Assembly: GCA_050013755.1 (NCBI GenBank)
Contig: JBEKER010000003.1
Coordinates: 14,404 to 78,403 of the forward strand
Length of the DNA stretch: 64,000 nt
DNA from: Halobacteriota archaeon
Lineage (GTDB): Archaea > Halobacteriota > Bog-38 > Methanoflorentales > Methanoflorentaceae
Reading direction: 5' to 3'
Below are positions 1-64,000 of this stretch, in pieces. Made by a program: the position numbers and the translations under genes. Under the pieces are notes generated by a model that did not search any database, was not told where the DNA came from, and saw only the letters and a list, made by a program, of their open reading frames with translations. How positions within the stretch are numbered: the first letter of the stretch is position 1; every line of letters starts with the position of its first letter.

Positions 1-2
1 CT

Positions 3-638
3 TTTGGCTACAGCGGGCAGAAGTGCAGCGCCACGTCGCGCGTGTACGTTGAGTCAACAGTAGCGCCTGAGTTCATCGAAAAGCTCCGCGCAGCGACCGA
101 AAAGATCGTTGTGGGCGACCCTCGCAAGAGCGACGTCTTTGTGGGCCCCCTCATCGATCGCGCCGCACTTGCGAAGTTCACCGATGCGGTCAAAGACGGT
201 ATTCAGGACGGAGGAACCGTTGTGGCCGGCGGGACGGTGCTGCGCGACGGTGTGTGGAACAGGGGATGCTATGTGCGCCCCACCCTCATGACGGGACTGC
301 CGCGAGGACATCGCCTGTTCGAAGAAGAGCTCTTCGTGCCGTTTCTGCTCGTCGACACCATCGCATCACTCGAGGAGGGGTTGCGGGAGGCAAACGCGAC
401 CGAATATGGTCTCACTGCGGGCATTTTTTCTGAAGATAAGGACGAGGTGGAGCGCTTCTTCGCTTCTATGCAGTTCGGCGTGTGCTATGCGAATCGGCGC
501 GGCGGTGCAACGACGGGGGCGTGGCCCGGCGTCCAGCCTTTTGGTGGATGGAAGGCGAGCGGAGTTACTGGAAAAGGAGCGGGGGGGCCGTACTACCTCC
601 TCTCTTTTGTTCGTGAGCAGACGCGAACGAGAGCGTAA
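3..638 (+). CDS. Aldehyde dehydrogenase family protein, 1-pyrroline-5-carboxylate dehydrogenase-like (5' truncated by window edge)
   Basis: Frame is open from position 3: FGYSGQKCSATSR (catalytic Cys motif), EELFVP, YGLTAGIFS, QPFGGWKASG. Confidence 0.85.
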   Translation, partial: FGYSGQKCSATSRVYVESTVAPEFIEKLRAATEKIVVGDPRKSDVFVGPLIDRAALAKFTDAVKDGIQDGGTVVAGGTVLRDGVWNRGCYVRPTLMTGLPRGHRLFEEELFVPFLLVDTIASLEEGLREANATEYGLTAGIFSEDKDEVERFFASMQFGVCYANRRGGATTGAWPGVQPFGGWKASGVTGKGAGGPYYLLSFVREQTRTRA

Positions 639-846
639 ACGGTCATCGCCGCGCTATGCAGTGCCTCAAGGCGTATCGTAAGACGCTACTACAGTGAAGA
701 GGTGCGCCAACGCTGCACGAGACGCCCCCCACCGTACGACCGGCGTCTGGCGCCGTGCGCGGTAGCGTCGCGGGTGTCGCTGTCGTCGACCGCTCTTTAA
801 ACGTCGCGAAAAGCTGAATCACGTATCGCCTGAGTCTGATCGATCC

Positions 847-1860
847 CTACAAACGATCGTCCTCTATCCACCCCTCTTCGAGAGTCTGCTCGCGATACGC
901 TATCTGAGGGAACGGACTTTGCGGTATGCTCATCTCTGATCGTTCGACTTCTTTTTGCGTGCGAAATACGTGCGTTAGGCCCTTTGATTCGATGATGCCT
1001 CGATCGAAGTTGCTGACTTTCACAAACTCCCTTTCAAGAACCATCTGAGGGTTGTACGGTTTGTCTACTTCGGTTATCTCGACGTACTGCTCCCAAAGGC
1101 CGACGATGAGTGACGCAAGCCGCTCGTCAGGTTCGATAACGTTCAAGCCCAGGCCATCCTTCGCCTCTTTCCTGCTGATGATATATCGGTGTGAAAATCG
1201 CTTGCTTGTCAGCATGCTCACGGCACGGTCGATCGTCTCATCATCGTCCATGTGCTGCTTGAGGAGGTGCGCCGCCAGAAAAGCGATCTGTTCTCGAGAC
1301 CTATACATGGCGCCGAGAACGAGCGGGTTGACGTTCGATGAAAGCGCGTCGAGGACTTTTTGCATTGACTCCTCGCCTCCGAGTCCGAGCTCGTTTTTTG
1401 CAAAGCTAAGAAAACCATCGACGTCCTCCACGTTGACGGGCACGTCTTGGACGAGTTGATTGGGGAGCGTTATCTTTGGGCTCAACGGGTGCTGCACGGA
1501 AGGATCGATGGGGCTCAGCTGACCCATCTCGCTCATAACGAGTTCATCTGCTCCCAATGCGATGAGCGTTGCTGTGCTATGCGCTTTGAACGGGATGATC
1601 ACGTTGAATCTACCGCAGAACTCCCGAAAAAGGTTGACGAGCGCATACCCGGCCATCGGCACCCCACTCGTGCCGTACAGAAACAGGTCAATTTGGTTTT
1701 GGTACCCCACTTTGGCCAGATGGCTATGAAGTATGGGAAAGACATCTGTGGCGATGTTGATCTCAAGCCCTTGCCGGTCCGCAGCAACATACGAGATAAC
1801 GGTAGAGCCCCGCGCTGCTTCGATTGCGCTAATGAGCTCCATTCGTTCTTCTTTCGTCAT
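847..1860 (-). CDS. SDH-family ClpP-fold serine protease
   Basis: PFKAHSTATLIALGADELVM...LSPIDP (catalytic Ser region) and downstream FSH (His). Confidence 0.75.
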   Translation of the reverse strand: MTKEERMELISAIEAARGSTVISYVAADRQGLEINIATDVFPILHSHLAKVGYQNQIDLFLYGTSGVPMAGYALVNLFREFCGRFNVIIPFKAHSTATLIALGADELVMSEMGQLSPIDPSVQHPLSPKITLPNQLVQDVPVNVEDVDGFLSFAKNELGLGGEESMQKVLDALSSNVNPLVLGAMYRSREQIAFLAAHLLKQHMDDDETIDRAVSMLTSKRFSHRYIISRKEAKDGLGLNVIEPDERLASLIVGLWEQYVEITEVDKPYNPQMVLEREFVKVSNFDRGIIESKGLTHVFRTQKEVERSEMSIPQSPFPQIAYREQTLEEGWIEDDRL

Positions 1861-2101
1861 GACATCACGCGGCGGAATACACCTGAGGTGAGAAGCGGTT
1901 GTATATAAATGCCACCCTGCGTCGTAAGGCGCTAGTGCGGGGGATTCGCTACGTTTTTTGACTTCTGTTTGCTAAGCGCTCGCACGCCAGCGACTTTAGC
2001 GCCACAAAAAAACATTGTTGGCCTCAACTTTAATACGATAGTCGCCATTGTGAGCATTGATCTTGGTGTAAGCATTCGCAGAACGCTGCTAAGCAGATTA
2101 G

Positions 2102-2515
2102 GTGAATACCGACAGAGTGAAAGTGACTATGAACGCGACGGGATACGTGGCCGAATGGACCTATCGCCCCAACAACGGGTGTAGAGCTGACCGATTCGGA
2201 CCGTGCATGCTGCAAGCGGAACTCGTGCGGTCATATTTCGACTCACACGGTCAGCAACGCGAAGACAGAGTCCAGCTCGGCGTCGTCAGTCTCGAATGCA
2301 TTACCGAAGTGTCGCACCGCCACGCGTTTTGGGTCATCACCGAAGCCGCACTCGAGTCGCTTGAACTGGACACCGAAACACGCGAACGCATCAGTGCGGA
2401 GTTATCGAAGGTCGTGCCATTGCCAAGCGAGGGCGAGATCACCGATTATAGAAACACGCTCGACGCACTCTCACGGGCGTTGCGAAAGAGACAGAGTTCG
2501 TCCACTGACAACTAA
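2102..2515 (+). CDS. Hypothetical protein (start uncertain)
   Basis: 137-aa ORF divergent from the protease; protein-like composition; no recognised motif. Confidence 0.55.
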   Translation: MNTDRVKVTMNATGYVAEWTYRPNNGCRADRFGPCMLQAELVRSYFDSHGQQREDRVQLGVVSLECITEVSHRHAFWVITEAALESLELDTETRERISAELSKVVPLPSEGEITDYRNTLDALSRALRKRQSSSTDN

Positions 2516-2716
2516 GTTAGGATAAGAGACGGACCATACCGCTAAGCAGTAGCGACGTCCTTCGCAGGAGCGGCGAGGCGCACATACGTGCTACTCACAA
2601 CTAATCATCGTCCCGAGTGCGCACAAAATTCAGAAATAATTCCGGCTCGCGGCGTCTCATAGAAACCTTTACACGTCCTCACGCCTAAACTTCCGAGTAT
2701 AGGGAGGATCACTATT

Positions 2717-3241
2717 ATGAAAATGGAAAGGACAATAACCTATTTTGACGCTCCAGGAGAAGACAACACGGCCGATGTACTTGACTGCGCAAAAAAGCGC
2801 GCCAGCGAACTCGGGATTACGCACATCCTGATCCCTTCGGTGCGGGGAGCTTCTGCAGAAAAAGCGCTCGACTTCTTCGCGACTGACAACCTCATACTCT
2901 TTTTCGTCGGCACCGATCCCACGCGTTTTTCGCCCGAAACCAAAAAGCGCATTGAAGATGCGGGTTTTAAACACGTGTTTTACAAAGAAGTTGACTACCA
3001 TTACCCCGATGAGGTGAAGAACGCCTTTCGCAGGTTCGGACAAGGCACCAAAGTGGCCGTCGAACTCACGCTGATTGCAGCGCAGCTAGAGATCGTCGAA
3101 CCAGGTACCGAGGTCGTGGCGCTTGGTGGGAGTTCGAAAGGGCTTGACACAGCGCTCGTAACTAAGGCGGCGACAAGCGACGAATTCTATGAGCTTGAAA
3201 TCCGCGAAATCCTCTGCAAGCCGCGCAAAACAAAAACCTGA
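2717..3241 (+). CDS. Pyruvate kinase C-terminal-like alpha/beta domain protein (COG1751/MTH1675-like)
   Basis: ITYFDAPGEDNT..VL..A.KRA.ELGI, FRRFGQGTKVAVE, GGSSKGLDTA; SD GGAGG 9 nt before ATG. Confidence 0.8.
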   Translation: MKMERTITYFDAPGEDNTADVLDCAKKRASELGITHILIPSVRGASAEKALDFFATDNLILFFVGTDPTRFSPETKKRIEDAGFKHVFYKEVDYHYPDEVKNAFRRFGQGTKVAVELTLIAAQLEIVEPGTEVVALGGSSKGLDTALVTKAATSDEFYELEIREILCKPRKTKT

Positions 3242-3444
3242 AGTCAACTGTCACGATATTGCACATCTGTTCGGCTGGGACAGCGAACAAGCCGCAAATC
3301 TCGTCTGAGCCATATACAAGGCGCAACGATGCAACCGATTATGGTGATCTGAAGAACAGTACGAGGTCAAGCGTCGATTAGGCCCCTAGATCACAAAGAA
3401 GGGCAGCCGGGGCCGCTGAAATCGTCCTCCACGAGGTGCCAGGC

Positions 3445-3630
3445 CTACACTTCCCAAAAGGCCACAATTTTTCCGACGTTGATAAAATCTCGGCGCTGAT
3501 CGTGCTCGAGCACAACAACTCCATCGGCGCTTCCCACTACCTTACCGGTTATAGTTTCGTTCGGCCTGCCGCCGAAGTACACTTCTATCGTTTTGTCGAT
3601 GAAATGCTCAGAAATCGTCTTGTCTAGCAT
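3445..3630 (-). CDS. Small MM0924-like protein (possible Sm-like fold)
   Basis: 61 aa from the ATG at 3630 with SD GGAGTG; pattern F.DK.IEVYFGG...TGKV...ADGVVVLE...FIN..KI.AFW recalls the methanogen MM0924 family. Confidence 0.7.
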   Translation of the reverse strand: MLDKTISEHFIDKTIEVYFGGRPNETITGKVVGSADGVVVLEHDQRRDFINVGKIVAFWEV

Positions 3631-3679
3631 AAAACCACTCCTTAGTTCCTTATAGGTTAGTCTCACGCATATATTATTA

Positions 3680-3705
3680 TAGCGTTGTAGCATAGCGTTG
3701 TAGCA
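3680..3705. repeat. 13-bp perfect tandem duplication TAGCGTTGTAGCA x2 next to an AT-rich TATA-like element
   Basis: Read directly; on the minus strand it lies immediately upstream of TATAATAATATATG, which precedes the MM0924-like gene. Confidence 0.8.
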
Positions 3706-3923
3706 AAGTCACTCACTGCTACCGCAAACGCCGTTAACGCAGCACTGAGCCGCGGTCTCACAAATCGGATCTTCCCCCCCACCCACTTGACAACGCTCCT
3801 ATTGACCCACGGAGCCTCGAAGGCTTTGCCACGCTAAGGTGGTCTGAGGCAACGTGATGGGAAAAAGGCACCCAATAGTTTCAAGCCTAATAGCCGCTGC
3901 TCAAAAAGCACGTTTGTCCTGCC

Positions 3924-4787
3924 CTAGTCCTCGATCGTGATGCGCGTGCCCGCGTTATTAAAGAAAAAACGGCCCCCAAACGCTTTGGAGAGCTTCACTG
4001 CGGCAGGCAAACCGGTGCAGTGAGAGACGCCGATGCGCGCAACGTCGAGAGCTTTAAGCCCTTTGATCGTCGCTTTAAGCTGCCCTTCCGACGCCTTCAT
4101 CAAGTGCGTCCCCCCGATGACTGTGTGAATGCGATCCTCGTTCGCCACGCTTTGTGCCTGGAGCAACGTATTAACAATACCGCGATGCGCACAGCCCAAT
4201 ACGACCACAAGACCGAGATCTGTCGTGATGATGAGCGCAAGATCATCTGCCATCGGATCAGGCCGGATGCCTTCTTCGTCACGAACGTACAACTCTGGGT
4301 CGACGGTCTCATAAGCCGTGTCCAGCGGGATTTCGCCTGTTGTAAGGATCCGATTGCTTATTCGCGCCGGCTCGCTCGTGCTTACAAATGCGGCGCCAAG
4401 GCTCTCTAACGCCTCTCGTACGTGCGGCATCCCCGCGTAGATGTTCTTATGAACGGGTCCTGAGTACTTTGGTATCCAGATGTCTGGATGCGCCACAACG
4501 TTGACTTTACGCGCCCCTTCGCGAAGGGCAGGGTCTCTTCGCATCGCGCTCAGCACCGACCACAAACCACCCGTGTGATCGCGGTGCCCGTGGCTGAGCA
4601 CGATGGTGTGAAGCGCAGATAGGTCTACATCCAAAACCGCCGCGTTGAAGGTCGCCGCGGTGTCTTGGCCCGTGTCGAGCAATACAGCGACGTCGTCAGT
4701 CTCGACAAGAATGCTTAATCCCCATTCGGCGCGCAGGCCGACTTGCGCGGCGGTATTCTCACAAAGCGTTGTGAGTGTAATTGTCAT
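3924..4787 (-). CDS. MBL-fold metallo-hydrolase (COG1237-type)
   Basis: TLCEN, EWGLSILVE, LLDTG, SHGHRDHTGG, GCAHRG, GGTHL, SHCTG; ATG at 4787 with SD GGAGG. Confidence 0.9.
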   Translation of the reverse strand: MTITLTTLCENTAAQVGLRAEWGLSILVETDDVAVLLDTGQDTAATFNAAVLDVDLSALHTIVLSHGHRDHTGGLWSVLSAMRRDPALREGARKVNVVAHPDIWIPKYSGPVHKNIYAGMPHVREALESLGAAFVSTSEPARISNRILTTGEIPLDTAYETVDPELYVRDEEGIRPDPMADDLALIITTDLGLVVVLGCAHRGIVNTLLQAQSVANEDRIHTVIGGTHLMKASEGQLKATIKGLKALDVARIGVSHCTGLPAAVKLSKAFGGRFFFNNAGTRITIED

Positions 4788-5058
4788 GTCCGGCCCCCTC
4801 CAGAACAATGCCGTCAATGTTTACGAACATTCGTTATCACTACTCCATCGAAATGCCGCTGTACTTAAAAACTCTCCCCTCTTTTCGTTTCAATTCTTTT
4901 TTGGAGTCCCACCTGCCCCTTCGATCGATTCATCTCGCCTACCGTGCGACGGCTTGTTCGGTGCTCGCAGCGGCTATAATTGGCCAACGTCAACAAAACG
5001 ACAGCTTTAAACCTGCGCACGACGACGAGAGAACGAAGCAACGTTGTGAAAGGGTCCC

Positions 5059-5535
5059 ATGGTTAATCGTGCGGCAGAATACTGGCCTTATGGATTGATC
5101 GGTGTCGCGATCATTGCGGCTATCCTCAATATCGTCCTATATGCCGCGGGGGTCGTCGAGTCGTTTCTCCTCTGGTTCCTTGCCATCGTGGTAGGCTTCG
5201 GTTCGCTTTACGCTTTTATGGGACACGCGTTTGTCGCTGACGACGTTGCACGAAGTATTGGATGGCCTACCGGAAGCCCGTTTCAATTTGAAGTAGCTTT
5301 GCACAACCTCGCCGTGGGGGTCCTAGGGGTACTCTGCTTTTGGGTGCGCGGTGACTTCTGGAGTGCGACGGTAATCGCGTTTGCGGTGTTTGGGGTCGGA
5401 GCCGCGTACGGCCACATACGCGACATCCGGCTTCGGCACAACTACGAGCCGGGCAATGCAGGGCCGATTCTGTATATCAACGATATCCTCTTGCCATTGC
5501 TGCTCATCGTTCTCCTGATCACGTACCGCGTCTAG
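5059..5535 (+). CDS. DUF6790-like membrane protein
   Basis: Four hydrophobic segments; A.SIGW..GSPFQFEVA..NL and GNAGP motifs. Confidence 0.7.
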   Translation: MVNRAAEYWPYGLIGVAIIAAILNIVLYAAGVVESFLLWFLAIVVGFGSLYAFMGHAFVADDVARSIGWPTGSPFQFEVALHNLAVGVLGVLCFWVRGDFWSATVIAFAVFGVGAAYGHIRDIRLRHNYEPGNAGPILYINDILLPLLLIVLLITYRV

Positions 5536-5673
5536 TCAAAATACGCCACGCTCGCGCTTTTCTGCAATGGAGTGACTGAAGGTATCTAATAGCCAATAAC
5601 GCGGCAAATAGAAAGCGCCTTATTCTATGCAAATTGTGTTCACCCTGTAACTAGTCTACCGGAGGTGAAACAC

Positions 5674-5925
5674 ATGGTGAGTCGAGTGGAGTACTTAAAA
5701 GTGATGGCCGGCCTAATCACGACTGCTTTCGCGTTCATCGCAGGCCTTGCGTGGAATCAAGCGATACAGTCTATTTTTATCTATTTTTTGGGAACGCCCA
5801 ACAGCATTCCAGGAAACCTCGCATACGCAATTATCATAACCATTGTCGCAGTGATCGCCACGGTATACATCGCTGGTGCCGCCGCGAAAGCGGCGGGCGA
5901 AGAGACCGAAGCGGAAGTGAAGTAG
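5674..5925 (+). CDS. DUF5654-like small membrane protein
   Basis: LITTAFAFIAGLAWNQAIQ...YAIIITIVAV; perfect SD GGAGGTGA before ATG 5674. Confidence 0.75.
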   Translation: MVSRVEYLKVMAGLITTAFAFIAGLAWNQAIQSIFIYFLGTPNSIPGNLAYAIIITIVAVIATVYIAGAAAKAAGEETEAEVK

Positions 5926-6091
5926 GTGCGCACAACCACCACTTCTTTTCTTTTTTTGCCAGTCCGCAGCAATCGCACGCTTGCTTTTCTTTGTCCGCCA
6001 GCACCGAGCACCTAAAGATTCGCGAAATCATAAGAACAAGGGGTTCATACTGGTAGGCGTCAGGCCGCGCGCACGCCGCAGGAGACGACTC

Positions 6092-6394
6092 ATGGCTGAG
6101 AAGAAGTATGACATCATGATCCACCTCTGGTGGGAAAAGCAGATACGCAAGATAACGATCGTATCGGAAGATACGCGCATAGAGATGTGGTTTCGCAATT
6201 TCGGACACATCACCTTAGAAGAGCGACGAACGCGTGACGTCTTCAGCGGAATTATTGAGGGACTCACAGGGGTCACGGAAGGCGACATACCTGAGATTTT
6301 TGCAAACGTCATCAAAAGTGGGAAGACCAAGACACGCGAGCGCGTACGAACGCGAGAAGAGCTGCTTGCGTTGGTAAAGCAAGCGGTTCACTGA
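6092..6394 (+). CDS. Hypothetical protein (100 aa)
   Basis: ATG 6092 preceded by GGAGA; globular composition. Confidence 0.6.
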   Translation: MAEKKYDIMIHLWWEKQIRKITIVSEDTRIEMWFRNFGHITLEERRTRDVFSGIIEGLTGVTEGDIPEIFANVIKSGKTKTRERVRTREELLALVKQAVH

Positions 6395-6522
6395 GTGCCC
6401 GGGAAACGGAGCTGATCTGGTTGCTTTGGCACATCAGCCTCGCGAATCGCGTTAGATATCGTTAAAGCGTTTGGGATTCATGCAAGTAGGTACGACACTG
6501 GCCAACACGGAGGGGTTCACTA

Positions 6523-6816
6523 ATTAAAACACAGGTTATTGCACTGACGTCTCGGCAGTTCAAATTACTGCAACGATCAACCTTTTCAAAGTGGCAGGCA
6601 CGCGACGAAGGACGCACCACGAGTATAAAGGAGCTGCTTGCAAAGTATTCAGCGTTCGTTATCCGAAGCGACGGTACCCTACTCGGCGTTGCCACTGACT
6701 CAATAGGCCGATCGAAGCGGCACGTACTGGATGCGCACTTTGTCGACGAGAAGGAGTTTAAAGCGCTACAGTTCCAGTTTGCAAGCGTTGAAGAGGAGAA
6801 TATTGAGGCCCATTGA
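6523..6816 (+). CDS. Hypothetical protein, probable ATT start (not in supplied ORF track)
   Basis: Stop-free frame 6490-6816 has no ATG/GTG/TTG; GGAGG lies 9 nt before ATT 6523; product MKTQVIALTSRQFKLLQRSTF...EENIEAH (97 aa); antisense shadow ORF 6462-6821. Confidence 0.55.
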   Translation: MKTQVIALTSRQFKLLQRSTFSKWQARDEGRTTSIKELLAKYSAFVIRSDGTLLGVATDSIGRSKRHVLDAHFVDEKEFKALQFQFASVEEENIEAH

Positions 6817-6934
6817 CACACCCTAGATATCGCGTTCGCTACGTGTCGGAACTGAAAGACAAGTTGCGGTTCGCTCCACTATCCAAGGCGTCGTGGCGGC
6901 TCTTCACCTGTGCCTATTAGGATACGTCGTGAAC

Positions 6935-7276
6935 TTACCAAATCGAGCATCCTACCCCAGCCGCCTGCGTGTCTTCCACGCGCAATCCCAGTCGTTTAGC
7001 GCGCGCGAGTATTGAATTGGTCCAGAGTCCGAAACTCTGATCGAGTATCACACTGTACCCTCCTTCGTAACCGTGCAACGATCCGTCTTCATACCACGCG
7101 ATATAGTCAAATGCGTCCAGCGCAGGGCTCACTCGTTCGCTGACCCAGCTATCGTAGTCCTTTCCTGTTTCATCTTTCCACTCGAGAAACGTCGTGCCAT
7201 ACAAGTGCCAGCCTGCAACGTCAGCGCGTGTGAGCTCCAGGAAAGACTTTGCGCCGATGATTCGAATGTAACGCAC
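6935..7276 (-). CDS. Hypothetical protein (113 aa)
   Basis: Aromatic/acidic-rich globular ORF; no recognised motif. Confidence 0.55.
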   Translation of the reverse strand: MRYIRIIGAKSFLELTRADVAGWHLYGTTFLEWKDETGKDYDSWVSERVSPALDAFDYIAWYEDGSLHGYEGGYSVILDQSFGLWTNSILARAKRLGLRVEDTQAAGVGCSIW

Positions 7277-7746
7277 GATACTTTCCGCCTTGGTGCGCGG
7301 ATCGCGTGACCTGCAAAATCGTCAGATTGGCACGCTTATGGACCTACCGCGCTACAATATTCGTTACGTACATTACGCCAAGCAGCATTAATATTGTCTC
7401 CGACCGTGCAAATTCACAAAAAGCCTACGCCACCTGTGTCTAGCGCATAGACAAGCAGAGTTGTTTGAGCGACTACATTTGACTCAAGCTTGCCATTCCG
7501 CCACACATTTGTGGCGGTGCAAACGACATCACTTTAAACGGAAGCCCGCTTACTCTAGTCTGACCTATTGCAAGCCGCGGCGCACGCTCGGAAACATGTT
7601 GCGAGCACTATTTAAATCACTAGTCCCAATAACTCATGCGCTTACCATTTTGGGAAGAGCGATCGAACTACCACAGTCGATCTTCAGCGCGAACCCATCC
7701 CAGGCGAGAATGCGCCAACTCTCTCTGCTACTAACAAACGTCTCGA

Positions 7747-8808
7747 GTGTGTCCAGTGCTGCAAGATAAGTCAAATGAAATCAGACGTAATGTGAGAGTC
7801 AGACCAAGAATCGTCCTCGTCTGCTCGCTCGTTTTAATACTTCTAGTCTCGATGCTCTTTACGGGCGCAGGCAGTGGAGCGACGGGTTCTGCGCAAACGG
7901 CTAAGTATGTGGTATTTAGAGAGGATGACGTCGCGCCTAATGCCGACTTCGCCGAGCTTCAGGCTGTCAACCAAGTGCACATCGACAAGAATGTGCCGGT
8001 GACGCTGGGCATCATCCCGCATCCGTACCCTACGCCTTCGGGCAATCAGCTGATTGAAGTAAGCCAAACGTTTCTCGATTACATGCGATCGCTCACTTCA
8101 AACCATCTTTTTCAATTCGCACAGCACGGCTATACGCACCTAGATACCGGACCGTCACCGCAGGGGCCCAGTGAATTTTATGGGAGGCCGTATGCCGCTC
8201 AATACAACGCAATCAAGCAGGGGCGCGACGACATCACCCAGGCGTTCGGGGTCACGCCCACTTCGTTTCTCCCTCCGTTTGACAAGAGCGACAACAACAC
8301 ACTAAAGGCGGCACAAGCGCTGGGGTTTACGGAATATAGCACTGCCTTTGCAGATGTCAACATGAATCAGGGATACAAAGAGGGCATTAAAGTTGACACG
8401 ATCTCGATTGAGCTCGGTAACAATAGCCTTCAGTCGCTCGAGAACGCAACCGAGCAGTGGCTTAACAATCCTAATAGCATCAATACCTTCATTGTGTTGT
8501 ATCACCCCTCCGATTTCAAGGGAGCCGATGGCACCGTCAATGCCACGGAATTGAAGCTACTGGGAGATTACATCGATTACTTGCAGGGGGCCGGACGTGT
8601 GCAGTTCACAACGCTCGACCGTTCGGTGACCACGACAGGAAATGCCGCCGTTGCTTCATCGAGCAGCAATGGGACAACGGCTGTGGGAGCAACAGACGCA
8701 ACAAACGGGGTGGCGGACGTCCCGGTTCTTGGAGCGATTCTCGCTTTTTCGCTCGCCGCCATATTCACGATTCGACTACGTAAGAACAAAAACAGCCGTA
8801 AGAGGTGA
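7747..8808 (+). CDS. Secreted DUF2334 / polysaccharide deacetylase-like protein with C-terminal membrane anchor (start uncertain)
   Basis: Signal-like N-terminus; VFREDDV, TLGIIP, FAQHGYTH, SFLPPFD (NodB-like motifs); Ser/Thr linker, TM helix and basic tail. Confidence 0.8.
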   Translation: MCPVLQDKSNEIRRNVRVRPRIVLVCSLVLILLVSMLFTGAGSGATGSAQTAKYVVFREDDVAPNADFAELQAVNQVHIDKNVPVTLGIIPHPYPTPSGNQLIEVSQTFLDYMRSLTSNHLFQFAQHGYTHLDTGPSPQGPSEFYGRPYAAQYNAIKQGRDDITQAFGVTPTSFLPPFDKSDNNTLKAAQALGFTEYSTAFADVNMNQGYKEGIKVDTISIELGNNSLQSLENATEQWLNNPNSINTFIVLYHPSDFKGADGTVNATELKLLGDYIDYLQGAGRVQFTTLDRSVTTTGNAAVASSSSNGTTAVGATDATNGVADVPVLGAILAFSLAAIFTIRLRKNKNSRKR

Positions 8809-8929
8809 GTGCGGGGCCAATACCGTTTTGACGTGGGACGGTGCCTCTCCTGTAACTTGATTCCTCAAAGAAAATGAACGGTCACGTAACCAGCACCGGC
8901 TGACATGGCTGATGGCTAAAGCTTGAATC

Positions 8930-10606
8930 TCAACGAATCTTCTTCGCAAGACCCTCGGCCAGCCGCTGCAACGCAGGCGAGCTATCGTGAGGATCAAGCT
9001 GAACTTCAATAATCGTAAACCCCTCGGTGTAGGCCCGCGCCGCGTCGAGCGCGTGGTCAAGCTCATCCTCCGTCGTCGCCACGGTACCCTTCCCCCCACC
9101 AACGATCTCCGGGAATCGACTGTACTGCCACACCTGCAGGTCGTTAAAGGGCCCGTCTTGGATTGGCCGTTCGGTCGCATACCCATAATTGTTGAGCACA
9201 ACGATGATTGGATTCAGGCCGAGCCGTGCGACGGTCGAAACCTCGATGCCGGTCATTTGGAATGCCCCGTCACCGACGAGCACTAACGGACGAAGATTGG
9301 GATTCGCGAGTTGTGCTCCGATGCTCGCCGGCACCGCAAACCCGAGCGAGAGGTAATACCCGGGCGACAGGAATTCAGTTCTGCGGTGGGTGATGAGATC
9401 AAGCCCGCCGAAGAGCGCATCGCCAACGTCGGCGATGACCACGGTGTTGTCCTCGAGCGCCCAGTTAAGCCGTTCAAACAGCCTCTTGACGGTAATCTTC
9501 TCTCCTCTTTTCGTTACGAATGGTACGATAGGCCGCGGGTGTGGAAAGTCGCGGGGGATACGCGGCGTGATGGGGGCGGTGAGCAAGCCTTCGAGGAAGT
9601 CGTTTAGACCGACGCGCGCGTAGGTGCGATACCGAATCGAACATTGCTCGCTCGTGACGTAAATTGCGTTTTCCTGGTCGATATGCGCGGTATACTGTCC
9701 GAGGTTAACGTCCGTCATAAAGGCACCGAGGAGGATCAGGCAATCACTTGACTCGACATAGTCGCGGACGGACGCAAAGCCCATCGCCCCTTCGTAGATG
9801 CCCATGTACAGGGGATGATACTCGTCGACAACTGATTTACCCAGAATTGTCGCAGCGACAGGGATCTGCGCTTTATCAATTAAGGCGAGAAGCTTGTCCT
9901 GCAGTCCGAACCGGTGCAGCTCGACATCGGCAATTACGACGGGTTGCTGAGACTCGTTGATCATCATCACCGCGTCGTCAAGAGCGGCCTGCAAAGTGTT
10001 AGGATCGCTCGTATCTTCTGCTCGCGGTACCGAAGCCTGATGTGGCGGCTTCACGCGGGCGAACGTAATATCGCGCGGGAGCTCAATGTATACCGGCCGC
10101 TTAATGCGGACTGCTTCGGATAACACGCGGTCAATCTCTTGGCACGCAGTGTGCGGATCATCTAAAACCGCAGACGCGACCGTCACTTCCTCAAAGATCT
10201 TCTTTTGCGTGTTGAAGGTTCGCACTTTATGGTGGAGGAGGGGGTTCCCTATCCTTTCTTTGATTCCCGGAGCTCCGGCGATGACTATCAGCGGAGATTT
10301 TTCCGCATATGCCTGCGCTGTGGCATTGACGACCTTCAGGCCGCCGACGGAGTAAGTGACACACACAGCGCCTATTCCCCGTATACGTGCGTAGGCATCA
10401 GCGGCGTAGCCCGCGTTGAGTTCGTCGCACGTCGTAACAAGGTTGAGCGCGCTATCGCTGAGCTGCTTGAAAAAGCCGAGCACGTAATCCCCTGGCACTC
10501 CGAAGACGTGTGAAAGGCCTAATAATCGAAGCCGCTCAATAAGGTACGCGCCAACGTTCTCGGCACGATGAGACGTTCCGGATGTCGAAGCATCATCAGT
10601 TTCCGT
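8930..10606 (-). CDS. Thiamine diphosphate-dependent alpha-keto acid decarboxylase (pyruvate/indolepyruvate decarboxylase family); probable ACG start
   Basis: VGAYLIERL..LG..HVFGVPGDY, CDELNAGYAADAYAR, LHH, GDGAFQMTG.E...NNYGY (ThDP motif). The conserved N-terminus lies upstream of the GTG used in the ORF track. Confidence 0.9.
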   Translation of the reverse strand, partial: TETDDASTSGTSHRAENVGAYLIERLRLLGLSHVFGVPGDYVLGFFKQLSDSALNLVTTCDELNAGYAADAYARIRGIGAVCVTYSVGGLKVVNATAQAYAEKSPLIVIAGAPGIKERIGNPLLHHKVRTFNTQKKIFEEVTVASAVLDDPHTACQEIDRVLSEAVRIKRPVYIELPRDITFARVKPPHQASVPRAEDTSDPNTLQAALDDAVMMINESQQPVVIADVELHRFGLQDKLLALIDKAQIPVAATILGKSVVDEYHPLYMGIYEGAMGFASVRDYVESSDCLILLGAFMTDVNLGQYTAHIDQENAIYVTSEQCSIRYRTYARVGLNDFLEGLLTAPITPRIPRDFPHPRPIVPFVTKRGEKITVKRLFERLNWALEDNTVVIADVGDALFGGLDLITHRRTEFLSPGYYLSLGFAVPASIGAQLANPNLRPLVLVGDGAFQMTGIEVSTVARLGLNPIIVVLNNYGYATERPIQDGPFNDLQVWQYSRFPEIVGGGKGTVATTEDELDHALDAARAYTEGFTIIEVQLDPHDSSPALQRLAEGLAKKIR

Positions 10607-11089
10607 TTGGTTCCCCTCTTTTACTTAGCCAAACAGCATTCTTCTTTGCTGAAGCGGTGGTTGGTTTGCAGATGAGAAGTCCTTGAAGGTTCAGCAAGCA
10701 TCAATCGTTCTAGCGCACTATTCAGCCATATACCTGTGGCCTTTGTTCAACATCCGTCAGTCGGTCAATGCGTTTTTCGCCTGGTAAGCATCACAGTCGA
10801 GAGCGTTCCCATGGGACAACGACCACGGGACCCGTCTCATCGCTCTCAATATTAGCAAACTCGGACATCGCGACGCTAGCAGATCCGCTTGACACGCCGC
10901 GGGCTAATAGGAGGTCCGGTCCTACCGACTCCTTCTCAGCGGTTGCGGCTTTTCAAACAACCCGCCCCTGCAGCACGCAATGATTTATCATATCTAACCG
11001 GAATAGTGGGTGAGTGGCGCGACTCGCGCCCTATGAGTGTCAAAGCACGCGCAGCACGGAACGTCGTGGCTGTGTGCTGGAGAACTCCT

Positions 11090-12394
11090 GTGGAACCATA
11101 CGCCGCTATCGCCCTGGTGACCTTTCTAGTAACGTATGGAGCGTTGGCCACAGAAAAAATCAACAGAACGGTCGTCGTAGGCGCAGGGAGCCTGGTGCTG
11201 CTCATCACGGGCGTCCTCACCCTCGCTGAGGCCATTAATTATGTCAGCTGGGAGACCATCGGCCTGTTGTTTGGGATGTTCATCATCGTCGTGGTGCTAT
11301 CAGATGCGGGGTTCTTCTCATACGTGGCATTCATCCTTGCAAAGAGGCTGAATTACAACCCTCGCACCATGCTGATCGTGTTCCCCCTCTTGGCAGGGCT
11401 GCTGGCCTCGTTCGTGAATAGCATTACAGTCATGCTCTTTTTTGCGGCGATTACGATCGAGATCGCGCGGCTCGTGAAGATCGACCCGGTGCCCCTCGTC
11501 GTCGCGGAGGTCGTCGTTGCCAACATCGGGGGGGCCTCAACCCTCATCGGCGGCCCACCCAACGTCATACTCGGGACCCAGCTGGGCTTTGGCTTTAACG
11601 AGTTTCTGAGGAATAACGCCCCCATCGCGCTTGCTGCCGCCCTTTTAGCAGTAGGGGTGCTCTATCTTACGCAGCGGAGGGCGCTGACGCCTTTCGCGAA
11701 GGTTGACACGCGTGCGCTCTCGAGAATCGCTCCTGAGAGCGCCATCATCAGCAAACGGATGTTCCGTCTCGCCCTCGCCGCCCTCATCGCTGCAGTGGTA
11801 CTCCTCGTCAGCGGGGGTTATCTCGAGGCGGCATTCGGCATCCCGCTGAATACCGCCCTCGCCGCCCTCATTCCCGCCTTTGTCTTGCTCCTTGTCGGCA
11901 GAGGAGGTATCGAGGACACTCTCAAGAAGGTCGATTACGAACTGCTGCTGTTCTTTATCGGTCTCTTTGTGTTAGTTGGCGGACTTGAAAAGACCGGGCT
12001 CCTGGGCGTGTTTGCAACCGGCTTAGCAGGCGCGTCTATGGGGAACAACACCGTGCTGCTCTCGCTGCTGCTTTTCGGGTCGGCCTTCATAAGCGGGCTG
12101 GTCAACACCGTCCCCTTCGCCGTGATGATGAGCTACGTTATCCGAGATCTGTCGCTCATTCCGTCAGTTCTCGCCACGGCCCTGATGGTCTGGGCGGTAT
12201 CGCTGGGCGCCAACATCGGGGGCAATCTCACGCCCATCGGCGCCTCGTCGAACGTTGTCGCGTACAGCTCACTGGAGACGCACGGGGTGCGCATGGGATG
12301 GGTGCGATGGATAAAAATAGCGGTCCCGCCGACGGTGGCGGCGCTCATACTGTGTGATCTCCTGCTCTACGTCAAATATATGGGATTCTTCTGA
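11090..12394 (+). CDS. ArsB/NhaD-family ion transporter (IT superfamily)
   Basis: About 12 TM; WETIGLLFGM, ANIGGASTLIGGPPNVI, GANIGGNLTPIGASSNVV; GTG 11090 with SD GGAGA. Confidence 0.85.
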   Translation: MEPYAAIALVTFLVTYGALATEKINRTVVVGAGSLVLLITGVLTLAEAINYVSWETIGLLFGMFIIVVVLSDAGFFSYVAFILAKRLNYNPRTMLIVFPLLAGLLASFVNSITVMLFFAAITIEIARLVKIDPVPLVVAEVVVANIGGASTLIGGPPNVILGTQLGFGFNEFLRNNAPIALAAALLAVGVLYLTQRRALTPFAKVDTRALSRIAPESAIISKRMFRLALAALIAAVVLLVSGGYLEAAFGIPLNTALAALIPAFVLLLVGRGGIEDTLKKVDYELLLFFIGLFVLVGGLEKTGLLGVFATGLAGASMGNNTVLLSLLLFGSAFISGLVNTVPFAVMMSYVIRDLSLIPSVLATALMVWAVSLGANIGGNLTPIGASSNVVAYSSLETHGVRMGWVRWIKIAVPPTVAALILCDLLLYVKYMGFF

Positions 12395-12410
12395 ATCGAT
12401 GGTGGTAACC

Positions 12411-12890
12411 ATGAAAGTCCTCGTCTGTTTTGATGGATCGCCCTCAGTTACGGAGGGCGTGAAATGTGCCGTAAACGCGCTCCGGCGCGATATCGACTAC
12501 ACGCTGCTGTACGTGCTCACTGAGCGCGGCATCTACGAGAGCTACAAGCACTTATTTCGGGAAGACTTGGAACGAATCGAAGCGCTCGTCGGAGACGTTG
12601 ACTCAGAGAAAAAAACCGCGAGACGGCTCTTTCTCGACCCTCTCTGCGCGCACATGCGAGAACAGGGTCTCGCCGTCCGCGCGGTTGTGAGGGAAGGGCA
12701 CGCTGCCGAAGAGATTCTGGACGAGGTGCGTGAAGGACACTACGATATCGTCATGCTCGGAGCTGGACACTCTTTCTCAGCGTCGAGACTGCTCGTGGGT
12801 AGCACGGTGACCGAGGTAATGCGGAACGCCCGCACGTGCGTCATGGTGATGCACCCTGCGCGTATGCACATCACAGAACAACACCGTTAA
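12411..12890 (+). CDS. Universal stress protein (single USP domain)
   Basis: KVLVCFDGS, REGHAAEEIL, YDIVMLGA, LLVGSTVTEV; directly follows the permease. Confidence 0.9.
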   Translation: MKVLVCFDGSPSVTEGVKCAVNALRRDIDYTLLYVLTERGIYESYKHLFREDLERIEALVGDVDSEKKTARRLFLDPLCAHMREQGLAVRAVVREGHAAEEILDEVREGHYDIVMLGAGHSFSASRLLVGSTVTEVMRNARTCVMVMHPARMHITEQHR

Positions 12891-13229
12891 GCCACGGGCC
12901 GACGCCACTGCGTGATAACCCGATAGATCCCGATCAAGGGGCCCAGAACGAGCCCGTAAGTCAAAGCAAATCGAAAAATAAATGGTCTAATTACCGTTGA
13001 AAGCCGTCAAAGCCAATGTTAACGCAAAGATACAATAGCTAACAATTTGAAACTCAATCTCAGTCGTCACCGCTTTAGATTACCTCTGCGCCGCACGCTT
13101 CTGGCGCCTTGAGCCAGAATATATACCCTCTCGAGTACCTGTTTGCAGGGCAAAAGCCGTCTTGTAGCGCGTTTATTGCAGATTCAAAGCTGATGGCCTC
13201 GCGACGTCCTTCGTCGCACGAAGACGTGC

Positions 13230-13454
13230 TTAAACGCTGGCATCTCTCCTAGTCTGTTTCTCAAGTTGCTTTACTATCCAGAGGTATTTGCACTCCAAAT
13301 CTTTGTTTTCTGTCTTTAATTTGTCGTTCTCCTTATTCAGGCGTTCAACTTCGGCGCGCACGCGGGTAAACGCTTCCGAATGCTTCAGCTGTAGCCTTTC
13401 GTTCTTAGCTTTCAAGAGCTCGTTTTCGACCGTAAGTAGAGACTCCTTGAGCAT
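13230..13454 (-). CDS. Small coiled-coil hypothetical protein
   Basis: 74 aa, heptad-like Leu/Glu/Lys pattern. Confidence 0.5.
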   Translation of the reverse strand: MLKESLLTVENELLKAKNERLQLKHSEAFTRVRAEVERLNKENDKLKTENKDLECKYLWIVKQLEKQTRRDASV

Positions 13455-13578
13455 ATCTGGTCATAGCCTATAATGGCACAAATAGAGCGCGCCGTAAAAA
13501 AGCATAGCACGTTCGTTTAGCTGCGATGCAGCCTCAAGTCATCCGAAGCGTGTTGTCTGGAGGGAGTATGCGGTTTAT

Positions 13579-13806
13579 TTAGCGTCTGTGAGCTGGCACT
13601 TGAAAACGCAACGTGACGCTTGCGCGTCGTCGTCGGACGAGGGCGCAGTTTCGCGTATGCTCGAACTCCAAACGCTTTGTTGTGAGGGGTTCAACCGCTC
13701 GTGCGTCTTCTAGCTCTCTGAGCGTCGCTGTGGCGCTCTATCGAATCTCCGCGCTCTTATCACGCAACGCGATGTTCAACTCATCGACAATTGTTCCGGC
13801 TGCCAT
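13579..13806 (-). pseudogene. HEAT/PBS-lyase repeat gene remnant
   Basis: MAAGTIVDELNIALRDKSAEIR*SATATLRELEDARAVEPL; in-frame TAG at 13738-13740; resembles repeats of the intact 37525-38226 protein. Confidence 0.55.
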
Positions 13807-13836
13807 TGTGCTCGCATCGTTTGCAAACTCAAGGCA

Positions 13837-15222
13837 TTATCGCCGTCTCTGCCGCACTCTAAAATGTTTGGCAACGAAGCCCCGTATTTTAGTAATGACC
13901 GCTACGCCGACCCCCGTCACACTCCCCGCTCTTGGCTGCGCCGTCGGCTCACACTCCGCAACCTCCTTACCGATCTGAACCTGAATAGACCGGGACTTCT
14001 CAGTCGCAAGCACCTGTGATGGATAGATGCTTCGGTGACCGGACATGACGTAGCTGACAACGCACGCTACTGCGGCGTACGGCGCGACTGCCGGCCCAAA
14101 GAGCTCAATTGAAATAATACTTGCAGCGATGGGGGTGTTGGTGGCTCCCGCAAGAACGGCTACGAGGCCAATAGCCGCAAACGTCGCCGAGTTCAAGCCA
14201 AATACTTGCGCGAAAAGAGCGCCGGCCGTGGAACCAATAAAGAAGATAGGGGTGATGATACCGCCGCTTCCCCCAAAGCCCAACGTTATGCTCGTAAACA
14301 CGATTTTTAAGGGGAAGGCGTACCAGACAGCCTGCTGCCCCTGCAGCGTGGCCTGAGTCGTGGCCAATCCGAGCCCAAGGTACTGCGTCGAGAATGCCAG
14401 AGTCAACAGTATGAGCGCTGCCCCGCCAATGATGCCCTTGGCGGGCGCCCACAGGGGCAGACGTTCTGCTGCCTTTTTGAAGAGGTTGAAGAGCTCAATG
14501 AGAAGGAGCGCGACAATCCCAAAGAAGATGCCTGCAACAATCACTTGCACCAAGAAGAACCCGCTGAAGACGGGCACGAACTTGAGGGGGCTGTAGAAAT
14601 AGGTGATGCCAAGGGCAGCCGACACCTGGTAGCTGACGATTCCTGCGATGAACGCCGGAAGAAGTACGTCGTACATGAGGCCCCCTACAAAGAGGACTTC
14701 GACCCCGAAGATAGCACCCCCTATGGGCGTACCAAAAACGGAGGCAAATCCGGCGCTGACCCCACAGATGACTAATTTCCGACGGTCACGGTCGTCGAAC
14801 TTCAGGAGATCGCTAAACAGTGAAGAGAGCCCCGCCCCTATCTGGGCGCCAGGTTCTTCCTTGCCTGCCGAGCCGCCTGACGCGATAGTGATGAGCGTGG
14901 CTGCGAGCCTTACCAAAACCGTTGACGGCTTTATTTTGCCGGATCGTTTGTGAAGGGCATCAATAATCATCGCCGTGCCGTGCCCTTCATCGCCTGGGGC
15001 AAGGTATTTCATCATGGCGCCGCTGACAAGGAGCGCTAGGGGAAGGAGGAGAAAGTAGTAGGGAAACTGGCCGGTCACGGCAATGCTGTAGTCTAACGCC
15101 TTTAGGAAAACGGCTACAGCTAAGCCGACAGCGACTCCAACAAGCGTGCCTAGCACGCACCACTTGCAGACGCTGATGAATAAGACGATTTGCCTAGCGA
15201 GGATACTAGACGCATTCGACAC
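13837..15222 (-). CDS. CLC chloride channel/transporter family protein (no CBS domains)
   Basis: GHGT, GGSAGKEEP, FGTPIGGAIFGVE, GGSGGIITP, TNTPIAASII. Confidence 0.9.
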   Translation of the reverse strand: MSNASSILARQIVLFISVCKWCVLGTLVGVAVGLAVAVFLKALDYSIAVTGQFPYYFLLLPLALLVSGAMMKYLAPGDEGHGTAMIIDALHKRSGKIKPSTVLVRLAATLITIASGGSAGKEEPGAQIGAGLSSLFSDLLKFDDRDRRKLVICGVSAGFASVFGTPIGGAIFGVEVLFVGGLMYDVLLPAFIAGIVSYQVSAALGITYFYSPLKFVPVFSGFFLVQVIVAGIFFGIVALLLIELFNLFKKAAERLPLWAPAKGIIGGAALILLTLAFSTQYLGLGLATTQATLQGQQAVWYAFPLKIVFTSITLGFGGSGGIITPIFFIGSTAGALFAQVFGLNSATFAAIGLVAVLAGATNTPIAASIISIELFGPAVAPYAAVACVVSYVMSGHRSIYPSQVLATEKSRSIQVQIGKEVAECEPTAQPRAGSVTGVGVAVITKIRGFVAKHFRVRQRRR

Positions 15223-15334
15223 ACGTAAAAAAGATCGAGCGAGGCTTTAACGGTTGCCCTTCGATCGCGCCCGGAAGTCGACTTTGAGCGCATGGCGACT
15301 GGAGCCACTGCGAGACGCTTTTTTTGTCAGTGTT

Positions 15335-17827
15335 TCAGTTCGAGCTAGGTGCGTAAGCTGCAGGCACGTGTGTGGGTTTGCTACCACGCTCCAGCACATG
15401 TCGATAAAAAAGCACTTTCAACGCATCGGTGATAAGGAACCACACGAGTGCATACGCCCAAACAACGAGAGCCAGGCCCCACCCAAGCGGCGCCATAAAC
15501 AGCCCATAGACGACGATGAGCGTTGCCACGAGCTGGGTGCCGAGAACCGCTGCGACCAAAACAGGAGCAGGCGCAAAAGACCAAAATCGGCCTCGCGTTC
15601 GGGCCACAAAGATCATGAAATGCCCCGCTACGGAGAGGTTTAGGTACATCATTGACTGGATAACCAAGCTGTTAATGAAGAAGACGCGGTAGGCGAGGTA
15701 GAAGAGCGAGAATGATGCGATCACGCCCAGCACGCCCAGAAGGGTCGCGACTAAAATCACCGTTCGCATATCCCACGCCTCCGGGGTGTTCCTGTACTGG
15801 GCGCGGTCGTACGCAATCGTGAGGATGGCGCCGTCGTTGAGCAGCGCGAGCAGCACGATCATAATTGCGGTGACCGGGTAGACGTTGACGATGAGTATCG
15901 CAAGCGCGATAAACAGAAGCACCCGGATGGTCTCGGCGATACGATAGATTGAATAGCTTACCATCCGTTGGAAGATCTTACGGCTCTCTTTGATTGCGTC
16001 AATGATTACTGATAGGCCTGGACTCGTCAATACGATGTCCGCTGCCGATTTTGCGGCATCAGTGGCTCCTGCAACGGCGACGCCGGCATCCGCTTTTTTC
16101 AACGCTGGAGCGTCATTGACTCCATCACCGGTCATGCCAACGATGTGTCCTCTGTCTTGGAGCAGTGCAACGATGTGGTACTTGTGCTCAGGGAACACTT
16201 GAGCAAAGCCATCCGCGCTTTCCACGATATCCCCTGCCTCCTTGTCAGATTTATCGGCAAAGGAAGTGGCGTCTATGATGTTTGTGCCTAAATGGACCTC
16301 TGAGGCAGTTGTTTTGGCGATCGCGGTATGATCGCCCGTCACCATCTTGATTTCGACGCCCATCGATTGCGCTGTCTGAATTGTCTCTGCTGAATCCTCA
16401 CGCGGGGGATCATAAAGTGCGATAAGTCCGACATACTCCCAGTCGTCCGGTTGATTCATTCGCGCGACCCCGAGCGCGCGGTAGCCTCTTTCCGCGAATG
16501 CATCCACAAGGGTGTTGACTTGTTCGGCAAGTTCTGAGCTCTGCGAGGTAAGCGCAAGGATCGCTTGTGGCGCACCTTTTGACACCTTGAACCGGCCCGA
16601 ATCCGCCCCTTCAACGGTTGCCTCAGTCCTTTTGGAAACGGGATCAAACGGTGTGAACTCTGCTGCCGTGTATGGCCCCCGGCTCGCATCAAGTACAGGT
16701 GCTTCTGCTGCCTTCGCGAGGATCACAGCATCTATGGGATCCTGATCCTCCGCTCGAGAAGCTAAGCTGCCAAAAAGCAAAACGTCAGAAGCCGTGAAAC
16801 CTTCGAACGGTCGGACATCCGCGAGCGTAAGCTCGTTCTTCGTGATCGTGCCCGTTTTGTCCGTGCACAAAATGTCCACGCCGGCCATCTCTTCAATTGC
16901 AACGAGCTTGCTTACAATCGCTGCTTTCTTCGCAAGAGCGATTGCTCCAACGGCCATCGTGACGGAAAGGACTGCCGGGAGAGCGACGGGTATGGCTGCG
17001 ATCGTGAGGACTAGCGCGAATTGAAGAATCGCCAAAAGGCTTTCTTGGCGAACGTACGCAACCACGATGATAAGCGCAGCGAACGCGATCGCAATCGCAA
17101 TGAGATAATCACCGATCCTGATGACAGCTTTCTGAAAGTGGCTCTGCGTTTTCGCCTCTTCAACGAGTCGTGCCGTTTCGCCGAAGTAGGTCGCCATTCC
17201 CGTCGTAACTACGAGTGCATCCATTTCACCCTGGCGCACGACTGAACCGGAATAGGCCACGTCCGATGCGTATTTTTCGACGGGGAGGGATTCGCCCGTT
17301 AATCCAGACTCATCGAGAAGCAGGAAAGCGCCGCTGGTGAGCTTGACGTCGGCGGGCACGACGTCTCCAAGCCGCACCCGAATGATGTCGCCCGGCACAA
17401 GCTGTTGCGCAGCAAGCTCGGACCACGACCCGTCCCGCAACACCCTTGCAGTCACCGCAAGCTTCCGTTTCAAGAGCTCAACTGCGTTCGCTGCCTTGTT
17501 CTCCTGCCAAAACCCGACGGCAGCGTTCATGAACAGGAGCGCCAGGATGATGAAAAAGTCCTCGTAGTGCTGGATGAGGGCAGAAAGAACGATCGCGACC
17601 TCAATCATCCACGGAATGGGACCCCAAAAATAGGTGAGAAACTTCACAAGCGGATTGACCCGCTTTTCGGTAATATCGTTTGGACCATACGAATCTAATC
17701 GCCGAGATGCCTCGGCCGCCGATAGGCCGTTTTCGCTAGACGAGAGCCGCTGCAGTAGCTCAGCCACGCTGGCCTTTTGCGCCTCGCCTGCGGGTATGAT
17801 TCCCTCTGAGTTGTCTAGGTCGGACAA
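15335..17827 (-). CDS. Plasma-membrane-type proton-efflux P-type ATPase (P3A)
   Basis: FWGPIPWMIE, TGES, IPVALPAV, DKTGT, DPID, FTPFDPVSKRTE, TGDGVNDAPALKKAD; TTG start with SD GGAGG. Confidence 0.92.
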   Translation of the reverse strand: MSDLDNSEGIIPAGEAQKASVAELLQRLSSSENGLSAAEASRRLDSYGPNDITEKRVNPLVKFLTYFWGPIPWMIEVAIVLSALIQHYEDFFIILALLFMNAAVGFWQENKAANAVELLKRKLAVTARVLRDGSWSELAAQQLVPGDIIRVRLGDVVPADVKLTSGAFLLLDESGLTGESLPVEKYASDVAYSGSVVRQGEMDALVVTTGMATYFGETARLVEEAKTQSHFQKAVIRIGDYLIAIAIAFAALIIVVAYVRQESLLAILQFALVLTIAAIPVALPAVLSVTMAVGAIALAKKAAIVSKLVAIEEMAGVDILCTDKTGTITKNELTLADVRPFEGFTASDVLLFGSLASRAEDQDPIDAVILAKAAEAPVLDASRGPYTAAEFTPFDPVSKRTEATVEGADSGRFKVSKGAPQAILALTSQSSELAEQVNTLVDAFAERGYRALGVARMNQPDDWEYVGLIALYDPPREDSAETIQTAQSMGVEIKMVTGDHTAIAKTTASEVHLGTNIIDATSFADKSDKEAGDIVESADGFAQVFPEHKYHIVALLQDRGHIVGMTGDGVNDAPALKKADAGVAVAGATDAAKSAADIVLTSPGLSVIIDAIKESRKIFQRMVSYSIYRIAETIRVLLFIALAILIVNVYPVTAIMIVLLALLNDGAILTIAYDRAQYRNTPEAWDMRTVILVATLLGVLGVIASFSLFYLAYRVFFINSLVIQSMMYLNLSVAGHFMIFVARTRGRFWSFAPAPVLVAAVLGTQLVATLIVVYGLFMAPLGWGLALVVWAYALVWFLITDALKVLFYRHVLERGSKPTHVPAAYAPSSN

Positions 17828-18011
17828 TACGCCCCTCCAATTCGTTTCAACGCCGTTTCGTATGCTACAGGGCGTCGCTAGTTTATGAAGACTGGTCTAC
17901 GAAATAAGGTCTAGAACGAACTCTTTTTGACGAGTGGCAGGCTGAAGTGTTAGTATTTGTCAGAAGGTTTTTATAGGTTGTACAAAGCATGCGACGCAGC
18001 AGGTGTAGCCA

Positions 18012-19232
18012 ATGTGCCCAAGCGAACCAAAAGCGCCGACAAATAAAGCGGTCTCCCGCTTACGGATCTGTTTTGTTTCTCCGTATCCGCCGAGATTTGA
18101 TGGCATAGCGACTTATTCGCACGAACTCGTTGAAGGCATCAAGAAGCGTGGGCACACGGTATATATCATCTGCAATCCAGATCTCGATGCAGGCGGGCAC
18201 ACAGGACAGGAAAACGTTATTGCTGCGATGGATCCGCGGAAAGCAGGCTGGTCTCAGGACGTTTTTGACGTCATCAACAAGCTGAACCCAGATGTCGTGC
18301 ACATTCAACACGAATACGGTCTTTACGATATCGACGGCAAACTTAGCACTGATCTGCTTGCCCTTCTCGTGCGGTTGAACCTGCAAAGAGTCCCCACCGT
18401 TGTGACGTATCACTCAGTGTACAGCACCCTCGGCTACAAGGAGTGTTTATTCATGAACCTGAGTTTGCAACTCATTGATGCCGGGATCGTGCACGAGGAG
18501 CTTCAAAAGATCTTTCTGCCGGTGAACTTGGGCTGGGTGCCCCAGAACGTCGCCGTGATACCGCACGGTGCTGAAGTGCTAAAGGCAGGGGGCGTGCCTG
18601 GTGTCGTCGAGTCGAAGAAAGAATATGGTCTTCAGGGTAAGGACGTCGCCATGTGTTTGGGCTGGTGGGAGCAATACAAGCGCTTTAACGACGTTGTCGA
18701 GATATGGCCACAAGTAGTCAGCGAAGTGCCTGACGCCGCTCTGGTTATCGCAGGAGATGCGCGGCCAGGGTCCCGGGACGGGGTGCGCTACAAACCTACG
18801 TTGTTGAAGGCCGTTGCTGACAGCTCTGCGAAGGATAGCATCGTCGTCATCCAAGGTTCTTTCCAGCCAAAGGAGTACCTAACGATTGAAAATGCGGCAG
18901 ATATCGTTGTGTTGCCGTATGAGCAAAGCAGCCAGTCAGGGGTGTTGGCGCACGCATTTTCGCTGGGCAAGCCTGCCGTCGTCACGGACGTTGGGGGTCT
19001 GCGGGACGAAGTAGAGACGAGCGGCGGGGGGGTCGTCGTTCCGCGGGGAGACTTGGAACAGCTTAAGGATTACGTGGTGCTGCTGCTCTCTAACAGGCAG
19101 ATTAGGGAACGATATTCGCAACGAGCGCTGTCGTACGTCGAAAAGCGCATCGGTTGGAAGTACGTGGCAGGGATACACCAATCGCTTTATCTCTCGATAA
19201 TCAAGAACAAGTCGCGCGCGGTTCGAGCGTAG
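18012..19232 (+). CDS. Glycosyltransferase family 4 protein
   Basis: ICFVSPYPPRFDGIATYS, VVHIQHEYGLY, IPHG, LPY...SQSGVLA.A.S.GKP.V.T. Confidence 0.9.
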   Translation: MCPSEPKAPTNKAVSRLRICFVSPYPPRFDGIATYSHELVEGIKKRGHTVYIICNPDLDAGGHTGQENVIAAMDPRKAGWSQDVFDVINKLNPDVVHIQHEYGLYDIDGKLSTDLLALLVRLNLQRVPTVVTYHSVYSTLGYKECLFMNLSLQLIDAGIVHEELQKIFLPVNLGWVPQNVAVIPHGAEVLKAGGVPGVVESKKEYGLQGKDVAMCLGWWEQYKRFNDVVEIWPQVVSEVPDAALVIAGDARPGSRDGVRYKPTLLKAVADSSAKDSIVVIQGSFQPKEYLTIENAADIVVLPYEQSSQSGVLAHAFSLGKPAVVTDVGGLRDEVETSGGGVVVPRGDLEQLKDYVVLLLSNRQIRERYSQRALSYVEKRIGWKYVAGIHQSLYLSIIKNKSRAVRA

Positions 19233-19394
19233 CGCAAGCGTAGCAACCGCGTTGCACCTGCTGTTAATGATGAAGGTCAGTAGAAGGAAAAGTGTAGTTT
19301 TGCTTATCCTTCCTGACACTTTTAGCTATCTGATCTAGCAAATATCTAGAAGTAAAGGTATAAAATCAGTTTATTATTTTGGGTTGGTTTTTCT

Positions 19395-20708
19395 ATGAAT
19401 AATAAACTCCAAAATAAAAAACCGATTGGTTTGTGGTCGGCAATTGCCATTGGAATAGGGGGGATGGTAGGAGCCGGTATCTTCTCCATTTTAGGTATTG
19501 CCACCGAGATTGCCGGTAATCTGGTTTATGTTTCATTCATCATTGGAGGTGGTATTGCACTCCTCAGTGCTTATTCCTACGCTAAATTAGGATCTAAATA
19601 TCCCTCTGCAGGAGGGCCAGTTGAATTTCTAATCAGAGGATTTGGCGATGGAATTCTAAGTGGTGGTTTTAACTTTCTTTTGTATTTTGGTTACGTTATT
19701 GCCTTAAGTGTTTACGCAGAAGCTTTTGGCTATTATGCAGCCACGTTTCTATCTTCACATCCATCACCCGCAACCGCAACAATCTTAGCCATCTTCATTA
19801 TCCTGATATTCACATTTATTAACTTTTTAGGCGCTAAGGCTGTAGGAAAATCCGAAACGTTAATTGTGGCTATAAAAGTAGGGATATTAGTAACATTTGC
19901 AATAGTTGGATTTTTCTTTATCAAAATATCGTTACTATCAGTTTCTCACTTGATACCAATAAATAACTTATTAACAGGAGCGGCAGTGCTTTTCTTGGGA
20001 TACGAGGGTTTTGGTTTAATTACCAACACTGCCGAAGATATTGATAATCCTCAAAAAAATATACCTAGAGCTCTATATTTAGCTGTAATACTTGCAATGG
20101 TGCTATACGTGGCAGTTTCCATTGCAGTAGTGGGTAACCTGCCTCTCCCTGAAATTACACAAGCCGCGGACTACGCATTGGCAGCTGCTGCAGAACCCTT
20201 TGCAGGAGCAATTGGATTTACCATTATAGCTATAGCAGCGCTTTTTTCTACTTCTTCAGCGATAAATGCGACCCTTTATGGTGGGGCTAATGTCAGCTAT
20301 TTGATGGCAAAAAAAGGTCAACTACCCACATTTTTTAATCGAAAATCGTGGCACGATAGTAGAGAGGGTTTACTTATCACCAGCGCCACTGTCATCCTCC
20401 TAATTCTTTTATTGAATTTAAGTAATGTGGCCATGCTGGGGAGTTCAATATTTTTACTTGTCTACGCGGGCGTGAGCATATCACACCTTAAACTATACAA
20501 AAAAACTGATGCAAACAAGTACATAATATGCCTGGCTATCATAGGATGTTTCTTCTTATTGACTGTCCTGGTTTACTATGAAATATTCAACTCCCCCTTG
20601 ACCTTGTATTTACTATCAGCAGTCGTATTATTGTCATTCCTAATTGAATGGATATACCGTAAATACACATCAAGAAGTTTAAGAAATCTAGAAATGATGG
20701 ATACTTGA
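19395..20708 (+). CDS. APC-family amino acid permease (low-GC gene)
   Basis: IGIGGMVGAGIF, YP.AGG, FLGYEGF; about 12 TM; strongly AT-rich codons relative to flanks. Confidence 0.92.
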   Translation: MNNKLQNKKPIGLWSAIAIGIGGMVGAGIFSILGIATEIAGNLVYVSFIIGGGIALLSAYSYAKLGSKYPSAGGPVEFLIRGFGDGILSGGFNFLLYFGYVIALSVYAEAFGYYAATFLSSHPSPATATILAIFIILIFTFINFLGAKAVGKSETLIVAIKVGILVTFAIVGFFFIKISLLSVSHLIPINNLLTGAAVLFLGYEGFGLITNTAEDIDNPQKNIPRALYLAVILAMVLYVAVSIAVVGNLPLPEITQAADYALAAAAEPFAGAIGFTIIAIAALFSTSSAINATLYGGANVSYLMAKKGQLPTFFNRKSWHDSREGLLITSATVILLILLLNLSNVAMLGSSIFLLVYAGVSISHLKLYKKTDANKYIICLAIIGCFFLLTVLVYYEIFNSPLTLYLLSAVVLLSFLIEWIYRKYTSRSLRNLEMMDT

Positions 20709-21175
20709 TAAAAAAAACGTATATAACAGTAAGGGATACGCGCGTCGACGTCTTAGATCAGTTTCCACTGTTCAAAGACGTTCCACCAGACCCTGAGTGG
20801 GGGTAGGTCGAGCAAGAGATGGATAGATTTCTCCGACAGAAATGGCATGATGAACGTTGTTCACCTGCGAGTTTAGTGTTTGCAGTTTTTGGTTGCTGTC
20901 ACTGACTATGAGATTTTTTTCATAAATGAAGTCGTTAACATATGGGATCAATCAAATCGCGCCTATATTATGACACACGGCGAGAGGGGTCGATTGGAAG
21001 TACTTAAGCATCCTCTACTTGAAAACGTCGACAGCATCTTATGAGTAGCTGGGGAGATGTCGATCTCACAGGCAACCTAGGAACAGCTCGATAGGTTTAG
21101 TATGACGCTACTTTGCCAGCGCCACGGTGGCAGCTCAGATTTGTGTAAGACAGTTTGAAGTGGACTCATTCGAAA

Positions 21176-21688
21176 ATGAACAATAAGAACAAGGATAAAC
21201 GAACGGACGTACAGCAAACATATGCGCCGCGGAAAATTCTTAAAACGGGTCAAAATGAACTCCATGCACTCTTCAGCCTCTTCAGCGACGCACGTCTAAA
21301 GCAAGTCTTCAGATTTGCCTCTGTGGGTGCAAGCGGGGTTTTGTTGGTTCTATTCTTAACGTGGATATTTACGGAATACATCGGCTTGTTCTATCTTCTA
21401 TCCGCAGCCTTGGCGATGCAGATTAGCGTCTTTTGGGCATTTGCTTTGAACACCAAGATTACTTTTCGCTACAAGTTCAAAAAATCCGACAATCTATTTC
21501 CGGCGCTAGGGAAGTACCAATTGGTAGCCTTGGGGGGCATCACCATCAATTTAGCTTTGTTATTCGCCTTCACAACATTCTTAAATATTTTTTACATCAT
21601 TTCAGAACTAATGGCTATCATAGTCGCATTTGGATTTCGTTACCTAATGAGCCTCAGATTTGTATGGCGCAACCAAGTCGCTAGCTAA
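21176..21688 (+). CDS. GtrA-family membrane protein
   Basis: QVFRFASVGASG, FALNTKITF, KYQLVALGGITINL, FRYLMSLRFVW. Confidence 0.85.
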   Translation: MNNKNKDKRTDVQQTYAPRKILKTGQNELHALFSLFSDARLKQVFRFASVGASGVLLVLFLTWIFTEYIGLFYLLSAALAMQISVFWAFALNTKITFRYKFKKSDNLFPALGKYQLVALGGITINLALLFAFTTFLNIFYIISELMAIIVAFGFRYLMSLRFVWRNQVAS

Positions 21689-21884
21689 GACGAGCGCGCT
21701 TGGCGATACTAGATTGCCCTTCTTTTTTCCACGCCTTCGTTATAGCCGCTTAACTGGTGCCGCCTCGTTCTTAGCGGGCTCCTCTTCTTTCGAGGTGCGG
21801 CGCAGGAGTCACACCTACTGATTAGGTCAAACCGCTCGATTTCTAGGCCCTCGGGTCTCATTTTCGGTTATTGACCAGAGGTGG

Positions 21885-22380
21885 TCATGCAAAACGGCCC
21901 TTTTCATATACGTCGTGCAGGAGCCTCATCATTGAACTGCTGGTACACTAGTCGTGCTCACCGACGCGAGTCCCAACACCTGCTACAGCCGCTGGATATC
22001 AACCCCGTGCCGGACCACGTTGATGGCAAAGCTATGCGCCTGAAACTATGCGGGTGCACGTGCTTGCCGATCACGTTCCATACCGCTTCACCAGTTTCCG
22101 GGCCCGCTGCTGGGATATAGGGAAGGGGCGCATCGCTCGCAATGGTACGTTCAGCCACGTAGTCACGCAGCTCAGCCAGCGTTATCACGTCAAGCGGGAG
22201 CCGCCGCTGCTTGCCGCCCTTCGCCCTCACGATATTGATCATGTGATTGTGGTATTCGATGTCCTAGAGCCGCAGGTTTAGCAGTGCATTGATGTGGATT
22301 CCCAAACGCCATAACACATGCATTAGTAGGTAGTTACGTTCACTGCAGCTGCCGCACAAGATATTTAAACGAATACGTTT
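21885..22380 (-). pseudogene. Decayed tyrosine recombinase/integrase
   Basis: Frame-shifted reading: RNYLLMHVLWRLGIHINALLNLRL*DIEY...AKGGKQRRLP...HPHSFR(fs)HSFAINVVRHGVDIQRL*QVLG.ASVSTTSV(fs). Two TAG stops and at least two frameshifts. Confidence 0.85.
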
Positions 22381-22393
22381 CAATGCGGCATCA

Positions 22394-23020
22394 ATGCTAA
22401 AAAGTGACCTGTTTGCAGCGTTCAGGACGACTGTGATCTTTTTAGTATTGTGCGGACTAGTTTTCCCTCTGCTACTCGTAGGCATAGGGCAAATCGCAGA
22501 TAGGCCGGCTGCAGAAGGAAGCGTGCTGACACAAAATGGCACAGTTGTTGGTTCGAGCCTAATCGGGCAGTCGTTTGTCGATCCGATGCACTTTCAATCG
22601 AGGCCATCTGGGGTGTCCAATTGGGGACCAAACAACCCCGCCCTCATCGAGAATGTCAGTCAACAGGTAGCATATCAGAAGCAGCTTAATCCGTCTGTCA
22701 ATCTCGTACCGATCGATTTGGTGACGCAATCTGGCTCAGGCGTTGATCCGAATATTGCATCTGACAGTGCCTTGCTGCAAGTTCCGCGCATTTCGAACTT
22801 GACAGGCATCTCTCAAGATGTGCTCACGCGGCTCGTGAATCAATACACCGAGAATCCCGTTGCCGGCGTCTTTGGAGAGCCACGGGTCAACGTACTACAA
22901 CTCAATTTTGCATTGGATAATTTATTAAGCCCCTCGGCGTTGAAAGCTGCAGAGGCGAACGCTACTGCTTTGAACGCAGCAGCACTGAATGCAACGGTCA
23001 CGAACACAACCGCGAAGTGA
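22394..23020 (+). CDS. kdpC: K+-transporting ATPase subunit C
   Basis: GSSLIGQSF, F.SRPS, SNWGP.N, DLVTQSGSGVDPNI, GEPRVNVLQLN.ALD. Confidence 0.92.
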   Translation: MLKSDLFAAFRTTVIFLVLCGLVFPLLLVGIGQIADRPAAEGSVLTQNGTVVGSSLIGQSFVDPMHFQSRPSGVSNWGPNNPALIENVSQQVAYQKQLNPSVNLVPIDLVTQSGSGVDPNIASDSALLQVPRISNLTGISQDVLTRLVNQYTENPVAGVFGEPRVNVLQLNFALDNLLSPSALKAAEANATALNAAALNATVTNTTAK

Positions 23021-23027
23021 TCTTCGT

Positions 23028-23795
23028 CTACGCCCTCACGACGAGAATGTTGCTTTGCGCACTTTCAATAACTTTGTCCACTACAGTCCCAAAAACAACG
23101 CTCGCGCTGCGTGGACGCTCTGAAGCCCCCATAACCAGCGCATCATAATCCTTTGCAATCGCTATAATCTGCTCAGCGACAGGACCTGAACGGACTTCAA
23201 CGCTTACACGTTCATTCGCGGACGCTAATCGCTTGAGGTCGTCGAGGACTTCACTTTCATTTGCTTCAGATATATGCAGTAACGTTATCTGGCCCTGCGT
23301 AGGTTCTGCTAGCGTTGCTGCTATCTTGAGCGCGGCGATAGAATGCTTGTATCCTGCGGAAGGAACCAGTATCCGCTCAAATGCGCTGTCGTATTTAAGA
23401 TTCGACAGTATGACATCACACTTCGCATTTTTCATGATGGGATAGATGATGTCACCGTGACGAATCTTGTGAAGAGTTGATTGCAGACTGTAGCCCAGCA
23501 CCGTCAGATCTGCGTCGTGTTTTGCTATCTGCTGAACAATGGCATCATAAACAGAGGGAGCTTCTGTAATTTCTGGGACGGCCTCGACGTTGAACCGCTG
23601 CGCTAATTGCATCAGGCGCATGATGAGATTAACTTTGTCAAGATAGTTCTTGTTCCGGTCGGGATAGCTTTCACGCGCGAGAAGCACGCCGAGGAGTATG
23701 AGCGTTCCTTCATTACGGAGCAGTCTCAGCGCCGCTTTTAAGGTGTACTCAGCATTTTTTGGGTTCGAAATCGGAAGGAGGATGTGCTTATACAT
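23028..23795 (-). CDS. Tandem-domain universal stress protein
   Basis: YKHILLPIS, FERILVPSAG, ALVMGASE...VFGTVVDKVIE..Q.NILVVR. Confidence 0.9.
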   Translation of the reverse strand: MYKHILLPISNPKNAEYTLKAALRLLRNEGTLILLGVLLARESYPDRNKNYLDKVNLIMRLMQLAQRFNVEAVPEITEAPSVYDAIVQQIAKHDADLTVLGYSLQSTLHKIRHGDIIYPIMKNAKCDVILSNLKYDSAFERILVPSAGYKHSIAALKIAATLAEPTQGQITLLHISEANESEVLDDLKRLASANERVSVEVRSGPVAEQIIAIAKDYDALVMGASERPRSASVVFGTVVDKVIESAQSNILVVRA

Positions 23796-23949
23796 AAATG
23801 AGCTCGCGCCTTGTTGTTATTACAGTGCCCAGAATTTGTGCGCCTATCGATGCGCTATTCGCGGCCCTATATCTGCTTCTTAGCCCCACATAGCTTGTTT
23901 GAACCCTCAAGGGTGAAGCTTTTATAGGCCCATGCATATCATGCGATGG

Positions 23950-24039
23950 ATGGATATATACTACGTCATCTTCGTAGTCATTTCGCTATTGTTGCTCATA
24001 TATCTTACCTACGTTATACTATATCCCGACCGGTTTTAG
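23950..24039 (+). CDS. kdpF: K+-transporting ATPase subunit F (below ORF-track cutoff)
   Basis: MDIYYVIFVVISLLLLIYLTYVILYPDRF; 29-aa hydrophobic peptide with the KdpF YL.Y....P(D/E)RF ending, directly before kdpA. Confidence 0.88.
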   Translation: MDIYYVIFVVISLLLLIYLTYVILYPDRF

Positions 24040-24047
24040 TGGTGTGA

Positions 24048-25745
24048 ATGGACGTCCTTGGCGTTGTTCAGATTATCGTGGAGCTTACTGCTGTGCTGCT
24101 CCTTGTCCGCCCTGTAGGCGGCTACGTAGTTAGCGTTTTTTTCAAGGAGCGAAGTCGACTCGACGCGCTGTTTGGTCCGATTGAGCGAGGCTTATACTGG
24201 GCGATCGGTGTTGACCCAAGTGAAGAAATGGGCGTAGGACGCTACGTCCTGACCCTTCTTTTGGTCAACGGGGTCATGCTCGTCATTGTCATGCTGATTC
24301 TAAATACTCAAGGGTACCTTCCCCTGAACCCGACGGCCGCGGCAAACATGCCGATCGACCTAGCGTTTAACACCGCCGCAAGTTTCATGACGAACACGAA
24401 CTGGCAAAGCTATGCCGGCGAGACGCAAGCGTCCTACCTCAGCCAGATGATCGGCATCACGTTTCTCATGTTCACTTCAGCCGCCACCGGAATGGCAGTT
24501 GGGGCGGCGTTCATTAGAGGGTTTGCGAGCAGGGACCCCCGGCCTGGTTTTCGGGAGATAAACGGCATTGGCAACTTCTACTTTGATTTTGTGCGCGTAC
24601 TGACGCGGGTGCTTATACCGTTCGCGATCATCGTGTCGATTTTGTTGCTAGTGCAGGGGGTTCCGCAAACGCTTCTAGGGCCACTGAGCTACCACACTGT
24701 TGAAGGGAGTATCAGCACGCTGTACCGAGGACCGGTTGCTTCGCTCGAGTCGATAAAGCATCTCGGGACGAACGGTGGCGGGTTTTTCGCGCAAAATTCC
24801 GCGTACCCCTTTGAAAATCCCACGCCGCTGACCAACGTAATCGAAATCGTCGCAATGCTAATTATCCCTATTTCCTTGCTTTACACATTCGGGGTGATGA
24901 CAGGTAACACCAAAGAGGGGTGGATTCTCATCGGAACTCTGACGACCATATTCATCGTTTTGCTCAGCATCGGGCTCCTTGCAGAATCGTCAAACCCTGC
25001 TCTCTCGAACCTTGCAGTGAACCAGTCGAGCGGAAATCTGGAAGGCAAAGAGGTTCGATTCGGCACCGACAACTCCGTGATGTTCACTGTGTCAACCACC
25101 TCAACGGGGACTGGATCCGTGAACAGCATGCTCGACAGCTACACGGCGATCGGAGGAGCCGTCCCGCTCTTCCTCCTTATGATCGGCTCCCTTTTTGCCG
25201 GCGACGGGTCAGGCCTTCTCACTGTCCTTATGTATGTGATACTGGCCGTATTCATAGCAGGCCTGATGGTCGGACGTAGCCCACAATACCTTGGCCGGAA
25301 GATCGAATCCAAAGAGGTCAAGCTCACATTCCTCGCATTTCTCGTTCACCCCATCCTTATACTCGGGTTTACCGCAGCAGGGATCATCTTCGCGACGAGC
25401 TCTTTGCTGAACCCAGGGTTTCACGGCTTTACTGAGATGCTCTACGCGTTTTCGTCAGCCGCAGCCAACAATGGATCAGCATTCGCCGGTTTGAGTGCCA
25501 ATACCCCGTTTTTGAACTATACGCTTGGGGTCACGATGCTACTCGGCAGGTACATAACGTTCCCCCTCATGCTCCTGGTTTCAGATTCATTCCTGCATAA
25601 GAAGACAACGCCCTACGATGCCGGAACGTTTCGAACCGACAAATGGATTTTTGGCCTCATACTGATCGGTGTCATCATCATTCTCGGCGCACTGACGTTT
25701 TTCCCGGTGCTGGTTTTAGGACCTCTAGGGGAGGCACTCATCTAG
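24048..25745 (+). CDS. kdpA: K+-transporting ATPase subunit A
   Basis: [51 protein letters not shown]. Confidence 0.97.
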
Positions 25746-25756
25746 GGGGGCACACC

Positions 25757-27766
25757 ATGGACAACCAAAAGTGGTATAGCCGGGCATTGCTCGCGGAGGC
25801 GTTAAAGGAATCGATACGGAAACTCGATCCACGGTCGCTCGTCGCAAACCCCGTGATGTTTGTCGTCGAGGTGGGCTTCGTGTATACGCTCATACTCGCG
25901 GTCTCTGCCGCGATAGCCGGAAGCGGACAGTTCGTCTTCATCAGCGAGATTTCGGCGATCTTACTGATAACCGTGCTGTTTTCCACCTTCTCTGAAGCGA
26001 TTGCCGAGGGACGCGGCAAGGCCCAAGCAGAGAGCCTGAAAAAAACGAAAAAGGAGGTCACCGCGAATAAGGTCGTCGGGGATCAAATCGTTGAAGTCAA
26101 CGGGCATGATCTCGTGAAAGGCGATGTGGTAAAAGTCAGCGCTGGCGAGGTCATCCCGAATGACGGCGAGGTTATCAAGGGCAGGGGTGCCGTCGACGAA
26201 TCCGCAATAACGGGGGAGTCTGCACCAGTAATCCGCGAAAGCGGCGGAGATTTTAGCTCGGTAACGGGCGGTACGACGCTCTTGAGTGATGAACTTATAA
26301 TCCGCATTACGGCAAACCCAGGAGAGTCGTTCCTCGACAAAATGATCGCGCTCGTCGAGGGGGCGTCGCGACAAAAAACGCCCAACGAAATAGCACTCAC
26401 CATCGTTCTTGCCGGCCTCACGTGGATATTCCTTCTTGTCATCATTACGCTTAACGCACTCGCCGGTTATTCCGGTATATTGGTAAGCACTACGACCTTA
26501 ATCGCGCTTCTCGTCTGCCTTATCCCAACTACCATCGGTGGCCTGCTTTCCGCAATCGGAATCGCTGGTATGGACAGAGTGACGCAATTCAACGTTATTG
26601 CCAAATCAGGAAAAGCCGTTGAGGCGGCGGGCGATATCAACACGCTTATCCTTGACAAAACAGGCACGATAACGATCGGCAACAGACTCGCAGAGGAATT
26701 CATCCCGCTTGGCGACAAGACCAGCGGAGAGGTCACGAAGGCAGCGTTTCTCGCCTCAGCGCGTGATGAGACCCCCGAAGGCCGGTCAATTGTGAACCTA
26801 GCAAAGAAGCTGATGCCCGATTTGGTTGAGCCGGAGATTAGCCAAGTAATCGACTTCTCTGCAGAGACAAAGATGAGTGGAGTTGATCTAGCGGATGGCT
26901 CAGAGATTCGTAAGGGGGCATTTGACGTGATGTCAGCTTATGTGAAGTACGTTCCCGGTGGATTTAAAGAAATCGTTGACGGGATTTCACGCAAGGGGGC
27001 GACGCCGCTCGTGATATCAATAGATCACGACCCTATCGGCGTGATACACCTCAAAGATACAGTCAAACCAGGAATGCGTGATAGGCTGCACGAGTTGAAG
27101 AGCATGGGAATTAGGACGGTCATGGTCACCGGAGACAACAGGCTCACCGCGGCGACGATCGCGGAAGAAGCGGGAGTCGATGATTATGTTCCCGAGAGCA
27201 AGCCGGAGGACAAGATAAAGATCGTGCAAGCGGAGCAGGCAGCAGGCAAGCTCGTTGCGATGACCGGAGACGGCACCAATGATGCTCCTGCATTGGCACA
27301 AGCCGATGTGGGGCTCGCCATGAATAGCGGCACGCAAGCAGCAAAAGAGGCCGCGAACATGGTCGACCTCGACAGCGATCCGTCAAAGCTGATAGCGGTC
27401 GTGTCGATCGGAAAACAGCTCCTGATGACGCGCGGTGCCATTACGACGTTTAGCATCGTCAACGACGTCGCCAAGTATTTCGCAATCATCCCCGCTATTT
27501 TCGCCGTTGCAATTCCTGAGGCAAACAAGCTCAACATCATGGCACTATCTTCACCGAACAGCGCCATACTATCTGCAGTTATCTTCAACGCCCTAATAAT
27601 CCCGGCGCTTATTCCGCTTGCCATGAGGGGTGTGAAATACAAGCCGAGTGACGCGTCGACAATCCTCTTGAGAAATATTGCGATTTACGGCGTTGGGGGC
27701 TTAATAGTCCCATTCATCGCGATTAAAGCAATCGATGTCATTATAACCAGCCTTCATCTCGTCTAG
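25757..27766 (+). CDS. kdpB: K+-transporting ATPase subunit B
   Basis: [62 protein letters not shown]; ATG at 25757. Confidence 0.97.
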
Positions 27767-28008
27767 CGCCGCTAGCTATCTTTCAGGAGACCGCTCGTGC
27801 GCTGCTAGTTTCATGCTAATGCGTGATCGTCTCGTGGACCACGATCGTCGCATACACAAAAACGTAGTCGCGAACTCCGCGCGGTGGTAAACGCGCCAAA
27901 TCGCCCGCCCTCGCGCCGTCCAACACGTCTGCCAGATGAGTCGGATTTTAATCGAAGAGTTTTATAGGTGTACGCGGGGTCTGAATCGCACTTGGGAGGA
28001 ATCACAAG

Positions 28009-28590
28009 ATGAAAATTGAGCTTGGAGCGCGAAATTGTCTTTACCCCATGCCAACGACGCTCGTGGGAGCGACAGTAGAGGGGAGGCCTAACTTCATCAC
28101 CATCGCGCACGTCGGCATTATGGACCTGGGAAGCGTCTCCCTCGGGATGGCAAAAGCCCACTACACTAACGCCGGAATCAAGGAGAACGGGACGTTCAGC
28201 GTCAACCTGCCATCTGCTGATATGGTGAAGGAAACTGACTACTGTGGCCTAGCGTCGGGGAAGCGCGTTGACAAAGCACAGTTATTTCACATTTTCTACG
28301 GCAACCTCAAGACGGCCCCTATGGTTGCTGAGTGTCCCATTAACATGGAGTGCAAGCTCATAAGGGTGGTTGATTTTCCGAAGCACGACGTATTCATAGG
28401 CGAGATCGTCACTACTTATGCTGAGGATGCGGTGCTGACCGACGGCGCAGTGGACTATGGCAAAGTGCGGCCGCTTCTCTTCACCATGGTGGATCAGAGT
28501 TACTGGATGCTAGGCAAAAGATTCGCAAAAGCTTGGAGCATCGGAAAGGACTTGAACGGGCATAAGTCAACTGAAGCAGTCGGCAAGTGA
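28009..28590 (+). CDS. Flavin reductase-like / flavoredoxin family protein
   Basis: LYPMPTTLVGA, GRPNFITIA, F.VNLPS, DYCGLASG, APMVAECPINMEC, HDVFIGEI. Confidence 0.9.
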   Translation: MKIELGARNCLYPMPTTLVGATVEGRPNFITIAHVGIMDLGSVSLGMAKAHYTNAGIKENGTFSVNLPSADMVKETDYCGLASGKRVDKAQLFHIFYGNLKTAPMVAECPINMECKLIRVVDFPKHDVFIGEIVTTYAEDAVLTDGAVDYGKVRPLLFTMVDQSYWMLGKRFAKAWSIGKDLNGHKSTEAVGK

Positions 28591-28730
28591 CACGGATGGT
28601 ATCGTCAAACTACACATCCGTGCTCGAAGCTACTATCTCACGGCAACTAGGCACGCGACTCGCAGACTGCTGATCAGAACGAGCACCGATAACAGTAAAA
28701 GCGATAAGGGCGAAGCTAGGTGAGGTAGCA

Positions 28731-29144
28731 ATGAAAACCAAGTACGTTCTTTTGCCGGTGCTGGCCCTGATTATCCTGGCCACCTGTATATCGGGGTGCA
28801 CGTCAACAAACCCCTCTGGTGGGCAGGGGAATAGTACAAGCGCCGTACCTGTATACCAGCCCTCAGCGAAGACAGCATCAGTCAACACAAGCGAGGGCAA
28901 TGTGACGACCTACCAGACAACTGGCTCCGCTACTCAAGTTGCTGATTTTTATAAGACTGAAATGGCAAACCGAGGGTACCAAGCTTCAACCCCCGTTCAA
29001 CAAGGATCAGATGTGGTTCTCACTTTCGTCAAAGGAACGAGTACGGTGCACGTCGCGATCGCCACTATTAACGCGCAAATCGGCCCAATAAATTTATCTC
29101 AACTAGGAGCGACGACGTTCATAATCACAGAGCGAAGTGCGTAA
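28731..29144 (+). CDS. Predicted lipoprotein of unknown function
   Basis: Basic N-terminus, hydrophobic core, lipobox-like ISGC, Ser/Thr/Gly linker. Confidence 0.7.
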   Translation: MKTKYVLLPVLALIILATCISGCTSTNPSGGQGNSTSAVPVYQPSAKTASVNTSEGNVTTYQTTGSATQVADFYKTEMANRGYQASTPVQQGSDVVLTFVKGTSTVHVAIATINAQIGPINLSQLGATTFIITERSA

Positions 29145-29482
29145 GAATTCAGCAACATCAAAAGGACTTGTTTAGTACTCAGGCGCGTTGCACAGGACGC
29201 CACGTACTTGTACGCAGACGAGAGAGAGGCATATTCGAGCGTTTGCCCGTCGCAGTGCGTGCCGGAGCGTCACAAATACATTGAGATGCGACACTTGTTG
29301 CTCAGTGATCCTCGTGCTGATTGTCTAGAGAGTAATTATAAATAGCCCACACGTGAGGTACAACAACGCGACAAATGTTTACTTGCGACAGAACGGGAAG
29401 TCTTAGCGCGCAAATATGAGACGCTTGAACGTGTTTTGGCCTATTTTAAAGTTGCCCCCTCACGAGTTGTGAGTACAGACAA

Positions 29483-30898
29483 ATGATCAGAAAGTCACTC
29501 GTTCTTGCGCTAGTTTTCCTCGTTGGATGTCCGGTAATTTTTTTGCCGGTAGTTTCAGGCGCAGTATCGACGGTCCCTGCTACGGCGGTTTCAAAGACGG
29601 CATCGACGGTCCCGGCGACGGCGGTTTCAACTACAGTGCCGACGATCCCAGCTACCGCCCTAGCTGCCACAGATGCGGCGCCTAAGCCACAGCTCGACTA
29701 CCGCGTGTCGCTGGCGCCAAATCAAATCTGGGATGGCACAATCGAGTATTTCAAAGCACAAGGCTTCACCACCGTAGTGCTCGTCGCCGCTCAACCACTC
29801 CCGTACGGCAACGAGTTGCAGAAAATCAAGCAGCTGGGCATGTACCCCATTTTGGATATCGAGTATATCATCTGGAACGGCGGCGTTAACAAGTCAACAC
29901 CCATAACGCAGTTCGATTCGGATTTTAGCATGTGGAAGCAGGCGGGCTGGCAAAACGTAGCCACCGAGGGAGGACGAAGTGGCGATCTTGCCACGTTGAA
30001 GGATTACTTCACCACTATCACCTATTTTAACTGCGACGTGTGCGGCCTTTGGCAGGACGGCTACAGAAATCCTGATGTGACGGAGATGTCGTGGGAGGCG
30101 TACTATCCCTCTGAAATCCCGAGCATACAGCAAGGAGCCCTGATTTCATACAACCTCGGGAAGCCGCAGGGCATAACGGCAGGCGTGTGGGATAAAAACA
30201 ACGCGAACCTCAATTATGATACGTACAAATCACTACTCGATTGGAGTTATTCCGAGGGGGTAGGTTTCACTCACTTCAATGTGTTCTTCGGGTTGGGAGC
30301 GACGATCGCTGACTATCAGCGGCTCGGATTTCCTGCGATCATTTCACAACTGCAGCAAAACTATCCGCCCAAACCGATAGGGGCATGGCCTGCGATAACG
30401 GTGAACTCTGTTCGACAGGTGCCAAATCCTCAAAACTCTATCGTGTGGGACATAACCAATCTCGGTGACAAAGAGGCTTGGGTAGCCCCCTATGCGATAC
30501 TCCATAACGGAACCGCAGCGCTGAGCCAAGTCAATGCCGAAGCGGTGTTAAGTCAAGATGCCGGCACCAGTTCCTCGGCTGCCGTTCAACAGAATGACGG
30601 CTACGGCTGGGTACACCTCGGGGCCGGTGAGGAGATTAGCATCCTGTCGCCGCCCACAGTCCCTACAAACACCACAGGAGCAGCGTACAACGTCTACGTG
30701 TCCTACAACAATACCTCCCGCGGGTGGCTCTATAGCGCGCCCCTCTATACCACCGTCGGGGCTAAGCCCATACCAACAAACTTCTTCGGACTGTTTGACT
30801 ACAGTAATACCGACGTAGAGTTGTTGTTGTTGCTTGTGCTCGTCGTGTTCCTCACGATCGTACTTGCGCCTCGATTAAGACGGAAGCGACAAAAATAG
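29483..30898 (+). CDS. Secreted, C-terminally anchored protein of unknown function (possible glycoside hydrolase-like barrel)
   Basis: Signal peptide, STVPATAVS repeats, aromatic-rich core, C-terminal TM plus RLRRKRQK. Confidence 0.75.
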   Translation: MIRKSLVLALVFLVGCPVIFLPVVSGAVSTVPATAVSKTASTVPATAVSTTVPTIPATALAATDAAPKPQLDYRVSLAPNQIWDGTIEYFKAQGFTTVVLVAAQPLPYGNELQKIKQLGMYPILDIEYIIWNGGVNKSTPITQFDSDFSMWKQAGWQNVATEGGRSGDLATLKDYFTTITYFNCDVCGLWQDGYRNPDVTEMSWEAYYPSEIPSIQQGALISYNLGKPQGITAGVWDKNNANLNYDTYKSLLDWSYSEGVGFTHFNVFFGLGATIADYQRLGFPAIISQLQQNYPPKPIGAWPAITVNSVRQVPNPQNSIVWDITNLGDKEAWVAPYAILHNGTAALSQVNAEAVLSQDAGTSSSAAVQQNDGYGWVHLGAGEEISILSPPTVPTNTTGAAYNVYVSYNNTSRGWLYSAPLYTTVGAKPIPTNFFGLFDYSNTDVELLLLLVLVVFLTIVLAPRLRRKRQK

Positions 30899-31028
30899 CG
30901 CAAAATTCATCGCTACGCGCACTGCGAGCGAATGTCAAAGCGGTTCAATCTATCCTTCTCACCGACGTCCTGCGATCTTCCGAACCAGCCACACCAAATA
31001 CCCTAAGAAAACTTTTGGTGTGCGCGGC

Positions 31029-31128
31029 CCTCGCAAGAACCGCTTCAGTCGAATAGATCTATTTACGGTGGGGTCTAAAGAAATTTAGATTACTGTGTAC
31101 GGTCCTCGCAAGAACCGCTTCACTCGAA
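31029..31128. repeat. 25-bp near-perfect direct repeat (75-bp period) at the 3' end of the APC permease
   Basis: CCTCGCAAGAACCGCTTCA(G/C)TCGAA at 31029-31053 and 31104-31128. Confidence 0.85.
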
Positions 31129-32477
31129 AGGAAGTCCCTCTTTAGAGTCTTTAGCTCGGTGCGCGGCGCGTAAAGCACATAGATCGGGATGCCAATCAGA
31201 ACCGACACGATTCCGAATGCTACCGTGCTGATGCCACATTCATAAATGAGGAACACACTCAAGATAATGCCCGAGACAGGGATTGCCGACCCCGTGAGCC
31301 GTTCGAGGTAAGTGCGGCCCCTACCTGTTTGCCTCCGTCGGAGTGTCAGGACGGCGGCACACGTGGCCAAGTAGACGAAAGCAAGATTAAACGCTGAAAA
31401 GATGATGAGCTGCGTTAAATCGCCAATTAGTGCAGCGGATAACACGATGGCGGACTGTACGATAATCGCATTGGAAGGGGTACCAAACCTCGGATGAATT
31501 CGACTAAAAAGCCTTGGAAATAGCCCATCCAGTGAGATCGCATACGATAGCCGGGCAGTCGCTAGCGTAGCAGACTCCTCAAACCCAGTAATTGAGATGA
31601 GTGCCCCTAGCCCAAGAATCGCACCTCCTATAATAGCAAGCTCCGGCGTGTACGAAAGGACAACGCCGCCAGCTGTGGCAAGGGGCGCGGGATCGAATTG
31701 GAGCGACGTCCAGTTGACCGCAGCGAGCGCCGTGAAGCCTACGGCTATATAAAAAAAGGTTACAATTGCCATGCCAAGGATCATCGCTTTCGGGAGGGTC
31801 TTCGTCGGATTCTCTATTTCACCAGAGGGGATGACTGCCAGTTCGAATCCCGTATAAGCCCAAAAAATGATAATCAGCGCTGGTCCGAAATTGCTCCAAC
31901 CAAGCGGGGCAAACGGTATAAAGTTCGAAGCTGCTGTGCCTGGGTGAACGACCAAATAGATAAGTCCTGCGACGATCAGCAGCAATAGTGGGGCTAATTT
32001 TCCAATAGTAAGCACATCATTAATCCGTCCGGCACTCTTTACCCCCCGCACGTTTATGTACGCGATAACTGCGACAAAAACGATTTTTATGATGTCGCCC
32101 TGGAGCGCGGTGAGCGAGGGCACGAAATACTGAAGATAACTTACGAATGCGACCGGCATTACGGCAAGCCCGGCAATTTCGGCAATCCAGAGGGGCCAGC
32201 CCACTAAAAAGCCGGCAAAGTTCCCCCAAGCCTCGCATACATATGCAAACGCGCCCCCCACCTTAGGGACAAGAGCCGCAGCTTCGGTGAAGCTTAATGC
32301 TATAAGTATCGCGATTACCCCGGCAACGATAAAAATAACGAGGCTTGCAGGTCCGAGATATGCAGCGGCCAATGCCGAGACAATGAAGATATCCGCGCCT
32401 ATGGCAGTGCCAACTACGAGATTTGTAACGTCGAAGAGATTCAGTTTCTTCGAGCTAGCGCTGTTTTTTACCGCCAT
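31059..32477 (-). CDS. APC-family amino acid permease
   Basis: LVVGTAIGADIF, VPKVGGAFAYV, FWAYTGFE, E..NP.KTLPKA, HPRFGTP. Confidence 0.92.
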   Translation of the reverse strand: MAVKNSASSKKLNLFDVTNLVVGTAIGADIFIVSALAAAYLGPASLVIFIVAGVIAILIALSFTEAAALVPKVGGAFAYVCEAWGNFAGFLVGWPLWIAEIAGLAVMPVAFVSYLQYFVPSLTALQGDIIKIVFVAVIAYINVRGVKSAGRINDVLTIGKLAPLLLLIVAGLIYLVVHPGTAASNFIPFAPLGWSNFGPALIIIFWAYTGFELAVIPSGEIENPTKTLPKAMILGMAIVTFFYIAVGFTALAAVNWTSLQFDPAPLATAGGVVLSYTPELAIIGGAILGLGALISITGFEESATLATARLSYAISLDGLFPRLFSRIHPRFGTPSNAIIVQSAIVLSAALIGDLTQLIIFSAFNLAFVYLATCAAVLTLRRRQTGRGRTYLERLTGSAIPVSGIILSVFLIYECGISTVAFGIVSVLIGIPIYVLYAPRTELKTLKRDFLSSEAVLARTVHSNLNFFRPHRK

Positions 32478-32752
32478 TTGGAGCCCTCAGCAGCTACGAC
32501 TTGTTTTCTTTGAGCTCTTTCTATATGGATTTATGCCGCCCCAGCAATATCCACGATGATACGCTGCATGAGAGCGCCGTTCTTGTAACCGAGTCAATTA
32601 GCCCCCGTCTTTTGTTAACCCAAGGCGGCTGGCCTGCAAGAGCGAACTTCCACACTCCGCTAAGGATGTGAGCGCACCGAGGATTCTCTATCAGATCGTC
32701 GAGAAGAACCAGCCGAGTCACTTTGATGACACAGCACGGACTCAGACACGGG

Positions 32753-33460
32753 CTACTTAATGGTCGGTCTAAGAAGCTCTCTAATTCGACTGATCTCTTC
32801 TTCTGATGCGCCTGTGGCCTCGAAGATTGCGCACAAGGTGTCGAGGACACCGCTTTGTATCACGAAGTTGTCCACACTTCTGTATCGTGTCGTCATAAGC
32901 GTTGTTCGTATGCCTTCTGATGCTCGGGTTATGTAGTTCTCCCGAAAGGAGGCAATATCGAGATCGCTTGTCGCACTGCCGGCGATGACGAGCATCGTTT
33001 TATCACCGTAACAATAGCTTATGTCTCGCAGCAGTACGTATCCAGAAGAGGTTGGTAGCAGAAGCACGTTGCCAAAGTGCTTTTCGTAATAGTCCTGAAG
33101 AAGGACGAGGTGCCTTTCCAACGCAAGCAGCGCCGCTTTTTCATCCGATTCAGCAAGAATGATGAAATCTGCGGGAAACCCGACCTTCCGCCAATCGATT
33201 TGGATCGTATGTCGCGTGAGCACTGCTCGCGTCTTAAGACGTTTGATATGGTAAGCAGCCGCGTTGCCATCGCTGAGGCCGAGACGTTCGGCTAGCTCTG
33301 CGTTCGAAGTCTTAGCGTCCTCAAGGAGCGATAGTAAGATTATGAGTTCCTTTTCGTCAAGTGCGATCTTCTGTGAAAGTGCCTGCGCCAGTGTCTTGAC
33401 GTGGCGCGCTCTCGAATCTGCTGTCTCAAACTCCCTACTTTGCTTCATATTCGTGGGCAA
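32753..33460 (-). CDS. Lrp/AsnC-type winged-helix transcriptional regulator
   Basis: LDEKELIIL..L.EDAKTSNAELAERLGLS...YHIKRL...V..RHTIQIDWRKVG. Confidence 0.8.
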   Translation of the reverse strand: MPTNMKQSREFETADSRARHVKTLAQALSQKIALDEKELIILLSLLEDAKTSNAELAERLGLSDGNAAAYHIKRLKTRAVLTRHTIQIDWRKVGFPADFIILAESDEKAALLALERHLVLLQDYYEKHFGNVLLLPTSSGYVLLRDISYCYGDKTMLVIAGSATSDLDIASFRENYITRASEGIRTTLMTTRYRSVDNFVIQSGVLDTLCAIFEATGASEEEISRIRELLRPTIK

Positions 33461-33649
33461 CTTTCTGAAACGCCGCGAAGCTTAGTACCCCGCTTAACGC
33501 GTTCGTATTTATAGGTAGCTTTTGCAGTTTCTGCTTGTCGCCGGCTCAAGAACCGACGCACGAGATCGAGTATCACACCTCAGAGGTTTTGGGTTGCCCC
33601 CAGCACTGCGCATGCAACGGGCTTTAAATAGGTACCGCATTACCTCACT

Positions 33650-34471
33650 TTGATGCTCACAAAGCGGATTATTCCGTGCCTTGACGTCAAATATGGGGAT
33701 GGCAACAGGGCACTCGTCGTGAAAGGCATCGAATTCGTTTCGCTCAGAGCAGCTGGCGATCCAGTAGAACTCGCAAAGCGCTACGATCAAGAGGGCGCTG
33801 ATGAACTTATCTTCCTTGATATCACAGCCTCCCACGAAAGGCGACAAACAATGCTGGACATCGTCGAGGATACGGCCGACCAGGTTTTCATACCCTTCTG
33901 CGTCGGTGGCGGCTTACGGACTCTCGATGATGTCATCCAGACCTTGCGGTCTGGCGCGGACAAGATAGCGATTAACACTGCCGCTGTCAAAGATCCACAG
34001 TTTATAACGCGCGCAGCCGAGGCGGTTGGTTCGCAGTGCGTTGTTTTAGCCATCGATTGCAGACGGAACACGGACGTCGAGAGAGGACAGTATATCGTTA
34101 CTCTCGAAGATGGCACTCAAGCGTGGTATGAGGTCGTGATTTACGGTGGACGAACCCCGACCGGCATCGATGCGATTGAGTGGGCGATGCGGAGCGAGCG
34201 TTTGGGCGCGGGTGAGATCATGCTAACGAGCATGAATAGGGATGGCACAAAAGACGGCTATGATATTCCCATCACGAAGGCGATATCAGAGGCCATCGAC
34301 CTGCCGATAATTGCCTCCGGAGGTGCCGGCACGGCTGAGCACATCTACGCAGGCTTTGTTGACGGCAAGGCGGATGCGTGTCTTGCCGCGAGCATTTTTC
34401 ATTTCAAAGAGATCTCCATAGCTTCATTAAAGCAGTACCTACAAGCGCGCGGAATTCCCATCCGGATGTAG
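33650..34471 (+). CDS. hisF: Imidazole glycerol phosphate synthase cyclase subunit
   Basis: [21 protein letters not shown]...[46 protein letters not shown]. Confidence 0.97.
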
Positions 34472-34511
34472 GTGGTCGACCGCGCGTAGAGAAGACAGCG
34501 ATTGTCCTCGG

Positions 34512-35003
34512 TCACCGCTGGTCGCCGGTCAAATAGCGCTGCGCCAATTCCGCGTAGCTTTTTGCATTTGCCTCTATCCACTGAATCTGCTCGGGGGTTA
34601 CCTCCTTGACGACTTTTCCGGGAACTCCCAGGACAAGACTGCGTCGCGGTATCTGCGTGCCCTCTGTCACGACGGCGCCCGCACCGACGATAGAGCCTTC
34701 CCCTACACGTGCTCTGTCTAGTATGATGGCGCCAATTCCGATCAGCACGGTATCTTCTATTTGTGCTCCGTGGACTATCGCCCCGTGTCCCATCGTGACC
34801 TGGTCTCCAATCCTGGTCTCGATTCCTTCTCGCACGTGTATGACGGCGTTGTCCTGGACGCTTGTGTTTCGACCTATCTGAATCAAGGCCATGTCGCTCC
34901 GTATGACAGCGCCGAACCACACGCTCGAACCCGGAGCGATCGTCACATTTCCAATGACGGTTGCGGTCGGGGCAATGAAGACGCCTTCGAAGTTTCTGTT
35001 CAT
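34512..35003 (-). CDS. Gamma carbonic anhydrase family (left-handed beta-helix) protein
   Basis: IAPTATVIGNV.I...SSVWFGAVIRSD, SVQDNAVIH, GHGAIVHG, GVPGKVV. Confidence 0.92.
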   Translation of the reverse strand: MNRNFEGVFIAPTATVIGNVTIAPGSSVWFGAVIRSDMALIQIGRNTSVQDNAVIHVREGIETRIGDQVTMGHGAIVHGAQIEDTVLIGIGAIILDRARVGEGSIVGAGAVVTEGTQIPRRSLVLGVPGKVVKEVTPEQIQWIEANAKSYAELAQRYLTGDQR

Positions 35004-35115
35004 TAGTTCCTCTACTACCTCACTATCACTAATGATCTGCCTTTAGGTACAAAAAGCCAATTATTAACCTAACAGGCTATATCACATAGTCGAGCCACTA
35101 CAGGTGGGGAGGTTT

Positions 35116-35559
35116 ATGGCTTTAGTCGCGATTGGCGGAACGTTTGATATACTTCATGACGGTCATAAGGCGCTGCTGAAAAAGGCCTACTCACTAGGTG
35201 AGGTGACCATCGGGCTTGTTTCAGACGAGATGGCAAGAGGAAAAGCCCTCGTGAGCAACACGTACGATACCCGAAAGAGAGCAGTTGCCGCCTACGTGCA
35301 GGCGCTAACGGGGACTATTCCCGTGATCGTCGCGCTTGACGACCCGTACGGGCCATCCATGAAGGAGAAATTTGATTATATCGTTGTCTCGCCTGAAACG
35401 TTTCGAACAGCAAAGAAGATTAACGCCCTCAGATCACAACGCGGACTTCCACCGATAAAGATCATATGCGTCGATTTTGTTCTTGCACAGGACGGACGAC
35501 CGATATCCTCGACCCGGATTCACCGGGGCGAAATTGACGACCACGGGATGCTCCTATGA
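35116..35559 (+). CDS. coaD: Archaeal-type phosphopantetheine adenylyltransferase
   Basis: VAIGGTFDILHDGH, LDDPYGP, IVVSPET, IN..R...GL.P, ISSTRI..GEID. Confidence 0.92.
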   Translation: MALVAIGGTFDILHDGHKALLKKAYSLGEVTIGLVSDEMARGKALVSNTYDTRKRAVAAYVQALTGTIPVIVALDDPYGPSMKEKFDYIVVSPETFRTAKKINALRSQRGLPPIKIICVDFVLAQDGRPISSTRIHRGEIDDHGMLL

Positions 35560-35862
35560 AGGAAGGGGTCTGTTTCTGAAAACCACCCCACTAACACCTA
35601 GATATGCGTGATTTGCGAGCGCGGACGGTTCGTAGAAACGTTACATGGATTCGCGTCTCTACCTAGCATGCTTGGCGACATTGCGAGCAGGGCGGGATTC
35701 GCCACAATCGGGCGCCCCCTGCAATAGAGCAGATGGGACAAAAACAGCTGCATCGGCTATCGCTCGATGGGGTTGATCGGAGCACGCGCTTCACCTGGCT
35801 CGGCGCGATTATGGTTCTGATTTCGGAGATGGATAAAGCGAAGGCTCTGCGGCTTGATCTCA

Positions 35863-36537
35863 CTAGTGGACTATGCGTGTCCCAACCCTTTTGCCTGCGA
35901 TAACATCAAGCAAGACTCGCGGTTCACGCCCGTCGATAACGACGGCCGATATTTTCGAGCGTTCGATAATCTTCGCCGCAAGTGGGTCGATGACCGTTTT
36001 GGCGCCGGCCTTCATCTCCTGAGACATAACGATCTTCACTAGCTCAGCGGGCGTGACTTCGTCTAGTTTGACGGCACTCTTGTCAATATAAGGGTCTGCC
36101 GTATAAACGCCATCAACTGACGTTGCTATAACAAGAAGATCCGTCTGCACGTATTCAGAAAGTATCGCCGATACAGCATCGGTTGTCTGTCCGGGAGCCA
36201 CACCCCCCATCACGACAACTTTGCCTGAAGACATGGCCGTTTCGGCTTCTCGATAGTCGTGCGGAATGTCCTGAAACGCCGCGTTCGATAATGCCGAGAT
36301 CAATAATCGAGCATTGACGCGCGAGAGAGCGATGCCGATAAGGTCACACACCGCTTCACTCGCCCCCATCGAACGGGCGGCCCGTATATAGTCACGGGCT
36401 GCTTTGCCGCCTCCGGTCACGATGAACAAGGTGTTTTCTTGTGCGAGTTCCGTGATCACTTCAGCGTACTCTAAGAACTTTTCCTGCGACAATGTTGGAG
36501 CGATCACAGACCCGCCGACGGAAATCACTGCTTTCAT
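35863..36537 (-). CDS. pyrH: UMP kinase (archaeal type)
   Basis: VISVGGS, VTGGGKAARDYI, MGG..PGQTTDAV, ATSVDGVY.ADP, G...VIDPLAA. Confidence 0.95.
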   Translation of the reverse strand: MKAVISVGGSVIAPTLSQEKFLEYAEVITELAQENTLFIVTGGGKAARDYIRAARSMGASEAVCDLIGIALSRVNARLLISALSNAAFQDIPHDYREAETAMSSGKVVVMGGVAPGQTTDAVSAILSEYVQTDLLVIATSVDGVYTADPYIDKSAVKLDEVTPAELVKIVMSQEMKAGAKTVIDPLAAKIIERSKISAVVIDGREPRVLLDVIAGKRVGTRIVH

Positions 36538-36804
36538 CAGCGTATCATTACTAAAAAAGGAGTATAAGTCAATTCCCGTCTGCTTAGACTATCAGTCATT
36601 TCATCGCGTTTCGTTAGTAGTCTTACTGCCTACCCTTCTTGCGAGAGCTGGCGCGCTGGAGCACGCTTTGTGAGTCAGACTTACCTACAGCCATAGACTC
36701 CAGCATTTGACGCTTGACAAAAGCATTTGACTCACGAATCCGGCATACGCTGTCGTGTTTAGTTAGGCACACGCGTTGCACTTAATCAGTCGCCCACGAT
36801 TTTC

Positions 36805-37404
36805 TCAGTAGCTATAACGCTCTTCTAGCCACGGATCGCCACGATTATGGTAGCCGTGTGACTCCCAGAATCCGCGCACATCTTCTGCCATAAACTCGAC
36901 CCCGGTTACCCACTTGGCACTCTTCCAGAAATAGAGGCGCGGAACCACGAGCCGCACGGGATAGCCGTGTCCCGGACTGAGGGGTTCTCCATTGTGCTTG
37001 AGGGCAAAAAGCACGTCAGGTTCAAAAAAGTCACTTACTGAAAGGTTCGTCGTAAAGCCCTTCTCTGCGTGAATTAAAACAAATTTGGCCGCAGGCAGTA
37101 CCTTCACCAAGTCGGTGAGCGATCGTGTGCTTACTCCCTCCCAATAGTTGTTGAGCTTCGACCACCCCGTGACGCAATGTATGTCGGAAAACACTTTCTC
37201 TTGCGGAAGCGACGTGAATTGTTCGAAATTCAGCCTCCGCTCGGTTTCCACGAGTCCCGAGATGGTAAACGTCCACTTAGAGACGTCAAAGCGCGGGATA
37301 GAGCCATAATGCAACACGGGCCAGTCTTCGGTCTTTTGCTGACCTGGGGGGATTCTTTCGCTTCTGCTCGTATCTGGGCTTTGGACTATGTGTTCGTCTT
37401 TCAT
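36805..37404 (-). CDS. Sulfite oxidase-like molybdopterin-binding oxidoreductase
   Basis: RIPPGQ...WPVLHYG, DIHCVTGWSK, HGYPVRLVVP.LYFWKSAKW, GFWESHGYH.RGDPW.EER; ATG 37404. Confidence 0.92.
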   Translation of the reverse strand: MKDEHIVQSPDTSRSERIPPGQQKTEDWPVLHYGSIPRFDVSKWTFTISGLVETERRLNFEQFTSLPQEKVFSDIHCVTGWSKLNNYWEGVSTRSLTDLVKVLPAAKFVLIHAEKGFTTNLSVSDFFEPDVLFALKHNGEPLSPGHGYPVRLVVPRLYFWKSAKWVTGVEFMAEDVRGFWESHGYHNRGDPWLEERYSY

Positions 37405-37524
37405 AACTAATGGCTTAGTTTCCGTTAACCACGCCGATGCATTACGGTGTGGCGTTGAGCAACTTGGCGAATCACTTCCTGAGCGCGCTGCGTTGCGCGA
37501 TCCTAGACCGACATTTCCCAACGA

Positions 37525-38226
37525 TCAGCCGTTTCCTCTATTGATACGCTCTATTGCCTTCCCCGCCGCATCTCGGACATCGGGATTTTTGTCCTTCAAA
37601 AGGATTCTGAGCGGCTCGAGAGCACGCTCATCGCCTATTTCTCCGAGGCTTTTCGCCGCCCTCATCTTAATATCTGGATCTTTGTCGCTCAGCATTGAAA
37701 CGAGCGGCTCTACAGAAGCGGAACCGATTTTCACCAGGGCATCGGATGCTCTCCACCGAACTCCCTTGCTCTGGTCCTTGAGATCCTCGAGGAGGAGCTC
37801 CACCTCGTTGATGCCACACGTGTCGCCCAGTCCGCAAATCTCACCTATTGCCTGGGCAGCTTTTCCGCGCACAATTTGATTATCGTCGTTCATATCCTCG
37901 ATGAGGGGTTCCAACGCTTGCGCATCGCCTATTTGTCCGAGCGCCGTCGCGGCTTCGAGCCGGACGTAGTACTCTTTATCCTTTAGAGCGTTAATGAGCG
38001 GCTCCACCGCCCTTGGGTCGCCTATCACCCCGAGCGCTTCTGCTGCGCACTCTCGCACCATCAGCTCCGTATCATTGAGGGCGCTTATTAGCAGATCCAC
38101 CGCTCGAGCGGATTTTGCCTTGCCTAGAGCTAAACACGCCATCTTCCTCTTATCAGGATTCACGTGTTTCAAGTCACTAAGCAGCGATTCTATTTCCTTT
38201 TCGTCTTTCGTCGTTCCATCTGGCAT
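37525..38226 (-). CDS. HEAT/PBS-lyase repeat protein
   Basis: Repeated VR..AA.ALG.IGD.RAVEPLI..L.D units. Confidence 0.92.
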   Translation of the reverse strand: MPDGTTKDEKEIESLLSDLKHVNPDKRKMACLALGKAKSARAVDLLISALNDTELMVRECAAEALGVIGDPRAVEPLINALKDKEYYVRLEAATALGQIGDAQALEPLIEDMNDDNQIVRGKAAQAIGEICGLGDTCGINEVELLLEDLKDQSKGVRWRASDALVKIGSASVEPLVSMLSDKDPDIKMRAAKSLGEIGDERALEPLRILLKDKNPDVRDAAGKAIERINRGNG

Positions 38227-38916
38227 TTTTAAGCCTCCTCTTTTTGCACAGCCGAGGTCACGTCGGCGAGGGCATTGCCTACACGAGTGCCGTACTCAGT
38301 TAGTGTCCTGTTAAGTCCTATATAGCTGCTACGCCATCTCTGAGTGCTTCGACGCGGAGCCACGGGAACTTAAAGGGCCGCAGCCTTGCGCGCGAATCGC
38401 TGTCATGCTGCTTCGCTGAGCACGCGCGCGTGTTTTTCCCCTGCACCAAAACAATTGGTTATCGGCGCAGGCTAGCGCCAGTAATGCCCTCGAGGGGCGT
38501 CCATCGAAGGCTTCGTTTGCTACCTTGCGGCGCATCGTAACATCAGAGGTTTCTGAACGTATGTTCTGCGCAACCTCGGAGACGCCAAACCCCACTAGCC
38601 AAACATCAACATTTTGCTCGTAAGGTTTGTCGAAACATTGCGACTAGCCAACGCAACGTGAGGAGGTACACTATACTTAACACTCAAAGCTGTGGTTCAA
38701 GCGTGGTCATTTATACGATATCTGGTGACCGCGGGTTACCAGAAGATATATCACTAGAAGCAATAATCTAAGCTTTAAAATATGTGGATGTTAGAATATA
38801 CGCATGCTCAACGTTCTGCTACGTGACTAGTGAGTCATTTTACCGTTGATTGTGAAGATAAACGGTAGGATGCTCAGCTAGACCAGCAGTGGGCGCACGC
38901 GAAAGAGGCAAATCCG

Positions 38917-39561
38917 ATGGAAACACGGTTGGCGGTTCGAGACGTTATGACGAGGACTGTTGTAACGGCAACTCCCGAAATGACCGCTGCGCAAGCCGGA
39001 AAAAAAATGGTCGAAAAAAGGGTCGGGAGCATAATAATCGTCAAGGATGAAAAGCCAGTCGGCATCGTCACGGAAAGCGACATGGTTGCGAAAGTTATCT
39101 TTAAGAACGTTAAGCCGAGCTCTATCAAGCTCGACCAGCTCATGTCGAAACCCCTCATCACAACGAAAAGCAGCGACGACGTGCACGACGCAGTGCTTGT
39201 GATGGCTCAGAAAAAAATCCGGCGTCTTCCGGTACTCGACGGAGATGAACTAGTCGGAATTATTACCGACGCAGACGTTATCCAAGTCTCCTCTGAAGTT
39301 AACCAAATTCTTGACAACTTGATAGAGATGAACAGGGAGAGCGTCCTCGACCGCCGGGAAGACGTCAGAACGCAAGGCGAGTGTGAGGAGTGCGAAGAAT
39401 ACTCAGATGATCTACGGCAAGAGGCAGGACGCCTCAAATGTCCGAGGTGCCGAGGCTCTACTTCATCCGGCGTCTGCGAGATCTGCGGAGAGTTTTCTTA
39501 CGTGCTCGAATATGCAGACGGCAGCATTATATGCGAATCGTGTAAGGAGAGCGTTCGATGA
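38917..39561 (+). CDS. CBS-domain protein with two C-terminal CxxC-x15-CxxC zinc-ribbon-like motifs
   Basis: One CBS pair (VRDVM, PVGIVTESD, RRLPV, LVGIITDAD), then CEEC..CPRC and CEIC..CESC. Confidence 0.9.
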   Translation: METRLAVRDVMTRTVVTATPEMTAAQAGKKMVEKRVGSIIIVKDEKPVGIVTESDMVAKVIFKNVKPSSIKLDQLMSKPLITTKSSDDVHDAVLVMAQKKIRRLPVLDGDELVGIITDADVIQVSSEVNQILDNLIEMNRESVLDRREDVRTQGECEECEEYSDDLRQEAGRLKCPRCRGSTSSGVCEICGEFSYVLEYADGSIICESCKESVR

Positions 39562-40313
39562 CGCTCAACCTAATGTCACCACCCGTGACCGTGCATGAAG
39601 ACGCCTACGTGACGCACGTCCGCCAGCTCATGCGAGACGGCTACAGAAGCCTTCCGGTTGTCGATAGCCAAAGCCGCGTGAAGGGTATGGTAATACTGCC
39701 CGACGTCATCAAAGTGACCTCGACGAAATCTGACGTCACGGTAATCGGCTTCATCCGCGAGACTGGCCTTGCTACTTCTGACTCTACCCCAATGGAGATA
39801 GCAAAAATATTTGCGACGACCGGGTTCGACATTCCTGTGGTCAAATCGAAAGAAGATGACACGATCATTGGAGTGATTGACGCTGAAGTACTGATGAACG
39901 CTCTGAGTTTTGACAGAAACATCACGATCGAGTCAGTGATGACAGAAACCGTTCGGACCTGTAGTCCGACTGATCTCGTATCGAGAGTGTGGCTCAACAT
40001 GGCGCAATACGGGTTTTCAGGCTACCCTGTGGTGAAGAAGACGCACCTCATCGGTATTGTCACGCTTCAAGATATTCTCAAAGCAGGCTATGTGCGACTC
40101 GAGCGCGAGGCCGATCGGGGAGGCAAAGGGATTCATTCAGCGGCCGTCGAAAAGGTTATGAAAACTCCTGTCATTACGGTCCTGTCAGATTCATCACTCT
40201 GGGAAGCAGCAAATCTGATGAAGCAATACGCAATCGGACGATTGCCGGTGGTCGAAGACTCCAAGCTGACCGGGATAGTCGACCGGCAAGACCTCGTACG
40301 AGCCATAATTTAA
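39558..40313 (+). CDS. Four-CBS-domain protein
   Basis: LMSPPVTV, RSLPVV, SGYPVV...LIGIVT, GRLPVV...LTGIVDRQD; ATGA overlap with the upstream gene. Confidence 0.9.
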   Translation: MTLNLMSPPVTVHEDAYVTHVRQLMRDGYRSLPVVDSQSRVKGMVILPDVIKVTSTKSDVTVIGFIRETGLATSDSTPMEIAKIFATTGFDIPVVKSKEDDTIIGVIDAEVLMNALSFDRNITIESVMTETVRTCSPTDLVSRVWLNMAQYGFSGYPVVKKTHLIGIVTLQDILKAGYVRLEREADRGGKGIHSAAVEKVMKTPVITVLSDSSLWEAANLMKQYAIGRLPVVEDSKLTGIVDRQDLVRAII

Positions 40314-40333
40314 CATAACTACGGAAGGTTACG

Positions 40334-41266
40334 ATGCTACGCGGAAATAAACGGCAGAAGAGAACTCAAGATGACTTCAGCGGAAAATCGGACCGAGGGA
40401 GTCTAGGCTTCAAAAGCAAGCTGTCGCAGCACGAGGGCGACATCATGATGGTCGCAACGCGGGATGTCGTCCAAATACCCCCCACAATGACTATCATGGG
40501 AGCAGTCAAAACGATGGTTAAATATCGTGTTAGGCGGCTGCCTGTGACCGATCCTGGAACAAACAGACTTGTCGGGATAGTCACCGTAATGGACGTAGTG
40601 AATTTTCTCGGTGGGGGCGATAAAGCTCAGATCATCGAGAACAAGCACAAAGGGAACTTTCTATCGGCGATAAACGAAGAAATCAGTTCAATAATGGAAG
40701 AAGATGTTATCACGCTCCGTGAGGAGGATTCGATCGACGATGCCATCAAAATGATGTTGCAGGGAAACGTGGGTGGCTTCCCGATCGTCAGTGACGATAG
40801 CAAGGTTATAGGAATCGTGTCCGAGCGTGATTTCGTCGACCTCGTGGCCAATGTCATAACGGGAAAGAAAGTCGCTGATTTCATGAGCCGCGACGTCGTA
40901 AGCGTGAAACCAGATACCACGGTTGAAGAGGCTGCACGTGTGATGGTTTCAAACGACTTTCGTCGGGTACCCGTTGTTCACGAGGGGGTTATGATCGGCA
41001 TCGTAACGACCTCAGACATAGTGAACTATCTCGGAAGCGGCGAGGTTTTTGACAAGCTCGTGACAGGCGACATGCACGAGGCTTTGGGGGTACCAATCAA
41101 GATCATAGCACGAGAACCGCCGATTACTGTTGATGCCGATCTAGATTTGGGTGAAGCTGCAGACCTGATGATAGCGCGCGATATAAGCGTGTTGCCGGTT
41201 GTGGTCGATGGGGCGCTCTCGGGTATCGTAACTGAGAGAGATTTTCTAAACGCGATAGTCGATTAG
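40334..41266 (+). CDS. Four-CBS-domain protein
   Basis: RRLPV, GGFPIV...IGIVSERD, RRVPVV, LSGIVTERD. Confidence 0.9.
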   Translation: MLRGNKRQKRTQDDFSGKSDRGSLGFKSKLSQHEGDIMMVATRDVVQIPPTMTIMGAVKTMVKYRVRRLPVTDPGTNRLVGIVTVMDVVNFLGGGDKAQIIENKHKGNFLSAINEEISSIMEEDVITLREEDSIDDAIKMMLQGNVGGFPIVSDDSKVIGIVSERDFVDLVANVITGKKVADFMSRDVVSVKPDTTVEEAARVMVSNDFRRVPVVHEGVMIGIVTTSDIVNYLGSGEVFDKLVTGDMHEALGVPIKIIAREPPITVDADLDLGEAADLMIARDISVLPVVVDGALSGIVTERDFLNAIVD

Positions 41267-41357
41267 ATGACTTCACAAAAGAGACTTAGTATAGGTCAGC
41301 CGGTGGACGGATCAACGAAGAGAATGTGTTTTTTTGAGCGTGACGCACGCGGGCGAC

Positions 41358-42002
41358 TCAAACGTCGTATTGAACGAGCTTGTTCTTATGGAGGTACTTG
41401 AGGAGGATATCTAAGATCTCATCGCACACGTCCTCTTCATCAGCTATTTTTTCAACGACGATATAGTTCCCAGAGTCCTCTCGTGCCATCTCGAGATACC
41501 GCCCCCGTACGTTGACAAGGGCAGTTTCGTTCTCAAAAGTAGTCAACCCATTATCGCGTTTTTCAATAAGGGTCATGGCGATATCTGCAGGCCAGTTGAT
41601 GATGAAACTAATGTCCGGCTCCGGTGCGAATTGTCGATTCATCTCGAGTATCTCTTGCCACGGTCTACTGTCTGACTGATATGCTGCGGTAGACAAGAAG
41701 TATCTGTCCATTACGACGATCTGCTTTTCCAGTAGCGCGGGCATTATGTGCGTCTCCACATCGTGCCTTCGATCGGCCAGAAAAAGGTCAACTAAGTCGC
41801 TGGGTTTTGTGGGGGAGCCGTGCTCAAGCGCCCGACGTATCTGTTGTGCCTCTTGGGTTTCATTAGTCGGCTCGAAAAAGCGGACGGCGTTGAGCCCAAG
41901 GGCTGTTAATCTCTCTACTAGTCTGATGGACTGCGTTGTTTTTCCCACGCCGTCTATTCCCTCGATTGCCACCAGAATTCCGCGGTTCAGGCAGTGCTTC
42001 AT
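41358..42002 (-). CDS. tmk: Thymidylate kinase
   Basis: IEGIDGVGKTTQ (P-loop), LFLADR, VMDRYFLST.AYQ; ATG 42002 immediately follows the aminotransferase stop. Confidence 0.92.
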   Translation of the reverse strand: MKHCLNRGILVAIEGIDGVGKTTQSIRLVERLTALGLNAVRFFEPTNETQEAQQIRRALEHGSPTKPSDLVDLFLADRRHDVETHIMPALLEKQIVVMDRYFLSTAAYQSDSRPWQEILEMNRQFAPEPDISFIINWPADIAMTLIEKRDNGLTTFENETALVNVRGRYLEMAREDSGNYIVVEKIADEEDVCDEILDILLKYLHKNKLVQYDV

Positions 42003-42003
42003 G

Positions 42004-43110
42004 CTAAAAAATGCTCGAAAACTCGATCGCGAATCGCTCAACCTGCTCCTTAGGGATGGCAAAGCTTACACGCACATACTTGTCGACAAATCTTCGCGTG
42101 GTATACTCAGCTGCTCTAATGAAAAAACCGAGTTTCAGCATCGTGTCTGCGATGGTTTCAGGAGTCTTGCCTGTGCCTGAGATATCAATAACAAACATGC
42201 TTCCCTGTGACGGATAAACGGGGAGATACGCTCCTCGTATTTTGTCGACAACACCTTTTATGGTGGCTTGATTTGCCATGATAGTCTCAACTACCTTCGG
42301 GAGCCAATCGAGTTTGGTCTTGAGGGCTGCAATTCCGGCAATTTGACTAACAATTGAGGTACCGAGGTCATTTATCTTGTACCGGGCCATTCGCTCTATA
42401 AGCTCGTTTGTTGCGATGTGCGCCCCCAGCCGTAACCCTGCTAAACCGCAGTTTTTTGAAAAACTGTAGATGGTTATCGTTCCCTCAGGATAAAAGTCGG
42501 CGGCAAGAGTATGGAGTTTTGCCACGTCTCGGTAGGTCACGTCGTTCAACAAATAAACGCCTGCGTCTTGAGCGATTTCACAAAACGCCTTGACGTCCTT
42601 TGCCGTGTAGGTCACGCCCAGCGGGTTCAAAGGGTCAACGAGAGTCAGCATCTTAGTTCGCTTGCTCATCGCCTCATTTACCATGTCCGGCGTCAATTTA
42701 TAGCTAGTATCTGCTGAGTAGATCGGTAGGTCAAGAACTTTGGCTCCGCTTAGTTCGGCAAACTTATGAATAACGTAGTAACCTGGATCTGTCGAGATCA
42801 TGACGTCACCGGGATGCAGCAGGGTGCGTGTCACCTGGTAAAGCGACTCTGTACCGCCCTCCGTCACGTGGACTTCGTGGGGTGAGCTCAAATTCAAGTC
42901 TTGGAGTATGAGGGCCCGTAACTCCTCGAGCCCATACGGTGGCGGGTATTTGTGGTATTCCTCTTTGTCGATGGCATTAACCATGGCCCGCTTGATCGCT
43001 TGTGGGGTAGGAAAATGGTTGGTATTTTGCCCCATCCATACGACGGAATCATCGTCGTAAATGTTTTGAAAAAATCGATTTTCACTGTTGAAATCGGCCA
43101 CTTGAATCAC
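42004..43110 (-). CDS. PLP-dependent aminotransferase class I/II
   Basis: YPPPYGL.ELR, VT.GG.E, DPLNPLG, DVTYRD, YSFSKNCGLAGLRLG (PLP Lys). Confidence 0.92.
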   Translation of the reverse strand: MIQVADFNSENRFFQNIYDDDSVVWMGQNTNHFPTPQAIKRAMVNAIDKEEYHKYPPPYGLEELRALILQDLNLSSPHEVHVTEGGTESLYQVTRTLLHPGDVMISTDPGYYVIHKFAELSGAKVLDLPIYSADTSYKLTPDMVNEAMSKRTKMLTLVDPLNPLGVTYTAKDVKAFCEIAQDAGVYLLNDVTYRDVAKLHTLAADFYPEGTITIYSFSKNCGLAGLRLGAHIATNELIERMARYKINDLGTSIVSQIAGIAALKTKLDWLPKVVETIMANQATIKGVVDKIRGAYLPVYPSQGSMFVIDISGTGKTPETIADTMLKLGFFIRAAEYTTRRFVDKYVRVSFAIPKEQVERFAIEFSSIF

Positions 43111-43300
43111 ATCGCTGAATGATCGGAAAGCTACGTTTAATCGATCAGTTGCCTAGGGGCGAACGTTTACAACTGTCGTAATTGTTCACAATTTAAAAGC
43201 GTTGTGGTGGAGGAAACGACACTTACAGAAAAACGACGCGACAGCGTTTGTCTTGGTCGCCGCGAGCGTGTTCCAAGCTCAACCGCGGTTATCAAGAAGG

Positions 43301-44530
43301 TCAGAATAAGCTTTCCTTGACTGATTTTCTTGTGAATCGTGTTCCGTCTAAAGCTTCCAATCGATAATCTTCTAACAAAACCCGAAACGTTTCGTCTAGG
43401 GGAACCGAGAGAGATATTTCCTTTGTTCTGCCGTATCTGCCTTTGCTGACAACTTTTGTGCTGATTATTCCGAGCAAATCCAGCTCCATTATTAAATCGG
43501 TGATGCGCCTTTTAGTCAACACGTCGAGGTCTATCTGTCTGCAAAGTGTTTCATACACTCGGTTTACCTCACCGGTTGTTGCGCTTCGCGCTCCGTTTTG
43601 ATGAAGTGTGATTATGCTATACAGCACCAGTTTCGCTTGGGTAGGGAGCGTGCGAATCACCTCTGCGACTCTGTTGAGTTCTATTCGCATCTGAGCGGTC
43701 CGAACGTGCTCCTCCTTAACGCTGTCGGCATTCACGCGTTCAGCGAATTCTCCTGATACTCTCAGCAAATCGAGCGCACGTCTGGCATCCCCGTGCTCCT
43801 GAGCGGCCAGGGCTGCGCAGAGCGGAATGACTTCGTGGTGCAACGCGTGTTCCTTAAAGGCTAGGCGCGCTCGCTCTTCGAGGATGTCTCGCAGTTGATT
43901 GGCGTCATAAGGTGGAAATATTAGCTCCTCTTCGGCTAGTGAGCTCCTGACCCGAGGGTCAAGATATTCTGTGAACTTCAAGTCGTTGGAGATTCCAATG
44001 AGACTTACCCGGGTGTCGGTGAGCTCGAGGTTAATTCGCGACAAATTGTAAAGCACATCGTCCCCGCTTTTTCGGACCAACTTGTCAAGCTCGTCAAGAA
44101 TTATTATGACGCTCCCGCCTTGAGCGTTGAGTGCTTCAATAAACTCTGAATAGACTTGATCTGTTGGCCACCCCGTCATCGGCACATCTTTGTTGAATTG
44201 GCGAGCCAAATACGCAAGGACGCGGTACTGGGTATCGACCACTTCGCAATTTATGTATGCAACGGTACACGGAACTCCTCGCGATGCGCCAACTTCCATC
44301 AATTCTCTGCCTACATATTTAGCGCAAGCCGTTTTCCCTGTGCCGGTTTTGCCGTACACAAGAATATTCGAGGGAGTCTCCCCTCTGAGCGCGACGACTA
44401 AAATGATAGCAATCGAGTTGAGTTGATCGCGCCTATGAGGCAGATAGCTCGGCGTGTAGGATGGCCTCAACACTTCCTTATCTTTGAAAACAGGTTTGCT
44501 TTCTAAAAGGTTGTCAAAAAGTCCTTCCAA
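43301..44530 (-). CDS. cdc6: Orc1/Cdc6 replication initiator
   Basis: VL.PSYTP..LPHR, YGKTGTGKT (Walker A), IIILDELD (Walker B), HGDARRALDLLR, winged helix with GRYGRT; TTG start with SD GGAGG. Confidence 0.97.
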   Translation of the reverse strand: MEGLFDNLLESKPVFKDKEVLRPSYTPSYLPHRRDQLNSIAIILVVALRGETPSNILVYGKTGTGKTACAKYVGRELMEVGASRGVPCTVAYINCEVVDTQYRVLAYLARQFNKDVPMTGWPTDQVYSEFIEALNAQGGSVIIILDELDKLVRKSGDDVLYNLSRINLELTDTRVSLIGISNDLKFTEYLDPRVRSSLAEEELIFPPYDANQLRDILEERARLAFKEHALHHEVIPLCAALAAQEHGDARRALDLLRVSGEFAERVNADSVKEEHVRTAQMRIELNRVAEVIRTLPTQAKLVLYSIITLHQNGARSATTGEVNRVYETLCRQIDLDVLTKRRITDLIMELDLLGIISTKVVSKGRYGRTKEISLSVPLDETFRVLLEDYRLEALDGTRFTRKSVKESLF

Positions 44531-44629
44531 CTTTCTGCCTCCAATTTCAACAGAGGAAGCGAATGCTTGCTGGAGGCACTGAATTCTAGCAACGATAACT
44601 GACTACTCAGAGCCATCCGCTTAGTCCTA

Positions 44630-45115
44630 CCGTATAGTGGAAACGTGAGTTAATAAAGTTTATGATTTCTAAAGTTATATTTCCACTGCAATACAACCTA
44701 CATTTCCACAGGAAATGACGACTTCTTCCACTGCAAACCCTACTACTTGTATTCCTATTAAGCTGCTAAGTAATCGTGAGCTTATATCGATCGTTTCCTA
44801 GAGCCTTGATTCGGGTTTCATTTTGCTTCGAAACGGTATGATCCCCACCAATTTTTGACACTGTGGAAGGATTGCTTAGGACAAGACTGAAAACTCGTTC
44901 TTCTTTTTGGCATACCTTTGTTGCTTGTGGAAATGGTTCAAGACTCACCCCATGTTTTCTACTGTAGAAATAAAAAATAGAATTTTGCTTAGTAATAAAT
45001 TATAAAAAATAGCGTGTTGTAGGGGTAATAACCTATTAATATATAAATCTTTGTATAAATTTACATCAATATTTAACGTCTAAGGTTTTATGGAAGCGCA
45101 AACATGGGGGGTGTG
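44630..45115. other. Probable replication origin (oriC): ORB-like repeats and AT-rich unwinding element
   Basis: Six or more TTCCAC/GTGGAA(A) elements, an inverted pair sharing AACATGGGG, and about 20% GC (hand count) in 44971-45080; directly upstream of cdc6. Confidence 0.8.
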
Positions 45116-45149
45116 TGCAATTTATACTGTTCTGGTTGAGGGAGGTAGA

Positions 45150-46217
45150 TTAGATCGAATTATTGAAACCGGTTACCAATCCATAACACCCCGCTAACAT
45201 CATGTCACCACCTGGTGCCGCAAAATATGGACTCAGTCGAGATTTCCTCATAATCCCTCGTCGAGGTCCTATACTGGTTACCCAAAAGCTTCGCTCTCTA
45301 AAAGCTCGATCTATCTCTTGGTATCCGGTTTTGTGTATGTAACAACCGTGTCCCCCATCTTGAAAAACACGTTCATTCGTTAATTTACCATCCATAAACA
45401 GTGACAAAAAATAGTCGAGTTTTTCTGTGTTGATCAAGGACGTGTGGTGTTCAAACATGCCGATGACCCTCTTTTGATCGAGCATAGCTGCGAGAGTGTG
45501 ACCGTTTCCGACGTTTACAATGATATGAGGTTCCTGTGCATGCTTAGCCACTACATCATCACACAGCGCACCCAATATTGCGGCCGGACCGGTATCCATC
45601 ACTAAGATCCGCTGCATTTCATTCCCCTCTAACGTCCGATATACGGCCTTTAGTCGTGTCAAATAGTTGGGGATCCGGCCATCTACGTAGCAAAAACTGG
45701 TCAACCCACCACCTGCAGCGATCAGGCGCTTGAAGTGCTGAAAACGAAAAATCCTATTACTCCCGGAGCTCTCACCATGATCTTGACACGCCACTGCGCA
45801 CATTGTAGGCAGACTAACGTCGAATTGTTGAAGCGCGGACCTCAGTGCGGGAACGTCCACATCGTTCAACTCTATTCGAACACAGTCTGTTGTCGGCTGT
45901 GCCGGTGTTATCGTCACTCCCCACGATCGGACTTTATCAAGATCATCATTGAGCGTTTTTGCTGCAAGCGGCGTCGCATAAACCGAATATCCGCCCCGCA
46001 AGTGAGCTCGAACGGCTGCGCTGCTCGGCCCACCTCCCATCGTCTCGCCACACAAAAACAAGCTGCGGCCCTGTTCCGTAACAGACCTGATGCGGTTGGC
46101 GACTATTGCAGTTTGGGAAGGCATCACCATTTTTACGTTATTCTCTGTGACTAAGCTCGAGTCGTACAGGAGCATATCTTGGGTTCCTGTACCGACGTCT
46201 AATGCGATGACGCGCAT
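45150..46217 (-). CDS. DUF1786 family protein
   Basis: LDVGTGTQDMLLYD...EN..KMVMPS, GETMGGGP, CQDHG, DTGPAA..GAL.D, NVGNGHT, FEHHT, GDMMLAGC.G. Confidence 0.85.
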   Translation of the reverse strand: MRVIALDVGTGTQDMLLYDSSLVTENNVKMVMPSQTAIVANRIRSVTEQGRSLFLCGETMGGGPSSAAVRAHLRGGYSVYATPLAAKTLNDDLDKVRSWGVTITPAQPTTDCVRIELNDVDVPALRSALQQFDVSLPTMCAVACQDHGESSGSNRIFRFQHFKRLIAAGGGLTSFCYVDGRIPNYLTRLKAVYRTLEGNEMQRILVMDTGPAAILGALCDDVVAKHAQEPHIIVNVGNGHTLAAMLDQKRVIGMFEHHTSLINTEKLDYFLSLFMDGKLTNERVFQDGGHGCYIHKTGYQEIDRAFRERSFWVTSIGPRRGIMRKSRLSPYFAAPGGDMMLAGCYGLVTGFNNSI

Positions 46218-46327
46218 AACTGAAAGATTAGGCAACGCCTCTTATTATACTTATTAACGTGGCGTCTGCGTCTTGTGCAGAATCTCCCGTCAGAAATGCT
46301 ATATACGCACTAACGCAATCCAAGTAT

Positions 46328-46870
46328 ATGCGACGCCCGCGGTCACAGACTCACCATAAGGCCGCCGTGAACAAGCGCTATGAAGTTGGCATAATCTCGA
46401 TCAGCACGTCTCGATTTGCGAAATACGGCAGCGCTAAGACACCAGAAGAGGCCGAAGACGTATCCGGCCGAATCATTATCGACCTTTTAAAAAGCGCAGG
46501 CCACAAGTTTCATTCGTACGCGCTGATATCGGACGAAGCAGAGTCAATTAGCGCGTGCGTGAGGGCCCTCATCAGTAATACCGACGCGATCATCACAACG
46601 GGGGGGACCGGACTCGCCCCGCGCGACGTGACCATCGAGTCCGTTCAGCAAATGCTTCAAAAAGAAATTCCAGGTTTTGGCGAGCTATTCAGAAGCATCA
46701 GCTACGAAAAAATCGGCTCTTCCGCCATGCTCACACGAGCTACAAGCGGCATCATAGGAAACACAGCTATTTTCTGTCTTCCTGGCTCTCCAAACGCCGT
46801 GACACTCGCGATGGAAGCCCTCATCTTGCCCGAGCTCGGGCATATTTTGCTTCACGCGTCAGAGCAATAA
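46328..46870 (+). CDS. moaB: Molybdenum cofactor biosynthesis protein MoaB/MogA family (start uncertain)
   Basis: D.SG, IITTGGTGLAPRDVT.E, KEIPGFGELFR, AMLTRA..G, LPGSPNAV. Confidence 0.9.
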   Translation: MRRPRSQTHHKAAVNKRYEVGIISISTSRFAKYGSAKTPEEAEDVSGRIIIDLLKSAGHKFHSYALISDEAESISACVRALISNTDAIITTGGTGLAPRDVTIESVQQMLQKEIPGFGELFRSISYEKIGSSAMLTRATSGIIGNTAIFCLPGSPNAVTLAMEALILPELGHILLHASEQ

Positions 46871-46913
46871 CTCTTTTTTGACGAGCCGCTGATCAGCATC
46901 TTGCAAAAAAGGC

Positions 46914-47537
46914 TTATTCGAGGGTCGCGTGCTTTTTCTTCAAGTCCTCCTCACTCTTTTTTGTTATTTCCATCAGAGCGGCAATGATGCCGTCCAAAAA
47001 TACCATCGTGCTTATTTCAAACATTGTGCCGAGGGGTGCAAACGATATGTGCGAGCCGACGACTTGTCGCTCCATAAAGTCCATGCCGCTTGCTTTCGTT
47101 CGTCCCTTCACGACTACAATAGCGTCAGAAATAGTTCCAAGCGTTGAGTCCCTATTTGACGTTACGGCGGCGAGTCGTGTGCCCTTCGCTTTTGCGAGGG
47201 CGCTCATCTCATTGATTGATTTGGTCTCTCCGGAGCCCGATATAACGATAAGAAGATCATCCGTTTCAACGGCCGGGGTTACCGTCTCTCCAACCACATA
47301 AACGTTGAATCCCAAATGCATCAATCGCATGGCAAAGCCCTTAACGACGAGTCCTGATCTGCCGGCACCCATGACAAACAGGCGCTTGTGGTTCTGCTGC
47401 GCGGCTAGGATATCCGTGACAAGTGTTTTTACCTCAGAATAGTCTATTTCATCAGCTATAGCCTGCACATTCGCGGCTATAACCTTCATCGCTGATTTGA
47501 CGTAGTCTTCGGGTTGTTGGGCGATAGGGCTCTGCAT
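46914..47537 (-). CDS. hxlB: 6-phospho-3-hexuloisomerase (SIS domain)
   Basis: FVMGAGRSGLV..GFAMRLMHLG, YVVGETVTPA, ISGSGET, APLGTMFE, H..LE. Confidence 0.95.
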   Translation of the reverse strand: MQSPIAQQPEDYVKSAMKVIAANVQAIADEIDYSEVKTLVTDILAAQQNHKRLFVMGAGRSGLVVKGFAMRLMHLGFNVYVVGETVTPAVETDDLLIVISGSGETKSINEMSALAKAKGTRLAAVTSNRDSTLGTISDAIVVVKGRTKASGMDFMERQVVGSHISFAPLGTMFEISTMVFLDGIIAALMEITKKSEEDLKKKHATLE

Positions 47538-47620
47538 AGATTCGCACCAGTGACTTTATTTGCCTGCGCTATTCTTTGAGCTTTTTATGCTTAAAGGGCG
47601 TTGGAGAACTCTGCTTTGAC

Positions 47621-48685
47621 TCATCCGTTTTCCATGGACTTTGGGTGACTTGGTGACGGCTTTTCGACCTCTTCAAATGCTAGTCTGCACAAGAGGTAGG
47701 CGATTGTAGACTCAGCACCTAGGTTCTGATTAACTCCTTTTTCAAGCGAGAGACCATCAAAACAACCGCCTGTACCCTCATCATAGATGGGCAGCTTGAG
47801 CAGATTGTTGCCGGTGAACCAGCTAAAACACTTCAGCGCGTTTTGGTAGTACTGCCGCTTGCCGGTGATCCTGTAAGCGTCTAAGAATGCTTCGACAAGT
47901 GCCCCGACGTCGATAGCCTGTTCGTCGCCGAGCGCCCTATGTTTTCCGCGGACGTACCAGCCGTTGTTTCCGATGACATTTATCACACCGCTTGAGGTTA
48001 CCACTTGATCCCACAGGAACTTTAGAGTGCTTTCGCCGCAAGCAAGGAGCTGCTCATCGCCCACTGCATCGTAGGCAAGCAGCATCGCCTGGGGCAGCCG
48101 AGCGTTCGAGTACGACATGAAGTCTTCGAACCACTCCCAGTCTGGAGCTCGTGTATCCTCGTAGTTGCGCAGAATCTCTACTGCAAGCGCTCTGATTCTC
48201 TCTTTCGCGCCTTCAAATGACTCCTGTGAGCAATAGAAGCCGAGGAGGCAGTAGGCCATTCCTCGTAAGGACAATTTGCTGGTCGCGTGCATCGCTGCGC
48301 GTTTAAAAATGACATGTGCAACTTCTTGGACGCTCTTAGGGAGATGCGAAGCGCCACTCATGTATCCGCACGCCCAGAGCGTCCTGCCCAAAGCTTCATC
48401 GGAACCTACGCTGTCGAGGAAGTTCCTTTGGTAGCTCATGAAATTGCGCATCGTACCGTCGTCATTCTGCGCGTGAAAAGCAAAGGCCATATAGGTCCTT
48501 AATAAGTCGAAACTCGACTCATCTCGAAACAAACTGTAGTGCTTCGCCGTCACAAGCAACGCTCTGACGTTGTCATCAACGCAATAACCTTCAAATCTGT
48601 TCGGAATCGCGTATTTTGCGTGTTGCAGTATTCCTGTGCAATCAGAGAGTGCTTTCACGTGCCGTAACGTAACGGGAGGGAGCAG
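47621..48685 (-). CDS. Six-hairpin glycosidase-like protein, matching the C-terminal domain of fused bacterial GT4 proteins; probable CTG start
   Basis: LPPVTLRHV..LSD.TGILQHA, GYCVDDN.RAL, WFE..MSY.NARLP, GNNGWY, GGCFDGL, VNQNLGAEST; SD AAGGTGAT before CTG 48685. Confidence 0.8.
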   Translation of the reverse strand: MLPPVTLRHVKALSDCTGILQHAKYAIPNRFEGYCVDDNVRALLVTAKHYSLFRDESSFDLLRTYMAFAFHAQNDDGTMRNFMSYQRNFLDSVGSDEALGRTLWACGYMSGASHLPKSVQEVAHVIFKRAAMHATSKLSLRGMAYCLLGFYCSQESFEGAKERIRALAVEILRNYEDTRAPDWEWFEDFMSYSNARLPQAMLLAYDAVGDEQLLACGESTLKFLWDQVVTSSGVINVIGNNGWYVRGKHRALGDEQAIDVGALVEAFLDAYRITGKRQYYQNALKCFSWFTGNNLLKLPIYDEGTGGCFDGLSLEKGVNQNLGAESTIAYLLCRLAFEEVEKPSPSHPKSMENG

Positions 48686-48928
48686 CGTATCACCTTGAAG
48701 CTTTTTGTCTTCTGTTCATATATAGGCTGTTGTCCGGCGGTCATTGAAGAGAGGCCCGTTACTGCACAGGTTCGAAGACGCACGGTTGTTACGCGTTGCA
48801 CGTGCCCGTACTGACCATCCATCAAAGCAACGCATCATTGGCGCTCGGCACACACGTCAACTTTATATCCATGCTGGCGTAGTAACGTAAGGCCCTAAAC
48901 TTAGTTTTTGGAGTGATCAGCTCTAGAC

Positions 48929-50167
48929 ATGCGGCGCACGAAATTGGTCTCTAACTCTCTATTGCTTGCTGCTGTCGCTCTGATTCTGTGTGCTGCTTTG
49001 GCAGTCCCCGCGAGCGCGGCAACCCTGACTGTCGGTGCCGGAGGGCAGTTCAAAACCATTCAACAAGCAGTGGATGCTGCGAAACCAGGCGACACGGTGC
49101 TCGTCGCGGCCGGCACCTACACGGAAAACGTTGTGGTGCACAAATCGCTAACGATCGCCGCTGCCGATCGAAGCGCACCGCCCACCGTCAAAGCAGCCGA
49201 CTCGGGTAAAGACGTCTTCTTGTTGACGAGTTCAGGCGTCCATATTGACGGCTTGGCGCTTGTCGGTGGCGCCTCGGGCGTGGAGATTCAACACACGTCA
49301 AATTGTGTAGTCACGAGCTGCACCGTGAGCGGCAACGTGTTTGGAGTGTACTTGGTTGGCGCTACGGCTAATGAGGTGAGCGCTAATAACTTGAATAGCA
49401 ACGGTTTTGGCATCTACTCAGACGAGTCATCGGGGAATAAGCTGTCGGGCAATAGCGCCGTGTACGAGACAGGCGGCGGCGGGAACGCGACGTATAGCGA
49501 TGGGATATACCTGTACTATAGTGATTCTAACAACGTCACACAGAATAATCTCAACGCTAATCACGTCTACGGAATTTCCCTATTCCATTCATCTGGCAAC
49601 GATATCTCAAATAACACCATGATCGCGGACGAGCAGATTGGCGTCCGCCTCGGTGACGCATCCAATAATAACACGCTTAGCTTCAACACGATCGGCGGCA
49701 ATAGCCAGCTCGGGATTTTAATCCTCAATGCACAGGGCAATCAGATCTATCTTAACAACTTCGTGAATCAAACGGTCGCGACAAGTGATGCATCGGCCGC
49801 GATTCTGAACTCGCCGGAAAAGCTAGCCTATACGTACGGCGGCATCAACCGAACGGGATATATGAGTAATTACTACTCGGATTACAAAGGCAACGACTCC
49901 AACGGCACCGGAATCGGAAGCACGCCCTCATCATATGGCGATAATTACCCGCTCATGCGGCCAATTGCGAGCTACGGAACCATTATTCCTGCAAGTGCCG
50001 TTACTCCCACGCCTTCCCCATCGTTGTCGAGTGGCCTGAACGAGAGTACGACAGCGACCTTCAATCAAAGCAACAATGGAACAGGACTTCCAGGATTTGA
50101 AACACCGTATGCCGTGGCCGGGCTTCTCATAGCTGCACTTGTGGTCCTCCTCAAACACCGCAGATAG
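48929..50167 (+). CDS. NosD/CASH right-handed beta-helix surface protein with PGF-CTERM sorting signal
   Basis: Signal peptide, TIQQAVDAAKPGDTVLVAAGTYTENV, repeated GI.L..S..N units, YMSNYYSDY.G.D.NG.GIG, C-terminal LPGF + TM + KHRR. Confidence 0.9.
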   Translation: MRRTKLVSNSLLLAAVALILCAALAVPASAATLTVGAGGQFKTIQQAVDAAKPGDTVLVAAGTYTENVVVHKSLTIAAADRSAPPTVKAADSGKDVFLLTSSGVHIDGLALVGGASGVEIQHTSNCVVTSCTVSGNVFGVYLVGATANEVSANNLNSNGFGIYSDESSGNKLSGNSAVYETGGGGNATYSDGIYLYYSDSNNVTQNNLNANHVYGISLFHSSGNDISNNTMIADEQIGVRLGDASNNNTLSFNTIGGNSQLGILILNAQGNQIYLNNFVNQTVATSDASAAILNSPEKLAYTYGGINRTGYMSNYYSDYKGNDSNGTGIGSTPSSYGDNYPLMRPIASYGTIIPASAVTPTPSPSLSSGLNESTTATFNQSNNGTGLPGFETPYAVAGLLIAALVVLLKHRR

Positions 50168-50496
50168 CGTGCACGTAATTCGGCAACCTTTTCTAACGGC
50201 ACGCTTTTTAGGTGCGCGTTACCAAACCGGAGATAGTAAGTGCTTCGCTCGAGTCGGCCCAAAGGCTCTAAGGATCTAACGCGCATCATGGACGTGACTA
50301 AATACTAACTTGAAACATCTGCTAACATTTACAACTGACTCAACAAACAAACCTTTAGTGAGCTTTTTCTACCGATGTAGTGGCAAATCGAGCAAGAAAA
50401 GCGCGATCCCTGCTGCTGGTAACGAGCGTTAAAGCGGGCAAGAGGTTTCGAGCGCATAACCAAAAGCCTGCAATCGAAACACTTTTCTGGCTAGAA

Positions 50497-50524
50497 GTAA
50501 TACTGTTTGAAAAAGAAGTATTAC
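50497..50524. promoter_or_regulatory. Candidate NikR operator (perfect 28-bp dyad)
   Basis: GTAATAC-N14-GTATTAC ending 19 nt upstream of the nikR ATG; 28-bp dyad geometry matches known NikR operators. Confidence 0.75.
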
Positions 50525-50543
50525 AAATTATGCGGTGAATTTG

Positions 50544-50969
50544 ATGGATAAGCAATTAGTGCGAACGTGTGTGTCCTTGCCTAGCGATCTCTTGGATCGG
50601 TTCGACGAGATCATCTCAGAGCGGGGGTACTCATCGCGCTCTGAGGCTATACGAGATGCCATACGGAATTATATCGTGAATTATAAGTGGATGACTGAGG
50701 TCGAGGGAGAACGCATAGGGATCATCTCGCTTGTTTATGAGCACGACCAGCGAGGGCTGACCGACGACCTGACCGAGATACAGCACGTCCATATGGGTCT
50801 GATTACGAGTTCTGTGCACATCCATCTCGACCACGATAATTGCTTGGAGATTATCATGTTGCACGGTGAGGGCAAGAGCATCAAAGAGGTCGCCGAGATG
50901 GTGATGGCCCTTAAGGGCGTCAAATACGTGAAGCTTAACACGATATCACCTGGTAAAGACTTCAGTTAA
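50544..50969 (+). CDS. nikR: Nickel-responsive regulator
   Basis: RTCVSLP..LL..FD.II...GY.SRSEAIRDAIR (ribbon-helix-helix), YEH, QH.H, HIHLDHDNCLE. Confidence 0.95.
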   Translation: MDKQLVRTCVSLPSDLLDRFDEIISERGYSSRSEAIRDAIRNYIVNYKWMTEVEGERIGIISLVYEHDQRGLTDDLTEIQHVHMGLITSSVHIHLDHDNCLEIIMLHGEGKSIKEVAEMVMALKGVKYVKLNTISPGKDFS

Positions 50970-50973
50970 CCCC

Positions 50974-51915
50974 ATGCTGCCTGAGTGGATGAACGAGGTC
51001 GAAATAGGCCCGTGTCCGTGTTGCGCCGTCAATGTCGGCAAGAAAAAGAGCTTTGTCGAGAAGTCGATCTCTGGCGTGCTCAACTTCTTCCAGGAGAGTC
51101 TTATCTCCGAGGACTTTGCAAAACGTGATGGTCTGTTGCAAAGCCTTGATCCCCGAGTGAAGTTGATCTCTGCTATCGTGCTCGTTGTGGCCGTAAGCTT
51201 GACGAGGGACGTCCGGGTGCTGTTCGCCTCCTATCTGTTGATCCTCCTATTCGCTTACCTCAGTAAGATAGAAATATCATTCTTTATCAAGCGCGTATGG
51301 ATATTCGTTCCTATTTTTGCGGGCATCATCGTCCTGCCGATTCTCTTTAATGTTTTTATGGCAGGCGATAGTTTGGTCACTGTCGCGACTCTCGGTAGCG
51401 GGACACATCTCGGACCGATCCTGCTCCCCAGCACGATCTACATCACTCGGCAGGGCACGATGTTCGCTATCACGTTCATCCTGCGAGTCGCTACGTGCGT
51501 GTCTATCGCCGTGCTCCTGTTTCTCACAACTCAGCGTGACGTGCTCTTCAAATCGCTTCGATCGCTTCGTGTCCCGAAAGTGTACGTCCTGACACTTGAC
51601 ATGTGCTACAGGTACATTTTTTTGCTCATGGATACGGTAAGGGACTTTTTTACGGCTAAGAAGAGCAGGACGATTAGGAGTCTGTCTGTACGGGACGAGC
51701 AGAGGTGGGTCGCAGGCCGTGTTGGCTATATGCTCGTGAAATCGTTGGACATGAGTAACAAGGTTCACGACGCTATGATCTCCCGGGGCTTTAATGGTGA
51801 CGTGAAACTCTTGCACGATTATGCCGTGCGCAAGAGGGACTACGCCGCGATCGCAACCGTGCTAATGTTCAGCTCGATGTTAGCGCTGATCTCTCAAAAT
51901 ATCATCAGGATCTGA
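50974..51915 (+). CDS. cbiQ: Ni/Co ECF transporter T component (CbiQ/NikQ)
   Basis: GLLQSLDPRVKL, LRV...VS, YRYIFLL, KSR, LVKSLDMS.KVH.AM.SRGF.G. Confidence 0.9.
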   Translation: MLPEWMNEVEIGPCPCCAVNVGKKKSFVEKSISGVLNFFQESLISEDFAKRDGLLQSLDPRVKLISAIVLVVAVSLTRDVRVLFASYLLILLFAYLSKIEISFFIKRVWIFVPIFAGIIVLPILFNVFMAGDSLVTVATLGSGTHLGPILLPSTIYITRQGTMFAITFILRVATCVSIAVLLFLTTQRDVLFKSLRSLRVPKVYVLTLDMCYRYIFLLMDTVRDFFTAKKSRTIRSLSVRDEQRWVAGRVGYMLVKSLDMSNKVHDAMISRGFNGDVKLLHDYAVRKRDYAAIATVLMFSSMLALISQNIIRI

Positions 51916-51937
51916 CGTTCTCAAAAAAGGCCAAGCT

Positions 51938-52762
51938 ATGGAGACAATCTTCGATTTACACGACGTTTCTTACACATACTTGGAAAAGTTCGAGGCGTTG
52001 AAGAGCGTGAACTTAACGATGACAGCAGGAGAGCAGATTTCGATCATGGGGGCCAACGGCAGCGGAAAATCCACCCTCCTCTCCATACTGAATGCTCTGG
52101 TATACCCGACGTCGGGTGAGTTTTATGCGTTCGGTAAACCGGTGACTGAAGAGGCGTTCAACTCGCTCGAGGATAACGAGTTCGGCCGCTATTTCCGAAA
52201 AAAGGTAGGCATCGTATTCCAGAACCCGGATATCCAGCTGTTCTCCTCCACAGTCTTCGACGAGATCGCCTTTGGCCCACTACAGCTCGGCCTGCCTAAA
52301 GATGAGGTCAAGAAGCGCACTGAGGACGTCTTTTCGCTGATGGGAATCTTCAGTTTAAGGGACCGAGCGCCACATACGCTGAGCGGCGGTGAGAAAAAGA
52401 AGGTATGCATCGCTTCGATACTCTCGATTAACCCCGACGTGCTATTGTTGGATGAGCCGACCGGAGGTTTAGACCCGCGCAGCCAACTCTGGCTTATTGA
52501 GCTTCTGCAGGATTTGGCCAAAGCGGGGAAAACGATCATCACGGCTACCCACGATCTAGATATCGTGGAACAGATAAGCACGAGGGCCATTGTCTTCGGT
52601 GAGGATCACACTATCAAAGCGGACTCCAACTGTGATAAGGTGATGAACAATCTTGAACTACTGACGTCCGCAAACCTGATTCACAAGCATATGCACCGGC
52701 ACGGCAAGCTTATGCACGAGCATCTGCATTCGCACGACGGAGAGAATCATCACGAGCATTAA
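51938..52762 (+). CDS. cbiO: Ni/Co ECF transporter ATPase (CbiO/NikO) with His-rich tail
   Basis: GANGSGKST, VFQNPD.QLF, LSGGEKKKV, LLLDEPT, THD; tail HKHMHRHGKLMHEHLHSHDGENHHEH. Confidence 0.92.
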   Translation: METIFDLHDVSYTYLEKFEALKSVNLTMTAGEQISIMGANGSGKSTLLSILNALVYPTSGEFYAFGKPVTEEAFNSLEDNEFGRYFRKKVGIVFQNPDIQLFSSTVFDEIAFGPLQLGLPKDEVKKRTEDVFSLMGIFSLRDRAPHTLSGGEKKKVCIASILSINPDVLLLDEPTGGLDPRSQLWLIELLQDLAKAGKTIITATHDLDIVEQISTRAIVFGEDHTIKADSNCDKVMNNLELLTSANLIHKHMHRHGKLMHEHLHSHDGENHHEH

Positions 52763-52896
52763 GTCCCAAGCTGCATTTTTTAAAAAGAAGGTTTTAGTAT
52801 CAGCAATGATGCGCGGCACGTTATAAATGTGGCCGTATTCACGCTTTTTTATTCGCTAACAGATAAAAAAAGAGGAAAAAACGAACAGACTCGCGG

Positions 52897-53238
52897 CTAT
52901 TCTTCATTCTTGGGGGCATTTCTTGTCAAAGCTCTTCCAATTAGGATGAAAACTCCTCCGCAGAGCACCGCCCCGATGATTGCCGATGCATAGTATCCGA
53001 GGCTTTGGCCAAGGAACGTATCTGATAAGGCTGGCAAGCCGTAATCTGGTAAGGGGGCGTGCCACAAACCGGACAGACTGGCAACACCTGCGGGAACAAA
53101 TCCTACCAGTCCTTGCAGCTTATCGGCGCTCCACTCACCGTATGCAGTGCCACTTGCAAGCAAGCCGATGGGCACCAGTACGATTAGTACTACGAATACT
53201 ATCAGCAAGTTTCTTAGCAGTCTATCCAAGAATGTCAC
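52897..53238 (-). CDS. PDGLE-domain/NikN-type ECF accessory membrane protein
   Basis: LVPIGLLASGTAYGEW, APLPDY, GY..SAIIG. Confidence 0.8.
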   Translation of the reverse strand: MTFLDRLLRNLLIVFVVLIVLVPIGLLASGTAYGEWSADKLQGLVGFVPAGVASLSGLWHAPLPDYGLPALSDTFLGQSLGYYASAIIGAVLCGGVFILIGRALTRNAPKNEE

Positions 53239-53244
53239 CTCGTG

Positions 53245-53967
53245 TCACGCTGGTGACGTGGTTCTGACGCCTCCTTTTTTCTCTCCAGCCCTCTTGTAGT
53301 TGAATATAATCGTTGGATCAGTCCGTGCTATGTACCCGAAGGCCAATGCCGTAATGATCGCTTCTAGAATGCTGAAGAAAAAAGCGTGGCTAAAGAGCAT
53401 CGCCGGTACAGTTATACCGAGCCCGTATGGCATGTAAAGGGGCACGCCATCGGCAGTGTGCTCGAGTATGGGTTGGATACCCATCTCAAAACCAGCGAAG
53501 CCAGCAGCGACCGTCAAACCGAGCCATCCGCCGATCCCCGCACCCAGCACTCGTCGCCTTGAGGTAATTTCTGTTTTTCCGCTGATCAACTTGTAACTAT
53601 AGAACGCAACGAAGGGTATGACGACGGCCATGTTGAAACAGTTCGCTCCAAAAGCCGTGATCCCCCCATCGCCGAAAAGTAAGCATTGTATGAGGAGCGC
53701 CACTGATGTCGTCACGACCGCAACCCAGGGGCCTAATATGATTGCTACCAACGCGCTGCCTACCGCGTGGCCGGCGCTCCCCCCTGGTATAGGCACGTTG
53801 AACATCATGATGACAAACGAGAAAGCAGCTGCTAGCGCCAGATATGGCACTTGTTTGGACTTGAGGTTTTTACGCAGCCACGTTCCGGCATAAAGCCAGA
53901 TTGGGATCATAATGACATACATTGCCACGTAGGTTAACGGTCCTAAGTACCCGTCCGGTATGTGCAT
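53245..53967 (-). CDS. cbiM: Ni/Co ECF transporter S component (CbiM/NikM, MHIPDG type)
   Basis: N-terminal MHIPDGYL, AFSFVIMMFNVPIPGG..GHAVG, QCLLFGDGGIT..GAN.FNMA. Confidence 0.93.
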   Translation of the reverse strand: MHIPDGYLGPLTYVAMYVIMIPIWLYAGTWLRKNLKSKQVPYLALAAAFSFVIMMFNVPIPGGSAGHAVGSALVAIILGPWVAVVTTSVALLIQCLLFGDGGITAFGANCFNMAVVIPFVAFYSYKLISGKTEITSRRRVLGAGIGGWLGLTVAAGFAGFEMGIQPILEHTADGVPLYMPYGLGITVPAMLFSHAFFFSILEAIITALAFGYIARTDPTIIFNYKRAGEKKGGVRTTSPA

Positions 53968-54265
53968 GTTATTATCAGACTGAAATAACCGCGAGTAGTT
54001 ATAAAAAACTATCGATTAGTAACACTAAAAACATACATTTGTCAAAAAAGTAATAACTCTGTGCTCCAAGAGAACTTGCCACCGGCTCACTAATCGAGAA
54101 ACACGTGGGCCATATTAGCCGTTAGCGATGAATTTAAATGCCGTAACGGGTACTAAAACCGTGGGCCAACTTCACAAAAGTAGGGCAGGCGTATTTCGAG
54201 ACGAAATGTTGAGACACGCTAAAAGCGGCCACATGTCCAATTTGCAATCAGATGTTACCGCGTTG

Positions 54266-54856
54266 TTAATGCCACTTGTCAACGTCATCGCTTCCATAAT
54301 GAGCCTTCAATGCGTCTTTTACTCCTAATCGAACGAGTTTTGTCACCCTGCCTCCAAAGGCAGTTGCAGGTCCGCTGTATAATATTGGTTCATCTCCGCC
54401 AGTGTTTTCATATGCGACCACTACTGCGTCGCTCGTTGTGCCCGTAAAATGCAATCCCTTATCGAAAAGAGCGTGCGCCTTCGCTTCAGTGGCGGTAATT
54501 ATCGTCCCTGCGATCGCCCCTTCGCTCAGCGTTGTAGAGGATATGACGATTATGTTGATTGTGCCAAAAGACGACGGATTGAACCCCGCAGTTATAAACA
54601 CCGTGACGCACGCATCGTTTAGAATCTGCACGTTTTTCATTTCAACTGCGGTAAGAAGCGCGATGCAGCTTCCCTCGAGCTTCAACGATGTGGCTACTCC
54701 CTCAATATAGCTCTTCGGATCGTCGTGAGAGAAATCGTGGGGAACTTGGATGTTTAGGATGTTTTTTGTTGCTCTTCTGCCGCCATCAACGCCAGTGCTC
54801 AGGGCCTCAAAGCTGCCCTTCAGGACTAAGAACCGATCTACTATCTCATATTCCAC
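54266..54856 (-). CDS. cbiZ: Adenosylcobinamide amidohydrolase-like protein
   Basis: LSTG..GG, LLTAV.M, V.ITAG, GTINIIV, TATEAK, TGTTSDAVVV, YSGPAT; last gene of the btuFCD run. Confidence 0.82.
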   Translation of the reverse strand: MEYEIVDRFLVLKGSFEALSTGVDGGRRATKNILNIQVPHDFSHDDPKSYIEGVATSLKLEGSCIALLTAVEMKNVQILNDACVTVFITAGFNPSSFGTINIIVISSTTLSEGAIAGTIITATEAKAHALFDKGLHFTGTTSDAVVVAYENTGGDEPILYSGPATAFGGRVTKLVRLGVKDALKAHYGSDDVDKWH

Positions 54857-54893
54857 GGTTGTTCACCTTTAAGGGTTAAGCGTCGAAACGCGG

Positions 54894-56216
54894 CTATCCG
54901 ATGTGTGCTTCAACATATGCTAGGAGCGTCGGGAGCTCTGCGAAAACGGGGCTGTTGCTTCGTAAGTCCCCATATATTCGTTGCGCAACACCGTGCGTAA
55001 AATCGCGGCTTTCTATCGGCGTCTCTTCCACTATCACGAGTTTATCTGCTGCAAGTTCAGCTGCTTCGAGGTTCTTTAGGTTCGCCGGCCCGAAGCAGAT
55101 GTTAGGCAGCACGACGATGGATGCTTCCCGTATAAGTTGCAGGTTACGGCTGTGCACCTCGCTCGAAATGGGCGAAAACGGTGCTTCGACGGCGCATTCA
55201 ATGCTAAAGTACTGTGCCACATCGTAATCGGTGTCGAGTGTATTCACCACGCCCGCGGAGACGCTCAAACCCTGTTGGACAAGCGCGTGGATGACCGGTG
55301 CCCCTTTGCCCCCGCCGGGAATGACGTGCACCTTTGCAGAGCTGCGCGCTCCAGGAGTGTGCTGCGGGAGAAGTGTAATCGAAAAAGCGTTCGTAATCGG
55401 GTGTTTTCTCACGAGCGCTGAGACGCCAAACGCTTCTGCGATGTGCTCTTGAGTTAATACCTCCTCAACGGTGCCGTCAGCGAGAATCTCTCCACGTTTT
55501 AACAGCAGCAGTCGATCACAGTACTGAGCGGCGAGATTGAGATCGTGAATCGCGGCGATAACCGCAATGCCAGAAGCCGCAAGGCGCCTCACAAGATCAA
55601 AGATCTCAATCTTGATCCCAATGTCAAGCTGTGATGTCGCCTCGTCAAGAAGGAGGATCTTGGGTTCTTGGGCCAACGCGCGGGCAATGATGACGCGCTG
55701 TTGCTCCCCACCTGAGAGCTCGTTAATCTTGCGATCGGCAAACCGAGCGACATCGGTTATCTCTAAGGCTTTTTGCACCACGTCAAAATCGTACGTCGAT
55801 TCGGTTCCGAGGAAGCTGATGTGGGGGCTTCGGCCCATAAGCACGACCTCCTCGACTGTAAAATCAAAAAAAAACATGTCGGTACTCTGGGGCACGACCG
55901 CCATCTGTTGTGCGAGTCGTTTCGGCTTAATCCGGTAAACATCTACATCATCGAGCGTTATGATGCCGACTTGTGGCTTCAGCACCCCGCTGATTGCTTT
56001 AATGAGCGTCGTCTTTCCTGACCCGTTAGGGCCGACGAGACCGATCACCTCGCCGGGCCTGACCGTCAGTTGTGCGCCATTGAGCGCTTGTGTCTGAAGG
56101 TAGTAGCAGTCAACGCCATCAACCTGCACACGTCCAGGTCCCCCTGTTTCAGAGCCACGTTCTTCACCGAGTTTACGCATTAACCGTTTCCTCGTCCGTT
56201 GTATGTGCGGCAGCAT
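54894..56216 (-). CDS. btuD: Cobalamin/Fe-siderophore ABC transporter ATPase with C-terminal extension
   Basis: GPNGSGKTT, VVPQ, LSGGEQQR, LLLDEAT, HDLNLAAQYCD; extra domain HVIPGGG.G...AGV.N..D.D. Confidence 0.88.
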   Translation of the reverse strand: MLPHIQRTRKRLMRKLGEERGSETGGPGRVQVDGVDCYYLQTQALNGAQLTVRPGEVIGLVGPNGSGKTTLIKAISGVLKPQVGIITLDDVDVYRIKPKRLAQQMAVVPQSTDMFFFDFTVEEVVLMGRSPHISFLGTESTYDFDVVQKALEITDVARFADRKINELSGGEQQRVIIARALAQEPKILLLDEATSQLDIGIKIEIFDLVRRLAASGIAVIAAIHDLNLAAQYCDRLLLLKRGEILADGTVEEVLTQEHIAEAFGVSALVRKHPITNAFSITLLPQHTPGARSSAKVHVIPGGGKGAPVIHALVQQGLSVSAGVVNTLDTDYDVAQYFSIECAVEAPFSPISSEVHSRNLQLIREASIVVLPNICFGPANLKNLEAAELAADKLVIVEETPIESRDFTHGVAQRIYGDLRSNSPVFAELPTLLAYVEAHIG

Positions 56217-57221
56217 TTAAAAGATGTTTTTCCTCCTGCTCCTCACCAGATACAGAAAAAACGGGGCGCCAAGCAACGCAGTGATAATGCCAACGGGCAT
56301 TTCCTCACCAGGTATAGCGGACCGTGCGACAATGTCGGCCCAGATGAGCAAAATACCGCCGAAGAGTGCGGAAGCGGGAATAAGCGCCTTGTGATCCGGA
56401 CCCGTAAACGTCCGCACCACGTGCGGCACAATGAGCCCCACAAACCCGATGATGCCGCAGAAAGCGACAGCTACCCCCACTATAAACGAAACGGTTACCA
56501 AGAGGATCCTCTTGAGGTTCTCCACGGCTACGCCTAAGTGCTGCGCTGATTCTTCCCCAGACAGCATCAGGTTTAAATCGCGCGCGTATGCGTAGAGGAT
56601 GATTGTCCCGACGAGAATCACCGGGAACGTTATTTCCACGTACTGCCAGGTGCTCGCCCACAGCCCCCCCATGAGCCAAAAAACGAGTGCTGTCAGATTT
56701 TGCCCCGCGACGAACATTAGGTATGAGATCAATGCTGAAAAGAAGGTTCCGATCGCGATGCCCGAAAGCAGCAGCAGCGTGACTGAGCTTCTCGGGCCGA
56801 TCATGGACAGCGCATATACCGTAAAAGTAGCGATTACGGCGCCCGCGAATGCCGCGAGTGGGACGAAAATCGCGCTCACGAACCCAAGTGAGATGATAAG
56901 GGCGGCACCAAACCCAGCACCGCTTGACGCCCCCAGCACGTAAGGATCCGCCAACGGGTTTTTAAAAAGGGCCTGCATCGCGACGCCAGCGACGGCGAGA
57001 CCGGACCCCACGAGGAGCGCCATGAAGGTTCGGGGGAGGCGTATCTGAAATATGATGATTGCCTCAGCTTCAGACCACGTGTGGTTTCCGGGGACGACCA
57101 AATTGGCGAGCATTGCCGCTATCTTTTGCGGAGCTATCCACACCGGGCCAACAGCAACGCTCGTAATGACCGTCGCGAGCAGGGCAGCTGCAAGCACGAG
57201 GAGCGTCGTGTTTCGTTTCAT
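56217..57221 (-). CDS. btuC: FecCD/BtuC-family ABC permease
   Basis: IRLPR, Q.LFKNPLADPYVLG.SSGA, A..LGV, G.IGFVGLIVPH, PVGIITALLGAPFF. Confidence 0.9.
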   Translation of the reverse strand: MKRNTTLLVLAAALLATVITSVAVGPVWIAPQKIAAMLANLVVPGNHTWSEAEAIIIFQIRLPRTFMALLVGSGLAVAGVAMQALFKNPLADPYVLGASSGAGFGAALIISLGFVSAIFVPLAAFAGAVIATFTVYALSMIGPRSSVTLLLLSGIAIGTFFSALISYLMFVAGQNLTALVFWLMGGLWASTWQYVEITFPVILVGTIILYAYARDLNLMLSGEESAQHLGVAVENLKRILLVTVSFIVGVAVAFCGIIGFVGLIVPHVVRTFTGPDHKALIPASALFGGILLIWADIVARSAIPGEEMPVGIITALLGAPFFLYLVRSRRKNIF

Positions 57222-57274
57222 GCGAGTGCAATCGCGTCTCTCATGCCGGACTTCGCGCGCGTGTAAGCGCGTAA

Positions 57275-58192
57275 CTACGATGCTTGGCGAATAATTCCTG
57301 CAATCTGCTCTAGTGCATCGAAGGCGCGTGGCCCGGGACGGGATATGATGTCGCTGTCCAAGATGTAAATCTTACCGTTCTTGACGGCATCGACCGTAAC
57401 AAGAGCCGGGTCTGACTTGACCTGTTGAACTGCCGTTGAATTCATCGCACTGTTGGCGATAATCACCGAAGGGTTGAGAGCGACTATCGATTCCTTGCTC
57501 ATCGTCCCATACCCACTTACGTTTGCCAACTGCGCGACGTTTATGCCCCCGGCATGCGCGATGATATCCCCTTCAAAGGTGTTTGCGCCCGCCGACATTA
57601 TTGGGTCGTACCACACAAGATAGAGCACGCGCGGGTGTGAAGCAACAGAAATGCTGTTCGCAGTCATTTTTTGCGTCAAATTCGCAACAAGTGCGCTGCT
57701 ATTTCCCGTACTGCCCGTCACTTTGCCGATCATTGAGAGGTCGTTTAGTATCGCGGTTAAGCTGGTTGGGTTGAGGACGACCGTTGGTATCCCATAACCG
57801 CTAAGCGTCGAGAGCAAGGTATTGTTCTCCAGGGAACTTGCAAAGACGATATCAGGATTGAGGGAAACGATTTTTTCAATGCTCGGCGAGCTGAATCCGC
57901 CTACTTTTGTGATATTGACAGCCGCTGGCGGATAGTTGTCGTAGGTAGTGTCGCCAACCACCTTGCCGCCCAGTCCCAGGGCGAACAAGTCTTCCGTAAT
58001 GGAAGGAGCGAGTGAAATAATGCGATGAGGTGTTTGAGCGACGGTGACGGTTCTTCCGGCATCATCGGTAACCGTGATGCCGCCCGATTGAGTTGTTTGG
58101 TTTGACGACAGCTGCGCGCACCCCGCTCCCAGCGTCGCGAGGAGTATGGCGCAAATCACGACGCACGCTGCTTTTTTTGGTGTTATGTTCAT
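57275..58192 (-). CDS. btuF: Cobalamin-binding ABC substrate-binding lipoprotein
   Basis: Lipobox-like GAGC, TVTDDAGR.VT, RIISLAPS.TE.LFALG, GDT.YDNYP, E.I..LNPD, SRPGPR. Confidence 0.88.
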   Translation of the reverse strand: MNITPKKAACVVICAILLATLGAGCAQLSSNQTTQSGGITVTDDAGRTVTVAQTPHRIISLAPSITEDLFALGLGGKVVGDTTYDNYPPAAVNITKVGGFSSPSIEKIVSLNPDIVFASSLENNTLLSTLSGYGIPTVVLNPTSLTAILNDLSMIGKVTGSTGNSSALVANLTQKMTANSISVASHPRVLYLVWYDPIMSAGANTFEGDIIAHAGGINVAQLANVSGYGTMSKESIVALNPSVIIANSAMNSTAVQQVKSDPALVTVDAVKNGKIYILDSDIISRPGPRAFDALEQIAGIIRQAS

Positions 58193-58780
58193 GCTGCTAC
58201 CCCAAAAACGACAAGAACGAATCCTGAGGCGAATTCGAGTACACGGACGGCCACAGTGTCCCGCTGGGGCCCGAGCCGGTGATAGGCAGACGGAAGCGTC
58301 ACCCCCTCGTGAAATCGGCGCCCATTCATGCGAGCATGCATCGGGAGGAGATGATGGATCCGCGCGTAGCTTGATTTTGACATCAACCGCGTCAACCTCA
58401 CGAAGGGGGGGTACAACCGCCCGCCATACCGTTGTCGAAGCCGCCTCTAGATCCCATCGGTTAAGTGTGCCTTATCCTATATCAATTTATCTTGATAGTT
58501 ATCAGTTTTACTTGATAAACCAAACTTGATAAACCAAGAAGCAAGCGGCCATAAGCAGTGCTGTGCTTCCTCGCGGAGAAGCGCCAACGTTTGTTGTGTA
58601 GTTTGCGTACTCTTCCTTGCGTTCGTGCGACTAATACTTTCATCCTTCTTTTGGACAAAACATACAGTTCTCAATAAAGAGAGAGCACCCATCTCGCGTT
58701 TATCACGGTTGAGGGGACATCGTTCGAAGATACACGCGTCAATAATAACAAGGCAATACGCGCAATGGGGGCTCGAGGCG

Positions 58781-60574
58781 TTGTACACACGTATTAAACG
58801 TGCAGACTTAGGTGAAGAGCTGTCCCACCGAAGCGTTTCGCCGCCGTACGAGTATGTCGCCACCGAGGGGCATCTTACCACCATCATTGAGCGTATCGCA
58901 CCTTCGTCGATCGTGGCTATAGCGCTCGGAACTACGGGTCCCGACACCTTTGTTGATCGGATACGGACGCTCCAATTGGCCATACACGGCCATCCTCCGG
59001 CCATTATTGATTGTGCTCAGGTGCCGCAAGAGGGGTTGGCGAAGCTGCACGACCTCTTCTCGACACCGGCCGTCAAGGTAATGCACAACGGAAAGCTCGC
59101 CCTCAAGTTCCTCTATCAAGCCGGATTCGACCTCTCAAGCCCCTATTTCGACACGATGCTTGCCTCGCAACTGCTTAAAGGCGGGCTGGAGGCAAAACAC
59201 GATCTGAAAACCGTAGCGAGAGCATATCTTGACGAGCACACGCCGGAAACGTGCGGCAGTTTTCGAGCTGGTGTCCTCACCGAGCGGCAACTTCGATGTG
59301 CGGGGCAAACGGTCGGCGTGGTCTTGAGCCTCCATGCGGCGTTATCGGAGCGTATCGAGAGTGCAGGCCTCACTGACTGCATGCGCTTAGAATGCGCCTG
59401 CCTCCCCGCGGTTGCGGCAATGGAGCGCAACGGCATGCTCATGGACATGGGGCAGTGGCGAACGTTGCAGGACACCTATAACGAGTTGGAGGAGGACCTC
59501 GCGCACGAGGTGTGTCGTGAGCTGACGACGTCGGGACAGCGTACCCTCGGTGACGTCGCCGCCATCAATCTCGGCAGCCCCCAGCAGGTGAAGCACGCCT
59601 TCAGAAGCGCGGGCGTTCCCGTCCGCAACGTGCGAGAGGACGAGTTGCGTAAGTATGAGGAGCTCCATCCCGCGATACCCCGCTATATCCGCTACAAGCA
59701 CGTCTTAAAGCTCAAAAACGGCTTTTTGGATGCCCTCCCCCGGCACGTCCATCCGTTGACGGGGAGGATACACCCCACCTTTCTTCAGGTCGGCACGGTG
59801 AACGGGAGATTCGCGTGCCGCAATCCCAACCTGCAGCAGATTCCACGAGACGATGCGGTGAGGGGGTGCTTCGTTGCGGCACGTGATCACCGCCTCGTGA
59901 TCGCCGACTACGCGCAATTTGAGCTGCGGGTCGTTGCTGACATCAGCGGTGATGAGACCATGACGCGGGCGTTCCAACGAGGGGAGGACTTGCATCGGTT
60001 GACCGCGTCGCTCGTGCTCGACACGCCCCTTGACCAGGTGACGAAGGACGAGCGCCTTATCGCAAAGGTGCTGAACATCGGCCTCATCTACGGAATGGGC
60101 GCACGGAGCTTACGGCGATATGCGAATTACATCTATGGGGTGCACTTTACCCTCGAAGATGCGATCGAGTTTCGCCGGCGTTTCTTTAATGCGTACGCAG
60201 GCGTGCGGGCGTTCCACCGCAGCGTGAGCACCACACAGCTGATCTCAATCCGGACCTTGAGCGGAAGAATACGCAGGTGGGAGGATGGCCAAGACCCAAA
60301 GCTGACCGAACTGTTAAACACCCGAGTTCAGGGGACCGCTGCGGATATTATGAAACGGGCGGTGACCTCTCTCCACGAAGCATTAGGCCCTACGAGGGCA
60401 AAAATCGTCTGCTGTGTGCACGACGAGGTGCTGGTCGAAGCGCCACAGGTACGCGCTGCCGAGATCGCCGACACCGTCGCCTACCACATGCGAGGGGCGG
60501 GGGCTGAGTTTCTGCGAAATGTCCCGCTCGATGTCGACGTCGCGATTGATCGGAGCTGGGCGGGGAAGGGATAA
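58781..60574 (+). CDS. polA: Family A DNA polymerase (3'-5' exonuclease-like domain + polymerase, no 5' nuclease), proofreading residues substituted; start uncertain (TTG 58781 or CTG 58820)
   Basis: GR....PNLQQIP, motif A IADYAQFELRV, motif B RLIAKVLNIGLIYG, NTRVQGTAADIMK, motif C VHDEV. Confidence 0.92.
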   Translation: MYTRIKRADLGEELSHRSVSPPYEYVATEGHLTTIIERIAPSSIVAIALGTTGPDTFVDRIRTLQLAIHGHPPAIIDCAQVPQEGLAKLHDLFSTPAVKVMHNGKLALKFLYQAGFDLSSPYFDTMLASQLLKGGLEAKHDLKTVARAYLDEHTPETCGSFRAGVLTERQLRCAGQTVGVVLSLHAALSERIESAGLTDCMRLECACLPAVAAMERNGMLMDMGQWRTLQDTYNELEEDLAHEVCRELTTSGQRTLGDVAAINLGSPQQVKHAFRSAGVPVRNVREDELRKYEELHPAIPRYIRYKHVLKLKNGFLDALPRHVHPLTGRIHPTFLQVGTVNGRFACRNPNLQQIPRDDAVRGCFVAARDHRLVIADYAQFELRVVADISGDETMTRAFQRGEDLHRLTASLVLDTPLDQVTKDERLIAKVLNIGLIYGMGARSLRRYANYIYGVHFTLEDAIEFRRRFFNAYAGVRAFHRSVSTTQLISIRTLSGRIRRWEDGQDPKLTELLNTRVQGTAADIMKRAVTSLHEALGPTRAKIVCCVHDEVLVEAPQVRAAEIADTVAYHMRGAGAEFLRNVPLDVDVAIDRSWAGKG

Positions 60575-60643
60575 CGTGTCCGGCCGATGTCCGTTGTGCG
60601 TCACAGAGAGACTTCCGACGCACGATGGAGCATACCGTCGTCG

Positions 60644-60829
60644 CTAAGTGGCTTTTTTTGGCTGCTTATGAGGCGCGTAATCGTCGTCCCGCTTGAACTT
60701 CACTGGCTCAAACTGAGCACAACCCTCGGGACGGTACGATGGGTGACTGGCAAAGTGCCGCTTAGGCTCCATTTTTTCGGGCACGGGGCAGAGCCGATAG
60801 AAGTGCATACACGAAAGGCACAGCAACAT
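60644..60829 (-). CDS. Small Cys-rich hypothetical protein
   Basis: 61 aa: CLSCMHFYRLCP...HPSYRPEGCAQFEP; convergent with polA. Confidence 0.55.
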   Translation of the reverse strand: MLLCLSCMHFYRLCPVPEKMEPKRHFASHPSYRPEGCAQFEPVKFKRDDDYAPHKQPKKAT

Positions 60830-60980
60830 GGCGATCTGCTACCACCCATGTCGCGCGTTACGTTGAGCTTTTCGTAAGGAAGGTGAAACAAAGAGCTGAA
60901 ACGGGACCAGAGCAAACGCGGACGAGCTTCAACAAAAGCGTGAAGAACGCACAGCATCGGAACCCTTTCCCAGGTCTGGA

Positions 60981-61016
60981 GAAATATATACGTTAGCGGA
61001 AATATATACGTTAGCG
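60981..61016. repeat. 18-bp perfect tandem duplication GAAATATATACGTTAGCG x2 (TATA-containing)
   Basis: Read directly. Confidence 0.85.
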
Positions 61017-61119
61017 CTAGCCAAGGACAAAAAGCTCGGCCTCTCGCTGTTTACTGGCTTCGCCGCATTCCTCGTGGCGACGCTGTCGGTGCGGTTCTTC
61101 GTCGCTTCCAGTGATGTGA

Positions 61120-61149
61120 TGCACGGACGTGCACGGACGTGCACGGACA
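61120..61149. repeat. 10-bp tandem repeat TGCACGGAC(G/A) x3
   Basis: Read directly; junctions form the palindrome CGTGCACG. Confidence 0.85.
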
Positions 61150-61683
61150 GCGTCGCTCCCGTGTCGCCATCTTTAACCCCGCCGCATAAACTGCGTTCTG
61201 GTTGGTCGTTTGGGTGAACCGCCTGCTTCGGCGTAGCGACGCTTCAGCCATCCGCGCGGTTCTCGGAGCGCAGAACTCTGGCGCGATAGCACACAACGAT
61301 AGAGACGAAGAAGCGAAGTGATCACAGTTGGAGCGGAGCCTGGTCGCGTATAAACCGGAACCGCTCCGCATATTAGTTGAGGTCTTGTGGCTTAACCGTT
61401 TCGATGTTGGAGGCCGATAGGACGTATGCGGGTGCTAATGCGCGCGTGCCGATTTCGACGTGATCGTGTGAAATAGTAGCTTTGGTAAGAAACGGCCACA
61501 CTTTGCACGCGTGGCTTTTTTTAGGCATGCCGTGTACGTAGTTGAGAATCAGAGGTAAGCTGTTTCGCCAGCAGTTAGTTTACCAGCAGAACGTCCTTGT
61601 GCCTTATGCGACGTATTTAAGCGGAAACACTTAACTTTTAGCAGTCGCGTTTTACGTATTCCGTACTGAAAACGTGATAGCAG

Positions 61684-62118
61684 ATGCAGCGTGAGCGATC
61701 CTCATACGAACTGGAAACGATCGGAACTATTCAACACATCATAAACCGCATGGCCACTAATTCGATCATTATCAAAGGATGGACTGTGGCTGTGCTCGGT
61801 ATAATTCTGTTGCTGCGCGGCACGTGGTATCAAGCGCTTATTGCTGTCTTCGCTGTGCTCATTTTTTGGTATCTAGACGCTTATTTTCTGCGGCAAAAAA
61901 AGACGTATAAGGCACTATACAACGAGATCGTCGAAAATAGGCTCAACACAGGCGACGAGTTTTTTAATATGAGGACTGCTCGGTACGAGGCCGGCATAGA
62001 AGTACCGAGGCCAGGCAAATTAATGCTTTCGAAAACGTTGCTCATTTTTTATGGCTCTATTTTGACATTGACGTGTGCCTACGTCGGGATCTTGTCTGCC
62101 CTGTCATACGGAGCGTAG
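61684..62118 (+). CDS. Membrane protein resembling putative defence-associated TM effectors
   Basis: IQHIINRMATNS..IKGWTV, FWYLDAYFLRQ.K.Y.ALY; three hydrophobic segments. Confidence 0.7.
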   Translation: MQRERSSYELETIGTIQHIINRMATNSIIIKGWTVAVLGIILLLRGTWYQALIAVFAVLIFWYLDAYFLRQKKTYKALYNEIVENRLNTGDEFFNMRTARYEAGIEVPRPGKLMLSKTLLIFYGSILTLTCAYVGILSALSYGA

Positions 62119-62262
62119 CCCGGTAAGCTGTTCTTGAGGCCGTGTAAAATGGCAGAGGGTATAGTGGCAGTCGACCGAGGTTTTTAATCCGGTGAAACTA
62201 GCGTTGCGGAGAGCCTGTGAAATGTCTTTCGTAAAGCTCGACGTGTGACATCATCTGAGGTG

Positions 62263-62439
62263 TCACACCATAGTGCGGACGCTCGCGAAAACGTAAAGGG
62301 CGGCGCCTATGGTCAAAAGGACGTACCCGACTACCCTGAGTGGCGTAAACGCTAGTAATAGCCCAGCGACGACAACGACAAGGATAATCAGGGCCGTCTT
62401 CTGTGTTATAGTTCCCTTGACGTCAAGAGGGCTTGGCAT
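62263..62439 (-). CDS. 58-aa two-TM membrane protein (below ORF-track cutoff)
   Basis: MPSPLDVKGTITQKTALIILVVVVAGLLLAFTPLRVVGYVLLTIGAALYVFASVRTMV. Confidence 0.6.
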   Translation of the reverse strand: MPSPLDVKGTITQKTALIILVVVVAGLLLAFTPLRVVGYVLLTIGAALYVFASVRTMV

Positions 62440-62694
62440 GATAGGACTTCATAGCACTGAACTCCCCACAGTCTGAAAAAGCTTACGAAGATCGCCGCCG
62501 AGCAAAAAGCCGACGAAAGACGGTGAGGCTACTTGTGCGAAAGAAAAGGACTGAAAAACGCCGCCCGTGTAGCTTAACACAAACGATGTAGTGTCATCTC
62601 GAACGGTAAGGCGACAAGTTTGCTCAGAAAGCGAGCGTTACTTAAAAGAAGATGACGACCAGATTCGCTTATCGTTAAAAATCGGTGCGTCAAA

Positions 62695-63459
62695 ATGAAA
62701 TCACTCTGGAAAGGATCAATAGCGTTTGGACTGGTGAACATCCCAATAAAACTCTATTCGGCCGTCGAACAGAAGCCACTCAAAACACGGCTCTTGCACA
62801 AGGACAAGCTCTCGCCGATTCGGTACAAGAAATGGTGCGACGCGTGCACACAGGAGGTGTCCCAGGACGAGATCGTGAGGGGGATTGAGGTCTCCCCAGA
62901 CGAATATGTGGTCATTAGTGACGACGAGCTTCACTCTATCAGGCCTGAGAAATCCACGTGGATAGAAATCGTGGAGTTTGTTCATTCCCATCAAATCGAC
63001 CCGATTTATTTCAATGCGCATTACTACGCGGGCCCGGAACGGCCAAAGGACAAGACGTATTTCCTGTTCAGGGAAGTGCTCCAGCAGACCGCCAAGACCG
63101 CGATCGGCAGGTTTGTCATGCGGGAAAAGGAACACGTTTGCGCTATCGAGGCGTACAGGCAGGGGCTGCTGCTGACGACGCTGAATTATGATTATGAGAT
63201 ACGGGACATTATGCAGGTCGATGGGCTTGATGAGCCGCCGCAGCTCTCACAGGTCGAGATGGATCTCGCGCGACAGCTCATAGGCCAGATTACGGTCGAT
63301 GAGTTTGACATCACCAGATTTCACGATACCTTCGAGGAGGATCTCAAGGAGCTCGTCGAGAGAAAAGCACGCGGAGAAACGATTGCGATCCATAAGAGGG
63401 AATATCCCCGCACCACAGAAGAAAACCTTGTTGAAGCACTCAAGGCAAGCCTGAAATGA
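62695..63459 (+). CDS. ku: Prokaryotic Ku (non-homologous end joining)
   Basis: MKSLWKGSIAFGLVNIPIKLYSA, IRYK.WC, EIVRG.E, IEIVEFV, IDPIYF...YY..P, GRFVMREKE, LTTL.Y..EIR, NLVEALKASL. Confidence 0.97.
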   Translation: MKSLWKGSIAFGLVNIPIKLYSAVEQKPLKTRLLHKDKLSPIRYKKWCDACTQEVSQDEIVRGIEVSPDEYVVISDDELHSIRPEKSTWIEIVEFVHSHQIDPIYFNAHYYAGPERPKDKTYFLFREVLQQTAKTAIGRFVMREKEHVCAIEAYRQGLLLTTLNYDYEIRDIMQVDGLDEPPQLSQVEMDLARQLIGQITVDEFDITRFHDTFEEDLKELVERKARGETIAIHKREYPRTTEENLVEALKASLK

Positions 63460-64000
63460 TGCTCGCCGCCGCTGGCACAAAACAGATTCTTAAGTCCACC
63501 GAGTACATCTTTGAGCCTAAGCTGGACGGCTACAGGGCGCTCTGCGAAAAAAAGGCAGGAACGCTTCGCTTTACATCACGAAATAACCGGGATATCACCC
63601 GTGAGTTTCCCGAACTTGCGTTTGGCGACCTCATTAAGGCTGATTGCGTGCTCGATGGAGAGATCGTGATCTATGATGAAAAAGGGAACCCGTCGTTCTC
63701 GCTGCTGCAGGGACGGAAGCACCAGCGCCGGCCGCCCACGTACGTCGCGTTTGACGTGCTCGAACTGGAAGGCAGGAACCTAACAACGCTGCCGCTGTCA
63801 GCGAGAAAACGGCTGCTTTCGGAGGTCGTCGAGGAGGGGAGAAACCTGCAGACAATGCCCGGCACGGATGACGGTGAGCGACTCTGGGACGTGGTAACGG
63901 CACGCCATCTGGAAGGGGTGATGGCAAAGAAAAAGGAAAGCGTCTATGTTACCGGACGGTCGCACGCCTGGCTGAAAATTAAGGATGAGAAAACCGTCGA
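63456..64000 (+). CDS. ligD: ATP-dependent DNA ligase, LigD/LigC-type ligase domain (3' truncated by window edge; not in ORF track)
   Basis: ATGA overlap with the ku stop; motif I EPKLDGYR, SRN, III LDGE, IIIa AFD, IV EGVMAK, V WLKIK. Confidence 0.93.
   Translation, partial: MMLAAAGTKQILKSTEYIFEPKLDGYRALCEKKAGTLRFTSRNNRDITREFPELAFGDLIKADCVLDGEIVIYDEKGNPSFSLLQGRKHQRRPPTYVAFDVLELEGRNLTTLPLSARKRLLSEVVEEGRNLQTMPGTDDGERLWDVVTARHLEGVMAKKKESVYVTGRSHAWLKIKDEKTV

Follow-up and report, generated by a model that had tools for sequence, protein, structure and literature searches.

The stretch of DNA analysed here (the window, 64 kb) comes from a peat-bog methanogen whose fragmented metagenome assembly, labelled G000, is 67% complete. 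It carries four genes in which the codon at the apparent start of translation is ACG, CTG or ATT: a gene for a ThDP decarboxylase, a six-hairpin-like gene, a small conserved gene and a polA-like gene. For each of these, the start site was aligned among 11–12 genomes of the same genus (relatives are designated G001, G002, G003, G004, G008, G011 and so on), and searches for orthologues and for the initiation factor aIF1 covered 18 genus genomes. The alignments place the codons that had been picked out in the initial annotation in genuine start columns: the aligned column contains ATG in relatives for the ThDP and polA genes, an invariant CTG for the six-hairpin-like gene, and ATT or ATC for the small gene. 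Because they are either aligned with the ATG starts of relatives or invariant across the genus, these codons are not there by chance. Homology of position, conservation, purifying selection and the placement of Shine-Dalgarno (SD) sites, all obtained by sequence comparison, indicate that ACG, CTG and ATT really do stand at the translation start position in these four genes, and in further genes outside the window; we infer that initiation takes place there.

On re-reading the sequence, we could confirm all four observations from which the initial annotation had set out: the ThDP frame has no canonical start upstream of its first GTG and has AAGAGGGG before ACG 10606; AAGGTGAT lies upstream of CTG 48685; the frame at 6490–6816 contains no canonical start, with GGAGG 9 nt before ATT 6523; and AGGTGA precedes CTG 58820 in polA, where an in-frame TTG renders the case ambiguous. 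Spacing also resembles that of canonical genes, as had been claimed: the genes at 2717, 28009 and 44530 have GGAGG 7–9 nt before the start, the near-cognate codons of the window genes are positioned 7–9 nt after the GG core, and 7 nt is the commonest spacing in the genome (range 4–10).

The ThDP gene (8930–10606, minus strand; 558 codons from ACG) encodes an indolepyruvate/phenylpyruvate-decarboxylase-like enzyme with the Pfam domains TPP_enzyme_N/M/C; it scores 411 bits against NCBIfam TIGR03394, which is under the family cut-off, and has orthologues in 18/18 genus genomes searched. Its ACG (10604–10606) aligns with ATG in 12/12 relatives and follows the SD-like AAGAGGGG (10613–10620), a weak SD in G000 (GAGG) where relatives carry GGAGG or GGGGG. 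Between the TAA at 10627–10625 and GTG 10498, this frame contains no ATG, GTG or TTG. Initiation at ACG would yield the N-terminus (M)ETDDASTSGTSHR, with TPP_enzyme_N beginning at residue 17. GTG 10498 is an unlikely start because it would cut into this domain, deleting about 20 of its positions. The product is 522 aa long by standard gene calling versus 558 from ACG, and an exact-protein database look-up of the GTG-start product returned no record.

An ACG start is present in five of five independent metagenome contigs that are at most 5.6% diverged and that differ from G000 elsewhere, four of them with AAGGAGGG as the SD; the ACG is therefore not an error. The frame is full-length and intact in ACG-bearing lineages 5.6% diverged, and codon differences among the ACG-bearing lineages number 58–60 synonymous to 31 non-synonymous (dN/dS ~0.17). 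Lineages with ATG and lineages with ACG intermingle in the tree of the ThDP gene. This interleaving would suit C-to-U editing of the mRNA, as in plant organelles, by which ACG starts become AUG; so would the fact that ACG is the commonest non-canonical start in G000, with four genes (ThDP and candidates C5, C11 and C30). We give editing next to no weight, as it cannot account for the CTG or ATT/ATC cases, and we know of no mRNA C-to-U editing in archaea.

The six-hairpin-like, or (alpha/alpha)6-like, gene (47621–48685, minus strand; 354 codons from CTG) has orthologues in 12 genus genomes. Its protein has no match in Pfam or NCBIfam; sequence comparison with the PDB gave weak hits to YPO2471 (7tem, 1e-10), N-acylglucosamine 2-epimerase and GH76 mannanases. 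Both the CTG (48683–48685) and the GGTGAT of the SD AAGGTGAT (48689–48696, 3 nt before CTG) are invariant in 13 sequences across the genus. Codon periodicity begins exactly at this CTG; directly upstream of it, stops and frame-breaking 1–2 nt indels occur among the aligned genomes, and G000 itself has an in-frame TGA 10 codons upstream. The predicted N-terminus upon initiation at CTG is (M)LPPVTLR. GTG 48658 of G000 is not conserved, being CTG, ATC or CTC in relatives. The copy of this gene in G011 has a 1-nt insertion. Further upstream, TATATATG (48717–48724) is invariant in the alignment of 13 sequences and is probably an archaeal TATA box, with a putative role as promoter. We rejected the ATG within TATATATG as a start or as a uORF: it is out of frame in 9/13 sequences (G000 included), with the frame varying by 0, 1 or 2 nt, and TAA follows in two. 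G003 and G004 are the only genomes where it is both open and in frame, 12 codons upstream of CTG, and in these two it weighs against the CTG.

The small gene (6523–6816, plus strand; 97 codons), of unassigned function, lies in a frame that has no canonical start codon anywhere and that is missing from the list of plus-strand ORFs. It is conserved at 72–93% amino-acid identity in 13/13 genus genomes, and its protein has no match in Pfam or NCBIfam. The ATT at 6523–6525 is common to G000, G001, G002 and G011, and is ATC in six relatives; it lies 9 nt after a conserved GGAGG/GGGGG (GGAGG at 6509–6513), of which G6512–G6514 are invariant. A TAA is present one codon upstream of the start in G008 and G003, and codon-position entropy turns to a coding pattern exactly at 6523 (0.07, 0.39, 0.93, versus 0.59, 1.31, 0.49 in the spacer). 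In G001, G002 and G011, which belong to the same clade and share the ATT codons, the frame stays open. The ratio of synonymous to non-synonymous differences for this gene is 14:14. The N-terminus predicted for initiation at ATT 6523 is (M)KTQVIALTSR. A second ATT (6538–6540), which is ATG in eight relatives, has no SD within 20 nt; judged by codon periodicity and SD placement, it is less likely than ATT 6523 to be the start, and it is probably an internal Ile/Met codon. The opposite-strand ORF at 6462–6821 was rejected as a real gene: it is a shadow ORF of the small gene.

The fourth gene (58820–60574, plus strand, counted from CTG) encodes a polA-like family A DNA polymerase with a degenerate 3'-5' exonuclease domain (Pfam DNA_pol_A, DNA_pol_A_exo1). 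Its ancestral start position (58820–58822) holds ATG in 9/12 genus genomes, CTG in G000 and G001, and AGG, a very poor initiator, in G011. The SD AGGTGA (58810–58815) is 4 nt before CTG, such that CTG lies 7 nt after its AGG, and the N-terminus would be (M)SHRSVSPPYEYVATEGHLTTIIER if CTG were used. Codon periodicity begins at the CTG position across the genus, G000 and G011 differ by 39 synonymous to 18 non-synonymous codons, and an Rfam search of the conserved leader gave no match. Thirteen codons upstream of CTG, a TTG (58781–58783) is in frame in G000, G001 and G011, which are exactly the three genomes that lack the ATG. Given that this TTG is in frame and that AGG occupies the former start position in G011, the polA start in this subclade may have moved.

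These polA observations, and the in-frame GTG 10498 and GTG 48658 of G000, favor a different reading of the locus: translation starts at canonical codons elsewhere (a downstream GTG for the ThDP and six-hairpin-like genes, the upstream TTG for polA), and the near-cognate codons are incidental. We judge this unlikely. The small gene offers no canonical codon at all, the six-hairpin GTG is replaced in relatives, and the ThDP GTG removes part of a conserved domain; as for the polA TTG, only GAGG, 2 nt away, precedes it, which is not a usable SD, and over the 13 codons from TTG to CTG the genus alignment is without coding periodicity (0.33, 0.37, 0.42).

The initial annotation had also foreseen that ATG in sister genomes would speak for assembly errors or decaying genes, and such ATGs do exist for ThDP and polA; they are outweighed by the persistence of the variants and by purifying selection. 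In favor of start-less pseudogenes, or of consensus errors in a metagenome-assembled genome, the ThDP ACG and polA CTG are derived from an ATG still present in most relatives, and the G000 assembly is broken into 55 contigs. Against this, variants recur in independent assemblies (the ThDP ACG in the five contigs described above, the polA CTG in G001, the small-gene ATT in three other genomes), and the frames are intact, with dN/dS of ~0.15–0.3. We therefore consider errors or decay very improbable. In our opinion the evidence makes it likely that ACG, CUG and AUU/AUC are true near-cognate start codons here, used in ordinary initiation behind SD sites.

The genome of G000 contains at least five further cases outside the window, giving a total of at least 9–10 good cases, four of them in the one 64-kb window, among ~1329 predicted genes (~0.7%; the gene set is crude and includes some antisense shadow ORFs). 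The strongest is a DUF460 gene, with a start that is ATT or ATC, and never ATG, in 19/19 loci plus G000, always 9 nt after GGAGGT; this start is kept across two genera, with the sister genus at ~50% identity, and its use would give the N-terminus (M)STIKENGGNLVAPK. G000 and G011 also have in common ACG starts that follow SDs of 8 nt (GGAGGTGA, AGGTGATC) and an ATT start that follows GGAGGTG. As a separate observation, the SD-led start of the aIF1A gene reads CTG in G000 and TTG in G011, a possible lead to feedback by an initiation factor of the infC type.

Across the whole of G000, we asked whether near-cognate codons are over-represented behind SD motifs in those 5' portions of ORFs that contain no canonical start. 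There was no excess at SDs of at least 5 nt (near-cognates 36/1433 vs 253/10496, p=0.43). At SDs of at least 6 nt (11 vs 40, p=0.037) and at least 7 nt (6 vs 16, p=0.04), the odds ratio was 2–2.75, p ~0.04, an excess of about five genes. Start comparisons between G000 and its relatives covered ~0.68 Mb of G008 and 2.0/2.1 Mb of G011: near-cognates accounted for 13/862 vs 105/7346 where the SD was conserved in two genomes; ortholog pairs with an SD of at least 7 nt in both genomes had 3 non-canonical vs 35 canonical starts; and 247 ortholog pairs had a common canonical SD-led start column, versus a handful of non-canonical ones. We also compared G000 with G008 (~80% identity) for protein similarity ahead of the first canonical start, and rejected this as start evidence: it was too noisy, because conserved intergenic DNA lets BLAST alignments run into leaders and because of the shadow ORFs in the gene set. 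As to the earlier proposal that the lineage uses near-cognate starts unusually often, the 9–10 cases stand against two in E. coli, the only comparison drawn, which hints at such a frequency; on the other hand, the genome-wide excess is small, and is absent at SDs of at least 5 nt.

Could start-codon selection be generally relaxed, through altered aIF1, aIF2 or initiator tRNA, with near-cognates serving many genes as regular starts? The initial annotation had raised this, and two of the above results lend it something: the number of good cases in a genome that is 67% complete, and the 3:35 ratio at long SDs. We nonetheless hold it to be improbable. Apart from the lack of enrichment behind SDs of at least 5 nt and the 247 canonical ortholog pairs, the initiation machinery itself looks standard. 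aIF1 (PF01253) is present in 16/18 genus genomes, where it scores as in other genera; in G011 and G008 it has an intact zinc knuckle and loop-1 KRRYGK (the equivalents of P. abyssi R31, Y32 and K34). The initiator tRNA of G011, a complete relative, is canonical, with A1:U72 and three G–C pairs in the anticodon stem. Both were judged from relatives because of the incompleteness of the G000 assembly, in which aIF1 was not found and the only tRNA-Met found was of elongator type. The anti-SD sequence was assumed from general archaeal knowledge, the observed motif and the spacing peak, because the 16S 3' end was found neither in G000 nor in 2.0/2.1 Mb of G011. Non-standard starts make up ~0.5–1% of genes, and a general loosening of start-codon choice is not supported.

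We hypothesize that genuine near-cognate initiation operates in this lineage as follows: the SD would place the small ribosomal subunit with the near-cognate codon, ~7–9 nt downstream, in the P site; this codon would presumably be read, inefficiently, by ordinary Met-tRNAi within a standard initiation machinery; and the outcome would be a full-length protein made at a lower rate. The starts may be sorted into two groups. To the first, weak starts maintained by selection, would belong the six-hairpin CTG and the small-gene ATT/ATC (genus-wide), and the DUF460 ATT/ATC (in two genera). These conserved starts probably keep expression low, so that of the two causes put forward in the initial annotation it is the deliberate down-tuning, an effect we infer from conservation, that is plausible for these three genes. 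The second group would be cases of recent drift, tolerated substitutions of ATG in what are likely low-expression accessory genes: in ThDP, ACG has replaced ATG among a shallow set of lineages, and in polA, CTG or AGG has replaced it within a single subclade.

The phenomenon belongs to a known kind of near-cognate initiation, rare here (~1% of genes). E. coli has two confirmed cases, and near-cognates there initiate at 0.1–3% of AUG. One of these genes, infC, is autoregulated by IF3. As in the AUU-initiated infC and pcnB, the near-cognate behind an SD appears here to be the sole start of a conserved gene, is kept across relatives, and presumably holds expression low or makes it regulated. The archaeal genes also match in having no upstream canonical start before the conserved N-terminus (polA, with TTG 58781, is ambiguous), canonical-like SD spacing, homology or conservation of the start column, and purifying selection with the non-canonical codon in place. 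The archaeal host differs in possessing eukaryote-type aIF1, aIF1A and aIF2 and not IF3; its set of start codons includes ACG and CUG, and has AUU that freely alternates with AUC. The alternative starts of NCBI translation table 11 include CTG, ATT, ATC and ATA; CTG, ATT and ATC are thus accepted as rare prokaryotic starts, whereas ACG falls outside the table.

In the reviews of archaeal translation consulted, the start codons given are AUG, GUG and UUG alone. In ribosome profiling of Haloferax volcanii, ~30% of putative alternative initiation sites were near-cognate (PMC7261190). These sites similarly put archaeal ribosomes at near-cognate codons, although they were alternative or novel and were set aside by the authors as possible false positives (PMC7261190); in our set, identified by comparative genomics and not by profiling, conserved main ORFs apparently have no start other than the near-cognate. 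Eukaryotic initiation at CUG and ACG is policed by eIF1 (PMC4705826; PMC6237735). The two systems have in common a homologous core (e/aIF1, e/aIF1A, e/aIF2 and Met-tRNAi) and a preference for CUG, ACG and AUU, but the archaeal start is positioned by the SD and the eukaryotic one by scanning and Kozak context.

One practical consequence concerns annotation. Standard gene callers shorten the ThDP protein to 522 aa and skip the small gene, which affects annotation of the group's numerous assemblies from peat and permafrost; callers would truncate three of the window genes and miss one, and the initial annotation had warned of truncated or missed genes. More broadly, these data constitute a comparative-genomic case for a methanogen lineage in which CUG, ACG and AUU/AUC are retained as apparent sole starts of conserved genes. 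The alternation of ATG and ACG in ThDP, together with the strictly non-ATG DUF460, provides material on the trade-off between the strengths of SD and start codon where an archaeal ribosome works with eukaryote-like factors. It is possible, and we propose it only tentatively, that given an extended SD (6–8 bp), CUG, ACG and AUU/AUC are regular, selectable starts of main ORFs in this family of peat methanogens (two genera) and perhaps in a good many other archaea, such that the start codon is an evolvable dial for expression. If so, DUF460 would have had its dial fixed at AUU/AUC, never AUG, for tens of millions of years, while that of ThDP would flip between AUG and ACG among close strains, and that of aIF1A, itself the gene of an initiation factor, between UUG and CUG.

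All four of the sequence statements on which the initial annotation had built near-cognate starts, for a ThDP decarboxylase gene, a six-hairpin-like gene, a small gene at 6490–6816 and polA, proved correct, as did its expectation that automated annotation would truncate or miss such genes: the ORF listing calls the first two from GTG 10498 (522 aa) and GTG 48658 (345 aa), and has no plus-strand ORF at all for 6490–6816. The genomes searched were 18 of the genus, among them the assembly under study (1.41 Mb, 55 contigs, 67% complete; window G000:C3:14404–78403), and one of the sister genus.

The ThDP decarboxylase gene (8930–10606, minus strand) encodes an indolepyruvate/phenylpyruvate-decarboxylase-like enzyme. 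In a 13-genome alignment, the column of ACG 10606 is ATG in 12/12 relatives, behind GGAGG-like motifs; this locates the ancestral start exactly, at the codon proposed from the sequence alone, and identifies the ACG as a T-to-C change. A pattern search permitting C or T at this base found C in 5/5 independent metagenome contigs, all distinct from the assembly under study at other positions; judged by these sequences, the ACG is not an error. Two of these contigs diverge from that assembly by 5.6% across the whole gene, as much as does the complete, ATG-bearing congener G011, and they keep a full-length frame with 58–60 synonymous to 31 non-synonymous codon differences (dN/dS ~0.17). In a FastTree phylogeny of the gene, to be read with caution as it includes two partial sequences, the ACG sequences are not monophyletic, the ATG-bearing G013 and G001 being nested among them; this interleaving suggests repeated ATG/ACG switching or recombination. 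Among the loci compared at this start codon (10604–10606; L002–L012 and L057–L061), four ACG contigs carry a Shine-Dalgarno (SD) motif, AAGGAGGG, better than that of most ATG-bearing relatives, which may represent compensation or recombination.

The six-hairpin-like gene (47621–48685, minus strand), with weak PDB sequence matches pointing to (alpha/alpha)6 enzymes, presents a conserved case. Its CTG at 48685 shows no variation among 13 sequences from 12 genomes, nor does a GGTGAT 3 nt ahead of it, and codon-position entropy (positions 1, 2, 3) falls from 0.88, 0.64, 0.99 upstream to 0.51, 0.0, 0.72 from the CTG on, in keeping with the start first proposed. Immediately 5′ of this region there are 1–2 nt indels and in-frame stops (TAA abutting the GGT in G007, TAA in G008, TGA in the assembly under study). 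The column of GTG 48658 is CTG, ATC or CTC in other genomes, and the next in-frame canonical codon lies ~50 codons in. An invariant TATATATG ~35 nt upstream of the CTG looks like an archaeal TATA box, in which case the leader would be ~10 nt and begin at the SD. In the complete relative (L027/L031, G011:C1:552626–553715), a 1-nt insertion, GTC-G to GTCGG, splits the frame; either the copy is a pseudogene or the insertion is an error in sequencing.

The plus frame of the small gene (6523–6816, plus strand) is kept in 13/13 genus genomes at 72–93% amino-acid identity. An antisense ORF opposite it was rejected as a shadow. It has two ATT codons, at 6523 and 6538, the latter aligning with ATG in eight genomes. 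At the 6523 column, which lies 9 nt after an invariant G-run, seven genomes have ATT and six have ATC; in G008 and G003 a TAA lies one codon 5′ of it. The six codons 6523–6540 are in coding pattern (entropy 0.07, 0.39, 0.93) and the spacer between SD and ATT is not (0.59, 1.31, 0.49), which places the start at 6523 in the whole genus. Conservation, G-run spacing and periodicity thus arrive at the ATT already favoured in the initial annotation.

For polA (58820–60574, plus strand), called in the ORF listing from TTG 58526 (682 aa), the picture is mixed. Nine genomes have ATG in the column of CTG 58820; the assembly under study and G001 have CTG there, and G011 has AGG. These last three share an ACC-to-TCC change directly after it, so a single subclade has lost the ATG twice. 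Throughout the genus, the coding pattern begins at this column (0.21, 0.15, 0.47), and the 13 codons from TTG 58781 to the CTG show no periodicity (0.33, 0.37, 0.42); TTG 58781 has only a GAGG, 2 nt before. The 39 synonymous and 18 non-synonymous differences from G011 indicate a gene under purifying selection. The proposed CTG lies in the column where coding starts across the genus; in the subclade, initiation may occur either at CTG/AGG or at the upstream TTG. The 150–180 nt 5′ of polA (58645–58810) are highly conserved as DNA across the genus, with an invariant TTCTTTTGGACAAAACATACAG at ~58646–58667; indels that are not multiples of three and the lack of coding periodicity point to a conserved leader or promoter region, and an Rfam search of it returned no match.

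Genome-wide, a simple codon-usage-based gene finder called 1329 genes, which cover 79% of the assembly, and recovered all four genes; it is a rough tool, and the survey built on it leans towards SD-led genes. In 710 first-ATG genes, the commonest aligned spacing of SD matches of ≥5 nt is 7 nt (range 4–10), and GGAGG lies 7–9 nt before the canonical starts cited initially, bearing out the claimed match in spacing. That near-cognates serve unusually often is weakly supported. Within start-less 5′ parts of ORFs, an SD of ≥5 nt is no commoner before them (36/1433 vs 253/10496 other codons, p=0.43), but SDs of ≥6 nt (11 vs 40, p=0.037) and ≥7 nt (6 vs 16, p=0.04) are about twice as frequent, an excess of about five genes.

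Comparison with 2.0 Mb of G011 yielded 971 ortholog pairs (median amino-acid identity 93.5%), 247 of them with a common canonical start column and a conserved SD of ≥5 nt; the genome-wide comparisons covered two relatives in all, one of them in part. Five further starts, all outside the window, we regard as convincing: ACG at C11:34795, behind GGAGGTGA with an in-frame TGA inside the SD, whose product begins with KKR and then hydrophobic residues, as is typical of a signal peptide; ACG at C30:1165 (minus), behind AGGTGATC, the downstream GTG being CTC in G011; ATT at C15:27199 (plus), behind GGAGGTG, in a DUF460 protein gene; ATT (ATC in G011) at C2:37159, behind AGGAGG and 41 codons from the first canonical codon; and ACG (ATG in G011) at C5:26637, where most differences in the next 35 codons fall on third positions (2, 0 and 8 at positions 1, 2 and 3).

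Other unusual starts outside the window were seen in passing. The aIF1A gene (C15, ~31593, minus) has an SD-led start column (GAGGTG, 7 nt) that is CTG here and TTG in G011; the assembly under study also carries an in-frame TTG 7 codons upstream of it. A factor of start selection that itself has a weak start is reminiscent of infC. In the gene of an IscS-like cysteine desulfurase (C4:24834, plus), a perfect 10-nt SD, AGGAGGTGAT, is followed by ttCTCGTAGCAAAAGAAATCGTG, with no canonical or near-cognate codon 5–9 nt after the SD and the first GTG 24 nt away. Two SD-led columns (C36:243, plus; C18, minus, reverse-strand 0-based 24887) are GTG here and GTA in G011, with a shared canonical codon 7–9 codons downstream, so start codons are being eroded in that relative too.

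Relaxed initiator selection, offered initially as one cause, found no backing. The assembly contains neither aIF1 nor initiator tRNA, only because it is incomplete; aIF1 (PF01253) is present with normal scores in 16/18 genus genomes. Those of G011 and G008 align with M. jannaschii aIF1 (PDB 4MO0) and keep the CxxCGLPxxxCxC zinc knuckle and the loop-1 KRRYGK, corresponding to residues R31, Y32 and K34 in P. abyssi, without which 30S and mRNA are not bound properly. As for the initiator tRNA, that of G011 carries A1:U72, and its anticodon stem contains three G-C pairs. Nothing in aIF1 or initiator tRNA of these relatives points to relaxed fidelity.

A review of initiation in archaea lists no start codons beyond AUG, GUG and UUG; in Haloferax ribosome profiling (PMC7261190), near-cognates made up ~30% of putative alternative initiation sites and were discarded by the authors. 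In E. coli they yield 0.1–3% of AUG activity, and two non-canonical cases are confirmed there, compared with at least 9–10 genes (~0.7%) in the assembly under study. The original interpretation is partly supported: near-cognate starts appear real, some conserved and some recent, but they serve a low percentage of genes and operate with standard machinery.

The strongest single case, by its conservation, is DUF460, a RuvC-like protein with a conserved TIVG(V/I)DPG motif (family from Pfam). A protein scan of species-representative genomes gave 19 loci (L200–L218), among them five sister-genus genomes at ~50% identity, with their own N-terminal residues and leader and a TATA-like TTTTATAT upstream. 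The start column is ATT in 16/19 loci and ATC in 3/19, never ATG in these or in the assembly under study, and in every one it lies 9 nt after GGAGGT(G/A). No canonical codon precedes the motif, save in one genome with TTG directly after the ATT. The persistence of so weak a start over such a span speaks for selection towards low expression.

Follow-up and report, generated by a model that had tools for sequence, protein, structure and literature searches.

A family A DNA polymerase with a predicted dead proofreading site, retained in a methanogen family and located near a canonical NHEJ operon in one genus

Background

Does an archaeal family A DNA polymerase that appears to have lost its proofreading site, and whose gene lies upstream of ku and a DNA ligase gene, take part in end joining? 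Eukaryotic Pol theta, a family A polymerase with an inactive exonuclease-like domain, does so. We examined such a locus at the end of the window, by which we mean the whole 64,000-nt stretch of archaeal DNA analysed here. The original prediction combined a non-proofreading polymerase kept under selection with its partnership with Ku and the ligase, and named chance co-location as the main alternative. Such a PolA-Ku-Lig module would represent a novel type of end joining for prokaryotes; the evidence points against it, while the non-proofreading polymerase under selection stands.

Results

We first consider the polymerase itself. The polA open reading frame (58781..60574, + strand) is real, as proposed. 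Its 597-aa product is a compact family A polymerase resembling Klenow, with an exonuclease-like domain (Pfam DNA_pol_A_exo1, PF01612, 2.4e-11) followed by a polymerase domain (DNA_pol_A, PF00476, 4.2e-77) and without a 5′ nuclease. The frame has a maximal extent of 58526-60574 (+) and contains no in-frame ATG. The likely start is TTG at 58781, but this is uncertain: translation may begin farther upstream, the frame being open from 58526. Disorder is predicted for residues 1-19. Motif A (IADYAQFELR), motif B (RLIAKVLNIGLIYG), VQGTAADI and motif C (VHDE) are all intact. DYAQFELR, RxxAKxxNIGxxYG and HDE showed no variation across an alignment of 16 archaeal clade members and eight bacterial homologues with DxETTG, KFD and YAARD. 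Changes specific to the archaeal clade are TGR to NGR, DYSQIELR to DYAQFELR and NFG to NIG; the Ile at the Phe762 equivalent, together with NGR for TGR, could alter the polymerase chemistry and make it non-standard.

The top PDB sequence match of PolA was apPOL (1.6e-79), which also gave the best fold match to its AF2 model (pLDDT 89.5; TM 0.90), followed by Aquifex Pol I (TM 0.83), with Klenow also among the matches. The Aquificae-like polymerases (CDD cd08639; NCBIfam PRK14975 group), which Czernecki et al. (2023) call 'Hot Spring 1', include Aquifex Pol I (PDB 8jrb) as well as apPOL/PREX from the Plasmodium apicoplast (PDB 5dku, 7sxq, 9qsc). PolA falls in this Aquificae/apicoplast-like subfamily, with which it shares the two-domain exonuclease and polymerase architecture lacking a 5′ nuclease and an association with primase or helicase genes. 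Members are already on record from methanogenic archaea, having been reported in Methanomicrobia (Czernecki et al. 2023, PMC10201439). PolA differs from the subfamily, about 93% of which is reported to be exonuclease-proficient (PMC10201439), in having none of the exonuclease carboxylates, so that the DxE, D and YxxxD of the bifunctional PRK14975/cd08639 enzymes are all missing. It also differs in its clade-specific substitutions, in a long stem branch and in a score of 546 bits against NCBIfam NF011539, under the equivalog cut-off of 640.

The vestigial 3′-5′ exonuclease-like domain (58844..59425, +; approximately residues 22-215) is modelled confidently (pLDDT 91-97). Within it, ExoI DxE is replaced by A48-L-G50 (codons 58922 and 58928), the ExoII Asp by A107 (59099) and ExoIII YxxxD by C173-A-G-Q-T177 (59297-59311). 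All four carboxylates and the ExoIII Tyr are gone, in comparison with the aligned homologues and with apicoplast apPOL, and the replaced codons are exactly those first picked out. The ExoI, ExoII and ExoIII Asp residues are missing from 16/16 archaeal clade members and kept in 8/8 bacterial homologues. Alignment and model together indicate that the exonuclease site is catalytically dead within a retained fold, and the alignment and tree place its inactivation before the split of the archaeal clade, as already present in the ancestor of the methanogen family.

Bacterial precedents exist for this combination. In bacterial Pol I enzymes such as Taq polymerase and the Bst large fragment, the 3′-5′ exonuclease domain is vestigial; these active, non-proofreading polymerases serve in repair and gap filling. 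As in PolA, the exonuclease-like fold is kept and the catalytic carboxylates are gone, and Taq- and Bst-type Pol I appeared among the PDB matches of PolA in both sequence and fold searches. They differ in carrying an N-terminal 5′ nuclease and in belonging to the canonical Pol I subfamily, whereas PolA is archaeal and without that nuclease.

We next evaluated whether polA is maintained. The gene occurs in 20/24 genomes of the family (15/18 in the window's genus, 5/6 in the sister genus), with 86-97% identity inside the window's genus. Elsewhere in the phylum none was found except one unrelated homologue of 33% identity, a Methanolobus-type archaeal member (G044) that retains DxE and YxxxD. The archaeal polA clade is monophyletic (support 100/100), with a stem of 1.09 changes per column. 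A bacterial or viral-type origin, a dead exonuclease, a non-ATG start, an in-frame TGA in one genome (G002) and a frameshift in another (G022) are what one might see if polA were the decaying remnant of an integrated mobile element and did nothing for the cell, a reading we regard as very improbable. The polymerase domain evolves at dN/dS = 0.07-0.15, far from the value near 1 that would have spoken against the original prediction, with purifying selection spanning divergences up to dS > 1, and its catalytic motifs are invariant. Nearly every genome in two genera carries an intact copy of polA, and its neighbours are housekeeping genes, with no mobile-element genes nearby. The exonuclease-like domain gave dN/dS of 0.14-0.32. 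Intact motifs and purifying selection suggest that the polymerase looks active. Inactivation of the exonuclease goes back to the ancestor of a monophyletic clade whose polymerase has been kept under selection; a retained polymerase has therefore truly lost its proofreading, and this half of the original prediction is borne out.

The neighbourhood of polA in the sister genus points to a different ancestral partner. At three sister-genus loci (L005, L007, L024), a DnaB-like gene runs 4-17 nt into the start of polA, an arrangement of translational coupling. The DnaB-like gene is single-copy across the family, and its Walker A GK is replaced, the lysine being gone from every copy; the protein is therefore probably not a functional helicase. 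The two proteins might still form one module of PolA and a family-specific DnaB-like pseudo-ATPase, even with their genes now apart. Such a pair would be a domesticated helicase-polymerase set from a mobile element, acting for example in replication restart or extrachromosomal element replication. Coupling in the sister genus, restriction of both genes to the same family, the single-copy state and purifying selection on the DnaB-like gene (dN/dS 0.2-0.4) are consistent with this, as is the frequent fusion of bacterial relatives in the PolA subfamily to primase or zinc-ribbon domains (PMC10201439). We nevertheless consider it unlikely: beyond the missing lysine, the genes are distant in the window's genus (~270 kb in G011, separate contigs in G000), and inside that genus the DnaB-like gene diverges at a much higher rate (47-95% identity) than polA. 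It also has internal stops or is broken into fragments in three genomes (G003, G005, G009) and was not detected in G010, which has polA.

We then turned to the genes downstream of polA. As described originally, ku (62695..63459, +; TIGR02772 268 bits, cut-off 150) starts 2120 nt after the polA stop and is coupled by a 4-nt overlap to a ligase gene that begins at its adenylation domain. This gene (63456..64000, +, continuing to ~64331, about 330 nt beyond the window end) encodes a stand-alone LigD-type ATP-dependent ligase of 291 aa (TIGR02779 251.5 bits, cut-off 227.75). The original prediction was to fall if a canonical LigD-type polymerase gene followed the ligase, and reading past position 64000 revealed one: a 446-aa PE::PrimPol gene (~64324-65664 in window numbering; L001 6728..8068) overlapping lig by 8 nt. 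Its phosphoesterase (PE) part matched LigD_N (3.8e-41) and TIGR02777 (191.6 bits, cut-off 144), and its polymerase part matched LigD_Prim-Pol (PF21686, 1.5e-67), with TIGR02778 at 204.5, slightly below the cut-off of 214.7. Because this gene encodes both PE and PrimPol, the NHEJ operon is complete: Ku, ligase, phosphoesterase and AEP primase-polymerase are all encoded in the same orientation. By these family assignments, ku and lig are the first two genes of a full, canonical archaeo-prokaryotic NHEJ operon, predicted to supply its own polymerase and end-healing nuclease. The same operon occurs at L002 and in G003 and G011.

Archaeo-prokaryotic NHEJ (Ku + Lig + Pol + PE) has been characterised for Methanocella paludicola and Mycobacterium (PMC4797286). 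The system here likewise comprises Ku, a stand-alone LigD-type ligase, a 3′-phosphoesterase and an AEP primase-polymerase, arranged in one overlapping operon. It differs in that PE and Pol are fused in the 446-aa protein with Lig separate, and PolA lies outside the operon.

The DNA between polA and ku also argues for their separation. A small gene convergent with polA (60644..60829, − strand) encodes a 61-aa Cys-containing protein (MLLCLSC..LCP..GC; relatives 51-61 aa) that matched no Pfam family. It was found in 11/12 same-genus loci examined, the pattern search having missed L019, whereas the intergenic DNA flanking it is barely alignable. Within its 3′ end, ~75 nt past the polA stop, lies the T-run GGCTTTTTTTTGG (60649..60658, +), an archaeal-terminator-like signal and putative terminator. 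Farther along are a gene for a predicted membrane protein of 144 aa (61684..62118, +), which shares 81% identity with a 146-aa ORF from the G011 polA-ku spacer and is assigned to no known family, and a hydrophobic 58-aa ORF (62263..62439, −), a candidate coding sequence whose DNA is 84% conserved with G011. Spacers in the genus range from 1.4 to 8.2 kb with variable content, comprising a methyltransferase, a peroxiredoxin-DUF346 protein, an HtrA-like protease or genes without known function, cargo that has no relation to DNA repair. The convergent gene, the T-run and the hypervariable cargo together suggest that polA and ku do not form one transcription unit, and make co-location without functional coupling the better reading.

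Linkage across genomes was similarly restricted. ku lies downstream of polA on the same strand in 11/11 genomes of the window's genus that have both on one contig, and the adjacency is confined to that genus. Absence of polA-ku linkage in other genomes was another result named in advance as counting against the original prediction, and outside the genus the two genes are unlinked. In the sister genus, polA and ku are 1.35 Mb apart in G018, and polA at L005 and L007 is coupled to the DnaB-like gene instead. In a third, 71%-identity subclade (L003, L004, L008, L009), no ku was found within 8-10 kb of polA. In the closed sister-genus genome G022 the NHEJ operon is missing and polA carries an insertion of 1 nt, a lone, weak hint of co-loss.

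These observations bear on whether exonuclease-dead PolA is a Pol-theta-like, end-extending or gap-filling partner of Ku and Lig, forming a new end-joining module at least in the window's genus. The 11/11 adjacency, a dead exonuclease beside a conserved polymerase and the missing NHEJ operon together with a frameshifted polA in G022 speak for it. Against it, PE and PrimPol are already encoded by the gene overlapping lig, a conserved convergent gene and T-run separate polA from ku, and the genes in the spacer vary and have no connection with DNA repair. Moreover, linkage is absent from the sister genus and the 71%-identity subclade, death of the exonuclease site is older than the adjacency, other families of the phylum carry Ku without PolA, the model has neither insertions of the Pol theta type nor a helicase fusion, and Pol theta structures were missing from the top fold matches. 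We therefore hold the module to be improbable. There is an equally slim chance that a single genus secondarily recruited exonuclease-dead PolA as a second processive fill-in polymerase at double-strand breaks, analogous to Pol theta, with adjacency held by selection and not inertia. Given the 11/11 same-strand adjacency, some functional polA-ku association at the level of the genus is conceivable.

A Pol theta-like end-joining polymerase was also considered on structural grounds and rejected. PolA and Pol theta are both family A enzymes with a dead exonuclease-like domain, and PolA was ancestrally beside a helicase-like gene. PolA differs in belonging to another subfamily, in lacking an SF2 helicase fusion and in aligning to bacterial homologues without polymerase-domain insertion loops, and its fold matches apPOL, Aquifex Pol I and Klenow.

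Discussion

The reading we favour, and consider probable, is that PolA is a domesticated, exonuclease-dead polymerase, acquired once and kept by selection, with an ordinary, complete NHEJ operon merely nearby. On this history, polA would have entered the ancestor of the methanogen family once, most likely from the helicase-polymerase replication module of a mobile element. The sister genus would retain the ancestral coupling to the DnaB-like gene without a Walker A lysine. The exonuclease would have been inactive by the time of the family ancestor, with vertical inheritance under strong purifying selection thereafter, and adjacency to ku would have arisen in the window's genus only. With polA near the NHEJ operon by happenstance, the locus holds no new end-joining module.

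Under this domestication, a methanogen family has long retained, under selection, a family A polymerase of bacterial or viral type that had already lost its proofreading site, and also keeps a Walker-A-less DnaB-like protein, the ancestral operon partner of PolA. The clade extends the only PolA subfamily known from all three domains by an archaeal branch that is exonuclease-deficient. We infer a putative role for PolA as a stand-alone, non-proofreading repair or gap-filling polymerase, a Pol I-like job.

No Y-family polymerase was found among the 24 family genomes, and the lineage in which this putative job falls has PolD and a split proofreading PolB with intact motifs. PolA is a tractable candidate for studying the function of a Pol I-like enzyme in an archaeal cell already equipped with PolD and PolB.

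The NHEJ operon is complete without PolA

The window covers C3:14404-78403 of a 1.41-Mb MAG (55 contigs, 67% complete). We confirmed that it encodes Ku (62695-63459) followed by a LigD-type ligase (from 63456) and read the contig sequence past the window end (locus L001). There the ligase proves to be a stand-alone LigD ligase of 291 aa (TIGR02779, 251.5 bits vs a cut-off of 227.75). Its gene shares an 8-nt overlap with the next one, which encodes a 446-aa protein carrying both a LigD 3'-phosphoesterase (PE; PF13298, 3.8e-41; TIGR02777, 191.6 bits vs 144) and a LigD primase-polymerase (PF21686, 1.5e-67). Ku, Lig and PE::PrimPol thus make up a complete archaeo-prokaryotic NHEJ operon, with the same component set as that described for Methanocella and mycobacteria (PMC4797286). 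A canonical LigD polymerase directly after the ligase was the first of the findings that the original prediction had named as counting against it. We also observed a LigD-PE-like paralogue that stands alone (about 150 aa, 45-47% identical to the operon PE; G018:C1:1622173-1622511), with equivalents in G013, G016, G022 and G023; it occurs even in members of the window's methanogen family (f1) that lack Ku.

Linkage of polA and ku is confined to one genus

In the window's genus (g1), ku lies downstream of polA on the same strand in 11/11 genomes with both genes on one contig. The spacers measure 1.4-8.2 kb and their contents are unconserved: the one in the window holds nothing but small ORFs and a gene for a 144-aa membrane protein, those of L002 and G003 a SAM methyltransferase gene, and that of G011 genes for a peroxiredoxin-DUF346 protein and an HtrA-like protease plus one unknown gene. 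A search of the window's spacer for a methyltransferase remnant or pseudogene found no trace. A conserved block about 100-300 nt past the polA stop corresponds to a small Cys-containing protein gene on the opposite strand (window 60644-60829, minus strand, convergent with polA), which encodes 51-61 aa of the form MLLCLSCxHFYxLCPVPEKMEP...GC, was detected by pattern search in 11/12 same-genus loci compared, and has no Pfam match. A T8 run also lies downstream of the polA stop. Given the convergent conserved gene, the T8 run and the variable spacer, polA and ku probably do not form a single operon. The spacer additionally holds short tandem repeats, GAAATATATACGTTAGCG twice and TGCACGGACG three times (window 60981-61016 and 61120-61149); window 58000-64000 gave no Rfam match to a structured RNA at E <= 0.1. 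Some g1 genomes carry a SAM-dependent methyltransferase gene ending 18-24 nt upstream of ku (L002 10271..11284; L026 4601..5359), which may head the NHEJ operon there.

Outside g1 the linkage is absent, the second finding that the original prediction had named as counting against it. On a closed chromosome of the sister genus g2 (G018), the two genes map to 1.163 Mb (polA) and 2.519 Mb (ku). In a 71%-identity subclade (L003, L004, L008, L009), polA is flanked by cbiM and by GSDH/TrmB genes, and the 8-10 kb around it contain no ku. Ku also occurs in PolA-less families elsewhere in the phylum. Another closed g2 chromosome (G022, 2.7 Mb) has neither Ku nor PE::PrimPol, and its polA (L027 9818..11729) is interrupted within the exo-like domain by a non-homopolymer insertion of 1 nt. 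The pairing is a weak counter-hint in favor of a polA-ku link and may reflect either real co-loss or an assembly error. With the NHEJ operon complete without PolA and the linkage restricted to one genus, the proposal of a new PolA-Ku-Lig end-joining module is not supported.

PolA has an intact polymerase site and a replaced exonuclease site

The polA frame is uninterrupted from 58526 to 60574 on the plus strand and contains no in-frame ATG; the TTG at 58781 chosen in the original prediction gives a 597-aa protein, whereas a start at the site of the Met in orthologues would give 584 aa. Pfam assigns it DNA_pol_A (4.2e-77) and DNA_pol_A_exo1 (2.4e-11), and its top NCBIfam model is NF011539 ("bifunctional 3'-5' exonuclease/DNA polymerase", PRK14975 group), at 546 bits, under the 640-bit cut-off. 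Among solved structures, its closest sequence match is to apPOL, the apicoplast polymerase of Plasmodium (1.6e-79), followed by Aquifex Pol I and then Klenow. We aligned the window PolA with 15 archaeal and 8 bacterial homologues. The bacterial homologues have DxETTG, N-x-K-F-D and Y-A-A-x-D exonuclease motifs; the window PolA reads A48-L-G50 at ExoI, A107 at ExoII and C173...T177 at ExoIII. Motif A (IADYAQFELR), motif B (RLIAKVLNIGLIYG), motif C (VHDE) and VQGTAADI are all intact. The combination of replaced exonuclease residues and intact polymerase motifs noted in the original prediction was thereby confirmed, with the replacements at exactly the codons named there. A confident AlphaFold model built from this alignment (pLDDT 89.5, pTM 0.87) has apPOL (TM 0.90) and Aquifex Pol I as its closest structural matches, with pLDDT 91-97 across the exo-like domain and disorder limited to residues 1-19.

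Exonuclease loss is ancestral to a conserved archaeal clade, as judged from its members' sequences

Among the matches listed, PolA homologues form two groups, one archaeal (95% down to 57% identity) and one bacterial (45% or less), the latter annotated "bifunctional exonuclease/polymerase". The archaeal sequences form a monophyletic clade (100/100) whose stem is long, at 1.09 changes per column. Surveying 61 related genomes, we found polA in 15/18 g1 genomes, including the window's own, and in 5/6 g2 genomes; the three g1 genomes without it are 59-61% complete. The survey found none in other families of the phylum except one unrelated homologue (G044, 33% identity), which retains DxE and YxxxD. 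All archaeal clade members in the alignment lack the ExoI, ExoII and ExoIII aspartates, the ExoI Glu being kept in some, which argues that the exonuclease was already dead by the time of the f1 ancestor.

Pairwise Nei-Gojobori estimates (dS 0.1 to above 1) gave dN/dS of 0.07-0.15 for the polymerase domain and 0.14-0.32 for the exo-like domain. The former is far from a value near 1 and supports the suggested selection for a non-proofreading polymerase. These sequence comparisons point to a functional polA whose exo-like domain is a constrained structural module. Invariant clade substitutions comprise NGR for TGR, DYAQFELR for DYSQIELR, and Ile at the Phe762-equivalent (NIG for NFG); they fall at window 60031-60100 and about 59790-59816 and merit biochemical attention. 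The canonical residues are retained in bacterial homologues and in another archaeal one.

Dead-exonuclease PolA enzymes are common, Taq, Bst and Pol theta among them. The PolA of this clade has neither of the defining features of Pol theta, an SF2 helicase fusion and insertions in the polymerase domain. Its subfamily, "Hot Spring 1" (cd08639), has already been reported in Methanomicrobia in a non-prophage context, with its prokaryotic role given as unknown and about 93% of its members exo-proficient (Czernecki et al. 2023, PMC10201439). The archaeal clade is a new exo-deficient branch of this known subfamily, beside an NHEJ operon of known type.

A DnaB-like former partner and the other polymerases of the family

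In g2, the 3' end of a gene for a 670-685-aa protein with a DnaB_C-like domain extends 4-17 nt into polA (L005 7978..10017; L007 7947..10004; L024 6137..8152). Over all copies, among them that of G000 (L023 9358..11337, G000 C4:85357-87333), the protein measures 650-685 aa. This gene is single-copy and found only in f1, translationally coupled to polA in g2 and unlinked in g1; in the window's genome (G000) it adjoins metG on a different contig from polA. In alignment with DnaB, Walker A "GKT" becomes "ACT" in g2 and "E-AT" or similar in g1, and because GK is replaced in every copy, the protein is probably not an ATPase. The gene is under purifying selection (dN/dS 0.2-0.4), yet carries stops in several g1 members. 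Its Cys/Trp-rich N-terminal ~330 aa match no Pfam family. Among the matches listed, bacterial relatives of the PolA subfamily often carry a fused primase or zinc-ribbon domain, and apPOL is part of the primase-helicase-polymerase protein PREX (PMC10201439).

The simplest history would start with a helicase-polymerase module acquired once, whose helicase ATPase and proofreading sites were both lost early. Domestication would have followed, with a rearrangement in g1 bringing polA close to ku. We infer that PolA is most likely a stand-alone repair or gap-filling polymerase. A role as a PolB replacement is ruled out, as PolB is present in every f1 genome and its exonuclease and polymerase motifs are intact. 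None of the 24 f1 genomes, including four single-contig ones, yielded a Y-family polymerase (PF00817); many families of the phylum without PolA also lack one, so this is not decisive as a clue to the role of PolA. The f1 PolB is encoded by two genes, of about 590 and 225 aa, with the split following motif C (YGDTDS); in the window's genome these lie on contig C7 (L120 2238..4016 and 1448..2125, minus strand), a layout repeated in L121. The arrangement resembles the split PolB described in Methanothermobacter.
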